Shown here: positions 1 through 64,000 of the stretch, piece by piece
Numbering within the stretch: the stretch's first letter is position 1
Layout of the letters: each line of letters starts with the position of its first letter
Origin: Lepidodermella squamata
Lineage: Eukaryota > Animalia > Gastrotricha
Assembly (NCBI GenBank): GCA_047495785.1
Contig: JBLDXI010000001.1
Coordinates: 1,426,001 to 1,490,000 of the forward strand
Reading direction: 5' to 3'
DNA length: 64,000 bases
Program-made: the position numbers and the translations under genes
The notes under the pieces: model-generated
Seen by the model: only the letters and a program-made list of their open reading frames with translations
Databases searched by the model: none
What the model was told of the DNA's origin: nothing

Positions 1-1538
1 TATCCTTGTATCGAATCACAGTAGAATGTAAGGATAGCCTGCACTTGACATCGGCAACATCAACCACAACAATTACGGTAGGTATTCGATGAATCAAGTT
101 GGCAACTCTAGCGGGAATTTTTATCAAGGTGTCTATAAGCCATGTCAACCAGCCAGCTCAGTTCACCTCCTTACCTGGATATGTAAATGTCCAAGAAGAC
201 GCAACCACTGGTCCTACAGAGCTGTACTCCATCGCGGCTGTTGATCCTAACAATGGCGTTAATCCTGTCACAATGAGCCTCTTGTCAATTTCACCATCCG
301 GTGGTGGGTCCAAGTTTTACTTCGACACTAATACCAAGAGTGAGTTTATTGATTTAAAGTTTACGGGACTTACAATAATTTTTCAACCAGTATTCGGCTA
401 CACCGCAAATCCTCAATTCAGTTTCAATACCCAGTCCAATTACACGGCCTTGTTCTCTGCGTACAATAATGTGAATCCGACGGTGACTGGAACTCTTTAC
501 ATCTCAGTATCGAAGGTCACCCCTGGGGTATCTTGCTGCTACACAGTTTCGATCCGAGAAGATACGAATACCTCTCAAACTCTGTGGGACATGAGAACTC
601 GTAACAGCAGTGCTAACATTGTAGCGTGGGGTCTCGGCACTGTAAGTCCCTCGAGCTCGGCGTTCAGCATAACCACAGCAGGGCGTGAGTTTATTCTAAC
701 TTGAACAGAAATCCAATTTCGTGTCGATTATTTTTCAGTTGTCAAGTCTAGCAGTTATCCCAACTTCAACTATAACACAGCCCCAGTTTACACCGTGTTG
801 ATTACTGCGAGAGATGCCACGACCACTATTGCGACTTACACCCTAACGGTTTCAATCACTCCTGTGACCCAACAGCCTGTTATTTGGAACATGCCTCAAA
901 CAGTGACAATTTTACAAGGCACTGGTGGCGGAGCGAATCTGCTTCAAGTCAATTGCACGGAACCGAGAAGCTCGCTCAGTTACAGTATGAAAGTTCTACC
1001 TAGCTCTGGAACGACAAATTTCCTCATTTCGACTACTGGTCTTGTAACAACGCCATCCTACGCGAATTTCACTTACGTCACCAACCCGATTTATTACGTC
1101 ATAGTCGGATGTTCCAACACGGCTTACACGACTAGCGGAACCCTCACTGTAGTGATCACCACCCCGACTATTACTTACACTGTTACTACGACACCTTCTT
1201 ACGGCCAGACAAGCACAGCCACAGGGAGCAGTGGAAGTAGTACAACAACTTCCAGCAGCTCAGGACTCGCTCCTGAATGTGAGTGGACTAAACCTATAGT
1301 TTATTGCATTGACCCGAAATATTTCCCCAGATATCGGAGCGATAGTTGGCAGTATTGGAGGATGTCTAATTTTAGCAGGAATCGCATATGCTGTTGCGAA
1401 GCACCTTCAAGCCAAGGCAGCTGCTAAAGGAATAACAAGGTACGTATACAGTTGCATCTCGAATGGTTGAAAACAAAATTTATTTGCTTTCATTTCAGTA
1501 TGATGAAACAATACCCGCCGCCATACAGCGTACGGTGA
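1..1538 (+). CDS. Cadherin-repeat-like single-pass membrane protein (5' part outside the window); S/T-rich stalk, TM helix, short tail ending YPPPYSVR*
   Basis: GT-AG introns near 78-129, 340-390, 685-738, 1280-1330 and 1440-1498 join ORFs with cadherin-type repeats (VSISHVNQPAQF..VNVQED, YTVLITARD..LTVSITPVTQQPVI), a T/S stalk, TM IGAIVGSIGGCLILAGIAYAVA, and TGA at 1536-1538. Confidence 0.8.
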
Positions 1539-1684
1539 CCTTCTTTATTTGCGATGGCAGATCTATGACTGAAGCCCCATTTTTGTGTTTACTGGGGAGA
1601 AAAAGTGCAAAATAATTTTTCACACACCCAGTGTAACTTTGTTGCGAGTAAATAAAGATATTTGTTCAACAAAATGAAGATCCT

Positions 1685-3084
1685 TTACTCAATGGCGTAA
1701 GGTGTTGCATATGGATTGGCGCCTGCGTTACCAGCCGGACCATAGTTGCATACCTGAAGAGGAGTTAATAAGATGAATCAGTAATGCTCTAAATCAGTCT
1801 TACTAGAACAATATTTCCATCACCCAGTCCATTGCAGTAACTTTCGCCGCAACTGAAAAAATTATTGCCCGTGAAAAGAGAAACATCTCAACCAAAAAGC
1901 TTACCCTACAAACTTTGTCTCTTGCCAAATCATTTGAGTGTAATGCCCTATGCTGATGTTGGACGTTTTACCGACGCCATACTTCCAGTAGAGGCGTTCA
2001 TCAGCCCAGCCAGTGATGCATTCATTCCAGTTAGTTTTCCCGGCTTCACTTGCGCATAGATTCTGGCCAACGTAAGGCCACGCCGGCCCTTTATCGCCGC
2101 GGTCAGGCAAGTATCGAACAGCAAAGGTGTCATGGTCATCCTTACACTGAGCTGCTAAGCGTTCGGCAGTGGCAGCGAGATCATCGTCCCACTTCAAGTC
2201 TACCAGAGGAACCCTTGCTGGTGGATTGACGGATCCTGTGAAAGTAGTAGTAACATGTAGCAGTTACGATTATAAGGGATCAAAAATCCTCACGACGATA
2301 TTCGTTGTGAATTCTCAGAATTTCTGTCGGGTCACTTATGGTTGAATAAATCACATCTTCCGAGTCATTGAGGCAGAGAGTATGAGGCAAAGTTAGGTTA
2401 TATCGGCACTGCGGCTGCGGAAAAAACGTTTAGTCTTAAACCGTGATAAACTATAGGAAAGCCTACCCCTTTCTTCTCAAATCCAACCAATCCCGCTGGT
2501 ATCGGAGTTTCGGAAGTACTTACCTGCGGCGTGACAAAATTGACAGTCGAGGCTGATGTTACTGACTTGGTAGTTGACGTTGTAGTAGACGATGTCGGTT
2601 TAGAAGTAATTGTTGCTGCTGTCATAGTCGTTGTAGCTGTAGGAGTTGTTAGAGCTGTTGTAGTACTAAAGGTGGCTAGAGGTGTTGTAGTATCACTATT
2701 GCTCGAGCTCGAAAGATGAGACGCAGGGTTTCTTCGCAGGATGAACCGTGCGAATGGATCAGAAGCATTAAAATCTGCCGTTCTCGCATAGCTTTCCGGG
2801 CAAGATGGCAGTGGATCGATCCACTTCTCATTTTCGCACCGAACTGTTGAATTGCCAACAATCAACCCATCAATGCAGGCATAGATCACGGTTGCAGAAC
2901 GGGCTGTTCTGTTCGTCTTGTCGTCTATTGATTTGTTAGACTTCAAAACAAGGGCGGTATAACCGCCGATAAGTTCGGGCGGCCTGTCGCAAACAGACCC
3001 AGTGTCGGCGAGAAGATTCGACCATGAAATTTGCTCAGCTGTCGCAGAACAAGTTGTTATCAAAACGAGCCAGTAAAAACGCAT
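1685..3084 (-). CDS. Secreted Sushi/CCP + Thr-rich linker + CAP (SCP/PR-1/antigen-5) protein
   Basis: Signal peptide MRFYWLVLITTCSATA; Sushi CDRPPELIGG..VIYAC..VRCENEKWIDPLPSC; CAP motifs HNEYR, WDDDLAATAE, VGQNL, GHYTQMIW, VCNYGPAGN; stop TAA at 1687-1685. Confidence 0.85.
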
Positions 3085-3354
3085 TCTGAGAAGAGGGTAT
3101 GATGTTGAACTGATGTAACTTTCTCACTTTGGAACGTTTTTCTTGCCCCATTTTTATTACTATGAATCAGAGCATTTATTGGCAAAAAATGTTCACGTTA
3201 CATTGCACGACACTTACTTAACTATAAACTTAACGCTTTTGACACCTTGTAAATTGACAATGACTAGGCAATACTATAGATGATTGTTGCTTGCTTTAAT
3301 AACTACATGAATACTTGTCTCGTGTTTCATTGAGTTTTCAGTTTTTCAGTCAAG

Positions 3355-5397
3355 TTATGCATTAGCTGTGGCAGCTGCTTCGTAAGGGAAGGCAAATGGA
3401 TCGATTCCAGGTGCTTTGGCGATGTTTCCACCAGGTCCATAGTGACAGGTCTAAAAATAAATGTCTATATATGTGATTCAAGTGGAAATGCTGTCTTCCA
3501 TACCATTACGTCCAGAAGTTTGTCTCCGTCACTGCAGATCGCTCTGCCGCAACCAATTGAGGTAGTCGTCGCCCAAATCATTTGTGAGTAGTGCCCAACC
3601 TTGCGGATATTTTGGTTGGGATGATTCGGATCGATAGCGCCAGTGCCGAATCGGTAATTCTCCTTCTCGGCGGCCCAATACCCGACGGCTGCTGGCACCG
3701 AAGGAAACTCGCCGCCGATGTTCAGCGCCATGTTTTGATTGACGTACTTGAACTCGGACTTGCCGTCTCTCGCCGGTAGACTCAAGTCGTCGAGGTAGTG
3801 TTGGTCCGAACACTGATAAGCAGCCACTCGCTCGGCGGCAATCGCTAGATCCTCGTCCCAGGTGACATCTGGTATCGGAACTTTCGCAGGTGGGTTAACA
3901 GATTCTGAAAAAGTAATCATCATTTTAATCAGGGCGCTTAGGGAAGGATAGGAAAACTTGCTTCTCTCTTTGTTGTGGGCATCTAGGATATCTTGAATTG
4001 GGATCGGAACGGTTCGGTTGAGTTTAGGCGAATCAGCCAAGCATAACGCATTCGGTAGCTTCAGTCCATACCTGCATTGAGGCTATAAGAATGAAGTGTT
4101 ATCAAGCGTGAAAATCAATTGAGGTGGATTCATACCCCTCTTAGTCCTCCTGACAATATCTTTACGGTAATGTTTCCCGGCAGCATAGTCGTGGGGCCGG
4201 CTGTTGTAACAGCTATAGGTCCAGGTCTAGCTGTTGTTATCGTTACTGATACAGGTCTAGCTGTTGTTGTCACTGCATTAGAAACAGCTGATGAACCTGC
4301 CGCAGTTGTTGGTAGGGTGATAGCGCTTGCTGGCAGGGCTGTTATTGAAATCACCCGGGTAGTTCCACCTGAGATTGTTGTTAATGAAATCGCCCTGGTA
4401 GACGGAGCAAGGGTAACTGCAGTCACGTTAGACGGCCGAGATGTCGTAATTAGAGGCGGAGTTTGAACAGAAATCGGCTTCATGGTCGCTGGTCCAGCTG
4501 TAGCACCTGGTGCAATGAAGACGGGGGAAACTTTACCAGGATCAGCGTCGTAGGGTTTCGCAAAATGGTTCATGCCATTGAAGCCAATATTTCCACCAGG
4601 TGCGTAGTCGCAAACCTTCGAAAATACTTAGGGCATATGATTAATCTTGCGAAAGAAAATTTACCATCATATATTCCCATTCGCCCTTGCAACTAGCCTT
4701 GGCACAACTATAAAAAAATATTTATTAAGGTGGATTTGAATTTTGTTTAATATTATACCCTATGCGAGTCGTGTTTTGCCAGATGATTTGTGTGTAATGG
4801 CCAACATCGCTTCCGTTTATAGAACCAACGCCGTACTTGAAAAAGGCTTTTGAAGCGGCCCAGGCATTGACGCATTCAGCCCAGGTGGGTTCATAGCCGG
4901 AGCTGAAACATTGATTCTGGCCTACCCATTCGTAAGATGGAAGCACTCGCTGTTCCGCAGGTTCGTGTTCATCGTTGCATTGAGCTGCCCAGCGAGCTGC
5001 CATTACAGCTAAATCATCATCCCAAACCAAATTTGGCAACGGGGTCCTCGAGTCAGTTATTTGCGCTGTTGAAAATGACGAAAATTTAAAGATTTCGATG
5101 CAATAATTCTAGACATTTTTAGACCTCGGAATCCGTTGTGTAAGGTTAGGACTTCATCGGACTTGGTCTCTTCAGCCTTGACAAAATCAGGCGAGTTGTC
5201 GAGACATAGCGTATGATCTTTCGGATACTTGAACTGTTCGCACAGCTTTGCCTATTCGTATAAACAAAAATGTTTGCTATTCAACTCATTTTAGGGAAGG
5301 GGTGTTTTTATATTACAGCAGCTGGATCGCTGGACTGTGCCTGGATCAAGTTGAAAAACACGGCTGGCAAAATAGCAATTAGAATTCGAGTTATCAT
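3355..5397 (-). CDS. Secreted double-CAP protein (CAP - Thr/Pro-rich linker - CAP)
   Basis: Signal peptide MITRILIAILPAVFFNLIQA from ATG 5397; CAP-A HNGFR/WDDDLA/GQNQC/GHYTQIIW/CDYAPGGN; mucin-like linker 4130-4560; CAP-B HNKER/WDEDLA/GHYSQMIW/CHYGPGGN; stop at 3357-3355. Confidence 0.85.
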
Positions 5398-6604
5398 TTT
5401 GCGGTGAAATTATGCGAGCTATGATTTTTCAATTTTTCAAGACAACATGTTGAATTGCACCGAGCGTTAATGTGTTTTTTGTCGGCAAATGTCTGTTCGT
5501 TTGTGCTGTTTGTTCAATCATTAGGCGGTAAAAATCTCGCAAAAATAGCTATTTTGTATGAGCAATGCAAATAAAAAACACGATGTCGCAAATTTTGATC
5601 GTCATTTTTTTAGCGATCACGCCTCAGGCAAAAAATGCAGGTCCCAACATTGCCCCTGAAAAAAATTGCTTGGTAAACGATTGAAAAATGCGATGCACCT
5701 AATATTAGGTTTAAAAACTGTATGTCTTTCACCACGATCACATTTGCCCGTGCGGAACCAAATTCAACCGCAAGAAATTTCAAAAATTGACCCCAAAGAT
5801 TTCAGGAGTATATGGACAATTTTTTTTGTCGGCTTCTCAAGTTATACTCAGATGATATAAGGAAGAAATAATAAATTGATCAATAATCAATCATTAAACT
5901 TCAGACTATATTATGAAAAGTCAGTATCGACCTTGCTGTAAATTTTAACAATTCGGCTTCAAGGCAACAAGCCATCTCAGTTCCGCCACTATTGGGGACT
6001 CTTGCAGAATTAACAAAGTATAGCGACATGATAGCTGATATCGAAGGAATTATTAATATGGGCTTGCTTTCTAAACGATTTCAAGTTTAAACATATATTC
6101 AACGGCATCTTTCAGATTTCAAATCATTTTCATCCACTTTTGCTCTATATTGTCCACGGGCCGAGTTTAAATCAGGCCGGCCGGGACGGGTATAGTCCAC
6201 ACAAGGATGAGGTCGGCCGAAACTCATTGTTAGTCTACAAAACAAAATGCTGAAAAAACTATATTGCCACAATATATGTGTTTTTATCTGATGATAATGA
6301 TTTTGGCAGTAAAATAATAATAATGTTTTGATTTTTCCTCTTCGGGACTATGAATGTTGTTTACCGGTTCCGGTTTTGAAGAGGTCGAAGGCAGGCGACG
6401 AATCTTCCTCAACCAGTCTTCCTCACAGTGGAAGATTCTGCTTTTTTGTATAAATTTCATAATTTTAATCGAGCTGACAACCACACGCCATTAATCTATT
6501 TCAAATGAAACCAATTCCACTAGTTTGACATAGAGAATAATTTCTATCTCAAAATCGTTTTCGCAGGGATTTTTTCTTTTTCCATCTATTCTTACTTCTC
6601 AGTA

Positions 6605-6782
6605 CAGTAAAACCTCCATAAATTAGATGTCTATAAATTAGACACCTCCGTGATTAGACACTTTTTATCGGCGACGAACCGCAAGGACAACTATTGTTCG
6701 GACTTTCTGTATCTTAGACAGCTCCATTATTAGACGGTTTTAGGCCACTACGGAAGGTGTCTAAATTGTGGAGATTTTACTG
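6605..6782. mobile_element. Short MITE, Tc1/mariner-pogo type
   Basis: TA|CAGTAAAACCTCCA ... TGGAGATTTTACTG|TA (TIR with 1 mismatch, TA TSD); internal TTAGAC repeats. Confidence 0.75.
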
Positions 6783-6806
6783 TATTCTTATTTATCCTTC
6801 ACCATA

Positions 6807-7575
6807 CCGTAACGAGTGGTAACTTTGGACAAAACGTGTTTTTCGAACATTAAAAATCAGCCTTTGCTCCTAAATTTCTGAAATTTTTACTTAAGGTGGG
6901 GACGGTGATTCTTGAATTTACTGCAAATTTTAAAATTTTTGAGAATTTTACCTGACCTTTGGCTAATTAATAAGTGTTCCGGTAACTTTGGACAATTAGA
7001 GGGTAGCTTTGGACACTCATTTGCATATGCAATTTCATTGCAATTTCATTGTGAATTATCTGTTTTTCATGGGTTTTCATTTAATCTTGGGTCAGATTTC
7101 GAAAAAAATTATGAACAGATGGCGCATCATCTGTTTCTCGGAAGTTCAATAAAAATACGTTTCTGCGCAGCAGCTACTTAACCCGTCCAAAAGTGTCCAA
7201 AATTACCCCAATTTTCACCTGTTTTTCAGGTAAATGCCCTGCTAAAACGCGTCGACGGATTCCCATTTTATCTTCGATTATAGGGATAGTATAGATAGGA
7301 GAATACTCATGCCAACTTTCATTGAAAACTGATCGATTATTAGAAAGATAGAAGGGGGGTCCCAAAACGGCACCCAAAGTCTAACTGCTTGCAACTTTTT
7401 CTGAAATCCGATTTCAGCTCCAATCGTCTTGATTTTTATTTCAAACGAAAGCTGAGGAGACGTAGAATTTTATGCAAAAACCCCCATGATTTAAACGTTC
7501 AAGCCTCAAAAGCTAAACACCTGCAAAGCCGACAGTGTCCAAAGTTACCGTGTCCACAATCACCACACGTTACGG
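6807..7575. mobile_element. MITE, pogo-like
   Basis: TA|CCGTAACGAGTGGTAACTTTGGACA ... TGTCCACAATCACCACACGTTACGG|TA; internal GGTAACTTTGGACA / TGTCCAAA repeats. Confidence 0.75.
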
Positions 7576-8030
7576 TATTCTTATTGTTAGTTTTCAGGCC
7601 AGAAAATAACAAATTTCAGCATAATTAATTAGCGAAAAAGCTGATTAAAAAGTTGGCGGGAAACTTCTGTCTGCTGAATGCTGAATACTAACTTGAAGCA
7701 AGATAAAGCTTAAGAGCTTTCCTCCAACCTGGCCGTGTTTAACCAGCGGGCAACTCTGGGAAAATAATAATAAATATCCGTTGAGCATTTTTGCTCAATT
7801 GCTTAACCTGTGCTCAATTTGCTCAACGCGTGCTAAAGCAGTGCACAATTTGCGCTCAATTCGTGAACAACTAGAGCCTAACCAGAGGATGAATCATCAA
7901 AAAGTGCTCAAACTGTGCTCAAAATGTGCTTAACACGTCGTATGACACGCGTTGAGCACACCAATAATTATTTAAAATATGCCCTGTCATTGATCAGTCA
8001 ATTTCTGATTCCGACAATAACCCGATAACG

Positions 8031-8087
8031 GTGGCGCAATCGATTCGATTGCAGGCGTTGGTGGTCAAAGTCACTGGTTCGATTCCC
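8031..8087 (+). repeat. tRNA-derived Pol III-promoter-like cassette, copy 1
   Basis: A-box-like TGGCGCAATCG, B-box GGTTCGATTCC, downstream T-run; identical 57 bp at 8294-8350; no full cloverleaf found. Confidence 0.6.
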
Positions 8088-8293
8088 CGTCACTACTGAT
8101 TTTTTTAATGAGCTTTTAGTTTTTTTTTACTTTCCTTAAATTTTACTGGCACATGGCAATACTGCCGGTACCCGAAACTGGCTGTTTGTGAAAAAAACGG
8201 CCAATGCCGGCAGTGATGCCTACTGCCAATACGGCAAAATATAAAAAATCCACTTTAAATCGGTTTTTTGTGATTGATTTTCATAGCGAACCA

Positions 8294-8350
8294 GTGGCGC
8301 AATCGATTCGATTGCAGGCGTTGGTGGTCAAAGTCACTGGTTCGATTCCC
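8294..8350 (+). repeat. tRNA-derived Pol III-promoter-like cassette, copy 2
   Basis: Exact 57-bp copy of 8031-8087, followed by GATTTTT. Confidence 0.6.
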
Positions 8351-11300
8351 GGCCCTGACGGATTTTTCTGAATTTATTTCTAATTTTTACAAATTCGACT
8401 GCTCAACGAGTGCTAAAAGCAAAAATTGATGATTGCACAATGGGTGCGTTAATGAATGCTTAATGAGTGGTAAATGACTGCTCAATGACTGCACAATCGT
8501 CTAAAGGTTGCACAATGACTGCACAACGAAATTCTTAACATTGCAAAATTATATTGAGCACGGGAAATAATTCTGCTCAACGAATGCTCAACGGATAAAT
8601 AATACATATTTCAAATGCTAACAGAATAACTCGCAATAAACCCTCTACAACAATTTCATTATCGTTTTGAATTTTCGCTTGAACATTTTCGCTTGAAGCT
8701 AGGTAGAGCTCTTCTGGCTTGAATCCCTGGATCGGTCCTGGATTGTTCCCTGGGTTGTAGCCGAAGTGTCCCTTGTTCAAACCAGCAAATATATAAAAGA
8801 AAGTCTTTGTTCTTTAATTATTTTTGGTCTGGATTTTTCGTGTCACTGGAGACTTTTTCATCTTTTCCGTAAATGTGATTGTCCATGCGATGTTCGAAAT
8901 TCCTAATTCCCCGTTCACTTCATGAAGCGAGTGCAATCCCGATGCAGACTGTTGCTAAAGCCGTGGAAAGACATTAAAATCGGCGAAATATTTGCCATTC
9001 TTGTTTGCATAAAATTATGCTGTGTCTCGCTCAAAATCGTTAGCGAAAAATTGTCTTCCTCGCTGAAAGTGTATGCTAATTCAGCGGTTTTCACTTGTGT
9101 TCTATAATGCAGAAATATGATGATGACATAAAGCAGCCGATAATTGATGGTTTGTTTCTTCGTATAGGTTCCTAATTAGCATAACGAACCGTGATTTATT
9201 TTTCATTTTTTTCATATTATACTTTTTGGCCCTCGCTTTCGTAATAATTTCTCGGTGCTTCGTGATTTCGGATAGAATAAGGCGGTGCTGCTGTATGTTA
9301 TAACGTCACGCGGTAGCATCCATCATTTTCGTCATTATCGACGACGGCCGCGATTTTGGCTGCGGCTCCGTGTTTAGATTTCATTTCCGCCGCTTTCGTT
9401 TTGACGCCTGGAAGCATAGGGAGGGCGCTTGGCGCAGAGCGCGCCGGCGGCGGAAGTTCGCCACCGCACTGCGCTCTCGGACTTTTCGCCGCAAATTACC
9501 AGCGAAAACAACTGCACATTACAGCAGCGCGTGTCATTATTACTTTTTGTTTTTTTACATCATCATCATCATCATCGGCATCATCATTATCATCCTGCTG
9601 CGACAAATGATAAAAGACATGCCGGCGCATTGAAAATGGCCGCCGATTTATAGAAAAATGACTATCGCCAAAATGCTGCGTAATAAGATGGAAATTTCCA
9701 ACTTTCAAATGCGTAAGCTGAAAAGGATAATGTAAAAATCATACGAAACAATTCACCATCATCAGTATATGCGGCTGTAATTCTCGTGTCTACATACATA
9801 AGAAGTGTCATCCAGATAAAGACGCGCGCCGCTCCGTGTCTCAAAATATGTATTATATAAGGCGGATTCGCCACGCGTGCTACAACCAGAAATTCCCCAC
9901 CACTCTATTATTATATTCAAATGACAACAGCGGAATCAAAATAGCGATTTCTCATTAAAGGGACATTGCTTTTAGGGACTGAGTTTCTAAATCGCCCTGT
10001 CGAGCCCTGGCACCTAATTCTTTATTTTTTCCATAAGCGGCGAAGTACGCGTACTGACGTAAATGCGGTCTTAAATGCCACCGCGCCCCGCGCCCCACTT
10101 GACAACATGTGGGTTACTCAGGAAGTTATATTTTGATTTTTAACAGCACACTCAACGCGTCCTACCAGGTTAAACCCAGCGTATATAACACCGTGGGGGA
10201 ATGTAGGACGGCGCGCAGTTGCGAGAAAATGTTTGCCTCATCGGTGCGCTAAAAAAATTCTGCCCTGCCTTTGCGTGACAAGCGACAATTGTGTATGCGC
10301 AGCGCGAACGGTCCATATTCAATATAAATGAGCTCGAGCCGCACGCGAGTGAAGGTGCGACATGCGCGCATCGTCGTCATCATTTTTGGCGCGGTGGCTT
10401 CACGGATATAGTATAACCGAATAATGTGCGCACTTGCAGTGGCAGTTATATTGCATTAAAGCGAGCGCATCATCATCACCACCGCGCGCGCGGCCAGGCA
10501 CACTGCGCTGAATTTTTTATGACACACACACATCGAGTGTGAGACAGGCGCGCATCGGCTACTAGCTAGGCATTTTATCGATTTCTGGTCTCTTATATCC
10601 CCACTTTATCGCCGTCGGCAGACTATACATATGCACAGGATAATAGCTCATGGCTCGTTATAACGAAATAGAGCCTCGGAAAAAATTATCGCCACCGATG
10701 ATCGAGCAGGCTGTCATACCGTCGTTCATTTTGCCGGTGCGCTTTAATTTTTCTGATATTTACCTAGCCTTCCGATGAAAAAAATTTGCCTTCCCTCAAA
10801 ACGAAACGATCAGCCAACAGTTTGATTGTTTCACGCTCTTCGTTATTTCAAAGCAAATTTACTTTCAGTTATATTCTAAGTGCAGAATTTGACAGAGCAA
10901 TAAATTAATTTATTGACGCGAGCTACCTTTCAGAGATGACTCGCGATAACATTGCATTGTTGTGGCGAAATTTATTATTCTTCACAATTTTGTTGGTAGA
11001 ATTTCTTGGTTTCGACCGGCATCAGGTGATAGTTATAAATAATTCCTGACTCGCCTCGAGCCGCCACCTTTCGCATGATCATTTTTCTATACGACAGCTT
11101 AACAAGGAAGAATTTGGAGACGGCTTTGTGTGATGCGCGTTATCTCAACGATTTTTTTTTATCGTTTGAATTATTCAATGAGCGCGCGTCGATCAAAATT
11201 CGGCATTATCATTCGAGTCCCGGCAGTATACTGCATTTTTCGCAGCTTTCGCGTTGCTATTATTATTTTATTATTTACTGCCAGCAAACACAGCAGCGAG

Positions 11301-12096
11301 ATGTGCTAGCCGGTCGCGGGCGAAAGCTAGCGCGAGGTTTCGAAGCTGATGCGTGTAGTTTTAATTTCGTCATTTCGTTATTATTCCAACATATATAACA
11401 ATTATTGCGGCAGCAATTTTTCAGCAGCACTTGTCGATGTTGTATAAACTTCCGTGACCAATCGCGCCCCGCGCGCGCTGTCGAGTGGCAGGCGTACAAA
11501 ACTGTTAATAAAACGAGCGCAAATATTTTTCTACAACAATATTGCAAATATTAACTGAGATCCGGCGCCACTAGCTGCAGCGTCGATAATTGTAGGCAGA
11601 GCTCTCAGCATCGGCTATATAAATTTATAATTGTATATAAAAAATTTAAAAAATACAGTTTGCGTCACGGCAGCGATTTAAACTGCAAAACTTAACACAC
11701 CGCAACTTCCGAGCTTATACCTTGAACAATTCTATATCGTCCTATGACGTAATTTTTATAATAATAAGTTTCCGTGTTTGACAGGTAGCTTCTATAAAAA
11801 TCGTATAAGAGAGACACTTGAGAATTGCGCTCGCTTATAATTGTGGTTTTGCGCATTTTTATTGATGTTGAAGTCCGGTTCAACTATCGCAGCGCGTCTT
11901 GCGTGCTCCAATATTTTGAAGCGGGCCCTTGAGAGCCATGTCGTTACCGTAAACACAATCTAGGCTTTGAGGTATATCCCATTTTCCGGTACACTTTTTG
12001 ATGGAAAATCGAAATAAGCCAAGGCTTTATTTTTCTTGGAATAGGACTATTATCGTTTGTAATAACTCAATTAAACTCGACTAATTCAGCTTCGAA

Positions 12097-12378
12097 ATGG
12101 CCGCTTTGACTGAAAAAGAAGTGAACGATCTTTTTGTCGAATGCGACTCGAACAAGGACAAGCTTCTTGATCTGGACGAATTCGCCATTTTGGTGAGCAA
12201 AATCGAAAAAGGCGCCCACCGCTCGCGTGAAGATCTTGAAAAACTGTTCGTCGCTGTCGACACCAACAGTAAGATTATTATGAGATGACCTGAATTTGTA
12301 TTTTTACCTGCATTTTTCGTTACAGAAAACGGCCGGATTTGCATTGGAGAACTTCAAGCTCATTTCTGCAAGAAATAA
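12097..12378 (+). CDS. Small two-EF-hand Ca2+-binding protein (~74 aa)
   Basis: EF loops DSNKDKLLDLDE and DTNKNGRICIGE, the second completed across a GTAAGA..TTACAG intron (~12269-12326); stop at 12376-12378. Confidence 0.85.
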
Positions 12379-13218
12379 ACGGCGACAAACAAAAATGATA
12401 ACGCTGCAGCAGGAATGCTGATTGGCGATTAACTTGATAAATTAAATTAAATGTTTCTCTAGTCAATATCCTATGTCTTTACCTAAGTCGCTATGATGAT
12501 CATTTCTGTACCTGCAATGTAAGTGATACGGAGCAAACAACAAAACAAACTGCCTTCTAATTTATAAATTAAAAACAGAAATATCAATCAATTAGATAAC
12601 TTTAGCAAGCCTTCTCTCGAACTCTGAGGAATATCTGCTTTTGTTCACGTGGTTAATCAATAAATCAGTTTAATTAGGGGAGTTCAGACTGACTTTTTTA
12701 CTTGTTATTGTGTTATTGTTATTATATAGGAGCCGGTGGGTGCCAGCGTTTAAAAGGGCGGGGCGGCTAATTTAGCCGGCATCATTTCGCCTGAAGCTCT
12801 CTCGTTGATTTACTTTCTCGCATTTCAAAGCACTTTGCAATTTCAGCATGGAAATAGGTTTCGACTCCTATTATTGGCCCAACCCTTGAATAATAGAGCC
12901 AATGACGCAGAGAAACTTAATTTTTTCGCCGCCGCCGCCGCCGTCGTCGTCGTCGCTCTCGGGCGATTAAGCCAACCCACACACCGCTAGATTCGTTACA
13001 TATTTACCTCTCGCGTGCTGCCGCGCCGCGCCGGCCAGGTAGCGATCGGTCTTATTATACTCGCTATTCGAGCAGGCCTTATTTTCGGAAATGAGCTCTG
13101 CAATTTAAAACAAATACGCAAGAAATTTTCTATCGTTGCTTTTTAGTCGCACAGAATAGGAGCATTTTATTTCTTCAAATTTAACCTTTCTTAAATTTTA
13201 TTCCGAAGCAGCTGAGCT

Positions 13219-13619
13219 ATGGTAATTTTTCGCAAATTTTCAGAAATATCTGAAATTAATTGCTTTGTTTTTTAATTACGCAGCGCACCTTAACTGAAGA
13301 AGGTAAATATTTCAAAATTAAACAGTCTCTAATTCACTAAATTTTTCTAAATTGCAGAAGTCGCCAACCTTTTCTCGAAATGCGATGCCAACAGCGACAA
13401 GGAGTTGGATATCAACGAATTCGCTGAATTCATGAAGGAGGTCGGCGCTGCTGATATGCCGCGCGCTGACGTCGAGGCTTTCTTTCACGAGGTCGATAAA
13501 AACAGTAAGGAATTATTGACCTGAAAAATATGGCGCATTGCTAAAGCTCATTATTTTTGTTAGGTGATGGCCGAATCCAGCTTAAAGAGCTGAAAGATGC
13601 CGTTGCCAATCGCCACTAA
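13219..13619 (+). CDS. Small two-EF-hand Ca2+-binding protein, paralog (absent from ORF track)
   Basis: Exons 13219-13221 (ATG only), 13284-13302, 13358-13504, 13564-13619 give MRTLTEEEVANLFSKCDANSDKELDINEF...DKNSDGRIQLKELKDAVANRH*; last intron at the same position as in the 12097 gene. Confidence 0.8.
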
Positions 13620-13720
13620 ACCATCGGAGTCGACGGGACAAGGACATTACTTTCATGTTAACAAATCATAATACTGAATGATGACTAGTATAATAGGCTC
13701 CAAAATTAAGGTTTATCATC

Positions 13721-15023
13721 GTTAGCCCAAAATAATTATCAGAAAACACTGCCGTGAATTTGAATTGTATTATTGTGACCTTTATATAATCAATCCGCAG
13801 GGACATCACGTATTAGGATAGAATCGAATAAAGTTAAATATAGGAACGTAATTTCAGCCGCTGCTTGGCGGGAGCCCCTTCGGAGGCTTTGTAGTTGAAG
13901 TTGGCTTTCTTGTTGTTGTTGTTGACGATTTGCTGTCTGAAAAATGAGTTTAAATTTAATTAAGACGTCGACAGATTTGCTGAGCTTACACGGCAGATTT
14001 CTGACGACATCGACGCCGTCATCAGTGGTATCAGTAACAGACGGTAATCCGGTGAATTCGTCCCCGTTAGTGGTCGGATTCTCGGTCGTTTGCCGTCCCA
14101 CTGGCATGCGGCCTCCATTTCCTCCGGGAGATCCGTTATTGCGTCCTGCTGGGAACCCCGGGAAACCTCCAGGGAACCCTTCAGTTGACCCGTTGCGACC
14201 ACGCATTGGTGGCCAGGGGAAGCCTCCGGATGAGTCGTCTCCTGTCCTGTTTCTACCCATTGGCGGCCAGGAGAAGCCACCGGGAAAGCCATCCCCAGTT
14301 CTGTTTCCACTAAGCGGCGGAACCAGGATGAATGCCGGGAAACTGCCATTACCAACCGGCCAATTTACCGCAGTTCCGTTTCCACTAAGCGGCGGAACCA
14401 GGATGAATGACGGGATACTGCCATTAACAAAGGACCCATTTACGAAAGGCGGGAAGCGACTCCGACCACCATCACGATCTCCGTTGCCACGGCGGCCCCC
14501 TCCTGATGGTGAATTCTCATTGTCATCGCCACCATCATCCCCATTGTCACTTTTCCGACCAACTCGATCTCCCCAAGGGAAACCACCTCCACTGTTTCTT
14601 TGCGGCGGCGGGAATGGACGAGCACCATCTTGGTCGTCATCCCAGCCATCATCAACCGGTTCGTCGTCATCAACATCTCGTTTGTTACCACCGCCTTGCC
14701 CACCGCCACCCCATCGCTGGCCTGTAAAAAGGGCTGGTTAAGAATACGAATGAATAAATCATTTCCCAATTCTAACCAGATACGACAGCAATGCCGAACA
14801 AAATAATAGCCGATGTCAGCCTCATTTCTCAAGTTTCAGGATTATAGAGTAGATCACTTCATAAAAATCTCCCTCGCTTATAAGGCGTTTATAAGGCAAG
14901 AATTGTCTTGTTAGCCTCATTGCAGCGTGCTGTTTACCGCGAATTACTTCCATCACTGCTCAGCCAAGTTCTGTCGTACGTGTTGTCAAAAACGTGAAAA
15001 AGTAATTGGAACGGTGAATAAGA
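13721..15023. repeat. Tandem segmental duplication unit A (partner 17798-19377)
   Basis: Shared 3' flank (GAAAACACTGCCGTGAATTTGAAT), coding sequence, introns and promoter (ACTGCTCAGCCAAGTTCTGTC, GGAACGGTGAATAAGAA) with the second copy. Confidence 0.9.
13854..14825 (-). CDS. Secreted low-complexity Gly/Pro/Phe/Asp-rich disordered protein A
   Basis: MRLTSAIILFGIAVVSG|QRWGGGGQGGGNKRDVDDDEPVDDGWDDD...FPWPPMRG..GFPGGFP...|YSKSSTTTTRKPTSTTKPPKGLPPSSG*; two GT-AG introns; TATA-like TATAA about 50 nt upstream. Confidence 0.8.
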
Positions 15024-15047
15024 AAACATTTTGGGTGCGTTTCTTTA

Positions 15048-15174
15048 TTACCAGCCATTTTTCATTTTAAAATTACAATGAAACTCAGACATCTTACCTC
15101 ATCTTAACATCTTACCTCAGACATCTTTGTTACCAGCCATTTTTTATTTTAAAATTACAATGAAACTCAGACAT
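15048..15174. repeat. ~45-bp direct repeat
   Basis: TTACCAGCCATTTTT(C/T)ATTTTAAAATTACAATGAAACTCAGACAT at 15048 and 15130. Confidence 0.85.
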
Positions 15175-15253
15175 TACTTTATCACATTTTTTCATCATTT
15201 TCCAAAAAAATAATTTTAGTGAAATCACGCGTGCTGATTATAAAATACAGTAA

Positions 15254-16400
15254 TAGGGTAAGGTTACCTAAATCTGCATACAAAATTTCCACTTTTTTCA
15301 AACGCTTGTCATTCCATGAGGTTCTCCGGGCTTAAATTTTGACCATAAACAGTCAGAACCCATTCCAATAAGCTCACAAAATCTCATGAGCCAATTCCTC
15401 ACCGTTAGGGAGCCATCGTTGGTGAAAGTCAAAAAAAGGCAAACATCTAAAATCGTTCGAATCTGCATAAAAGCTTCACTTCTAAACCTAGTCTTCGCGC
15501 TGGAAACTTGAAACATTAGTTCGATGCGGTTTTCTTTAAGCAGGATCTTTTCACAAAATGCGCGTGTTTTTTAGTGTATAGCGCACTTTTTGCGCAATCC
15601 TACCAATTTTTGTCAAACCTTTTCTCCGGCTGTACTACTTCAAATCAGACTCCAATTTTTTATGGTGAATAGACGTGGTCTTAAACTTCAAAACTGCAAA
15701 AGGTTGGGCCGAGCCTTGTGCAACGGCCAAGCCTTGGCGCCCGCCTGAAGCTGAAAAAATTAAACAAAAAATTTCGCAAAAAGATCTCATTTTCAACGAA
15801 TTTCTTCGTCGAATTATCGTGTGTCGCCGATTTAAACGAATTTTCGCATGGAGATAAAGAATGCTTGGAACTACTTAGCCCCAAAGGGGCGGGTCCGTAT
15901 ACGCAATGGAGGATTTTCAGGAATAAAACCCACTTTTTGATATAACGCGCGTAACAATAGCCGTCCCAATAGCAAACAATCGACATAGGATGTTCTCGTT
16001 TTGTTGAAAAATCTACAGCTCTTCAACTTCTGTTCTCTATGGTGAGACAACAATTGGAGAAAAGGCTGAGTTCGTCAAATTATCCTTTCAACATGGCGAA
16101 TCGCCAATGGCTGCAATTCGAGCTTTTTGCCGACAACGCAACTACAACGGAAAAATAAAGGTTCCGCAAAAGACTCATATCATGGAATGGGTCCGCCGAT
16201 TTTAACATTGCTTGGTTAAGAATAACCGTGTTCCTCATCAACCTTCAGTGCGCACCAAAAGAATGATCAAGTCCATCCGAAGAGCCATCAAGTATGTACT
16301 CAATTAAAAACATAATTAGCTGAGAACTACTTGGCCTGGTAATTCGCCCGACCTCAACTGCTGTGATTACTGCTGGCTCTGGGGCGACCGAAGGGAAACT
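15254..16400 (+). mobile_element. Decayed Tc1/mariner-superfamily transposon relic
   Basis: WPGNSPDLNCCDY at 16332-16370 matches the WPxNSPDLNPxDY transposase motif; surrounding frames are broken; possible left end TA|GGGTAAGG at 15254; no right TIR found. Confidence 0.55.
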
Positions 16401-17466
16401 TGGCAATTAAATCGGCAGACTATGGGAACAAACAAAATTTAGCATTTTGTAGTTGTATCATTAAAGGCCCTCCGCCTTTTTCGACGCTATAGGCACATTA
16501 TTTGTTTGACAGATCACAGAAATAATTCGCCCCCATGCTAATCACGGCTCTATGGTCGAATGACACATGGATCTCGATGTATAGTTGTTATTGTTTATGT
16601 ATTTTTTGTTGAAGTTTGGTTTGGATAGAAAAGCAGAAAATTGCAGATTCGTTGGTCGACCTTCGCGGCTTTGACGGGCAGGGAGAAAGGCTCATTTCAG
16701 GGCTATAGTGGCACAAAGCGTATTTTCTGAAATGATTGAAGGCAGGGATTAGCTCATATGAAAACGGCTTACGATGCATATCCAATATCCCTAATCACAC
16801 CAGGCTCTTCATAGAGCTAAAGGCTTAAAGGCTCAGGGCTCAGAGCTCAAGGATCCGGTGTTAGGTGTCAGGCTCAGGCTCTCGAAGACGAGCTATAGCT
16901 CAGAAAACAGTCCAAGAATTGACCAAATGGCGGTTAAAAAACTAACTTGGGTCAACATTTCTTTGACATAGATACTGTACGCACTGATAAAGAAACGAAA
17001 AACAGATTTTGCTCATGGTTAGAATGCTTCAACGCTGCCCTATAAGAGCAGCTGGGAGCATAAGAGCATCCGGCGGTCGCCGGCTTCAACTTCGTCCCAT
17101 TGATGCATGATGGGTTGTAAGATGGTTTGGAAGAACTTGGTTCAACAATATGTCCCTTCAGCGGTGATATTATTTCAACAGGCGACACTTCAGTAACTGC
17201 CACTTCAGCAGAAGACGTTTTCTACATCAAAAAATCTTTTTAGCGAAGGAAATTTACTTGAGCGGAACCTAATAGTACCTAGTTTGCCAAATGTTTATTT
17301 TTCCAAAATAATATTCTAAGAATCAGCACAAATTACCCAACCTGCAGCAAGATTTAAGAGGCGCGCCGCACGAGGACATAACACGTTAAGACGTAAAATT
17401 ATTTAAAAAAAAATAAAAAATGCGATTGAAAAGTCAATTTTGACAAGTATTTTCGCACTTACACGG

Positions 17467-17494
17467 CATGTGACGTAGATATCTACGTCACATG
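17467..17494. repeat. Perfect 28-bp palindrome
   Basis: CATGTGACGTAGAT|ATCTACGTCACATG. Confidence 0.9.
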
Positions 17495-17927
17495 TTACAA
17501 GGGGGTGGGCAGTGCGTTCGATGAGCCAGGAGAAAAATATTTTTCTATCATACGTATTTTATGAATTTCAGCCGCAATCGCGTCGAATAACTTAGCACAG
17601 ATTCAACAAGTGATAATTGGTGCGTACTTTTTCTCCGCACACCTTGCACTCCTTAATCGCGCTTGCGATTGCCGGCGTCCCATATCGCTCAGAGCCGCCG
17701 TAAGCCGCCGAAACACGCCTGGATAAGTAAACAACGGGTGGATACACGCTGTAAGTGGTATTGAGCGTTGAATGCTCTTATAGCACAGCGTTTAAATGTT
17801 AGCCTAATAACTATCCGAAAACACTGCCGTGAATTTGAATCATTTTGACCTTTATTTATTCAATCTGCAGGAACATAACATTTTACGATAGAAGTGAATG
17901 AAGTTAAATATAGGAACGTATTTATTT

Positions 17928-19134
17928 TCAGCCGCTGCTTGGCGGGGGCCCCTTTGGAGGCCTTGTAGTTGAAGTTGGCTTTCTTGTTGTTGTTGAAGTT
18001 TTGCTGTCTGAAAAATAAGTTTAAAATTTAATTAAGACGTCGACAGATTTGCTGAGCTTACTCGGCAGATTTCTGACGACATCGACGCCGTCATCAGTGG
18101 TATCAGTAACAGGCGGTAATCCGGTGAATTCGTCCCCGTTAGCGGTCGGATCTTCGGTCGTTTGCCGACCCCGACCGCCTGGCCTACCGCCCCCGTTTCC
18201 TCCGGGAAACCCGCTAGGAAAGCCATCCCAACCAGACCCGTTGTTACGTCCTCCTGGGAACCTCGGAAAACCTCCAGGGAAACCACCAGTTGACCCGTTG
18301 AATCCTGATGGTGGCCAGGGAAAGCCAGTGTTTCCAGTGTTTCCACGCATTGGTGGAGGAAAACCTCCAGGGAACCCACCAGTTGACCCGTTGAAGCCGG
18401 ATGGTGGCCAGGGAAAGCCAGTGTTTCCAGTGTTCCCGCGCATTGGTGGCCGCGGGAACCCCCCGGATGAGTTATTTCCATCCATTGGCGGCCAGGTGAA
18501 GCCACCAGGAAAACCATCGCCAGTGTTTCCACCAGGCGGGAATGCCGGGAAACTACCATTACCACCAGGGAAATTTCCGAAAGGCGGGAAAGGTGGGAAG
18601 CGACCTCGACCGCCATCACGGCCTCCGTTCCCACGGCGGCCCCCTCCTGAAGGTGAATTCCCATTGTCACCATAACCAGAATCACCGTTGCCTCCATTCC
18701 AATCACCAGTATCCCCTCTCCTTCGCCCAGATGGTCGCCCAGTGTCGCCGTTATCACCCCCGTTATCATCATCGCCACCATCATCCCCATTGTCACCGTT
18801 CCAGTTACCTCGGCCTCCGCCTTGACCTCCCCAAGGGAAGCCGCCTCCACCGTTTCTTCGCGGCGGCGGTGGCGGAAACGGGAATGGAGGGCCATCTTGG
18901 TCATCATCCGAGCCATCATCGACCGGTGCGTCGTCATCAGCACCTCGTCTGTTACCTCCGCCTTGCCCTCCGCCTTGCCCTCCGCCTTGTCCTCCGCCTT
19001 GCCCTCTGCCACCCCATCGTTGGCCTGTAAAAATGGTTGGTTAAGAATACGAATGAATACCGCATTTCCTAATTCTAACCAGATACGACAGCAATGCCGA
19101 ACACTGTCAAAATAATAGCCGATGTCAGCCTCAT
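17928..19134 (-). CDS. Secreted low-complexity Gly/Pro/Phe/Asp-rich disordered protein B (paralog of A)
   Basis: MRLTSAIILTVFGIAVVSG|QRWGGRG(QGGG)4NRRGADDD..., internal duplication of PPMRGNTGNTGFPWPPSGFNGSTGGFPGGFP, ends NSKTSTTTRKPTSTTRPPKGPPPSSG*; same two introns as A. Confidence 0.8.
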
Positions 19135-19401
19135 TTCTCAAGTTTCAGGATTACGGAGGAGATTACTTCATCAAAATCTCCCTCGTTTATAAGGCTTTGA
19201 GCTTTGGATATACGTGACTTAGCGGCAAGAATTTTCTTGTTAGCCCAATCATCAATAGAATGTTATAGCGTGATGTTTGCCGCAAATTACTTCTACCACT
19301 GCTCAGCCAAGTTCTGTCATACGTGTTGTAAAAAAAATGATGAAATGTGAAAAACGAGTTGGAACGGTGAATAAGAATAAATTTTATCAGGCTATATATG
19401 T

Positions 19402-20428
19402 CTATAATGCCATCTGGATAACGGAAATAGTGATAACAATAACGCTAGCGAGATTCATTGATGATCCGGACGAACAACCATCGTCGGAACTTATTTGTCG
19501 ATTGTTCATGGGTTTCGCCCTCTGCTTTGGCGGGGCGGGAGTGGCTGCAGCAGTGGTTGTTGGAGGATCCGTCCGCGGCACCCTCGGACCATTATTGCCA
19601 CCTCCATCCATGTTGTCTCCAGGTCTGAACCCTCCATTTTGGCCGCCATTCTGTCCACCATTGGGTCCCATTCCACCATTGGGCCCCATTCCACCCATTC
19701 CACCCATTCCACCCATTCCACCCTGACCTCCACCCTGACCTCCACCCTGACCTCCACCCTGACCTCCACCCGGGCCTCCTTGGCCTGGTGGTCTGTTGGG
19801 CATATCCCACTCAGAGGCCTCCTCGTCTGTCAACGTAACACCGCAAACTTGAGCGCAGGCTTTGATCGTTTGGAAATTGTTTCCTTCACTGGGAGGACGG
19901 CAGCCGACGAAAGCTTGACACTTTTTAGCCGTATCGCTGTAAAAGAATCGTATCTTCACCTTGTCCAGTTCACCTGGACAGATGTCTTCGCGCAATCGGA
20001 AGCTGCGACGGCACACTAATGAAATAAAAGTAAAGGATATCAAGTTCTGTCAATTTAAACGAACCAGCTGCATTTGGCAGGGTGTCGTTTGTTGTCTCGG
20101 GGCTTGTGATGGACATCATGATTGTCGCGAGACCGCCATGGCCCATTCCAGGCGGACCCATGCCACCCTGCCCTCCCCCCATTCCCATCATACCTCCTGA
20201 CCCACCCCCGAATCCTCCCTGGCCTCCTTGTCCACGGCCGCCTTGCCCGCCACCTTGACCTCCTCCAGGACCTCCCCCTCCGCCAAAACCACCGAATCCC
20301 CCGAACAATCCCCCGAAACCACCCCCACCACCACCACCACCACCACCACCGCCGCCGCCGCCGCCGCCGCCTTGTTGTGCTGCTGCGAATCGCACGATAG
20401 CGAGAGCTAAAGCCACTTTTTGCCACAT
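19402..20428 (-). CDS. Secreted poly-Gly protein with divergent Kunitz/BPTI domain and hydrophobic C-terminus (possible GPI anchor)
   Basis: Signal MWQKVALALAIVRFAAA; poly-G and GGQG/GGM repeats; 49-nt intron 20016-20064; six-Cys domain C..C..RFFY..KKCQAFVGC..GNNFQTIKACAQVC; tail SSGSSMNLASVIVITISVIQMAL. Confidence 0.82.
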
Positions 20429-20674
20429 TTCTACTAAGTGTTAGAAAAACTCTTACTGAGAGATGACATACATTTTCCTGACGCTTGTTTCGTGACCTCG
20501 TGGTTGTAAAAAATTGAGAAGGGAAACAAAGGGTAGCATTGTTTATTCTGGTTTTTGGCTGCCATGGCTATGCACAGTTAGAGAGCTAACTTTTTTTTCA
20601 TGTAGTTCTGTTTTTCCTATGGGTCATGTAGGCGTGAAGGTGCTGGAAGTAAAATAATTGGAAGAGGCTCGATT

Positions 20675-21439
20675 TTAATTGTTTTTAATGCCATGATTGA
20701 TTGCACGATTGCCACTAGGCCCTGCAAACACATTGCCACTGAACTGGCCTAGACGCTGCTGCTGGGTATTGCCACTATTACTGCCAGCATGGTTGCTCCC
20801 GTGGTTGCCCATTCCCATGCCGCTATGGTAGCTGCCCCATTGCGAGAACATGTCACTCCAATACCCCGTGACATTAACGTTGCAAACTCGGCCGCATGCT
20901 TCAAGGCTGACAAAGTTGTTTCCAGGAGAATTCGGCTTGCAGCCAAAAAACATCTTGCACTTCTTGGTATTCGCCCGATCATAAAAGAAACGGCTCCTTG
21001 TCTTGTTCAGCTCACCAACACAGACGTCCTCAAGTCGAACATCAGTTGCGCAAACAGCTTTGTCAGGATCGGTCTCATTTTCGCTGCGTCCCCACATTCC
21101 AAAGCCCATTCCTTGGTAAAAAGAAATAGCTGATGAAAGTGATGAGCTTCTTATTCGGGAAAACTTACCCATCATTCCACCTTTCCCCCCACCCCAATTC
21201 CCCCAGTTTCCCCGATCTCCCCACATATTGGTGCCATTACCGTTATTGCCGAAGTTACCGAAATTGTTTCCCCAGGAGCGCCCGCCGTTTCTCCAGTCAC
21301 CTCCCCCAAAATTTCCCCAGGGGTTGTTGCCCGGATTGCCATTGCTGCCCTGATTACCGTTATTATTGTTATTTTGGGCAACAGAACTATTCGCGAGGTA
21401 CAAAACAGCTAATGCGAATAAGGTAACTTTGAATACCAT
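20675..21439 (-). CDS. Secreted Gly/Asn/Trp-rich protein with divergent Kunitz/BPTI domain
   Basis: Signal MVFKVTLFALAVLYLANSSVA; WGN/GN repeats; 57-nt stop-free intron GTAAGT..CCAAG (~21112-21168); RFFYDRANTKKCKMFFGC..GNNFVSLEACGRVC; 3' end slightly uncertain. Confidence 0.8.
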   Translation of the reverse strand: MVFKVTLFALAVLYLANSSVAQNNNNNGNQGSNGNPGNNPWGNFGGGDWRNGGRSWGNNFGNFGNNGNGTNMWGDRGNWGNWGGGKGGMMGKFSRIRSSSLSSAISFYQGMGFGMWGRSENETDPDKAVCATDVRLEDVCVGELNKTRSRFFYDRANTKKCKMFFGCKPNSPGNNFVSLEACGRVCNVNVTGYWSDMFSQWGSYHSGMGMGNHGSNHAGSNSGNTQQQRLGQFSGNVFAGPSGNRAINHGIKNN

Positions 21440-22554
21440 GTTACTTCTCGTGCTATTTGTCTTGGAAAAATGCAGACAGACGAACTGATAAAGGTACATG
21501 TTTCTCGAGGTGACATCAGCCTCTTGCTTGGTTCCTTAATGGGCATGCGAGGGTTGAAGATCACTTCGCTGACGTCGCAGTAATTGCACTGCTAATGAGG
21601 TAAAAGCCTCAGACAAAAAAAGCCCACGCAAGACGTTCAGCAAAACCTCGTTTTACTTTCATTATCATGTCTCGATAATTGTTCGAAAAGTCCAGTAATT
21701 CATCTCATAAGAATAGAAATTTCACAAACTTGAAATGATGCTATTTACAAAAGTTGTTAATAAATAACTGTAAAATCAACCAGATTTAAATTCAGAAGAG
21801 TAATTCGAAGACATAAATATGACAATAATGCAATCGATTATTTTATAGTTCATTTGTAAAATAGATGCACATAATTATATCGAGAGATAAACACATAATT
21901 TTGCTAGAATCGTTTCCTGTACAGTTAGTCATTCGATTTGGCGTTCCTTGATTCACGGATGTCGTCGACCTCGACTGAAGCTTGCGTATTTCCCCGCATA
22001 GTCTCATTTTTCCTTGCGCATCGAGGATTCGTTCCTTCCCGATTGTTTCATGTATAAGCCCACAACCGCGACCAAAACAAAGATTAAACAGTCATCGATT
22101 ATATAGAAAATGTACAGTATTTACAGACCGGCAATATGAAAGGTCAACATTTATCTCAATGATAAGACAAGATATTTCAGTGTTTCAGTTGATCTGCATG
22201 CAGCGGCGGTATTATTCGCGGATCAGTTTCAATGGTGCTTGTAATTTTTTGTCTCTAATTCGGCACGTTTGCGTATAATAGGATTATAGCTTGACAACAG
22301 ACAACAGATCAAGCAAAGAAAGCGATGAATTCTACTGAGTCATAACGTGGCTTGCTCGCTTGACAATGCCGATCAAGCGAAGCTCATCGCACTCAGCACC
22401 GGGTCAACATCTAAAATCGTTCTCCGATGAGTTATTTATCCGTGTTTTTGGTTAGTTCCACAGAATGAGAAAAGATCTAGTAGTGGCTCAAACGGAAAGT
22501 GAAATGTAAGGACACAATTGAGATTCGTATATAGGTATCAGTTATATTTACAGC

Positions 22555-25500
22555 CTATTTGTTTTTGCCGTCATGCATATTTTCCTGGGAGTTGACTCGT
22601 TGAATCGACCCGGCGCCTTGGTTCACAAGTTTTGGCCGCGTATTTTGGCGTTGCAGTTTGTGGTTCACTTTTGAGCCTATCGCATAGTCATCGTTTACGT
22701 TTGTATCAACGTGTTCCCGGTGGCGAGCTCGCAAGGACGTTACAGACGCTGAAAGCGAATTTGCAGCCCGCGGCGATGGCTCAGTCGCTGCATTCCTCCG
22801 GCAGCCTGCTGCCGCTAATTTGAACAACGCGTCTACCGGGAAGAATATTATCAGTTGGTACCACAGGAATTGGCCACAGCCCACGCCCAAGCAGATGAGC
22901 CATTGTTGCCACGTGAGCGGCACTGTCATGAATACATCGCCGGCTACCTGGATAATGACCACATGGAGGCCGAATTCAATCGCCCAGATAATGATGAAAT
23001 AGATGTTTTTATGCAAACTGGCGAAAATCCATCGCTCGCCATGAAGGCCTCGAGCGTTGAATTGATTCGCCAGCGTCATCATGACGAAAACGTTGAAAAT
23101 GATTGTGAAATGCACATTAGGACATTCAGCATCTTTGTCACTCATGTTATCAACCGGCGATCTGCATTGGCCGGTCGCTGTCTGGAACTTGGCTTCAGGG
23201 CATTGCATGGCGACATCAAAAGTGAAGATATCATTGCCAGCGTAAAGGAAAGTGAAAAGAACGATGAGCTGATAAATAGAGCTGCCCAGGATGAAACGCC
23301 ACATCATTGGTGAGACAACAGGCGAATCTCGTTGATGCGGAGGTCTTTGCAGTAGCTGTTCCGTCGGGGCGTCAGTGGCAAGAGCTAGCGAGGCCAATGT
23401 ATCCATGATCAAGTTAACCCACAGCATTTGAATAGCTTTCAACGGGCTATGTTTGATAAGAACAGCTCCAAGGAAGGCCAGCAATACTGCTACAACGTTG
23501 ACAGTCATCTGGAACTGGATGAATTTGCAAACACTGTCATATACGTTACGACCCCACATCACAGCCTTGACAATGCTTGAGAAGTTGTCGTCAGTTATGA
23601 TAATATCGCAGGCTTCTTTCGCAACATCAGTGCCAGCAATACCCATGGCGAAACCAACATCCGCCCGCTTCAAGGCAGGGGCATCGTTTGTGCCATCACC
23701 AGTGACAGCCACGACCTCGCGAGCAGTGCCAACGCGGCTGTTGATGATACCATTTACCAGGGTGTACTTGTCAGTGGGGCTAGAACGAGCCAGCACCCGC
23801 AGATTCGGCCAAATTTTGTCGAATTTCGCCTGGTCACATTTGTCATCTACCATAACCATCTGGTTAAACTGACGGCCCTCAATGATAAGAGCATTTTTAT
23901 CTCCAGGGACCAAAATACCACACTTTTGGGCAATCGAGCGAGCTGTGTTGATGTTATCTCCAGTGACCATTCTAACAGTAATACCAGCCGTACGGCACAA
24001 ACGGATGGCTTCAGGTACTTCAGGTCGGACGGGATCTTCAATACCACAAATACTGATAAGGGTCAGGTCTTTTAGAAGTTCCTCATCATTGTTCCAATTA
24101 GGATCTGCGCTGAATTTGCGGAAGGCTACGACTAAAGTTCGCAGACCATCACTTGCCATGCCTTCGATGGTGGCTTCCATGTCCTGACGCATTTCGCCCG
24201 GAATCGGCTTGGAAGCGCCTTGCACATCCACGAATTGAGTGCATCGCTCAAGCAGACGCTCGGAGGCGCCCTTGACATAGAAGTAGATGCCATCGTTCTT
24301 CTTCAAGCACGTGGCCATGAACTTTCGAGCTGAATTGAAAGTGAACAGCTTGTAGAATGCTGACTCAGGATTCTTCTGGCGGACTTCTTCAGGCTTAACC
24401 CCGAACCGCATGAGGTAATAGAGAAGCGCACACTCCGTTTTGTTGCCATTTTGAATCGGCAGACCAGTCGGTGTTGACGGAGCTTGCACGATAGATGTGT
24501 AGCCGGTGTTGACAGCAATGCCCTCAGAGAGCAATTCAATCATGACGGGGCTGCAATCAGCTTTTGTCGGATGTTGGTTGACTACTCGGAATGACTTTGT
24601 ATCGGCTTGAACTGAACCCGAGCCGTGTTCCCATAAGGTACCACCTAAGAAACTACGAACGCATGTCATGCGGTTGGTGGTCAGGGTTCCTGTTTTATCT
24701 GAGCAAATCGTTGTAGCGCTGCCCATGGTTTCAGTCGAATCAATATGCCGCACCATGTTGTTGTCTGCTAACATCTTTCGCACAGAAAAGGCCAGTGCCA
24801 AAGTGACGGCAAGTGGCAAACCCTCTGGAATGGCAACGACGAGTACTGTGATACCGACGATCAAGTATTTGATCATGTAAAGCCAGTAAGCATGGCTCCA
24901 GCCTTTCTTTGGCAGTCGATCAGCCAAGAAACGGATGATGAGAATGACGGCAGTAGCAATACCAAAGGCCATACCAATTTTACCAATCAACTCGGCAAGG
25001 TCTGTCAGTTTCTCTTGCAGAATCGAACGATGCTTTGACGGGGTTTTCTCCTTCTTTCCAGCCTTTCCCTCTTCAGCCGCTCCAGAACCGTCCGTTCCAG
25101 CGCTGTTAGGTTTGGCCTCACTCTTATCGTCATCGTCTTTCTCTTCATCGGCACCAGCCATAAGAGTGAAAATGATACCGGCCTGTGAATTGGGACCGAC
25201 GGCAGCAACTAGCATTCGGCCACTGCCCTCAACAACGTGCGTGCCAGAGAGCATGAAAGGATCGCCTGTGACTGACTTGGCAACCTGGTCGGACTCGCCA
25301 GTGAGCGAAGATTCGTCCGTTCTCAAGTCAGCTGCTGTTATCAAGATGCCGTCAGCTGGTAACAAATCGCCGTATTTTACCATTGCCACGTCGCCAACGA
25401 CCAATTCAGCGACAGGTATCGATGTGACCTGGCCGTTTCTTATCACGTTGGCCATGTGTGCGGAATTAATTTTATTCTGCAACTTTCGGAACTCTCGCTC

Positions 25501-26186
25501 CTTACTGTAGTCCATGCCTGAACCGATGAAAACGACAAGAACTACAGCGAAGAGAATAGTGACACTCTCAAGCCATTCCAAATGATGGCCGCAGCCACTA
25601 GTACTCGTCGATGTTGTCACATTAGGTGCAATTGTGGAATACAAAGGACTGCCACTAGCAACTGGCCCTGCTTTTGTTACATTCTGGGATGATGCATCAT
25701 CGTCGTCCTCGGCGGGGAATTGAATAAAGGAGATGCCGAGGGAGACGACGGCTGCAACTGTTAGAATAATCAGCAGTGGATCTTGAATGGCGTCGAGGAC
25801 GAATCTCCAAAATGGTTTCGATTTCTTAGGAGGGATAGAGTTGACGCCGAAAACTCGCCGCCGTTTTTCAAGCTCTTCATGCCCCTCAGAAAGACCCTGA
25901 AATGGAATCAACTTAGGAATCGGTACTTGCGAGTAAAGTAAATTATTACCGATTCGACGTTAGATTTGACTAAACTGGCAAGGTTATTTATGTTCTGGTA
26001 CCGATTTTGGAGCTCTGTTTGGGCTTCGTGGCCACGGAACTCCATGAGCGTGCGAAGTTCGCGAAGTGTTGTGCCGTAGTACTTGGCCTCCGCCGGGTCG
26101 ACAGCAGTGTTGATGACCACATCTTTGCCTTTGCTTTTTCCACTCTGCTGGCGTCCGGAACTTGAGTTCGACCCATTGGCAATCAT
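22555..26186 (-). CDS. PMCA: Plasma-membrane-type Ca2+-transporting P2B ATPase, paralog 1
   Basis: [63 protein letters not shown]; single coding intron 25897-25949. Confidence 0.95.
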
Positions 26187-29100
26187 CACCTCGCTTAAAC
26201 TAGACAAAGAAAAACAATTGAAGCGATTAGTTCTAGAATCCAACTGCTAATTAGGTTAAAATTAAACAGATTGTCTCACAAAGCAGTTGAGTATAAATTA
26301 TCGAAAATGTCTCATTAATGGGGATGGTATCGAGGGTCATTGACGCTATGTTGTTATAATCGATACTTTGTGAGGTGTTATTTTGAACGGAAGATAGCGT
26401 CGAGTGTCATGATTAGAAAAAACACGAATTTAATGATGATTACTCACAAGAAGAGGTAATATTATATTGATTAGCGGCAGCAAGCGCAAGCGGCAAAAAA
26501 CAGCGACATTTCTCCCGCGCATCATCGCCATCGCGCGCAGTGATTATTCGAGAGTGAGGCGCTGCGCTTCCGCGTCTCATCACTTGGCGGAGATCACGCG
26601 CGCGTCAGGAAACGCATGCGCACAGAGATTGAAAAAAAGAATGCTACTTAATGCGATGGTGCTAATGATTTTTAATCTCCAGCACGTTGTTTTTTTCGCT
26701 GCTGCTAGCCGCCGTCGTGTAAGAAGACACCCTATACCTCGACATCAGCTCTTGATGATTAGCCGTAAGCGTTAATGCAGGCAAGGTGGGAAAAAAACGA
26801 CACTCAATCGTGATTGTACCTGCGTTACAGTTAAAAGTCTCGGCAAGGGACAAGGCCAAATTGTTAGAGTATTTTATCATGAAGCGTGATTGTTAGCAGC
26901 TTGGTTAGCGGTTAAAGAATGAACTTGACTGGAAAATTACCCTTGCTCATCATTTGCAGGTTCGACGCGGTTGGTATTGGTACTAAGTTCCTTTTTCTTC
27001 CCCTTCGACGCCATTGTAAGATCAAGGGGTCAAGGCACACTATAGCGTAAATTGGTAGCAAATTAAATCTTAGAAAATAGCGAAAAATTGGCTAATACGA
27101 TGGGCTAAAAACCAAAGAAGCAACCGTGAAGTCTTCCTTAGAACGCATTGAGAATAGGAAATAAAGCCATGAACTTGACTAGAGATAAAATTTGAGGTGG
27201 ATCGTACGTTTCGCAGATAAATGGAAAGGCTTAATTCGCTAAGTGGACCGCAAAAAAGCGGTATTTCAGATTGAGCTCATATTCCTATATGTCACGGTTG
27301 CTATAAAAATGAAGGTCCTACAAAACGTCAATCATTGAGGTGGTTTTCGAAGGCGGCTCATAGAAGCAAAAAATAGTTGCCAGGGTTGCATGTATTCGCG
27401 TGCTTAAATAAAGTCATTTAATGCAGCATCACACTGCTCGTTTTTTGAAAGAAGCAAAGCGATTGAATAGCTATATGATATCATATAATATGAGACTAAA
27501 TGCGTATTCAAATCTTGGGGATTACAGCGCGGATCGAAAAGATGCGCTCGGAAAGCGGCGGCGATGTGGCGCGCGAAAAAAGTGCCCTCGTGGCGCACGA
27601 CGACACAGGTGCGTATAATATGAATTTTCGCTAATGCAAAAGGTATCTTTTTTCAGCGCAGCGGCGTCAAAAGAGCGCGAGCCCAGACGGTCGCTCGATA
27701 CATACGAAACTGAATAAGAATTAGAAAAAATAATAATAATTGATTAAACCTACAGTAATACTAGCCGCATAGCTGGCGAAATCTTCTAATAGCTAGAAAA
27801 TACAGCAATGTTTTCGGATGCGACGCGCGCAATTTTTTGCGAGCGCACTTGCGGATTTTTTGACAAAACAGCATGATTGCGCGAAGCGACGCTGCGCTTC
27901 AAGAGACGTCTCGTTTTAAGCATTATTAAACTTTAAACCTAGACTCGAGATGGATAGATAGCGACCTGGGCGAGTAGAAAGAATAATATTATTACTTTTC
28001 GAAGCGATTCGCATACAAAAATGATGCGTTTCCTTTCTGAACACAAAATGCTCAGACCGTATTTAATAGTATAATGCGTCCAAATATCGACGTTTTTTCA
28101 GCCCGTTGCGAAAGAGATAGCGCGGGAGCCGTGCGGCAGGTGGAGTGAATATTGATTGGGGCGACGCAACTTCGAACACATCACTAATAGCAACAGGTCG
28201 ATTTGTTGTTGTTATTACGAAATAACTTTATTATTAATACGCCTGCCCAGCAACTGAAGCCTAAGCCGATTTTCTCCCACTGCCGCACACGGCAACGTGC
28301 CATGGTGAAGGGGGATTTTTTACGAAGTCAAAGAGACAATGCACGCGCGATGAGTTGAACTCGATCGATGCTTGCCTATCTATCAAACACCCTGGATGTA
28401 TTTTAAGACGATCCGTCGTTCTCTAGGCAACCGCTGCTAAGCTAATGACGATGACAAAAACACGGTGCATTTAACGAAAATTACAGCTATTAGGTGAACT
28501 TGCTAGAACTTTCATAGCTATGAATGTATGTATCACGATCTATTACTATGACCGCGTGCTAAATTGGAGTGAAAACACCTATTGTTAAAAATGAATTTCC
28601 GCGCGCAACTTCCCGAACACGAGCAAAGAACCGGATTTACGTTTGCTTTCACATTTTTCTATCGCAATCTCTTGAAAACTACGGCCAAGTTCACACGTGT
28701 ATTTTAAGAAATATTGAACACATCGATTCGTATTAGCCGTTCACTCGCGGCTTTTTTTACCTTCTTATGCTATTGCTGGCCTGTGACGAATCATTATTCG
28801 AATTCACGTGCAGATACATAATATCGCCGGCTGTTCAGTCTTGCCAAACTTAGCGTACTTCTTTTCATTAAAACAAATTCGCATAAAAAAATGGAAATAG
28901 CGGTGATTCAATTATTAATGGTTGCTAAGCATCTGGAAGGAAACGTGAAAATACAGAAAAGGCGCCGGTAAGAACCGTCCCACCCGGGCCTTATGTCCCG
29001 TTTTGTAGGACTTTAACATGAATGAAATAAACTGGTTGCCTAACAACAAGCTCTCGCTATATAGTGTGAAAAAGGCTCTTTCTACGTCATAAAAATATGA

Positions 29101-30817
29101 GCTATTTAGTGAAAATCTCTGAGAACAAAATGTAAATGATCGAAAGTTAAAAGCATAAAGGGTGACAGGTGTTAAGCGGAAGAGAGGCGCCCGGTGAAAT
29201 TTGCAAGTTTTTATCCTAAAAAAAATAGCGAAGATATATTCCACCGCAATTATATCGTGTGTGCTATTAGCTTGATAACTTATAAATCTAGACAGCAACA
29301 ACAGTACTCGTATTAATGATGTTGTAATTCGGAATGATGCGCGAAGCACGTGCATTAAAATGTTTCGTTCAGAGACGCTCTCTGAGATCGATGATGTGTG
29401 AAGTTGCTCAATTTTTTTTTACGTGTCGTTCAGATTTACCTTGCTACTGATTGTCTATTAGCCGCCATGACGCAGTTGACGCGGTGTCAAGTTGCTACAT
29501 CATCATCGTGTCACGGATCAAATTACACAAAAAAATATTCGCGCATGTTTTTCCTTACGAGATTTCGAAGGGTTAGTTGAGAAGCGTGTGAGGTGATCTA
29601 GGGTCTGCGAGCGGCTCGCTTCAAGATTTTATCTTGATTAGCCGACGCAACAGGAAGTTGAAAAAGAAAAAACAATGAGCTATATGAATCATCATTTCTC
29701 TGAGAGAAATAGACAGACATTCCGAGGTCAATGTCACGGTTTAATTTTCAATTTTTACCTTCGCTCTGATATACTGGTTGTGCTTGTTGCTGCAGAGGAA
29801 ACACTGGTAGTGCGAGTAGTTCGTTCGGGAAGCTGGAGGTAATCCTTATCTTCACCGATCATATCTCATTTGCGGTTATCAAAATTAATTAATTAATAAC
29901 CACTAATTAACCAATAAACCAGTTAAAATTCAAGAAGATTCTTTTATCCGGACTATTTAGTCGGCAAGTGGGATGAAGTAATTCAGCGGATATATCCATC
30001 CAAAGCTAGTGAGAGTGTAGTTTGGCATATCGAGCTACAAACGCGTCATGCCGCGGAAGTACGACTAAGGCGAAAAGCACCTGCGCAATGAGTAAATAAA
30101 AATGTGCGGCATGCAGTTGAAATAGCGAATTCTCAATAAAAAAATCTTCAAACAATGTTTTAATGATGATGGCTCGTAGCGACACTAGAAGCTAATCCGA
30201 TGAGGGCGGTTCTTTCGTTCTTTTATTGTCGCGTTGTTAAGAAGAGGCCGCTTTTATGGCACTATAAGCTGCGCAGTGAGGACATGTACTATAATGCTTG
30301 AGTTGAGCTACACCAGCCGTAGCAGAGTCCCTCTTATATCGCCGAGCGGAAGGCTCACATACAGGGTTAAAAATGGAGGTTTTGTCGAGCAAACCACCTA
30401 TCGTCTGCAGCAGCTAAATTTTGCACCTTGGCAACAATTTGCGTCACTTCGATTTTAATTGCGAATTTCATTATTTATGAGCATTAGCGCAACATACATA
30501 ACGGCTTCGTGTATAAATTGTTTTCCGTTGATATTTCGCCGTGCTTTTCTGCGTTACTATGCTGTACCAACGATTTTCGCTCTGCGATTGCGCCGGTCAT
30601 GCGATCGAATTTTTTGCTAAAAATTGATCCTTGCCAGTGAATTTGATGCGAGCGTGGGGAAAGCCGGCGGGAGCCGAAGTGCATCAAACACCTGGGCACA
30701 CCGCAGCTCCCAACTTGATCGCCAAGATATAGATTTTTCGACTCGCATGAAATATATATGAGAGGAGCGCGCATTGACGTCATTCGCTCACAATAACCAT
30801 CGCGTGTATTTTTTATA

Positions 30818-31746
30818 CAGTATGGGGCATAAATATTGAGCCGACTTTATTTATTCACAGCGCAGTCATTCCGGCTCCGATTCTCACATATCTTATGCCG
30901 TTGGAAAGCCTATGAAAAATAGTTTATTCCCCTGAAATTTCGCTCAAGGGATCCGGACCGAATCCAAGTTGTAGCAAATTTAAGAAGTCGAGCTGGTTGC
31001 TCAAAAACACGTAAATTTATTGTATAACTAAGGGAGTTTTGAGCTCCATTGAGCTCTAAAAAGTCCCTATTTCAACTAGGCTAGCTATAAAATGACCCAG
31101 ATAGCCATGAATCTGCCGAAAAAGGTCATTTTTCGCGACATTTTGTGGCAGAAGAGACTTGCGCAAGCATGCTACGGATAACAAGCTTTAGCTTTTTCAC
31201 TTGCTTGCGAGCTTGCTACGTGTGTCCGTAGGCTTTATTTCATGCCAAAGTCGTCGCATTAACGTTTTGAAGCCGACTTGTAACCCGCTGAGTGAAAAAT
31301 GATCTATCTGCCCTTCATCTCTGGACTTGGGTCTCGCTTATCTGGCTAATATTGGGGGTGTGTGCCTATATGGTATACCTTCTCTTTATCGCATCATCGT
31401 GTCGCAATGGGGCATATATCTATGTCCCAAATCATTGCCAGAGATGCCTGGAGCATGCCGGGATAGTGACCTGTCAATTTTTTAGGGTTTGGAAGCGTCC
31501 AGAGTTTGCCTTCGATGTGTACGAAAACTAGAATTTAAATTTTTGAAAGATGGTGCTTTTTGTGCGATCAACACGGCTTCTTTAATTTGCTACAACTTGG
31601 ATTCGGTCCGGATCCCTTGAGCGAAATTTCAGGGGAATAAACTATTTTTCATAGGCTTTCCAACGGCATAAGATATGTGAGAATCGGAGCCGGAATGACT
31701 GCGCTGTGAATAAATAAAGTCGGCTCAATATTTATGCCCCATACTG
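30818..31746. mobile_element. Non-autonomous Tc1/mariner-type element with ~163-bp TIRs
   Basis: TA|CAGTATGGGGCATAAATATTGAG... (30818-30980) is the reverse complement of ~31584-31746; TA TSD; no transposase ORF. Confidence 0.92.
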
Positions 31747-32905
31747 TAGCTAATATGTACTATTCCTAACTGAAATCACGCGCAGCAAGAACTGTCGCAC
31801 TTGATCGACCTAAATCATCGGAATTTATCGTCTGGGACCGATATAAGCAAATTAATCCCTGCGAATGGTACCGCAGGGGATCCAATAAAAAATGATTACA
31901 GAATTGTTAACCTAAATAGACCTTATTGATATACAAAAAATAGAAAATATATGAACAGTTCTGATTATTTTGAAGTTCTGCGACTATAAATTGTGAAACA
32001 ACTCGAATCCAGGTAGAGCGTTATTATTTCGTTTTTTCCGCGTAATTAGGACTGCGAAGGGGATAAAAAGTGAGCTTACGAGCTCAATTCAATCGATAAA
32101 GACACCGCGCAAATACCAAAAGACTAGATTAAAGTCTTAAAAGACTAGATTAGATACAATATTTCTTTGAACGTGGGAATTCTTTTTAATAATTAGGTGA
32201 ATCACCTTCTTTACGAGAACAAGTGACATAAAAAAGCTATAGTACTGCATTGTTCTCAAATTTTACACCTGCAATCATGATTCAAGACTTCAGCTGCTGG
32301 ACACATGCTGACCTTAATTACTCGAATCCTCCTAATTAGCTGTCATGATTGCCGCGGATCGATTATGTGCTTGCATGCAGGTTATTGAGGATAGTATCCG
32401 CGAGGATTTGCTAAATGAATTTCGGATTGCATTTGGGACGGTCCAACACTGACCGTTGATCGCTATGACTAGTGCAGACTTCGAAGCACCTGCGTGATTG
32501 GAGCTTATTAAGACGCAGGGATCAATTAGCTGGATGATGATTGATGATTATGTCGGCTTGGAATTCGAGGTTAAATCAGATATTTTGGCTTTCTTGTTCA
32601 ACCTGAATTATCAAACTCTCAATTTTCATACACAGGTCTTCACGGTCTTCGAAGATAAAGCCACGGTGTTCGAAGTATGACAGAATTTGAAGAAAATATA
32701 CGCCTTACACCCCCTCACTTGTCGATGAAAGAAAGTATGAAGAACGCGTGGGACCATTGAAGAAGTGATGAATGAACCATCCCTATGCAACGCATTCTAA
32801 AAAGTATCAACGCACATCTTCTGCACTCCCGTCAATTGAAAAAAACGTTAAAATAATATGTGTACTATCATCACAACTGAAAACATAGTATAGCTAATCT
32901 GAAAA

Positions 32906-34721
32906 ATGAAGCGGAAAGACTTTGTCGCATTCCTCCGCATCCTCATACTCCATGTTTCCCTAAGCTCAGTCCGAGGTAGGTCCCCCAGCTCTGAGTCAAG
33001 TAGCTTGGTAACTAGATTTCAACAGGTGCCCAGCCGTCATTTTTAAATTTGGTTAATGGCACGAATACGTCTCCAGTTCGAGATGACGCTACGGTTTCAG
33101 CCAACATCTACACCGTACAGTGCACTGATCTTACTGCAGGCCTGCCTGTCAACTTCGTCATGGGAACTGTTCAGCCTTACAACCCAGTCTTTCAAATCAC
33201 TCCATTCTCAGGCGTGGTGTCTTACAACGTTTTGTTAGCCCAAGGCACCCCAATGTTTGACTACAATACCGCGCAGAATTACTATCTAACAATCATCTGC
33301 CAACAGTCGGGATTTTCAGTGTCTGGAACACTCACAATTCCTATTCAACAAATCTACAAAGCTCCGGTTTGGTATCAACCAGTGCTTACTTACAATACTG
33401 TCCCGGAAAACACCCTACTACCTTTGGTTGTTTTTACTAACTCAGCGTATGACGCGCAGGGCTTGAGCATCACGTACTCAGCCGATAGTGTTGGGACTTA
33501 CAAGAACGCAAATTTCCGAACTGACAATGCCGGTCGCGTCTATTTGATTCCTAATACCAACTTAAACGCGAGCTGGACCTCTGTGTACTACGTCAACGAG
33601 CTTGCTTATAATATCTACAAGACCAGCACGATTTCGCTGACAGTCAGTGTTGTCGGGGTTAACCACGCGCCTCGCTTCGTGAATTTGCCGACTTTAGCTC
33701 AGGTCAGCGAGCAAACAACTACGGCGACTCAGTTTTTCAAGCTTAACTGGCAAGATGAGGATGATCCATTCCTAACGGGAACCTACGGCTTCACCTTCAC
33801 CTCGAATCTATCTAGTGGCACTACAAAGTTTTCGATTGACAGTGTTGGAAGTAAGTTAAGAATATTGTTCAAAAGATAAGAAATTTATAGCATATTTGCT
33901 TTAAGATGTATGGACCCTACCCCAGCCGGCGTTTGACCCTTCAGTAAGTTTCCTGGTATAAGGTAGAATTTTATAGATGGATTGTTCAATTTTCAGTTTG
34001 AGCCTACTTTTGTCATGACAATTTATCTGACCGATGCGGGTAGTCCCCAGTTAACAACAACTGGGACCTTGACTATCAATATTGTACCCCAATCTACAAC
34101 TAAGCCGACGTCTACAACGGCGGCGGCTAATGCGGTAACGTCTACGTCTACAGCGACCACCACTTTAAATCAGGCCATCGATACAAATACGCGTAAGTTA
34201 AATGATAAAATCCTTACCTATAAATTCAGGTTGCTGCAGTAGTTGAAGTTTTGCAGTTAAGAATTTAAAGTTACAGCAGAATAGCTATTTTTTAGCCTTT
34301 CGCAGTGTGAAAAGCTTTGTAAAATAAGCGGTGTTAAAATCGATAGATTTACCTAGCAACGACGCTTGTAGTTAGGAAGTCAAGAAATGAGTATTATAAA
34401 TGCATCCAAGTGCGGATAAAAACAATCGTATGCGTTTCAGTTATTGGCATTGTTTGCGGCACTATCGGAGGCGTCCTCCTTATAGGCGGCATTATAGGCA
34501 TTTCTGTTTGGTGCATGCAATCCACTTCGAGGCAGGGCGGCCTAATTTATCAGACAGGCCCAATGATGGGCAACAACAACGTTGGACCGACTTATCAAGG
34601 CGATCCACGGCAAGTGGTCGTCCAAGGATTGAATAAGCAATTGGTAAGCAGTGAAAAAATGACCAAGAAAAATCACATCACTTCTATTTAACAGGCTCCC
34701 CCACCTCCTTATCGGCCTTGA
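32906..34721 (+). CDS. Cadherin-repeat-like single-pass membrane protein (~3 repeats), tail ending APPPPYRP*
   Basis: Signal exon 32906-32975; exons 33026-33850, 33906-33943, 33997-34192, 34441-34643, 34695-34721; motifs FDYNTAQNYYLTIIC, VPEN, VNHAPRF, DEDD, TDAGSP; TM IGIVCGTIGGVLLIGGIIGISVWCM. Confidence 0.83.
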
Positions 34722-35583
34722 TGATAAAACGAGAATTCGAAGTAAATGAGCCATGAGTTGTTTTCATAATATGACCAGCAATAAGAAATAAAAAGACATA
34801 AAAAATGGTTGACTCACTTTGCCAGGTTGATGATATTTGAATGTGTGAGGTACACACCTTCGGCGACGTTAGGGTGAATTATACTCGATTTCCGGCCTCG
34901 CAATAGCAATGAGAATGGTCTCATCCCTTCATTATTATCGATAAAATCAGCTGAAAAAAAATAGAAAATATCGGCGAATTATGCGCTTAGGCGGTCAAGT
35001 GGCAAAGTGTGTTTAGGGTGCGGATATTTTGTACCCAGCAATAAAAACGTGTCATTTGACCCCATGATAATGGACAGAATACAGGTGCATTGCTGAATTT
35101 TACGGACTGATAATTTTCTCAATGAAATTGTACGAGTTGTTTACGGCGATTTATGGGTAATAAATTGCTAATTAAGAATCATTCGCATGAAATGAATGGA
35201 CGGTTTAATAATGGAGCCGAAGCTATACTGATGTGAGGCCCTCTACAGAAGCTGGTCTCTCGTTTGCCAAAATGGATATCCTAATATACGGAGCATAGCC
35301 AGATTGCGGAATTCTTAATCATTTTATGTCAGAGCTTCAAAAAGGTGCGTTTGCTATGCCGGCAACTTGAAAGCCAGATTCCAGTTATCGTACGTATGAT
35401 AGCTGATAGCTGAAATTCGTTTTTTTAGGTTGAAAACTGCCTTTGGATTATTGGACTATGAAATTGAGAGCGGTGGGTCCTATTTATTGCTTGCTCATTT
35501 ATTTTTTGTATTAAAGTACAAAATTTCGAGTGAATAGTGAATAATAAAAACAGGTCAGATAAAAACTGGTTTTTTCGATTTTT

Positions 35584-35874
35584 CCACACCGCATGGGCAC
35601 ACAGTAGTTCAGCGGATAGCTGCTGTCTGCTGTGCATTGAGCGTCAAGATCGATAGGCACGAGTTCGATCCACACCCAGGTCAGCCGTGATCTATCAATG
35701 ACGTTCCATCGTGTTACAAAAGTGAAAAGTGGTAGATTAGGAGTGTCAGCGAAACTGCACTAATCGCTACCTAGCTGTCCCATTCAGGAGACCCAGCAAG
35801 CGACCCCTAAGAGCGCTCATTCGGGACCCATGGCCTCGGCCCATCAAGGAATTTTCGATTTTCGATTTTTTTTT
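35584..35874 (+). mobile_element. tRNA-derived SINE
   Basis: A box TAGTTCAGCGG (35605), B box GAGTTCGATCC (35661), TTTTCGA-repeat/T tail, TSD-like TTTTCGATTTTT on both sides. Confidence 0.6.
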
Positions 35875-35883
35875 CCTTTTTAT

Positions 35884-36087
35884 TGAAAACGCGAGTGCGT
35901 AAACCGTTTTCCCTTATTATCGTAGGTATGTTGACGTTTTGTTTCGTCTAAAACTATAAAAAGGCAACAATATACGAAGTAGTAAGATTCTTAATGTTTT
36001 AATGTCTGAAGTTCTGACGAAGTCGAAACGCCACAACTTACGAAAATAAAGGAAAACGGACAAAAGTTTTACGCACTCGTGTTTTCA
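35884..36087. repeat. Imperfect long inverted repeat (MITE-like hairpin)
   Basis: TGAAAACGCGAGTGCGTAAA..CCGTTTTCC versus GGAAAACGG..TTTACGCACTCGTGTTTTCA. Confidence 0.6.
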
Positions 36088-38360
36088 TTCAAAATTTAAA
36101 AGAAAGAACATCTTATAATTTCGATTTTTCATTCTGGTTTTACCGACAAAATACCGGTCTGATCGTGGGTCACTTTAAGCTTAATAATGCTACCTTTGCT
36201 TGATATTCATAATTTTTCTGAGAATGAAGTGATGCCAAGATTCAGAATGGAAGTTTTATTCCTGTAATTCCTAGAATTACTTTTCGGAATTTATGTTGAG
36301 AGGCTAATCTTCTCAAAGCCCTGCCAAAGCCAGACGGTAACACCTGCTGGAAAAGCTCAGTATCATGTGTCGGGGTTAAAAAATGATTAAAAAAACTGTT
36401 TGAGCTATGGCTATTTTGTGTGAAATGAGGCGAATGAAAGTCAGCGGTTACTAAGTGTTTCCATTTCAAGTCCTCTCTGCCTACTTTTATACGAGCCCTG
36501 CTATGATGTATTGTCGGCTGCAATCCACCGTCCAGATAGTCTTGAAGGATTAACGCATTGATTAAGAATTTCAAATCATAGCTGAATGGAGAAAAACAAC
36601 TGATATAGGAAGCTCATAAGGCTTCGTCACATGTTATTTAGCCGGCTTAAACATTGTTTTCTAACTGCAAGATAGAAGTAATTTGCAAAACGAAACAACA
36701 CAAATCTTGTGACCTTAGTAGCACCGGCGAATTCGACTCTGCAGGTAAACAACAAAACACCTGAAACAAGCCATTGGCCTGAAAAATAGCCGGTTCGTTT
36801 TCAAATTTCATTCATTTATTTGCGGGGCAGGATTCGTAAAAATCAGCAATCAGCTATCAGCTGTAAGATTTCATTTATATCGCGAGTGAATGTGTCAATA
36901 AAATTGCCTTTTGTCGTCGAGTCGAATTTTTTTAACGTTTTCACTCGGAAGGAAATTTGTTTTAGCAGATAAAAATATCAAAATTTTATCGTGTTAATAT
37001 CGATATGAGAATGCCGATTTATATGAGCAGCGATCGAATGACGTATTTCCCTGTGCGGAAACACCACCTTGTTGACATTAATTGGCGCTGCTGTAATAAA
37101 ATATACACTGTATAAGATCGGTAAATGGTTTGTTTGCGGTCGATTCAATCGTAGCATTGTGTACATCACACGTTTTTTGATATGCGCCGACGAAAAGGGA
37201 ACACAGCATTGCGTGTGAGGCGCGTAAATTTACTCAATTTTTTTTCAAATCCTACCTACCTTCTTGGGTACATTCGATGTGGTGTGGAACTTTTTGTCGC
37301 TCTCATTTCCGCAGCAGTCGCGGCGAATTATTTTCTTCTCGACTGGCGATCACTGCACTGCGATTTGCTCATTTTGCTAGCACGCAAGCTTTAGACCGTG
37401 AATTTCAGGTTGAAATTTTATTTACGAGCCATTTTTAGCATCGATGCTAATAATAAATAAGACTTATTTACAGACGAGGCCCTGGGTTGGGGCATTCCAC
37501 ATCGGAAATAATCAAGGATTTCATTAGCAATGACGTAGGTGATAGTAAAAATTGGCGATTTATCCAGTAAAGCGGATTAGGTGCTTATGTGAATTGGCTA
37601 GGGAGATGTAGACCACCAGATGGCTCAGATTTTCTAATTTTCCCAACTGAATCGCCCGTATCTGTATGTTGACGGAGAGCGTGGGCCGCTTTCGGACAGC
37701 TCGATTATCACACGGTTATTCATATAGGTGGTATAGTTTAATATATTCGTTATTTTTTGCTCCCTCTTCCGGCGTGGAGTTTTCCACGCAAAATTTGTCA
37801 TAAACAATCGCACCGGCGGTTTGTCATCAACCTGCACCTACGATTCGACTCGTGCGCGGTGGAAAATGTGAATGAAGTGGCTAAAACTGGTAACGCAGCT
37901 ATAAAACCGCGTGTCCAGTGAAAGGCCGGGTTTATTTCTGCTTCGAAGCTTGATTTAAGCTTCAGTTTAATTGATGGCTCACTTTGTTAATTAAGCCTTG
38001 TATTTTCTATTTATTGTTGCACTACTCTAAGATTTATTACTAATCTGGTTTACAGTCCTATCCTATGTCCTCATGCAATTAATTTGGCCATAAGTGCGTC
38101 GCAAGTCTTCTGCGCATCTGTAAAAGGGGACCTATTGGATGCCGATTTGAACGCAAGCTTATATCTTGAATCTTCATCAAATCTTGAAATCAAAAGAAAA
38201 ACGTCAGACTTTCAGTGATTCACTCGTGATTACTAATAAGCTCTGCGGCTTATTATAATTAATTGCATTTCAACGTTTGTTTCTCCTCTTCACGGTAGAT
38301 TAACCGGCAAGTTTTCTTTTTTTAACCGTCTTACATTTCAAGAAAAAGCTCTGCGACTTC

Positions 38361-41300
38361 ATGAGCGCAACGTAAGTTTAACTTACTTTCCCCGCCAAAC
38401 TCGTCAATTTTTCAATGTATCTCAGGAACAACATCGACGCCTCGGCAGAAGCGGGGGGCTATGGCGTTACGGTCAGAGACCTCCGCGGTTTGATGGAGTT
38501 CCGAGGCCATGAAGCGCTTACAGAACTTCAAAGCCGCTTCCAAAGTGTTTTTAACCTTGCATCGTTACTGAAAACCAACCCTGAAACGGTAATTTAAAAG
38601 GTTACTTGCTCACTTTATTCATGCCTTGTATATAGGGCATCAGAGAATCTACCGAGGAAATCGAAAAGCGGAGAAGAGTGTTCGGCCCAAATTCAATTCC
38701 GCCGAAGAAAAATAAGCCGTTTTGGAGATTTGTTTGGGATGCAATTCAAGACCCCCTCCTCATCATTTTGACAGTCTCGGCTGCAGTGTCTCTCGGCATA
38801 TCCTTCATTCCGATGCCAAAGGATGAAGAAGAAGATGATGTAGTAACTACTACGCTGTCGCCTATTGTCGGAATAGGATGGAATGCTACAACTACAATGA
38901 TTAATCGAAATTTAACAACAACGCTAGCCGTACATCATGGCTGTGAGCACAGTTTGGAATGGATTGAAAGTCTGTCCATTCTGTTTGCGGTCGGCTTGGT
39001 GGTTTTCATCGGCTCTGGTATGGACTACAGTAAGGAACAAGAATTCCGCAAACTTCAATCGAAAATCAACTCAGCCCATATGGCTAATACTATGCGAAAT
39101 GGCGAGGTCACAACAATTCCAGTCGCTGAGTTGGTCGTTGGCGATGTTTGCCTGGTAAAATACGGAGATCTGCTGCCGGCGGATGGTATCATTATCAATT
39201 CCAGTGATTTACGCACGGATGAATCATCTCTAACTGGAGAATCTGATCAGGTCGCTAAATCCGCTAGTACTGATCCTTTCCTGCTATCTGGAACGCATGT
39301 TGTCGAAGGGAGTGGGCGAATGCTTGTTACTGCAGTTGGCGTCAACTCTCAGGCCGGAATAATTTTTGTCCTATTAGGACAAAGCGATGGCAACAATGAA
39401 AACAACAAAAGCGAGGCCAAACCTGCCGACGCATCTGGTTCGGCGGAGGAAGGTAAAGTGGAGGACGAAGCGAAGCAGCAAGAAGCTTCAAAACACCGCT
39501 CGATCCTTCAAGAAAAGTTGACAAATCTCGCGAAACTTATCGGCCAGATCGGCCTGGGTTTCGGCATTGGAACAGCCGTTATTTTAATCATCCGATTTCT
39601 CGCTGAAAGAATTCCGAAAAGCGGCTGGCATAACTCGTATTGGCTGTACATCGTCAAGTACATCATTGTCGGTATCACCGTTCTAGTCATCGCCATCCCA
39701 GAGGGTCTCCCCCTAGCAGTAACACTCGCTCTGGCTTTTTCAGTGCGAAAAATGTTGGCGGATAACAACATGGTCCGCCACATCGATTCGACCGAGACGA
39801 TGGGCAGTGCTACTACAATCTGTTCAGATAAAACAGGAACCCTAACCACAAACAGAATGACCTGTGTTCGCAGCTTACTTGGTGGGAATCTATACGAACA
39901 CGGCTCTGGCAACGAACAGCAAGATCGGCAACATGTCAGAGTTGTCAATGATCACCCTGAGAAATCGAAATTCAGCAGCAAATTTGTCGAGCTTTTGTCT
40001 GAAGCAATTGCAGTGAATACAGGCTACACGTCAATGGTCGAAGCTCCGTCTACTCCTACCGGTCTTCCTATTCAAAAGGGCAACAAGACTGAGTGCGCCC
40101 TTCTGTACTACCTCATGCGTTTCGGCATCAAGCCGGAGGATGTTAGATCAAAAAATCCTGAATCAAGTTTTCATAAACTCTTCACATTCAACTCGGCTCG
40201 AAAATTCATGGCCACGTGTTTGAAAAAACCGAACGGACATATCCATTTCTATGTGAAAGGAGCGTCTGAGCGTTTATTGGCTCGATGCTCTAAATACCTT
40301 GATGATGAAGGAAATGTTCATGAAATTCCAGAAGAGTTGAGGCATGACATGGATTCGATCATCGAAGAAATGGCTGGAGATGGGCTAAGAACACTCGTCG
40401 TTGCATATCGTGAACATGAGAGCGACCCAAACTGGGATGAAGAGGAAGCTCTCCTAAGTGAACTTACGCTTCTGGCGATTTGTGGTATCGAAGACCCGGT
40501 TCGTCCTGAAGTGCCCGATGCTATAAGGCTATGTCGCTTGGCTGGCATCACCGTGCGAATGGTTACAGGTGACAACATCAACACAGCTAGATCAATAGCG
40601 CAGAAGTGCGGCATTCTAACGCCGGGAGATCGCCAGGCTTTGGTTATAGAAGGCCGTCAATTTAACGAAATGGTCCTGGATAGTGAAGGCAATGTTAACC
40701 AGGCCCGTTTCGACAAGGTCTGGCCTAATCTTAGAGTCTTGGCGCGATCTAGCCCGACCGACAAATACACCCTGGTAAATGGAATCATTCAAAGCAGAGC
40801 TGGCAAGCAACGCGAAGTCGTAGCTGTAACAGGTTTGCATTAAGTTCTGTTTGTTTAATTTTTAGATCCACCCTAATTCTACAGGTGACGGCACAAATGA
40901 TGCTCCCGCCTTGAAGCGAGCTGATGTTGGATTTGCCATGGGTATCGCCGGTACTGACGTGGCGAAGGAGGCTTGCGATATCATCATCACCGACGACAAT
41001 TTCTCTAGTATCGTCAAGGCTGTAATGTGGGGCCGCAATGTTTACGACAGCGTTTGCAAGTTCATCCAGTTCCAGCTCACCGTCAATGTCGTCGCTGTCC
41101 TGTTGGCTTTCCTCGGGGCCATTTTCATTAAACAAAGCCCACTTAAGGCTATCCAACTGCTTTGGGTCAACCTTATCATGGACACCCTGGCGTCACTTTC
41201 CTTGGCAACCGATGCGCCGACTGAACAGCTGCTGAAGCGTCCACCTCAACGTAGATCAAACCCTGTTATCTCGCTGACAATGTGGCGTTTCATCCTTGGC

Positions 41301-42062
41301 GAATCTTTATACCAGCTTGGCGTATCGTTCATGTTCGTTTTTGCCGGACCCCAGTTTTTCCCGTACGACTCGGCGAAGCAGTGCCCTGAAAAGCGACTCC
41401 AGGACGAAAACGGCCGCTGTTTATCGCCCGTGGATTCTCGAATGCGAGTCTCGGACTACGAATGTCCGAACGTGAATTTCACGATTGTTTTCAACGCGTT
41501 CGTTCTAATGACCCTTGTCAACCAAATAAACGCCAGGAGTCTCCACGGTGAACGGAATGTTTTCCGTGGTCTGCATAAAAACGTTGTCTTCATTGTCGTT
41601 TGGCTGCTCGAAATTAGTCTTCATATTATTATTATCGAACTGGCTGGACCTGTTTTCGTCACGGTGCCTTTAACGTGGGCGCAGTGGCTTATATGCACCC
41701 TAGCTGGGCTTGGTCAGTTTGTTTGGTACCAATTAGTGGTATTCGTGCCTTTTGAGCAATGGATGCAAAAGCTTCTCGCCCGCTTCGGCAAGGGCGGAAA
41801 CGCTGAGGAGCCAGATGTGCGAACTCAAACAGCTTCGGTCACATCGCTCCGGCTGCGTCATCACGAGCATATCAACAAGGACGTTCAAGATAACTACGCA
41901 GTCGCTTCTATTGTCCACCGAAAAATCGCAAGTGTGCGTCAAGCAACGCCGCCGTCGTTGTCGCGCCACGAACACAACGCTACGGCTAACAGCAACGTCC
42001 AGGTCACCGGGCATCATAATCCATCGTTCGAAAACGAAGACGTGGCAACTACTCGCTTATAG
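38361..42062 (+). CDS. PMCA: Plasma-membrane-type Ca2+-transporting P2B ATPase, paralog 2
   Basis: Exons 38361-38371, 38426-38588, 38636-40832, 40885-42062; all catalytic motifs present (TGES, PEGL, DKTGT, KGASE, TG|DGTND); ends ATTRL*. Confidence 0.95.
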
Positions 42063-42501
42063 TTTTAAAATTTCAATCACTGCCCCAAAAAATGACTTTT
42101 GAAATATTTTTCTGAATCCCCTCTCTTTTATTTTTTCCACCACATTTTTAGTTTCTTGAGACTCTGAAGCTGGTAGCCTTCCGATCATCTCATCAAACCC
42201 CCGATTTTTTGGTAGCTGAACAGTGCCTTTCAAAACTGAATGTTTGAATAAAAATCATTGAGATTACAAAACTCAATCTTCGCTTTATTTCAAAACATTT
42301 ACGCATGCATACACATAGATATTATCAGCATTGGTTTCAATTACACACATACATACATCGTACAAATGAGGCGTGCATACCTCGAAATTGAGTCGAAAAA
42401 AAGAAAGAGAAAGATAAAATCATAATGTAGTTGAAAGTGAAACGCAGTCAGTTCAAATGAAAATTGGAAAAAAGAGTTTAGTCATTTTGTATCAAGTTCC
42501 A

Positions 42502-45500
42502 TCATTGTCTGTCAACAATCTTCAGCTTTTCGAAAAATTCCGAAACCGACTCGGCTTTGTACGTGCTCCTTAATTTAATTAAAAAATTGCATCAAAATTT
42601 CATAAAAATAAATTGTTTAGGCTCACCTGACGCGGCGGGCCACGCGCTCTTCTCGCTCGAACTCCGCAGCCTTGGCCGATGCCTTTTCGATGAGGTTAAG
42701 CGGCAAACCCGCCAAACGGGCTGCATTGAAGCCGTACGACCTTGGACAAGCCCCAGCCACAAGTTGGTAGAGGAAGGTGATAGTTTCAATGCCACCCTCG
42801 TTCATCTTATCATTATCCACCTTACAAGCCATGTGGCATAGACTGACGCCCTTCGAGCACCGAGAACTCTCCGACGCAATAGTCGAAACCAGCAGGTGAT
42901 AATGGGTCGAAAAAATCGTTCGACACCCGATTTTTCCGGCCAGAAATTCCAAAACAGCAGCGGCCACTGAAAGACCGTCATAAGTCGCTGTCCCGCGGCC
43001 TAATTCGTCTAGCAAGACCAGCGAATGTTCGGTTGCGCGTTGCAAAATCACGGCAGTCTCGGCCAATTCAACGTAGAAGGTACTCTCACCAGCTAGAATG
43101 CGATCAGACGCGCCCATTCGCGTGAAAATTCGGTCAACAGGTGATAACCGCATTTTCGCAGCCGGGACACGGCAGCCGAGATGGGCCAAAACCACTAGAA
43201 GCCCGACTTGTCGCATTAAGGTGGATTTACCGCCCATATTCGGCCCGGTCAAAATCAGCGATGACGCGTTTGAGTTGTAGTTGATAAACGTGTCATTTGC
43301 AATGAGGGACGAACCAATTTTGGGCAGTAAACACGGGTGAGCACCACGTTCAATCGCGATGAATGGTTTGCCGCCGTTCCCGTCATTCGCGTCCACGAAT
43401 TCAGGCACGCAGTAATCAGCATTTGCCGAGTAGTTTGACAACGCCATCAAGCAGTCCAGGGTCGCTAAACAGCGGACAACTTTCTGCCACTGCGGGAAAT
43501 ATTCGTCGAATTTAGCGAAAGTAGCCCGGATCGAGTCACGAAGGGCTAATTCACGCCGCTCTTCCGCGCTTTGCAAGTCAGCGAATAGCCCATCGATCTC
43601 AGTGGTTCGGTAACGCCGGAAGCCTTTCCGTTTTGAAGAGAAGACGAATTCACTGGAAACTGACTTATCTTCAGGAATCTCGAGCTGGTAGCGATTTTTC
43701 GCCGTGCCGAAATATTCGCATTTTGCTACTCGCAGCTCTTTTTTGTAGTTCAGCCGCAAATCTTCGAGTTCCTGTTGAATCTGCTGGATTTCACGGCATG
43801 CTTTGTCATAAGCGGGGCAGAGTCCGATTTTCGGTGTAATTTTGCCGGTCTTCTTCGCCTCGTCCAGGTCGAACAGCTTTTCAAGCTCGTTCAATACTGG
43901 CTCGATATTCGGTACGAGGCCGCCTTCGCTCTCCAGAAGAGTGCATTTCTTAAGAAGTTCCGATGAAAAACCGTCAGAATCGGCAGCTGACTTGGCGAAT
44001 AGCTTAAAAATCTGAACGGCAACACGGAAACCTGAAAAGAACAAATAGCAAAGTTATACAGCAATTTTCCAAATTGAGGCTGTTGGCAAGCAAATGGGAC
44101 TAATATTACAATTTGAGAAAAATTCAAAATTTCTTAACTTCAATTCGTACATATGGTAAAAAATGTGGTTAAATCTTTTCGACTGCGACCCAGGCTCCTT
44201 CACTCATGGCGCTTCTTTTTACAATAGCTCCTAAAGCCGAAGGCAATGGTGATCGATACTACATTCGGAACGAACAAAGCTGGGTACAAATTGATCCTCT
44301 TCCGTTTCACCAACGCCGACAATGGCAAAACTGCAGTTGGCACAATAACAATGCTGCTGGATGAAACTGATGAGAGCGTGGGAGAAGCCTTCAAACTCTT
44401 CAAGTGCCTACATGGCACGAGCGTCTGCTTGGTCGACAAAGAACTCAAGCAAATAAGCCTTCTCGAAGATATCTTTATCTTTGGATGCCTGGTTTAGTTG
44501 AGCTTGCGGCACGTCAACTGCGCTGAGGTTGAGGTAAAAGAGAGAATGTACGCTTGCGTTCTTGCCATGTCAAATTCGCATGAGAAATCCAAATTCGATG
44601 ATGCTCACCGAATGTTCATTGAAGCTGCAACAGACATTGAACTTCGCATCGACAAGAAGCATGCCAGCCTTCTTGACTTCTGTGGAAATTTGGGTGAAAG
44701 TGCACAGAAGCTTGCTGGAAACTGGAAACAATGGGCAATGACACGACAAATCGAGCTGAAGGAACTTTTGGATCGTGGAAAGTAAAATCATAGTATCAGA
44801 AACACCCATTGGACGACTCTTTGCCGGCTAAATCAATGGATGAAGATCTTCGCGAACAACTAAGGGATAGATACCGGTTGCCGATGGAAGAGGAGCGGCT
44901 GAAGGATCACCTTGAGCCATGTCCAAGGCAATCACTCGGCACCGATTGCGGCGTTTTCGCAGCTGCCTGCTTACTTCTACTCATCGATGGCGGCGATCCA
45001 GGTGTAACCTACTTCAAACCCTCTACGGACATGCGAAATCACCTCGAAAGTCAGTATGCAACCGTCTTTCCGTCATCGAAAAAACGCGGCCAAATACCGG
45101 AGCCCGAAGTCATAATCCTTCGCTGAACTGAAATCTAGTACTCTTAAAGATACTTAATGATAATACCGAATATTGATCGGGAAAAAGGTTTGAATGAGAA
45201 CAAAATGAGAATAAAAATCATTCAGTTTCATTTTCTGAAAATATCTAAGAATAGTCTAAGAATAGCCATTCCAATTATTATATTAGCATTACCTTTCATA
45301 GTAGAAACGAGTTCCTCAATTCGCTTTTTACGATAGCTGTCCTCTTCGAACATGACAGCCCGGCTATCAGGGTGGCCAGTTGATTTAGATGGATGGCCGA
45401 ATGTGTGCATTTTATTCAACGAGCGGTCCAAATCCGGCAGTTTTGACATCAGCTTAGACACATCCTTCGACAGGCCCAGGTCATGCCCGAGTTCAGAAAT

Positions 45501-48102
45501 CGCTGCCTGGCGGTCGGCGATATCTTGAACTCGAGTTAACGGCGAACTGATCCATTCTTTGAGTTGGCGGCGGCCGAATTCGCTGGAGCAAGAGTCCAAC
45601 AGCTCGAATAGCGTGCCTTCCAACGTTCCAGTCGAGCTGTTCTCCATGAGATCCAAGTTTCGAAGAGTGATTGAGTCCAAAACAACACGAGAATTGCGAA
45701 TTTCAGAGCACTTTTTCCGATCGCTGTCATCCATCCGGTTTTCACTGCTATCAAGCGGAACATCAGGCGGAGTGTAGTTGACAAATTGTCGCAGCGATAA
45801 AACGGTTTCGTCGATCAAGCATTTTCGAAGGTAGGCAATCAAAGCGCCCAAAGCTCCGATGCATTGGAAGTACTTCTCATCAGGCCGCGGAACAGCTGAA
45901 GCAGGGTCGCTCAGCATTTCGGCAATCGCAGCTGGCCATTCGATTTCCGGCGCTTCCGGGTCTTTGCGGAAGTAGTCCGATTTCGCGAGGTCTTTAATAG
46001 TCGCCTCAGCGTTCCACGCAATGCCAGTCGCGCTTAAATTATCACGAAGGGCTGATGACGCAGCTGTAACCAGGACTCGTTGCGTTTCCTCGGAAATGCG
46101 CTTCCGGTCAGTGATAACTTGAGCGGCCTTATTAGCGGCGATAACTGTCCGCAAGCTGCTTCGAGCTCGGTCATCCGTGAACTGGGACAAATGAACAGTT
46201 CCGATAGTAGTATCAACAAAAGCGATGCCGAATATGATTTTGTCCGAATCAGGGACAGGGCGTTCGGAGACCGCCATCAAACAGCCTGTGCTCGAGTCAC
46301 CCAAGCCACCGCACATCATATCAGGGGTTCTAGTACCCGCTAGGAAAAGACTTGAAAATCATCGGATTGCAAGTAGATTAATGTAATTACCTGAAATGAT
46401 TTGACAAAGCTCTCGCCGCACGACTTTGTCCTTGTCAGCGGCGGGGCTCTTGCTTCCGAGTGATTTAGCCTCCTTTGCTCGCTCAGCCGCGGCTGCTGGC
46501 GTTTCGGTTTGCTCAACTCGGCCGACTTTGAAGCCTCTTTGGACCAATTGATCGGCATAGCGGGGATACGCCATTTCCGGAAACCCAGCATGAGCGACTT
46601 CACCCTAGAACGAAATCGGAATTTTTCGGAAAAATTAAGGAGGAGCAGGACATACCCTCATGAAAATTAGGCCGAGCTCATTGACGGCAGTTACAGCATC
46701 CATGTGATACAACTCGTAGAACTTTCCAAGCTGGGAACAAAAATCGAAATTAAAACACAAAAATCAAAATCCGAACTAATCCACCTTAAAACACAATACA
46801 GTGTCGAAATTTTTCGATTTCATGATCCACCACTGTTTCAAAGCCGGCGTTTGTTTGGCTAGGAAAGTTTCCGGCACATACAGGGTTGTGGCATCATAAT
46901 CTGGATCATCAGGCCTCCGGCGCATAGCATCGCTACAAAATTCGAAAAATGTTAAAAATCACTACCTAAATTGTTGGTCTAACCAAAGGTTTTCAGGCCG
47001 AAGGAAAGAGTAGTCTTTGCTACTGGCGTGGGGGTATTGCGATGGATCGCGCTCTCCGACGTCGTCGTTACTGACCGAGGGCGACTGAAACGCAGTGAGT
47101 TTATCCTTCGTCCTGCCACTCGTCGGAGTCGTAGTCGCCGATCTCGAACTAGCGGCACTTATCGATCGACTGGGCGTAGTTGAAACTTTGCCTGACGCCT
47201 TCTTCGAAGATGCCTTCCGCTTTTGCTTACTACCCCGACCGCTATCGTCGTCACTTTCGTCGTCAAAATCAGCCTCTTCTTCATCGTCGTCTTCATCTTC
47301 GTCCAACTCGTCGTCGTCGACAATGAAGCTATCATCCTCTTCCTCACTTTCGGCCTCTTCATCACCGTCGTCGATTACACTGCGGCGCTGGCGCTTTCCG
47401 CCTTTTTTAGCCGATGAAGGGGCGCGACGTTTCTGGGCCTTCTTCGAACTTTTCTCCTCAACTTCCATCACATCGTCATCATCATCGTCAGACATGACCA
47501 CAACCCGCTTTTTGCCTGAAATAGATTTGTCATTAATTTCACTCTTTTTCTCAGATAATCACACGAAAAAGCAAGCGGGATAGTTTGAAAATAAAAAACT
47601 GAAGAAGCAAGCGGCAAACTCAAGCTGAAAAATCACACATTTGATAAATACCTCGCTCAATTTTGACCAATTATTCCGCAAAATATCTCAATTTTAATTT
47701 TTAAATCTAGAAAATTTAAGATGGATGACCTTTGGTGACTGTTGAAACATCTTCAGGGTCGATTTCTTCAACTTCGTCGTCATCTTCATCCTTCAGTTTC
47801 TTTTTCGAGCTCTTTTTATTGTCAGATACGGAAAATCGAACGCGACGATCAGCTGAGCCGGGCGTTTGAAGCTCTTGTTTCTTCAAACCACCCACCCGAA
47901 GCGGCGTGCCGACGCTCTGTTTGTTTTCCTTGAGCGGGTCAACACTAGCTGAAATTTTCGACTCAGGCGAACCAACTTGTTTATCCTCGCCGGTGGTTTT
48001 CAGCGGCGTTTTGTTTGCAGGCGAGTTAGCCGGCTTCCCGAAGAACGAAAACAGCGTCTTCTGCTGCGGACCAGGGGTGCTAGCGCCCTTCTTCGCAGAC
48101 AT
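42502..48102 (-). CDS. MSH6: DNA mismatch repair protein MSH6
   Basis: PIP box QKTLFSFF, acidic N-terminal region, FK|[25 protein letters not shown], Walker [47 protein letters not shown]; multiple introns. Confidence 0.95.
44246..45126 (+). mobile_element. Decayed Mutator-like (MULE) transposase fragment plus Ulp1/C48 protease fragment, antisense in MSH6 intron 44032-45292
   Basis: [28 protein letters not shown] (MULE-domain-like); [13 protein letters not shown] (C48 Q-x4-DCG motif); interrupted by stops. Confidence 0.65.
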
Positions 48103-48432
48103 TTAAATAGAAAAAATACCAACAAATAACGTCTATTATATGAGAAAAATAGGTCACGCTTCGTAAATTTTTATTACTTCGCATGTTTTTCTTATTGATT
48201 TTTCAAAACTGTAAACTTGAAATACAAAATTTTCGCAGTTTAACATTTTCGAGCAAGTTCGATGAGCGGTTAGATTTTTGGTCATGCAGAAGAAATTTAT
48301 ATAGTACACACAGAAAGGACGCCGAAACAACAAAAGCAGGTACATATATATAACAACGATCGCGGTGATCTCATGTTTATACGATAAGAGCTAACACGAT
48401 CATACAGACGAAAAATTATATAAAAAGAGACT

Positions 48433-50740
48433 TCAAGATTGAGGCGGCTGGGGCGAAGTACCGAGCACGAAATCAAGGACTGATGAGACGAATTTTCGTT
48501 TTTCGTCCGTGCTAGGCCGCCGGTTGGCCGCGTTCTGAAGGGCTAGACAAGCTTCTGGTACTGAAATGTGATGATGCGAATGTTTTCGTGCAGAAATAAA
48601 TGGATGAGCAAGAAGGTCATTGGCAGTTGGTCTCGATTTAGGATTTTTGTTCAGACACGCTCGAATCACTGATATCATTTGCTGCTCGCTATTCAGCACT
48701 TGCTCGCAAGATTCGTGAAGCATTTCTCGGGGCGGGCATGGAATTTCGAATTCCGTCGGCCATGCAGCTACGGTTGAAATTTTCGAGATTGCCGTATCCA
48801 AATGGCCAATCGGTGAAAGACCAAAGGCGAGCTCGTGCAATATGCAACCAAGGGCCCAAATATCGCCGGCCGGGGACGTTCGCCGATCGTGAAGCCGCTC
48901 CGGGCTCATGTAGTCCAGGGTTCCGCACAACTTATCGAATTCCAGCTGACTAGTCGCATCTGTTGCCAGCTGCCTTGAAACCCCAAAATCAATCAATTTC
49001 AGCCGGCAGCCGTTTGTGAACAGAAAATTGCTGGGTTTGAGATCGTTATGAACTATGCCGCGAGAATGCAGCGTTGAGATTGCATGGGCCATTTGTCGAA
49101 AAACCGAACGGCAAAGGTCGGGATCGGCGATGAAGGCAGGCATGGGCGGCGGAGCAGTTGACAGCGACCGCATCCAGGAGGCTAAATCGGCATTTCCAAG
49201 CTCCATCAAAATCATCAGAGCCGAGTTCTTGAAAACAAAAATACGAAAATGACACAAAAAACAACAAAATAAACGAAGAAAACAAAAATGCAGATCGGGT
49301 AAATTCTAACACCTACCTTAAAATTTTTACAACAAAAACATTTTTTAGCGGTAATATTGAAATAAATTATTGTATGACAGTAAAAAAGTGAAAAAATCAA
49401 TGTTCCAGGATATCAGAACGAAGTAAAATAAAAAAGGGCTTCAAAGTCTACCATCGGAAAATTTCCCTTTTCAAAATTAATCAATCATCCACCATTATTT
49501 TGTTATTTTCACACACACACTGCCCTCCTTCGATGCTTATTGGAGTTATTCCGAGATGAGGAGTTTTGCTAATAAATTGGACAATTCAACTTTCCAACAT
49601 TTCAAACTTGATAAACCCCACTATTCCCTTGTTAACGGTCATGATGTGGTATAAAATATTATAACTCAGTTCGACCCGTACCTTTTTCCGAACAGCAGCA
49701 ACTTCGTATACTCGAACGACACACCCGGTATCAGCCAAACTGCGCAGCATATCAGCTTCACGCATCGCATCATTAAGCTGACTTTCTGTGCCAACTCTCA
49801 CTTGCTTCAGCGCAAATAGCTTTCCATCACTTTCTGCAGCAACAGCGAAAACGTTCGAAAATCCACCACTGCCAACCAGACGAAGCACTCGATACGTCTT
49901 CGCACCCATGCGCAGTTGGCTAAACATGACGGAAGACGACTGGTTTTCATGATGAATTTGCTCCTCGTTTGCAGCTTGTTGAGCTGGAGGATGGTTGAAA
50001 TGAACTGGTTGATGCGCAGGAGGAGGCGGTAGAGGAATCGGTTCCCGATGTTGCTCAACCAATTTCGGCTTTTCGTGGCCTTGGTGGCTCGAATAAACTG
50101 CACCTTGACTTTTATTAAGCTGGCTCGATGCGTGCGAGTGGTTTTGAGCGTTTCGAATAACAGCATTCTCTTTATCAAAAATCAACGCTGATTTCGGTCG
50201 CGGGACAGTATTGCCATGATTTTTAGGTGGGGATAGTGGCATCAAATTAGGCTTCGAAGCACTGCTAGGCGGCATGTTGCCATGATGTAGTTGCCTACTC
50301 TCAACATTTCGCTGCTGAATTTCTTCTTGGTATGACGAAATCGGTTTGAAAATGTTAGAATTAGGCAAAGGAGCAGTGTGATTTTCATCCGAGGTTTTTG
50401 CCAGATCTTTCGGACTATCGCTTATAAAACCGGAATCCTTGTTGTGAAAAGCCATTCCAGGGACTCGGGGCAGATGGTGACTCGGCAAATTTGCATTGGG
50501 TCTGGCGGATTGCTGGTAATTCGAATCCGGGCTCTCATTTTCGGACGGCGATTGACTTATAGGGAAGAGCGAGAGAGTTGATGATGAATAAGCTGTTCTG
50601 GGAGCGACGTGATGATGCGGTTCCAGGGCACTCACGGAGGCATGGTGTTGCAGGGGGTGATCACGGGGCGATTCGGACTGGGCCGTATCAAGCGCCTTGA
50701 TCCGGTCAAGAAGTCTTTCCCGACGAGCAGCCAGGGTTAT
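48433..50740 (-). CDS. TTK: Mps1/TTK dual-specificity spindle-checkpoint kinase (start codon uncertain)
   Basis: GSGGFSNVF, FALKQV, LMELGNADL, IVHNDLKPSNFL, LKLIDFG, GTLDYMSPE, DIWALGCIL, RPTANDLLAHPF; ~450-nt intron within the kinase domain. Confidence 0.8.
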
Positions 50741-50867
50741 AACTACTTAATTCAACACATAACTAAAAATAAAACAAAATCATTCAATTTTTCGTCAATT
50801 TATTAAGGTGTACATATAGGTATTTAAACTTTTTTCGTGAGCGCAACAAAATAAATGTGGGGCTTTA

Positions 50868-52192
50868 TCACTTTTTCTTAGCACCACCCTTCGCCGCGCC
50901 GCCTTTCGCGCCACCCTTGGGTGCTTTGGCAACGACAATTTTTTGTTTCTTCTCCTGTTTCGGGTCGATTTGGTACATGACAGTCGGCTGGTCAAGTTGG
51001 AACAGCAGCTTGTCATACAAATTTTCCGGCAGCTTTTCGCTCGACTCGGCCGGGTAATAAGTCGGGAAGGGCGGCGGGTTCTTTCTATCAATGGCTGAGT
51101 GGTGCTTCCAGAACGTTGAATCCATCACTCGGACATACGAATGAATCGGCCCGGGTACGGCCGCCCCGTGCACGTAGATCACATTATAGGCGGTATTGAC
51201 CCGCCAAACTTTGAGACCACGCTGAGTCCGCCACTGCACGCCCATGTGGCCAGGCATACGAATGCCCTTCCAGACGTGACCCCACATCGAAGGCGCGGCT
51301 AATGAGCCGAGACGACGATGCGACTTGGTACAGCCGTGACTGGCCGGACCGCCGGACATGTTCCAACGCTTCATAACACCCTGAAAACCGTGGCCAATCG
51401 TCTTAGCCTGGACATTGACGAAATCACCCGGGCGGAAATGCGAGGCGTACAGTGGCGTTCCGGGTTGAACAGCCGCGTTGGGTGTGACCAAAAAACGGGT
51501 CAATTTTCGCTTCGGAGGCACTCCTGATTCTTTGAACAGATCCAAGTAACTCGGGTTGAACATGTGAGGGTCGCATGACAGCGCGCCTACAATCTGGCAG
51601 CCATAGCCCTCGCCCCAATGGCGAGCTTTATAACGCGGACTTTTCGCAAATTCATCCGGTGGGATGTAACCGACAACGTGATTGTCCAAAACTTGCAACA
51701 TAGTAGTTATAACTCGTTCACCGGTTATCGTCCATTGAGTACAGGCGCCTAGTTTGATCGCTAGAACTCCAGTTCGAACTGTTCGGTTGTGTTCCTCCCA
51801 CTTGCCGCGCTTCCATGGCGCGTCTTTCAGCGGGGAGGTCGGCGAGACAATGGGCTGGTAAACTGCGGCAACTGCGTCGGATAGAAACTGACGATTCTCT
51901 GACGTCAAATCTTGCGTGTTATCCAACATATTCGTCTTTCGCCGACGCCACCAAGACATCGGCTTGCATGTTCGCTTCCTGTCGGCATGCCGTCTCACCC
52001 GCATTCGCACCATAGGAGCGGGCATTGCCATATCAGGCAAAATACCTCCCATTCCAAGAATGGTATTAGGCCTAGTGAAAAACAGAAGTTTAAGAAAAAA
52101 TCGAACTTATTGAACCAAGATCACCTCAGCAGGGTAGAAGGCGCCTTGAAAGCATAGCCCGTGAATACGGACGCTTTGAATATCCAAGACAT
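50868..52192 (-). CDS. MRPL3: Mitochondrial large-subunit ribosomal protein L3
   Basis: Presequence exon MSWIFKASVFTGYAFKAPSTLLR; RTGVLAIKLG, KTIGHGFQGVMKRW, PASHGCTKSHRR, MPGHMG, PPFPTY. Confidence 0.93.
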
Positions 52193-52273
52193 ATCAAGTA
52201 ACAATCTAGGGAAATCACAGTTTATTTGGCTAAAAAATAAACAATTTGTTGGATGAGCTAAGACTATCACTCC

Positions 52274-52577
52274 TCATGTCCGGATGAAGGAAGGGACTTT
52301 CTGACGTTCTTCTAACAAAACTTGTTCCCGCTGAGCTTTAGGCACGCCATTGACTTTACGAAACACAGTGCGCTATAATTTCAAAATACTAGTCAAGTAT
52401 TTGAAAAAATTACTATCTTACCTCCCAGGTTAAGCAACGAGTCAACTCTCGATCGACATCATTGCAGGCACCTGCGAAAAATCGGCCAACGCTGTGCTCT
52501 TCGTGGCACTTTTTCAGCTTCTCAATTATGACGTTGCATTCCGGCGTGTGAAGATGAGGCGATAGATTAGGATGCAT
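52274..52577 (-). CDS. CMC2: COX assembly mitochondrial protein 2 (twin CX9C), absent from ORF track
   Basis: [45 protein letters not shown]|RTVFR...FIRT*; intron ~52373-52421. Confidence 0.88.
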
Positions 52578-52756
52578 TTAAATCTCAAAAATTAATAATG
52601 TCTATAAATTTAAATAACTTGGTTAAGCACGCAAAAGCTTTACCATAAAATTGAAGCGAAGAAAATTGAACAAATCATATATAAAAAAATCACCAGCGAA
52701 ATAAGGCGGAAATGACAAAAACTTATCACTGATACGTCAGGAAAAATAGCAGTTTG

Positions 52757-55213
52757 TTAAATTGTGAAGTTGAATTTGACTTTGCAAATGTATTTCATCG
52801 CAATTTGAGTAGTATCGTAAACGATGAACTCGTTGTAAAGCAAAGCGAATCGAGGGGCGTTCGGATCGGGATTCGGAACCATGCGACCGACAGGAACCAC
52901 GGTCCCGTCATCCAGAGTAACAAAGGTAGTTGAATCGGGAATAAATTTTCCAAGGCCCTGAAATAGAATTATCATTAAAATATAAACTCCCTGAACAAAA
53001 TTAATTACCTTGACAGAATTGTAGCCTTTTGGCAACTGGTCGGCCTTAGAATCAGCAGCCATCAGCTCGCGGGGCTTTCCAAGCGCAACTTTACAAAGCA
53101 GAAGGAAACCGACATCTCGAAGTGCAGAGGTTTGGCAGTAATTCGCGGATTTCGAAGCTGAATCAGCGAAATAGACGCCCTTACCGAACATGTATCCGGT
53201 GCTCGGGGCTTCGGGAGGTGCGATTCGCAAGCCCTGGCTCAAAATTCCGTAGTAATTGGTCAAACGTGATCCGTGCCATAACAACACGTTATTTCCAACA
53301 TCGGAACGGAAATTGGCCAGCTCGTCATGACGTTCAACAGCCAAAACTTCGAGAAGCTCGGTTTTGTAAGTATTATGAGTAGCCCCATGAGTTTCATGCA
53401 GGTACCGATTGATCAGGTTGAATTCCGACGAATTCTTCTCCACTGGTGCCATTGAACAATTCAAATTACGATAATGCTTGTCCAGAGGATGTTCAGGCTC
53501 TCCGAGGCTTTTCTCTTCCTTCATCGAATGAATCGCGATTTCAATGTCGCCCAATGTCTCTAGCAGCTCCAGTTTCGATTTCAATTCAGCTGAGGTAGAA
53601 ATCAACGGCGGCTGACGCATACCAAAGTAGTGCGGAATTCGAGTGTAAAATTCGTTGCACGCCTCCAAAAGAGCTTGCCTACCCGAAGAAGATAGTGAGG
53701 TACTCTTTTTGCGAGTTGACGACACCTGCCGAGCTGATTCGTCGCTTTTTGATTCAATAATGTCAGCGATTTTCTTCAAGGCCGAGTATCCAGCTTTCAA
53801 CTGCTGGGTGGTCAACTTTCCAAGTGGCGCTTTTTGCACATCAAAATTCATTGAGACGACAACTTCTTCCATCTCTTTGATATCGCAAATCATCTCAAGA
53901 AATTGCTGAAGTCTAATGTCTAGCTTCGAATCAACCTTTGGCTCATTTTCAGGTTTTCTTTTCGCGCCTTCGCGACTTCCTACTGATCCTTTACGCTTCA
54001 TGCCACTTTTGACAGAGTCCGGAACGTCCTGTTCGTTTTCAGTATCTTCCTGATCGACGCTTTCACCGTCGTTGGAATCGGCTCCGAAGTCACGCTCAAT
54101 CAAATCATATTTACCACTTTTCTTGACAAATTGCTTCCGATCTGCCCAGGCGTTACCAGTTTTCTGTAAGAATTTGTTTTCGAATAAACGCCGAGCTTCA
54201 TCAATATCGGATCCGACTGGCTCCAGATTATTTTGACCTTTATAGCCAACGCGACCCCAGCGAGTCCACACCCAGAACTGCTTCCCACCTTCGGCTTCAA
54301 TGACTTGAATGATGTAGTATTTATTATTATTCTGAGCCACATTCGTTTGGTTTAGCAGAACATCGTATATGTCTCCAGTGGTGCCGTCGGCGTATATGTT
54401 ACATCGCGTAGATGATCCGATAATCGGTATAGCTTCAGGGTCAACGGGAGGACGGCCTTTAACGGTTCGCATCATCGACTTTATCGTCTGACTAACTGAT
54501 GACGGCGCAGCAGATTTTGACGCACTGGATTTGGAGGAGCTGACCGAGTCCTCAACCTCAGCTTTTACTGTATTACTCTCAGTTGCTTTAGACTGCAATC
54601 GGGAGATCTTACGGCGGTAACCAGTCTCAAGGCTCTCCTGGTGCATGCGTCGGAACTGGATAGTGTAAGACTTTCCAGATATGTCGCATTTAAGCTCATG
54701 CTCGCCTTTTTCATAAGATTCTGCAAACAGAAGGGATTCACGCGGGTGGTAGCTGCGCCAAGAATTTTTATCGTCCTTGAATGACCAAACATAGTAATCT
54801 GAAATACGAAAACCAGGGCCTTAGAAATTTAAAACATCAACACTCATTTGTTAAACCTCACCTCCTGATGGGTCAGCGACTGCACAACGTAGGTATTTAA
54901 CATCTCCAGCGTCATTACTAGCTGTCAAATTACTTGAGGATAACTTGAACTTCACACCCTGAACCTCAAATTCAGCCTAAAATAACATTAGCAATGTGAT
55001 TCGAATTATTCGGCGCATAAACAGCGATACCGATTGTTCGTTGTCGTTATAAGCTGTCCGTATAGCGGTCTGGGCACTGTCCGGTAGAATATTCCAAGTC
55101 TTCTTATCCAGGGCAATTTCGAACCTCAGCTTATCAGCTAAATTGAAATATAAATTGTAGATGACATAAACGAATTCAACCAAGCCCAAACCTGGCAAAT
55201 CTGATTTAGCCAT
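52757..55213 (-). CDS. PARP2: PARP2-like poly(ADP-ribose) polymerase with N-terminal WWE domain(s), WGR, helical and catalytic domains
   Basis: WWE-like YVWSFKDDKNSWRSY..YTIQFRRMHQ..TGYRRKISR; WGR NNNKYYIIQ..WGRVG; PLGKL, FYTRIPH; catalytic WHGSR, GKGVYFAD, YNEFIVYD; 51-nt in-frame intron near 52959-53009. Confidence 0.88.
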
Positions 55214-55835
55214 GAATTCTGGTCAGTTCACAACTCAAAAAATGGAACAAACAGAAAACTAAATAAGTAATCGAGCATCAGAAATGAGGATTGCATTTTT
55301 TGAAAAATAAGCAGTCACAGGTCACGAATCAGGATCCAAGTTCTGAATTTTCAACTGATTAATTGGATCAGCTAGAACCCACACATAACAAAATAAAGTA
55401 CAGCCAAAATGCCAGTAGGTAAAAATTGAAAATTTGCAAGCCACGAAGTCGTTCGAAAATAACACCCTAATCTCCTATCTCTAATCCCCAGTCTCAGATT
55501 TAAGGCGTGACTATTAATAAAATATCCACGTACTATTACATTGTTATCAGGACAACATATCACATAAAGAGGGCTAAGCAGCAGCTTTAGGCTTTAGGAA
55601 CAGAGCCAATTGTGGCAATTACGGGTGTGATTGACACAGGAATTGATCAAGCTACCATCAGCTAGCCCCTCACCCGTCATTTGGCAAAAGATTAACAGTT
55701 GCTATCGCAGTTGAGATTTCCGCCATTTGAAAAGGAAAAAAGCAAGGCAAAAGGGGCAGGGATCCCGGGTTCCAACGTTAGACACAGGTAAGTCGACCTC
55801 ACTTTGTGCTCAGGTTCCTGCCAGGTTTTTTGCCA

Positions 55836-58129
55836 CCCTACTGATAAGATTTAAATTGATGATAACGTGCCACGATCGTAGATGCAAATTTATAATTTTG
55901 AGCAAAAATCGTGGTGAAAAATTGAAACGATCGTGCCACGACACATTATTACGAAGTTGCCACTTTGATACCACGTTTTCATCAATTTTTATTGTACGAT
56001 CGTGGAACGATGCATTGTACACACACGCACATTCGTCCCTTTTTGGTCTTGATTACGCAATCAATTTTCACGATCGTACGAGCATCGTACTACGATCGTA
56101 TCAATTTTTTCAAAAAGGGACACACAAAAAAAAATACCCCACATGCAGCAAGTGCAAACACAAATTTTGCAACTCGACTGCACTGTGGGGTGAAAAACAG
56201 TGTCTTGACTTCCAGTGGATCAGCAAACCAAATTCAAAAATTTCAAACTATTAAATCAAAGCAGGTATAAAAAAGTTAGCTGGAATCATAATTCTTCGGA
56301 ATTTGAAGTCAGATAATATTGCAAAAAAACGGCAATAATTGAGGTACTGATAAAGCTGAGCCAATGAAACTGTAAAAATTTCGAAAGACTGTTTAGTGGT
56401 CACTCGCTAAATCGGCGATTTTTCCCTTGTTTTTAGCATATTTATATTATGCGAAAACGACCGGCGCGACATGCAAAAACAGGACGCAGTTAGAACTTTG
56501 AAGTTTTTAGACAATTTTAAATTAAAGTAGCAATATTTTCAAGAAGTAGCGTATTCCCTAAGAACGAGCGCCTGTTTCTTAGAAAACTAATGTTGGTTGG
56601 ACAATAAAATCAGTCACTGCTAATAGCTACCGCCAGCAAGATCCCGATGTAGAATTACCGAAAATGTGATCGACTGGCCTTAGCCGCGGCTCTTCATCAA
56701 CTCTACCCCGACGTGGAAAGCAAAATTGTAAAATAACTTGAGCAGAAAATAAGCCGAAAAATGAAGTGTGAAATATATTTTACAAAATTGATACAATATG
56801 AAACTGGCCGAGATTTGGATTTGGATTTTCAAAGCCACGAAAAAGCCACCTTAGAATCCCCAGAAACATCGATTTCGGTTTATTCGCAATCGATTTCTGA
56901 TTTTTTTCAGAAAAAAAATCAGAAATAGAGTAGAGCTCGAGTGATGACAGCACTTGGTCAATCTCAAATACTCGGTCCAAGGGAAAAATTGGGGAAATTT
57001 TGCCTCCAAATGAATGAAAGGCTTGATCAATTGTCATCGGCCCGGGGAAATTATTCGTAAAGCGGCCAACGTGCAATGGTGGAGCGAGTTAACCGAAAAT
57101 GTGAAGAGCTTTGACAGCTCGTGAGGGCATCAGTAAACAGTCGATCACATTTGCGCCAATCCGGCATTTTAGCTTAGTTATGACTGACTCTGAGTGACAG
57201 AAAGCTTGAAAGATTTCCAGAGAAACGAGAATTCCTCAGCTATCATCGCGCGTATCATTTGAATCATCGCAGTTACGTATCTTGATTCAGAAGATAGACC
57301 GTGTACTCTAGAGGACGTAATGCAGCGCTACTGGCTAGTTGAAGCGAGAGTTGACGGACGTGGTGCGAATGATTTGGCCTCGGTTGTTCTCGGTTCCTTG
57401 TCTAGACAACAATCAGAACCGAGAATAACAGTTGTTTTTTTCAGGTGGCTGAGAACAAGCAGCTGCCTCTAAAGGTGCCGTGGGCTCATCATTGTTATCT
57501 ATGGCCCATGATAAGAATCTTAGTTTCGCTCTTAAGCTAAAATAAAACAGAAGTGCCAAATAGCTACCATCTACTAAGAAATCATGAATACAGATGTCCT
57601 GGCAAAAACACTGATGGCGAAATCTAACATTAAAGCCACATGTCTAATACATACCCTCTAGCAATACAACATGCAACTCAACTTCATTCCATTAAGGTAA
57701 CATTGTAACATAAGGCGCACGAAAAGCGAAAAGGCTCTATCGGGGACTTAGCCGATTTCGGCAGCTCTCACGACTTCGGACTTGGCATTTTTCAGACAAA
57801 ACGACGTTACAGCGCACAAAAATAAATTATTTTTGAACTTAATTAAAATAGAAATCTCACAAAATATTTAGAACATGATTTAGCAAACAATTTGAGTCGG
57901 ATAACACGAATTTCCTACAAACTAAGGCGCTAGCAGCCGCCGGGAGCTGACCGGCGATCCACGACTTGATCAATTTTTTGAGCTAAGTATCACGATCGTA
58001 GTACGATCGTTGAGAAAAGCGAGTAGCGAAGTGGCAACTTGATTTCATGTGCATTGGTACGAAATTTTCAATTTTTCACCACGACCTCTACGATCGTAAT
58101 ACGTTTTCATCAATTTTCTATCGGTAGGG
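55836..58129. mobile_element. Non-autonomous CMC-type DNA transposon (2.3 kb)
   Basis: CA|CCCTACTGATA..AATTGATGATAACGT..ACGATCGTAGA versus TCTACGATCGT..ACGTTTTCATCAATT..TATCGGTAGGG|CA; 2-bp TSD; subterminal ACGATCGT arrays at both ends. Confidence 0.75.
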
Positions 58130-58508
58130 CAGCGGGCGGACGATTGGAGCGCGCGCTTCGGAGCGATTTGAAATTCATAAAAATAAAAGTTTGTGAATAT
58201 TACGAAAATATGATAAAATTGGTTATTCCGCCTCGAAACATATCTAATGTGGAAAAAAGTTGGGTACATCGTTGGTCACGTGACATCATGACCAACGGTT
58301 CATCTAACGAGAAGTCATGTCCCGAATCTCACGGCTCGCGGTGGCTGTCCGCTGCTTTTGACTCTAGACGCCGTCGTAACGCTCTACTTCGTTCGGCGTT
58401 TGATGTTCAGCGTTGAATTATGCTCGCCAATACTTCCTCAATTCGACTATTTCCTCTAAATCTAAAATCCGATACAGAAGAGTTTAAAGTTTAAGCGATT
58501 AAAGCGAT

Positions 58509-60426
58509 CCCACTGAAAACAGCTCCGCGAAGGATTTCAGACGAAGAATGAAGAGGTCCGAAACCTGTTCTGGCCCAACTATACAACGGCATCAAATCCC
58601 GGATGGCGCTGACGCGCCCATCCTCATACCACTCGCCATTCTGAGCGGCGATTATGCTAATCCTTTTTCGGTAGCTCGGAGTAACAAACTTCTGAACTCA
58701 TTCGGGATCAAATCGTATGTGAAGATTTATATAGTACTTCAGTCCTTTTGGAAGGATTCACAAGTCATGGCTCCCGCACAGCATAAAAGGCTATGGTACG
58801 CAGAGATAATTGAGATAATTGAGTTCTCGCCGAATGAGTAATTATTTTTTTATTGATATTGTGAATAGTTATTTAAACAAGGTATCAACTGACAACTCAA
58901 GACTTTTCATTCTTTAACATTTCTTCTGCTAAACGATGAATTCGTCCATAAATTGTATCACGATGAACGTCGGCTGAAAGAAAAGTCAGTGTTTCATTTG
59001 CTGAGTTGAATCATGGCTACTTGACCCTCCCTTATATGGTGCCCATAGTCCACGCGCAAGTTTTCACCTGGGTAACTGAAGTAGGTACCTCCCGAAATAA
59101 CGAATGGACAACGTATGACAACGTTGATGATATTATTAAGAGTGCCCAAAACACATCTACCCTAACCATTATATTAGTTAGAGAAAGTCATTACTTTTAG
59201 GCAATATGGTACGCTTTTCCGAATTTAATCGATTTCTAACCATAGTATATAATTTAATATAATTATAGTACTTACTTTAGTTTACTAAACTATTCGGTCA
59301 TTCACGGACACGAAAAATCGACATTGGATGCAATTTATCCATTTCCAAAAATTTTTGGACTAAATACCTAGATCATAGCCCTATTTTTATAATTCATTTT
59401 TGTATCATTTTATTCATTTTTGTATCCAAGCCATGTTAAATCACCAGAATTGGTGTCAGGGTCTAACATCCATCCATCCATCCATTTAAATGTTTAATAT
59501 TATATTTTCTAATATTAAAATGTTCAACACCGGTCAAAAATAATCGTGGGTCCATAGAAACTCAGATCTATGGGTTACGCAATAGATATGGTCAAATTGA
59601 TAACACCAATCGATAGCGCTTGTCGACTTTACTAATTCAATCCCTTGACTGTAACGCAAATCTATATCCATGAAACTACTTGAAAACACATTTTTCCCAT
59701 ACTAAACTGCGTAGGTCTGAGTCCAATAATTTTTTCTTCGGGAAGCTATGTAAGAAAGGGAGTGGCTGTCCCGGTATAAGTTGTAATGCTTTTTCACTCC
59801 ATTTGATGAGAGCTACATTTTGGCACCAACATTAACTCGATAGGAGAAAGTAAAATAAAATTGACCCATTAGCGAACGATCGAATAATCAGCAGGGGCGT
59901 GACCAGGAAAATTTGTTGGTAGTTGTTATGGATCTGAGAGTGAAATAATTCGATTTTCAACAGTATCGACAATTTCGACCGAAGCGAGTAAAATTTATGG
60001 CAAATTTGCAATAATTTCCCACACGTTATAAGCAATTGAGCCATTTTCTAGACAAAATAAGCCGAAGAGGGGTTTTTAGGTTTTCATTTTGGTATTTTTA
60101 TTTATTTGAACATAACCAAAACAATCAGCAGGTTTTGCCGCTGATTATGAGAGACACCCTCCTTAGAATATAGATTTATGAAAAGATGTGACAATTTAAA
60201 AGATCCGACTAAACTTCCGTAGGGTTTTGGGGAGAATAAAGTCATATTCGTCATCACGGTAGATTATTTTTCCGTGGCATTAATCGCCGCTCAGAATGGC
60301 GAGTGGTATGAGGATGGGCGCGTCAGCGCCATCCGGGATTTGATGCCGTTGTATAGTTGGGCCAGAACAGGTTTCGGACCTCTTCATTCTTCGTCTGAAA
60401 TCCTTCGCGGAGCTGTTTTCAGTGGG
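58509..60426. mobile_element. Non-autonomous DNA transposon with 146-bp TIRs (CMC-like)
   Basis: AT|CCCACTGAAAACAG... 58509-58654 is the reverse complement of 60281-60426 ...CAGTGGG|AT; 2-bp TSD. Confidence 0.88.
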
Positions 60427-60472
60427 ATATGATGTAGTTTTCGGAGGCTAAATTCTGCTAAAGAAGTTTTTT

Positions 60473-60700
60473 TCTTTAGTAGAAGCGCGGACGATTTAGA
60501 ACAAGATACAAACAAGCCCCCACACCCCCCGAACAATAAAGTTTTTCTTCGAATCAATACTAAAACATATGGCTTATTTCGGACGAGATGCGGAGAGGAG
60601 AGGTATCTTCGTCCGCATTCGACTAATTCGTTTGCGGGGAATGACTTTTTACATATTTGTCTTTAGTAGAAGCGCGGACAATTTAGAACAAGATACAAAC
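60473..60700. repeat. 41-bp direct repeat
   Basis: TCTTTAGTAGAAGCGCGGAC(G/A)ATTTAGAACAAGATACAAAC at 60473 and 60660. Confidence 0.85.
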
Positions 60701-61395
60701 TATCGCGGGAAAAGCCTGTCAAAAGACCTATTGACGCGATGCGAAGTAATACGTTCGACGATTCAAGTAAAAATACTGTTTACTTACTTGTTGACGGGTT
60801 GCGATAGATTTTCACAAACTTGTCGCTTTTCGTGCATTAACCTGAGGCTTTATTAATAAATCTGTTGACTTTTGAGTTTAGCCATTTCTTTTTAATTGGT
60901 AGTTCGCCGAAATCTAAATTTATTATGCAGCATGCAGTAACATACTCCATCTGTGGGAGGTGTTCATTTTTATCAACTTGACATTAACGGTAGCAGTTCC
61001 TGTGTACGTAACACACCATTTAGCAAATGCCAAACTTCTCGTAGCCTCAAAAGATTGGTTATGTCTGATCGGCTCTTCTTTATTTTATTGTTGGTTATCT
61101 CAACAATCAACAGGCATAAGTTCCGTGTAAGGTTAGCGTCCTGTTAACATGTATAACTTGTAAGATTCATGCGATTTATGCAGAAGATCGAACGTGAGAT
61201 AGACACTGAGCGGTCTGTTTTATATCCCTGAAATCTCCATCCTCGGTTTACATCAATAAGCATTGAAGTTGAGTAATTATTAAGCAAGCAACATAAATCA
61301 TAGTCGTAAAAGGTCCATACAACACAGCTGTCACAGATGTCTGTTTATCGAAATTAAACCTCGGGGCGAATGCCTGGACCAGTCGCAAAAAAGTA

Positions 61396-61996
61396 CCGTC
61401 AACTGGGGTGACTTTAGTGGTGGGGGTCACTTTGGCGTACCAAAATGGGGTGACTTTATTAGCATCACGTGACGCATAAAAACATGCAAATAACATGAAT
61501 TTATTCAAATAACCTTCACATTATTTTATCTGCTAATAATTTTGAACGGTTATTTGACCCTTTTGGCCCTATTTTCCTAGCTGAATGTCATCCTACCGTG
61601 CGTGGATTAAATTATATTGGTTGACAGCCTCCGATCCCCTTACCGATCCTGTCTGATCACCAAATTCCAGCCGCCTAATTATTATGATTTATTTCCCCAC
61701 TCATTGTCGCATGAAAAATATGGATTCATGAAGAGAGTACATACGACGAAGTCACCCCATATGTGAAACTGCCGTTTGGGGTGACTTTCGTTACAGGTAA
61801 TTGATAATAGGCTTCGTGAGCGTATCAATTTGGTCAAAATGCCAACTGCGTTTGGCTGCAGGTCTTGCCAGCTTTCGATTGACATCCATATCGACTATAT
61901 TTCAATGTAACACACGCCCACCGCGGTCATTTGAAAGTCAGTTACGAAAACCCATGCCAATGTCACCCCACTAGGTAAAGTCACCCCAGTTGACGG
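61396..61996. mobile_element. pogo/Tc1-type MITE (601 bp)
   Basis: TA|CCGTCAACTGGGGTGACTTTA ... TAAAGTCACCCCAGTTGACGG|TA; internal GGGGTGACTTT repeats. Confidence 0.88.
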
Positions 61997-62876
61997 TATG
62001 AGGGCTACCAACATCCAAGGTTAAAGCTTCGAGTTTCGAGTGTACCTACATTCAAGCTGGCTGGTATCAACTAGAAAAATAATTTTCGTCTCAAACTCGT
62101 GTGCCGAGAATCCCAAGGAATTGCAAATCATGCTGGAAGTTTGTTAAAACGTCGAGTCCACGGTTGCAAGCGATCCTCGTTTGAGTCGGCGCGGCTCCCT
62201 GTTTCGCTCGCCCCTTTATCTCCGCGGGTCGCCCGAAAAATACTTTAAAAAAATACCGCCAAAATAATTTTCAAATTTATGGAATTTGTATTATAAACAT
62301 TTATAATATTTAAATTATTAATTTTTTGAATTAAATGTGGAAATAGCTTCCTCACGGATCAGCCCTGAGCGCTTATAGAGCGAAATACAAAACGGCAGGG
62401 GGGGTACCTTCATTTTTAGAAAATCATGGAAAAATGTCCTTTGCGCGGCAACCCAAAAGTACAAGTTACCTGAGGAATTTTCCCAATTAACTTATACCAT
62501 TAGATAGCTGAGATCATTAGCTAGCTGATGGTATAATTTTTTCTCGATATATCTCATTCCAAGGTCCTGGTCCTCGATCCCAAAGTTGGGTCATTTTTGG
62601 CGAAAAAATTTATACCTGGCCCAAGTGTATATATAGGGGGCAAACGGTGTGCCTCTTTTCTTTCATCCTGGGCTATGTCCCTTTCGCCGCTGTCCTTTCC
62701 AGACCCTCTCCATTCTTCGGAGGGCACTACCGTGCCCCCACAATATTGAAGCGATATTGTTTAAACGAATTAGATATTTGATCTTGCATCCATTCGATGT
62801 TACCATCGGTAATAAAAAGAATTGCCATCACGGTAAACATTGTATTGAGGATTTGAAACGTTTTCAATTTTACTCT

Positions 62877-64000
62877 ATGATGCAGAAGTCTCCTTATGAG
62901 CTTCATTTCGCTCTCAACGACGCTGCTGATGTTGTAATCACGCAAGTCCGTGTTCAAGTATTTCTGGTAATAAATATCCTTATGCTGTTTGCTCGATTCA
63001 ATTAGGATAAGCCATGCAATATTTCTGTTGCACTATACGAGGCATTTTGCTCCACTGAACGATCTCCTGTTGCTCGGCTCGTCGAATATTTTGCATCGTT
63101 AAATCACCTTTACCATGAGTTTATGAAGGCAGGAAAGCTTGGGTTTGCAGAAGAAGTTTTGCTTGTGGACCGGGACATTATAAGTACTGCGATCGACCGC
63201 GTAGCCGGTAGTTGCGCGAACCAATGTGCCGGAAGATGTCTTTTGTATGAATTAGCCACATATTTTCGGCATTTGATGCGAAAAGGCACTTTAAGCTCCG
63301 AATCTTGTCTGCTGATTGAGCAATTCTTGGTTTCTTGCTCTGAATGTCTTCTGAACATTGCTTGTTATCCGAGTTTGATGAAAGTGTACAGATTTGCAAC
63401 TGAAGCTGCTAAATCGTCCCATTGGGCTTGTTTTACGCGGCAAAACGATATTTTCATTTCATTCCTATCGAACGCACCCACCGTGTTAACCCGAATTTCG
63501 CAAATGCTCAGCCTTAGTTCTTGTTTCGCAGGTCGATTCCAGGACAACACCACTGGGACAGATGCAATTATCCGCTCTCATTTTCCGTTGTTTCGCAGCT
63601 TCACTCTGCTTTATTTACAATCGGCTGTTTCCGTGGTTTGTCCGCCAACGGTAAACTTCCGTAAATTTGAATGTGGAAGCTTATGAAACGTATTTTTAGC
63701 GGAACACTCTGCCTTATGATACAGTCTCGTTGATGAAGTCGTTTTTCAACGGGGGATTTTCGAGCCATTGCTTTTCATGTGCTTTGTCGCAAGTGTTTTT
63801 CGAACAAGACGACCAGCATGTTGAGTTACTGCTCTTATCCCTGAAGTGGTCGGCTTTGGTTGAAAAGTTAGTTTCTGAGTATAATGCGTAATATTTATTT
63901 CTTGATTATGTCAACACTTGAAGGGAACCCGATGGACTCAGCCCAGTCGATAGTCATTTGCTCTTCAACCGATTTCTTTCCGAAATTTCCTATGATCCTG
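62877..64000 (+). CDS. LINS1: Protein Lines homolog (3' end outside the window; start uncertain)
   Basis: Spliced helical ORF; FFEQDDQHVELLLLSL (from ~63800) and HLLFNRFLSEISYDP (to 64000) resemble the Lines EQDD and ISYD motifs. Confidence 0.65.

Follow-up and report, generated by a model that had tools for sequence, protein, structure and literature searches.

A block of duplicated secretory, surface and calcium-related genes in the gastrotrich Lepidodermella squamata

Genes for calcium pumps, EF-hand proteins and secreted low-complexity proteins lie side by side in the genome of the gastrotrich Lepidodermella squamata, which raises the question of whether they serve one calcium-dependent secretion or are neighbours through local duplication. 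The window (64,000 nucleotides; GenBank assembly GCA_047495785.1, contig JBLDXI010000001.1, forward-strand positions 1,426,001 to 1,490,000) holds, within positions 1 to 42062, two genes each for CAP, EF-hand, GPF (acidic Gly/Pro/Asp/Phe-rich), Kunitz-like, plasma-membrane calcium pump (PMCA) and cadherin-like transmembrane (TM) proteins (Table 1). Here, we report that the block is probably the right flank of an extensive secretory-gene neighbourhood, specific to this lineage, that grew by repeated local duplication.

TABLE 1 Genes and gene parts in positions 1 to 42062 of the window
Feature	Position	Strand	Description
cadA, 3' part	1..1460	+	Gene start ~2.4 kb left of window; at least six divergent repeats, Ser/Thr-rich stalk
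CAP gene 1	1690..3084	-	Signal peptide, Sushi-like Cys module, Thr/Ser-rich linker, CAP domain, terminal exon with CNYGPxGN
CAP gene 2	3468..5440	-	Probably a single gene with two CAP domains; signal peptide near 5.4 kb
EF1	12097..12378	+	74 aa, two EF-hand loops, without signal peptide; exons 12097-12268, 12326-12378
EF2	13219..13619	+	74-aa EF1 paralogue, four exons, two canonical loops
GPF1	13765..14890	-	Signal-peptide exon (ATG 14825), ~54-nt intron, long low-complexity exon
GPF2	17835..19200	-	Tandem duplicate of GPF1, spacing 4.07-4.34 kb, additional 93-nt repeats
KunA	19402..20428	-	Signal peptide, poly-Gly exon, Kunitz-like domain, Gly-rich tail, hydrophobic C-terminus
KunB	20675..21442	-	Signal peptide, Asn/Gly-rich region, Kunitz-like domain; pI 9.6
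PMCA-A	21640..26246	-	N-terminal exon 25911-26246 (ATG 26186), 1118-codon exon 22558-25911, ~0.9-kb 3' UTR
cadB	32498..34691	+	Short divergent cadherin-repeat protein, Ser/Thr stalk, TM 34410-34520; 5' exons undefined
PMCA-B	38636..42062	+	Inverted PMCA-A paralogue; one ~67-nt intron near 40.85 kb

Gene content and edges of the block

The 12 genes are real, and their products are mostly secreted, surface or calcium related. An earlier note on this DNA had described a block of linked genes for exported and surface proteins, free of housekeeping genes and ending abruptly at a housekeeping block at 42.5 kb. The linkage is supported, a codon-usage scan of the gaps (5-12, 15-17.8, 26.3-32.4 and 34.7-38.6 kb) returned zero additional coding ORFs, and MSH6, a kinase, MRPL3 and PARP2 follow from 42.6 kb. 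Seven independent gene units in succession are all secreted, surface or calcium related with no intervening coding ORF, an uncommon run for any one window. Once duplication and the number of windows read are taken into account, the clustering does not clearly exceed the genome background; this estimate comes from counting by hand and assuming a category frequency rather than from a permutation over annotated genes. The same note's family assignments stood for CAP, Kunitz, EF-hand and PMCA proteins, all above Pfam cut-offs; the cadherin-like proteins were either below threshold or without a Pfam match.

Both CAP genes passed the gathering score of the CAP/SCP family (PF00188; cut-off, 21.1 bits) and carry a C-terminal CNYxPxGN-type motif (CNYGPAGN and CDYAPGGN). 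CAP gene 1 scored 44.6 bits over 1904-2197, has an acceptor-like sequence immediately 5' of its ATG and has a Sushi module resembling upstream copies. CAP gene 2 comprises a CAP domain (4728-5039), a stretch with the CDYAPGGN motif and a Ser/Thr-rich linker (4133-4627) and a second CAP domain (3468-4082), scoring 59.1 and 69.3 bits; we treat it as one gene because the same-strand ORFs are separated by gaps of ~50 nt. The two genes end an array of ~20 CAP domains that tblastn places between -57 kb and +5 kb; a Pfam scan of contig C1 gave 14 CAP matches between 1373197 and 1431045. Sushi/CAP genes upstream contain Kunitz-like Cys domains, and the wider neighbourhood also encodes a sulfotransferase, a rhodopsin-type G protein-coupled receptor, a ZIP-like transporter and a CUB protein.

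The cadherin-like genes are more divergent. cadA has a TM segment near 1290-1360 (frame shifted after a short intron) and matched no Pfam family; its sole link to cadherins is a weak BLASTP match to cadB (E, 5e-6; 27% identity over 135 aa), and the two are only distant relatives. cadB scored below the Pfam Cadherin (PF00028) threshold (18.3 versus 28.8 bits) and gave weak PDB matches to cadherin-23 and others. A cadherin identity for cadB is supported transitively: its homologues in the library are genuine multi-cadherin proteins (99 matches, of which the 4 multi-repeat ones scanned carry 8 to 11 Pfam Cadherin stretches each), and a 61% identical relative, P0241, passed the Pfam threshold (31.8 bits). 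Motifs resembling DxD and PEN are partly retained; the Ca2+-binding linker DxNDNxP is absent from the repeat junctions (VNRINSPP, ARNNRAPT, VGVNHAPR and SHVNQPAQ), none of which keeps the Asp residues.

Pumps, EF-hand proteins and secreted proteins

PMCA-A and PMCA-B encode the complete P-type ATPase domain set (PF00690, PF00122, PF13246, PF00702 and PF00689), and their best outside matches were named PMCAs (48 to 51% identity over 92% of the query), which places them among the animal type IIB pumps. They are 73% identical to each other overall and 80% identical on conserved columns. Animal PMCAs typically carry a C-terminal calmodulin-binding autoinhibitory domain, PF12424. This domain was found in neither tail at E values up to 1, and the two tails share a different C-terminal motif; a canonical copy on contig C54 keeps PF12424 (28.4 bits; cut-off, 22.9). 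PMCA-A and PMCA-B also differ from other animal PMCAs in lying on a long branch (65 to 69% identity on conserved columns versus 75 to 78% for the canonical copy). A third PMCA lies at C1:1401910-1405327, 21 kb upstream of the window, so that, with the C54 copy as the fourth, three of four close paralogues fall within one 95-kb secretory region. Like the upstream copy, PMCA-A and PMCA-B are specialised pump paralogues that evolve fast, and loss of the calmodulin tail is as expected of cell-type-specialised pumps; some animal PMCA isoforms with high basal activity serve bulk Ca2+ export. A lineage-specific, fast-evolving set beside a conserved canonical copy offers a testable case of pump specialisation.

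EF1 and EF2 are adjacent and share 44% protein identity. EF1 has a single 57-nt intron, as judged by spliced translation, and EF2 matches EF1 in tblastn; they scored 32.5 and 33.3 bits, respectively, for EF-hand_7 (cut-off, 30). Both spliced products contain paired 12-residue loops ending in Glu, and the second loop is canonical in each (DxNxNG...E and DxNxDG...E).

The neighbouring genes KunA and KunB encode proteins 38 to 47% identical that passed the Kunitz/BPTI gathering score (PF00014; cut-off, 21), with 27.6 bits over profile positions 13-52 only and 25.5 bits over positions 10-52, respectively. Kunitz inhibition of serine proteases requires a reactive-site loop held by the Cys14-Cys38 disulfide. 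In profile alignments and translations of both proteins, the canonical loop with Cys14 is absent; the loop position has no Cys, and an extra Cys lies ~10 residues upstream. With neither loop nor Cys14 matched, the proteins are no more than putative inhibitors. KunA is basic, with a pI of 8.5 in the Kunitz/C-terminal exon and of 10.0 in the Gly-rich N-terminal exon. Tandem Kunitz and CAP arrays are common across this genome: of 352 candidates, at least 149 are Kunitz matches, CAP matches number at least 63, and many of these matches sit in dense arrays.

Next to these basic proteins (pI 8.5 to 10) are encoded the acidic GPF proteins (pI 4.5), which have a signal peptide, no Cys, and 23 to 32% Gly, 12 to 14% Pro and 10 to 11% Asp. 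Only two GPF copies occur in the genome. A word-indexed search of 5.8 billion sequences (0.55 to 1.75 times the query length) returned no homologue, nor did the Atlas; GPF is an orphan family of secreted, acidic, disordered proteins. The pairing of acidic GPF with basic Kunitz-like proteins would suit a charge-driven, Ca2+-sensitive material.

Local duplication weighed against a calcium-driven module

The pairing of families is explained by local duplication, as seen in direct repeats D1-D11 (GPF1/GPF2), inverted repeats I1-I7 (PMCA-A/PMCA-B) and pairwise identities. Each pair would represent a separate duplication event of different divergence (38 to 80% protein identity): an inverted pair for the PMCAs, a tandem unit of 4.1 to 4.3 kb for GPF, and neighbours for the Kunitz-like and EF-hand genes. 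The earlier note's six families of two hold within positions 1 to 42062 and fail for the whole locus, with its ~20 CAP domains and third PMCA; "each family a pair" therefore arises partly from the window edge, and the locus shows how such an edge and local duplication can mimic two of everything. That the copies are uncollapsed haplotypes or mis-joined sequence is scarcely credible. Contig pairs C25/C26 and C28/C33 do share Kunitz/CAP matches of identical score, suggesting haplotigs in the assembly, but paired genes in the block are 61 to 95% identical in DNA, and their divergence is too great for alleles and effectively refutes this explanation; moreover, in DNA run X2 each 200-nt bin of the 6 kb examined is covered, and 91 to 92% of sampled words are present.

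The earlier note had gone further and proposed a module of pump, calcium sensor, matrix, protease guard and membrane anchor belonging to one cell type. In such a secretory cell, tail-less PMCAs would export Ca2+, the EF-hand proteins would sense or buffer it, GPF and Kunitz-like proteins would assemble into a glue, coat or mineral matrix dependent on Ca2+, and CAP and cadherin-like proteins would modify or anchor it. The unbroken run of genes, the three divergent PMCA paralogues (two of them tail-less) and the juxtaposition of Asp-rich acidic and basic secreted proteins speak for this. So does expression: two RNA-like public runs (whole-animal contig data) contain GPF2, KunA, KunB and PMCA-A, with coverage of PMCA-A at 21601-23800, the KunA 3' exon, KunB and also part of 12-15 kb. 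If true, the module would be a rare instance among animals of a pump, a sensor and the structural proteins of a single secretion being linked in the genome, and it would offer new material-forming proteins.

We nevertheless consider it unlikely, and the proposal is left unsupported by the duplication and window-edge effects above, the unmatched Kunitz loop and the cadherin-like linkers. No 9- or 10-mer recurred in the 300-nt upstream regions of at least three families (a test of low power), and shared 8-mers were A rich, mostly present in two control promoters too and within the shuffled range in number. EF-hand loci showed no genome-wide association with Kunitz/CAP loci beyond roughly chance frequency: ~2 of 60 lie within 25 kb of a Kunitz match, and 3 to 6% of the genome, by hand count, is that close to a CAP/Kunitz match. 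None of the other families occurs within 20 kb on either side of the canonical PMCA locus on C54, and the theme was picked post hoc among ~2,000 windows. It is quite unlikely, too, that the divergent PMCA paralogues, of which PMCA-A and PMCA-B are tail-less, were recruited to the cell type secreting GPF and Kunitz-like proteins, with pumped Ca2+ driving charge-based assembly (coacervation, hardening or mineral nucleation) of an extracellular material specific to the lineage and the genes kept in one chromatin neighbourhood.

A pump could also be tied to secreted proteins if PMCA-A, KunB, KunA and possibly GPF2 formed one precursor resolved by spliced-leader trans-splicing. All four are transcribed in the same minus-strand orientation with spacers of ~150 to 270 nt, and the acceptor-like sequence before the CAP gene 1 ATG would fit. 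Such an operon is very unlikely, however: no RNA-like contig bridges the spacers (zero coverage at 19001-19400, 20001-20400 and 21401-21600 and next to none at 20401-20600), these genes showed no leader sequence, and GPF1 and GPF2 share a conserved TATA box 57 nt 5' of the ATG and therefore have a promoter of their own. GPF2 is both transcribed and spliced, as one RNA-like run skips a 54-nt GT..AG intron (18008-18061).

Local duplication within a secretory neighbourhood, which would reach at least 70 kb left of the window, remains our preferred reading. The CAP, Kunitz-like and GPF products would then most likely be parts of an extracellular secretion or coat, as suggested by signal peptides, low-complexity composition and TATA promoters, and the PMCA, EF-hand and cadherin-like genes would stand beside them most simply through coincidence and local duplication. 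The only relative found for comparing linkage was a 3.3-kb metagenome contig.

Comparison with known secretions

The secretory calcium-binding phosphoprotein (SCPP) genes of vertebrates form a single family that arose from SPARC-like genes and has a common exon structure. The present locus resembles their cluster in linking genes for secreted, acidic, disordered, lineage-specific proteins, probably of an extracellular material, with local duplication; it differs in that pumps and EF-hand genes are interspersed with secreted proteins of at least three unrelated families. Mollusc shell-matrix proteomes contain Asp-rich, Kunitz-like and EF-hand proteins, the same domain vocabulary with Asp/Gly-rich low complexity, whereas GPF has no detectable homologue; we know of no pump-plus-matrix cluster among shell-matrix genes. 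Sandcastle-worm-type cement combines oppositely charged proteins with Ca2+/Mg2+. Its likeness to the adjacently encoded acidic and basic low-complexity proteins here is one of charge alone, as the composition of these is neither phosphoserine rich nor of DOPA type.

In ticks, attachment cement and saliva contain glycine-rich and Kunitz-type proteins together (review, PMC5947171; saliva proteomes, PMC7041860 and PMC3998978), a likeness in that Gly-rich low-complexity secreted proteins accompany Kunitz-fold proteins in a hardening secretion. The tick proteins are distinct molecules known from proteomics and do not make up a demonstrated genomic module, whereas here, in an animal that by its best matches is no arthropod, a Gly/Asn-rich region and a Kunitz-like domain with a non-canonical reactive loop are joined in one polypeptide.

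Gene families in the left 42 kb

All six gene families described in the earlier note are present at positions 1 to 42062, as supported by Pfam, homology or composition; its description of each family as a pair was misleading, as a CAP array and extra PMCA (Ca2+ pump) copies lie beyond. Three CAP domain ORFs (44.6 to 69.3 bits; Pfam cut-off, 21.1) make two genes, both with a signal peptide and CNYxPxGN-type motifs. On the minus strand at 3085-3100, a polypyrimidine-AG acceptor-like sequence abuts the ATG of the first CAP gene, with no upstream exon visible. Two Kunitz ORFs passed the Pfam cut-off of 21 (27.6 and 25.5 bits); both matches lack the reactive loop, and Cys14 is missing. A hydrophobic stretch after small residues, resembling a GPI-anchor signal, was seen at the C terminus of KunA (19405-19470, minus strand), and KunB has no such tail. 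Two genes passed EF-hand_7 (32.5 and 33.3 bits; cut-off, 30); after hand splicing, EF1 and EF2 each had 74 residues and two loops, without a signal peptide. The full P-type domain set was found in PMCA-A and PMCA-B, with named PMCAs as their best matches. A scan of codon usage across the gaps of the block turned up no additional coding ORFs, and the housekeeping block reported to its right was confirmed (MSH6, protein kinase, MRPL3, and PARP2).

The cadherin-like genes are the weakest of the six family calls. cadB, at 33 kb, scored below the Pfam Cadherin cut-off (18.3 versus 28.8), and its PDB matches to cadherins were borderline; an exhaustive search returned 99 homologues, among which a 61% relative exceeds the cut-off, and the four multi-repeat homologues scanned had 8 to 11 Pfam Cadherin stretches each. 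cadA, at the window start, begins 2.4 kb left of it, was assigned no family by Pfam, and was linked to cadB by only 27% identity across 135 residues, a similarity no greater than that among its own internal repeats. Homology suffices to answer the cadherin question for cadB; for cadA, cadherin status is weak. Both have a transmembrane segment, and the DxNDNxP Asp residues are missing from the cadherin-like repeat junctions.

The secreted Gly/Pro/Asp/Phe-rich proteins GPF1 and GPF2 are encoded by a signal-peptide exon and, after a short intron of ~54 nt, an extended exon of low complexity (pI 4.5; G, 23 to 32%; P, 12 to 14%; D, 10 to 11%; no Cys). Both keep a TATA box 57 nt upstream of the ATG and therefore have their own promoter each. 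GPF1 had zero matches in a word-indexed search of 5.8 billion sequences (0.55 to 1.75 times query length) or in Atlas, and GPF is an orphan acidic family for which these searches gave no homologue. The 151 nt at the C-terminal end (13949-14099 versus 18021-18171) are 95% identical, compared with 61 to 87% in the repeat region, suggesting gene conversion or strong constraint on the segment. In the GPF2 repeat region (18171-18994), contigs from the DNA run have joints skipping 62 to 197 nt, reflecting either haplotypes that differ in repeat length or GPF1 contigs that cross-map at the 90% threshold.

Features located in the window and elsewhere in the assembly
Feature	Location	Strand	Basis or detail
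Sushi-mucin-CAP gene	~1690-3084	minus	Pfam CAP, reading frames
Apparent two-CAP gene	~3468-5440	minus	Pfam CAP, reading frames
Direct repeats	8031-8104, 8294-8367		74 nt, 92% identical, ending in tRNA-like GGTTCGATTCC box
EF1	12097-12378	plus	two-EF-hand
EF2	13219-13619	plus	two-EF-hand
GPF1	13765-14890	minus	
GPF2	17835-19200	minus	
KunA	19402-20428	minus	Kunitz-like
KunB	20675-21442	minus	Kunitz-like
PMCA-A	21640-26246	minus	Ca2+ pump
Inverted repeat	30816-31007 / 31557-31748		192 nt at 96%
PMCA-B	38636-42062	plus	Ca2+ pump
PMCA tails compared	22558-22800, 41850-42059; L005:4049-4264		PF12424 / motif reading
Inverted repeat	58507-58654 / 60281-60428		148 nt at 100%
Third PMCA	C1:1401910-1405327		21 kb left of window
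Fourth PMCA	C54		
EF-hand beside Kunitz	C17:577.6k (C17:577571-586402)		2.4 kb from array at 580-586k
EF-hand beside Kunitz	C17:665k		
Contig-pair examples	C25:2037815 / C26:303660; C28:1719734 / C33:321550		Kunitz/CAP match scores

Local duplication and the PMCA paralogues

The two-member families differ widely in divergence. PMCA-A and PMCA-B form an inverted pair (DNA, 72 to 77% identical; protein, 73 to 80%), GPF1 and GPF2 a tandem unit spaced 4.07 to 4.34 kb apart with 61 to 95% segment identity, and identities are 38 to 47% for KunA/KunB and 44% for EF1/EF2. Profile CAP matches run left along C1 from 1431045 to 1373197, with ~20 CAP-domain places from −57 kb to +5 kb by tblastn. Given these divergences and the CAP and PMCA copies outside, the two-ness reflects separate local duplications plus the position at which the window starts. 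ORFs upstream mix Sushi, Kunitz-like Cys modules, Gln/Asn/Gly-rich tracts, and CAP, and the wider region additionally carries a sulfotransferase, a rhodopsin-type GPCR, a ZIP-like transporter, and a CUB protein. The secretory-gene neighbourhood is real and was built up by local duplication.

A haplotig artefact as the origin of the gene pairs was ruled out by the divergence between copies. Elsewhere, contig pairs C25/C26 and C28/C33 have Kunitz and CAP matches in the same order with identical or near-identical scores, which suggests that the assembly retains haplotigs or contains segmental duplicates of very recent origin.

Of the four close PMCA paralogues, three fall in this region and form an interesting specialised set. 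Across 297 conserved columns, the C54 PMCA was 75 to 78% identical to PMCAs of other animals, PMCA-A and PMCA-B only 65 to 69%, and the upstream copy 63 to 65% (59% to PMCA-A/B). Deep nodes of the PMCA tree had 31 to 70% support, so it cannot tell whether the three regional copies are one clade, nor order events. The C54 PMCA retains a RGQILWIRGLNRLQ-type calmodulin-binding motif (PF12424, 28.4 bits); this domain is absent from the tails of PMCA-A and PMCA-B, which have a C-terminal motif in common (ASVTSLRxRHxEH...).

Clustering relative to chance and the proposed calcium module

Chance estimates were made from hand counts of CAP, Kunitz, and EF-hand matches. Kunitz (at least 149 matches among 352 candidates) and CAP (at least 63 matches genome-wide) are both large families here that form arrays, dense ones lying on C15, C29, C25, C2, C17, C13, C66, and C46. 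About 70 distinct CAP/Kunitz loci were scored, so ~3 to 6% of the genome lies within 25 kb of one. Two of ~60 EF-hand loci (96 matches), both on C17, were within 25 kb of a Kunitz match, which is the chance rate; these two show the same kind of adjacency independently, outside the window. Once duplicates are collapsed, the window holds ~7 independent units; with an assumed, not measured, ~30% of animal genes being secreted, membrane, or Ca related, a seven-unit run has a probability near 2e-4 per position. As ~2,000 to 2,900 positions were examined, one such run is not surprising, and still less so because secretory genes cluster.

The Ca2+-driven module proposed in the earlier note is, on the evidence assembled here, improbable. 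In its favour are the three regional PMCA paralogues, the divergence of these copies from the PMCAs of other animals, and the absence of the calmodulin-binding motif from PMCA-A and PMCA-B. With the junction Asp residues, reactive loop, and Cys14 lacking, neither the "Ca2+-dependent anchor" nor the "protease guard" was established. No 9- or 10-mers were common to promoters of different families (300 nt, five families); common 8-mers were A-rich, mostly in control promoters too, and within the shuffled range in number. None of the other families was found within 20 kb either side of the canonical C54 PMCA. In the two RNA-like runs, coverage extends to GPF2, KunB, the 3′ exon of KunA, and PMCA-A, including 0.9 kb of 3′ untranslated region for PMCA-A. 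The spacers are empty in these runs, while the DNA run fills every bin, and one RNA-like run skips the 54-nt GT..AG intron of GPF2. This coverage shows transcription, not co-expression. These runs also contain 24 to 31% of the sequence words of 12-15 kb, which speaks against an absence of EF1, EF2, and GPF1 from them. PMCA-A, KunB, KunA, and GPF2 are consecutive on one strand with 150- to 270-nt spacers, an arrangement that would be compatible with partial co-transcription if the genome uses spliced leaders; together with the adjoining of acidic GPF and basic Kunitz-like proteins, it is also compatible with a shared cell type.

Genome setting and repeats

The window spans C1:1426001-1490000 of an assembly of 121 Mb and 151 contigs. 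This animal genome is compact and intron poor, with introns of 54 to 67 nt. Best protein matches were scattered among brachiopods, flatworms, molluscs, and vertebrates, all at only 45 to 51% identity. PMCA searches returned no close relative (top match, ~50% identical), PARP2 a single metagenome protein (58%), and cadB the 61% relative, on a 3.3-kb contig without neighbours.

Rfam and ARAGORN found no RNA genes within the window and made no call on the 74-nt direct repeats, which may be a tRNA-derived SINE. A MULE/ZSWIM-type transposase fragment (44249-45126, plus strand), with a weak, sub-cut-off Ulp1-type peptidase match, lies opposite in strand to MSH6 between its two large coding blocks and looks like a transposon remnant within an intron. 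The two long inverted repeats flank 0.5 to 1.6 kb in otherwise gene-free surroundings, and these units look like TIR-bounded elements.

Follow-up and report, generated by a model that had tools for sequence, protein, structure and literature searches.

Release of autoinhibition by calmodulin is treated as a hallmark of animal plasma-membrane Ca2+ pumps. The 64,000-nt window analysed here (G000:C1:1426001-1490000; positions below are relative to the window) holds two genes of this pump family, paralogs 1 and 2, whose C-terminal tails were noted in a preliminary description to contain nothing like the calmodulin-binding segment and to share a different motif. This raises the question of whether these pumps have left calmodulin control and what the shared motif might do instead. 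The genome spans 121 Mb and its introns are small; single exons served as input for searches, alignments and fold prediction, with paralog 2 kept as separate exon rows (Table 1).

The translations identify paralogs 1 and 2 as intact genes for PMCA-type (P2B) Ca2+-ATPases, with pump function predicted. The P-type catalytic motifs DKTGT, TGES, TGDN and GDGTND are all there in both, the Gly codon of the last being interrupted by the 52-nt intron in paralog 2, and both retain the Ca2+-site stretches AIPEGLP (TM4 Glu) and WVNLIMDT (TM6 Asn and Asp). The early observation that DKTGT, PEGL and NLIMD are intact is thus borne out and extends to TGES. The closest solved structures in the PDB are human PMCA2 (1017 bits) and PMCA1 (1002 bits), followed by plant ACA8 (600) and SERCA (~280), and the Pfam families E1-E2_ATPase, Cation_ATPase, Hydrolase and Cation_ATPase_C all match. 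Among proteins at large, the best matches come from Lingula, Schistosoma, sandfly, Seison and vertebrates, each at ~50%. An AF2 model of the paralog 1 main exon product, which leaves out the first 79 residues, reached a pTM of 0.76 from a 62-row alignment. We did not find a long N-terminal autoinhibitory or calmodulin-binding extension of the plant ACA type; the N-terminal exons of the two genes are short (79 and 58 aa), animal-PMCA-like and contain zero Trp, so that a plant-style N-terminal site is absent as well.

Paralog 1 is transcribed and spliced. The joint 25895/25949 across its 53-nt intron is present in run X1 and absent from the DNA run X2, and at 26201 an RNA-like contig has a loose end of 106 nt with an exact match to 29761-29790. 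X1 thus behaves as RNA: besides this joint it holds a 5' leader exon that is spliced on from 3.5 kb upstream.

Table 1. Positions within the 64,000-nt window of the two pump genes, their tail elements and the small EF-hand genes
Feature	Position	Strand	Basis
Paralog 1 non-coding 5' exon (upstream end approximate)	29759..29866	-	loose end of RNA-like contig
Paralog 1 5' intron, 3559 nt	29758..26200	-	GT after 29759, AG at 26201-26200
Paralog 1 start-codon exon, 79 codons, ATG 26186-26184	25950..26199	-	sequence and translation
Paralog 1 intron, 53 nt, GT-AG	25897..25949	-	spliced joint in run X1
Paralog 1 main coding exon, 1113 codons + stop, TM1 to C-terminus	22555..25896	-	ORF, PDB, Pfam, AF2
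Paralog 1 cytosolic tail past TM10, 96 aa	22558..22845	-	translation, PF12424 search, AF2
Paralog 1 conserved tail element, NSLSASVTSLRAR ... DDYA ... QRQNTRPKLVNQG	22615..22761	-	alignment, pN
Paralog 1 motif core, 31 aa, ASVTSL...NHK	22657-22749	-	alignment
Paralog 1 3'UTR, ~850 nt (end approximate)	21700..22554	-	X1 contigs at CDS-like depth to ~21700
Paralog 2 exon 1, 58 codons	38415..38588	+	translation
Paralog 2 exon 2, past 47-nt GT-AG intron	38636..40832	+	translation
Paralog 2 exon 3, TM5-TM10 + tail + stop, past 52-nt GT-AG intron	40885..42062	+	translation
Paralog 2 31-aa motif copy	41832..41924	+	alignment
Paralog 2 tail, last residues TRL	41742-42059	+	translation
Two small EF-hand genes	~12097-12288 and 13350-13524	+	ORFs

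An ortholog from a second organism allowed the tails to be read comparatively. From 1.84 billion representatives, an exhaustive search retrieved a 409-aa fragment (78% identity); with the full-length query, the same search gave no full-length relative above 54% identity. This fragment comes from the ENA metagenome scaffold L016, of which variants exist in L017 and P0271-P0273; the scaffold encodes a paralog 1 ortholog whose tail is complete and keeps the motif. Conservation of the tail element outside this genome is accordingly sampled in one related organism. A quick tree groups the three genes as (paralog 2, (paralog 1, L016)) with 100% support and a long stem, which places the duplication before the split of the two organisms. 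Synonymous sites are saturated both between paralogs 1 and 2 and between paralog 1 and L016, so the duplication is old and the L016 organism distant.

The calmodulin-binding segment of canonical animal PMCAs is captured by the profile PF12424, with the consensus GQILW[FIV]RGLxR[IL]Q. We found no match to it at E<=0.1 in either whole protein and none at E<=10 in either isolated tail, and positive controls from the same genome were recovered (28.4 bits for a calmodulin-site exon and 17.2 bits for an a-type exon), in agreement with the absence first noted by eye. Generic criteria for calmodulin-binding domains (Trp anchor, net positive charge, amphipathic 15-30-mer; PMC10132250) are clearly passed by the canonical controls. 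The tails of paralog 1 and of the L016 ortholog have zero Trp and no basic amphipathic 18-mer (charge at least +3, at least six hydrophobic residues). In the paralog 2 tail, Trp occurs in a juxtamembrane helix that is homologous to the '...LKFLKEAGHG' region of canonical pumps, and a window that overlaps the motif is weakly basic (+3); neither feature is conserved in the clade. Every metazoan P2B pump examined by Steger and Palmgren had a calmodulin site, the origin of which they linked with multicellularity; in their survey the acidic TM2-TM3 insert occurs, with one exception, only in holozoan pumps that bear the site (PMC10132250). Ahead of TM3, paralog 1 has a charged insert, EEKDDDDK ... 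KKEKTPSKHRS, that corresponds to the acidic insert used there as a criterion for holozoan clade II. Retention of this insert in pumps without the site points to secondary loss. Taken at the level of profile and composition, these comparisons show that the canonical calmodulin domain has been lost in the clade formed by paralogs 1 and 2 and the L016 ortholog, from which we infer that the two pumps are calmodulin-independent.

The shared tail element is conserved well beyond its surroundings. The positions first given for the two copies are correct, that of paralog 1 lying inside 22555-22800, and a four-row alignment yields the signature ASVTSLRxR, then VxDxYA[IV]xxxVxxK, then RQxTxPxL. The pattern drawn by the preliminary description therefore stands for ASVTSLRxR, VxDxYA(I/V) and VxxK; its HxEH is not conserved in the L016 ortholog, and it lacked RQxTxPxL, which is conserved in all aligned tails. 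The element opens with four Ser/Thr in six positions, followed by Arg. Between paralogs 1 and 2, the 31-aa motif is 58% identical (pN 0.25), compared with 24-31% (pN 0.55-0.62) in the tail flanks and 74% (pN 0.17) in the core. Between paralog 1 and the L016 ortholog, the extended element of 45 codons reaches 78% identity (pN 0.139), the catalytic core 81% (pN 0.14) and the extreme C-terminus 42% (pN 0.32). A second haplotype, seen in three public runs, carries 21 SNPs across the final 144 codons, 17 of which are synonymous, including all three in the motif. These patterns indicate purifying selection on the motif at the level of paralogs, orthologs and haplotypes alike, and the ortholog comparison shows a tail element constrained, as judged by pN, as strongly as the catalytic core.

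From residue 1036 onward (exon product numbering), the AF2 model gives the paralog 1 tail a pLDDT below 50, at 30-39 over 1036-1113, and TSLRARH and GSKVNHK each form a short helix of low confidence. The prediction agrees with a disordered tail that contains short linear motifs. At this confidence the model carries no information on docking of the tail onto the cytosolic domains. The element appears confined to this clade in the collections searched. A tail profile run across the whole genome recovered the loci of paralogs 1 and 2 only, and a motif profile run against ~280 PMCAs sampled across eukaryotes recovered only the L016 ortholog cluster. A tail-only word search of a 5.8-billion-protein collection with a 400-aa C-terminal query returned one cluster, again the L016 ortholog; the same search with a 1118-aa query returned nothing, which is partly a length-window artefact. 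Scanning JGI metagenomes with the tail alignment yielded no relatives, and for the motif region the look-alikes in the ESM Atlas were at noise level (0.77).

A six-frame PF12424 scan of the genome (121 Mb, E<=10) gave two matches within a single gene on contig 54, one at chance level (E=6) on contig 4 and none within the window. The contig 54 gene is a canonical PMCA at G000:C54:3180813-3187766. One of its exons ends ...RGQILWIRGLNRLQHQ, and two downstream exons are akin to the vertebrate b-type and a-type alternatives; the b-type tail, TVLEDLEEKRSVHSLQSLRS, is near-identical to the Lingula and sandfly tails, a likeness that suggests a protostome. This gene, with its calmodulin site and alternative tail exons, had no place in the preliminary description. 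Its retention suggests that calmodulin control of Ca extrusion has not been given up by the organism, only by this paralog clade.

We propose, and consider it probable, that paralogs 1 and 2 are an ancient PMCA pair that lost the calmodulin domain and carries a clade-specific motif with a regulatory or docking role in a disordered tail, the pumps most likely not being switched by calmodulin. The tail beyond the juxtamembrane helix would be an intrinsically disordered stretch, with the motif made up of a Ser/Thr cluster and Arg (SASVTSLRxR), a helix-like part (Y-A-[IV]-x3-V-x2-K-[LIM]) and RQxTxPxL. Canonical switching by Ca2+/calmodulin would most likely not apply to either pump, and the element would most likely act as a phosphorylation-dependent regulatory site or as a docking site for a partner or for sorting. 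Calmodulin-gated extrusion would then fall to the canonical PMCA on contig 54. The earlier suggestion that the two pumps may be constitutively active, or may answer to some other partner, is a reasonable one on this view. More tentatively, the element may be a calmodulin-independent module, a phospho-switch or a partner dock, that gates or targets the pump, the clade having swapped Ca2+/calmodulin feedback for another control logic; we hold this stronger form to be possible and no firmer than that.

The motif could instead descend from the segment that lies downstream of the calmodulin site in canonical pumps, the acidic stretch and the calmodulin site having been deleted, a history that we judge somewhat unlikely. 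The motif shares the pentapeptide SVTS[LF] with SSSVTSFGSLH of the contig 54 a-type exon, and protostome b-type tails have the similar SVHS[LF]xSLRS; as Pfam aligns this a-type exon to PF12424 positions 12-42, the motif could be what a deletion left behind. A profile of protostome and own-genome tails ranks the three tails above 97.6-99.2% of shuffles (p=0.008-0.024), but profiles without the own-genome exons, or with vertebrate tails, give p=0.18-0.6, the best pairwise Smith-Waterman comparison gives p ~0.03 before multiple-test correction, and BLASTP gives E=1.8. Statistically, then, the case for homology between the motif and the segment that follows the canonical calmodulin site is marginal at best, and we do not claim it.

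It is improbable, in our assessment, that the motif or the juxtamembrane helix forms a non-canonical calmodulin-binding site through which the pumps are still calmodulin-regulated. There is precedent in trypanosomatid PMCAs that have no identifiable site and are reported to be calmodulin-stimulated (PMC6884021), and paralog 2 has a Trp-containing 12-letter segment beside TM10 together with its 18-letter +3 window. These paralog 2 features are not conserved in the clade, however, and paralog 1 and the L016 ortholog have neither the Trp nor a window of the required charge and hydrophobicity; in addition, the conserved core holds acidic residues (DDY) and AF2 gives no confident helix.

A canonical calmodulin-site exon overlooked as an alternative 3' exon is a far more remote prospect, even though vertebrate PMCAs and the canonical contig 54 gene both employ alternative tail exons. 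The genome scan placed no such exon in the window. X1 contigs run colinear through the paralog 1 stop into the 3'UTR to ~21700 with no joint in the tail, and X1 depth is ~zero across 21173-21554, the intergenic stretch past the 3'UTR. No transcript among the X1 contigs splices a canonical calmodulin exon onto paralog 1, a result that concerns paralog 1 only and assembled contigs, which drop rare isoforms; the genome scan and the tight downstream gene spacing agree with it. A convergent MutS-type gene adjoins paralog 2 and ends 560 nt past its stop. The in-frame tail is, moreover, itself under purifying selection. Finally, the notion that these are decaying copies whose tail likeness is left over from a recent duplication has nothing in its favour except the linkage of the paralogs, and is refuted by saturated synonymous sites against a core pN of 0.17, intact ORFs, transcription and splicing of paralog 1, and an ortholog in a distant organism.

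Our preferred account, a calmodulin-site loss with a clade-specific tail motif, can be set against known P2B pumps. Canonical metazoan PMCAs (human PMCA1-4; PDB 6A69 and 9GSD; the contig 54 copy) are ~50% identical to the paralogs over the whole pump and have in common with them the N-terminus, the acidic TM2-TM3 insert, the catalytic and Ca-site residues and the post-TM10 juxtamembrane helix. The paralogs differ in that they lack the acidic stretch and W-anchored helix (PF12424) and the a/b alternative tail exons, and have another conserved tail element and a longer TM1-TM2 loop with N-glycosylation sequons. In vertebrate 'a' splice variants (site C) the calmodulin site is retained in its first half, and calmodulin binding persists. 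These variants resemble the paralogs in an altered post-TM10 tail, a Ser-rich kinase-targeted segment and a weak SSV.S..H resemblance, although their likeness to the motif is not significant.

Fungal PMC1 is a PMCA-type pump without a recognisable calmodulin site. The same holds for the trypanosomatid PMCAs Tca1 and TbPMC2 (PMC6884021). Like the paralogs, these pumps have no identifiable calmodulin-binding domain; unlike them, they belong to unicellular lineages and are often organellar, whereas the paralogs would represent a secondary loss within an animal. Most unicellular protists are presented as having no recognisable site rather than as evidence of loss, in a survey that did not take in fungi (PMC10132250). 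As far as the citing account conveys it, Arabidopsis ACA12, and probably ACA13, are deregulated P2B pumps (Limonta et al. 2014, cited in PMC5920303). On that account ACA12 is, like the paralogs, a P2B paralog outside calmodulin control beside regulated ones, and constitutive low-level pumping has been proposed for it; it differs in having an N-terminal regulatory domain, in still binding calmodulin and in being deregulated by point changes and not by domain loss. To the extent of that summary, ACA12 provides precedent for a deregulated P2B paralog coexisting with regulated ones.

Paralogs 1 and 2 are a modest, concrete exception to the presence of a calmodulin site in all investigated metazoan P2B pumps (PMC10132250), and not a system of a new kind. 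If our proposal is true, they form an animal PMCA clade with non-calmodulin control, contrary to the published generalisation on metazoan P2B pumps. They would offer a natural test case for a PMCA without calmodulin feedback, be it for constitutive housekeeping extrusion or specialised secretion, and for other tail signals able to control the PMCA family.

The partners once suggested for the tails, the two small EF-hand proteins encoded nearby, find no support here. Past the 3' end of paralog 1, a distance of 9-10 kb that holds other ORFs, one of them with a Kunitz domain, separates the pump gene from theirs, and no connection between them and the pumps was seen. Another PMCA-like gene, C1:1401910-1405327, is located outside the window, 21 kb upstream. 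Its tail is short, basic and rich in Cys and has no calmodulin site, and in the quick tree this gene clusters with a divergent copy on contig 24.

In the canonical PMCA gene on contig C54, the calmodulin-site sequence (...RGQILWIRGLNRLQHQ) forms the end of one exon. Two downstream exons are present, one resembling the vertebrate b-type (IRVARAF...KRSVHSLQSLRS) and the other the a-type (MRVVNAF...SSSVTSFGSLHS), and judging from its sequence this layout looks like site-C-style alternative splicing in an invertebrate. The PMCA-like gene L008, with 55% identity and an intact DKTGT, carries a short, basic, Cys-rich tail (...CGCFRRFCGASSKK...) from which the calmodulin site is absent. In a quick tree L008 clusters with the divergent contig 24 copy and not with paralogs 1 and 2. 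Because it lies on the same contig as the window and shortly before it, 66 kb holds three PMCA-type genes.

Coordinates of features in and beyond the window (unprefixed positions are window positions; L001 and L002 are stretches of the C54 PMCA locus)
Feature	Position	Strand	Remark
Two small paralogous EF-hand genes	12097-12288; about 13350-13524	plus	
Kunitz/BPTI-domain ORF	20675-21499	minus	directly downstream of paralog 1 3'UTR
Second haplotype, ~5% different	22612-22960		seen in 3/3 public runs compared with the stretch
Lengthened TM1-TM2 extracellular loop, paralog 1	25560-25700	minus	
Lengthened TM1-TM2 extracellular loop, paralog 2	38800-38960	plus	
Paralog 2 C-terminus, ...TTRL	42048-42062		
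Housekeeping neighbours	42623-46319; 49586-54646	minus	
PMCA-like gene L008	G000:C1:1401910-1405327	minus	~21 kb before window, same contig
Canonical PMCA gene	G000:C54:3180813-3187766		parts L001:1339-1557, L001:2325-2810, L002:1444-1758

Paralog 2 ends in a putative class I PDZ ligand ([ST]-x-hydrophobic at the C-terminus), a pattern that the C-terminus of canonical b-type PMCAs likewise fits; the ...GKNK terminus of paralog 1 does not fit it. Common to both paralogs and the metagenome ortholog of paralog 1 is the longer TM1-TM2 loop, in which several N-x-T/S sequons occur together with a conserved Cys-x-H-x-LEW segment absent from vertebrate PMCAs. AF2 gives this loop a pLDDT below 50.

The divergent haplotype over the paralog 1 region points to either a high level of heterozygosity or the collapse of an allele. 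RNA-like contigs also cover the 3' part of the Kunitz/BPTI ORF. Each small EF-hand gene encodes a product with two EF-hands, with one canonical loop apiece located by pattern. The housekeeping neighbours comprise a MutS-family gene split into two or more exons, a fragment of a protein kinase, the gene for ribosomal protein L3, and a PARP that has WGR and regulatory domains.
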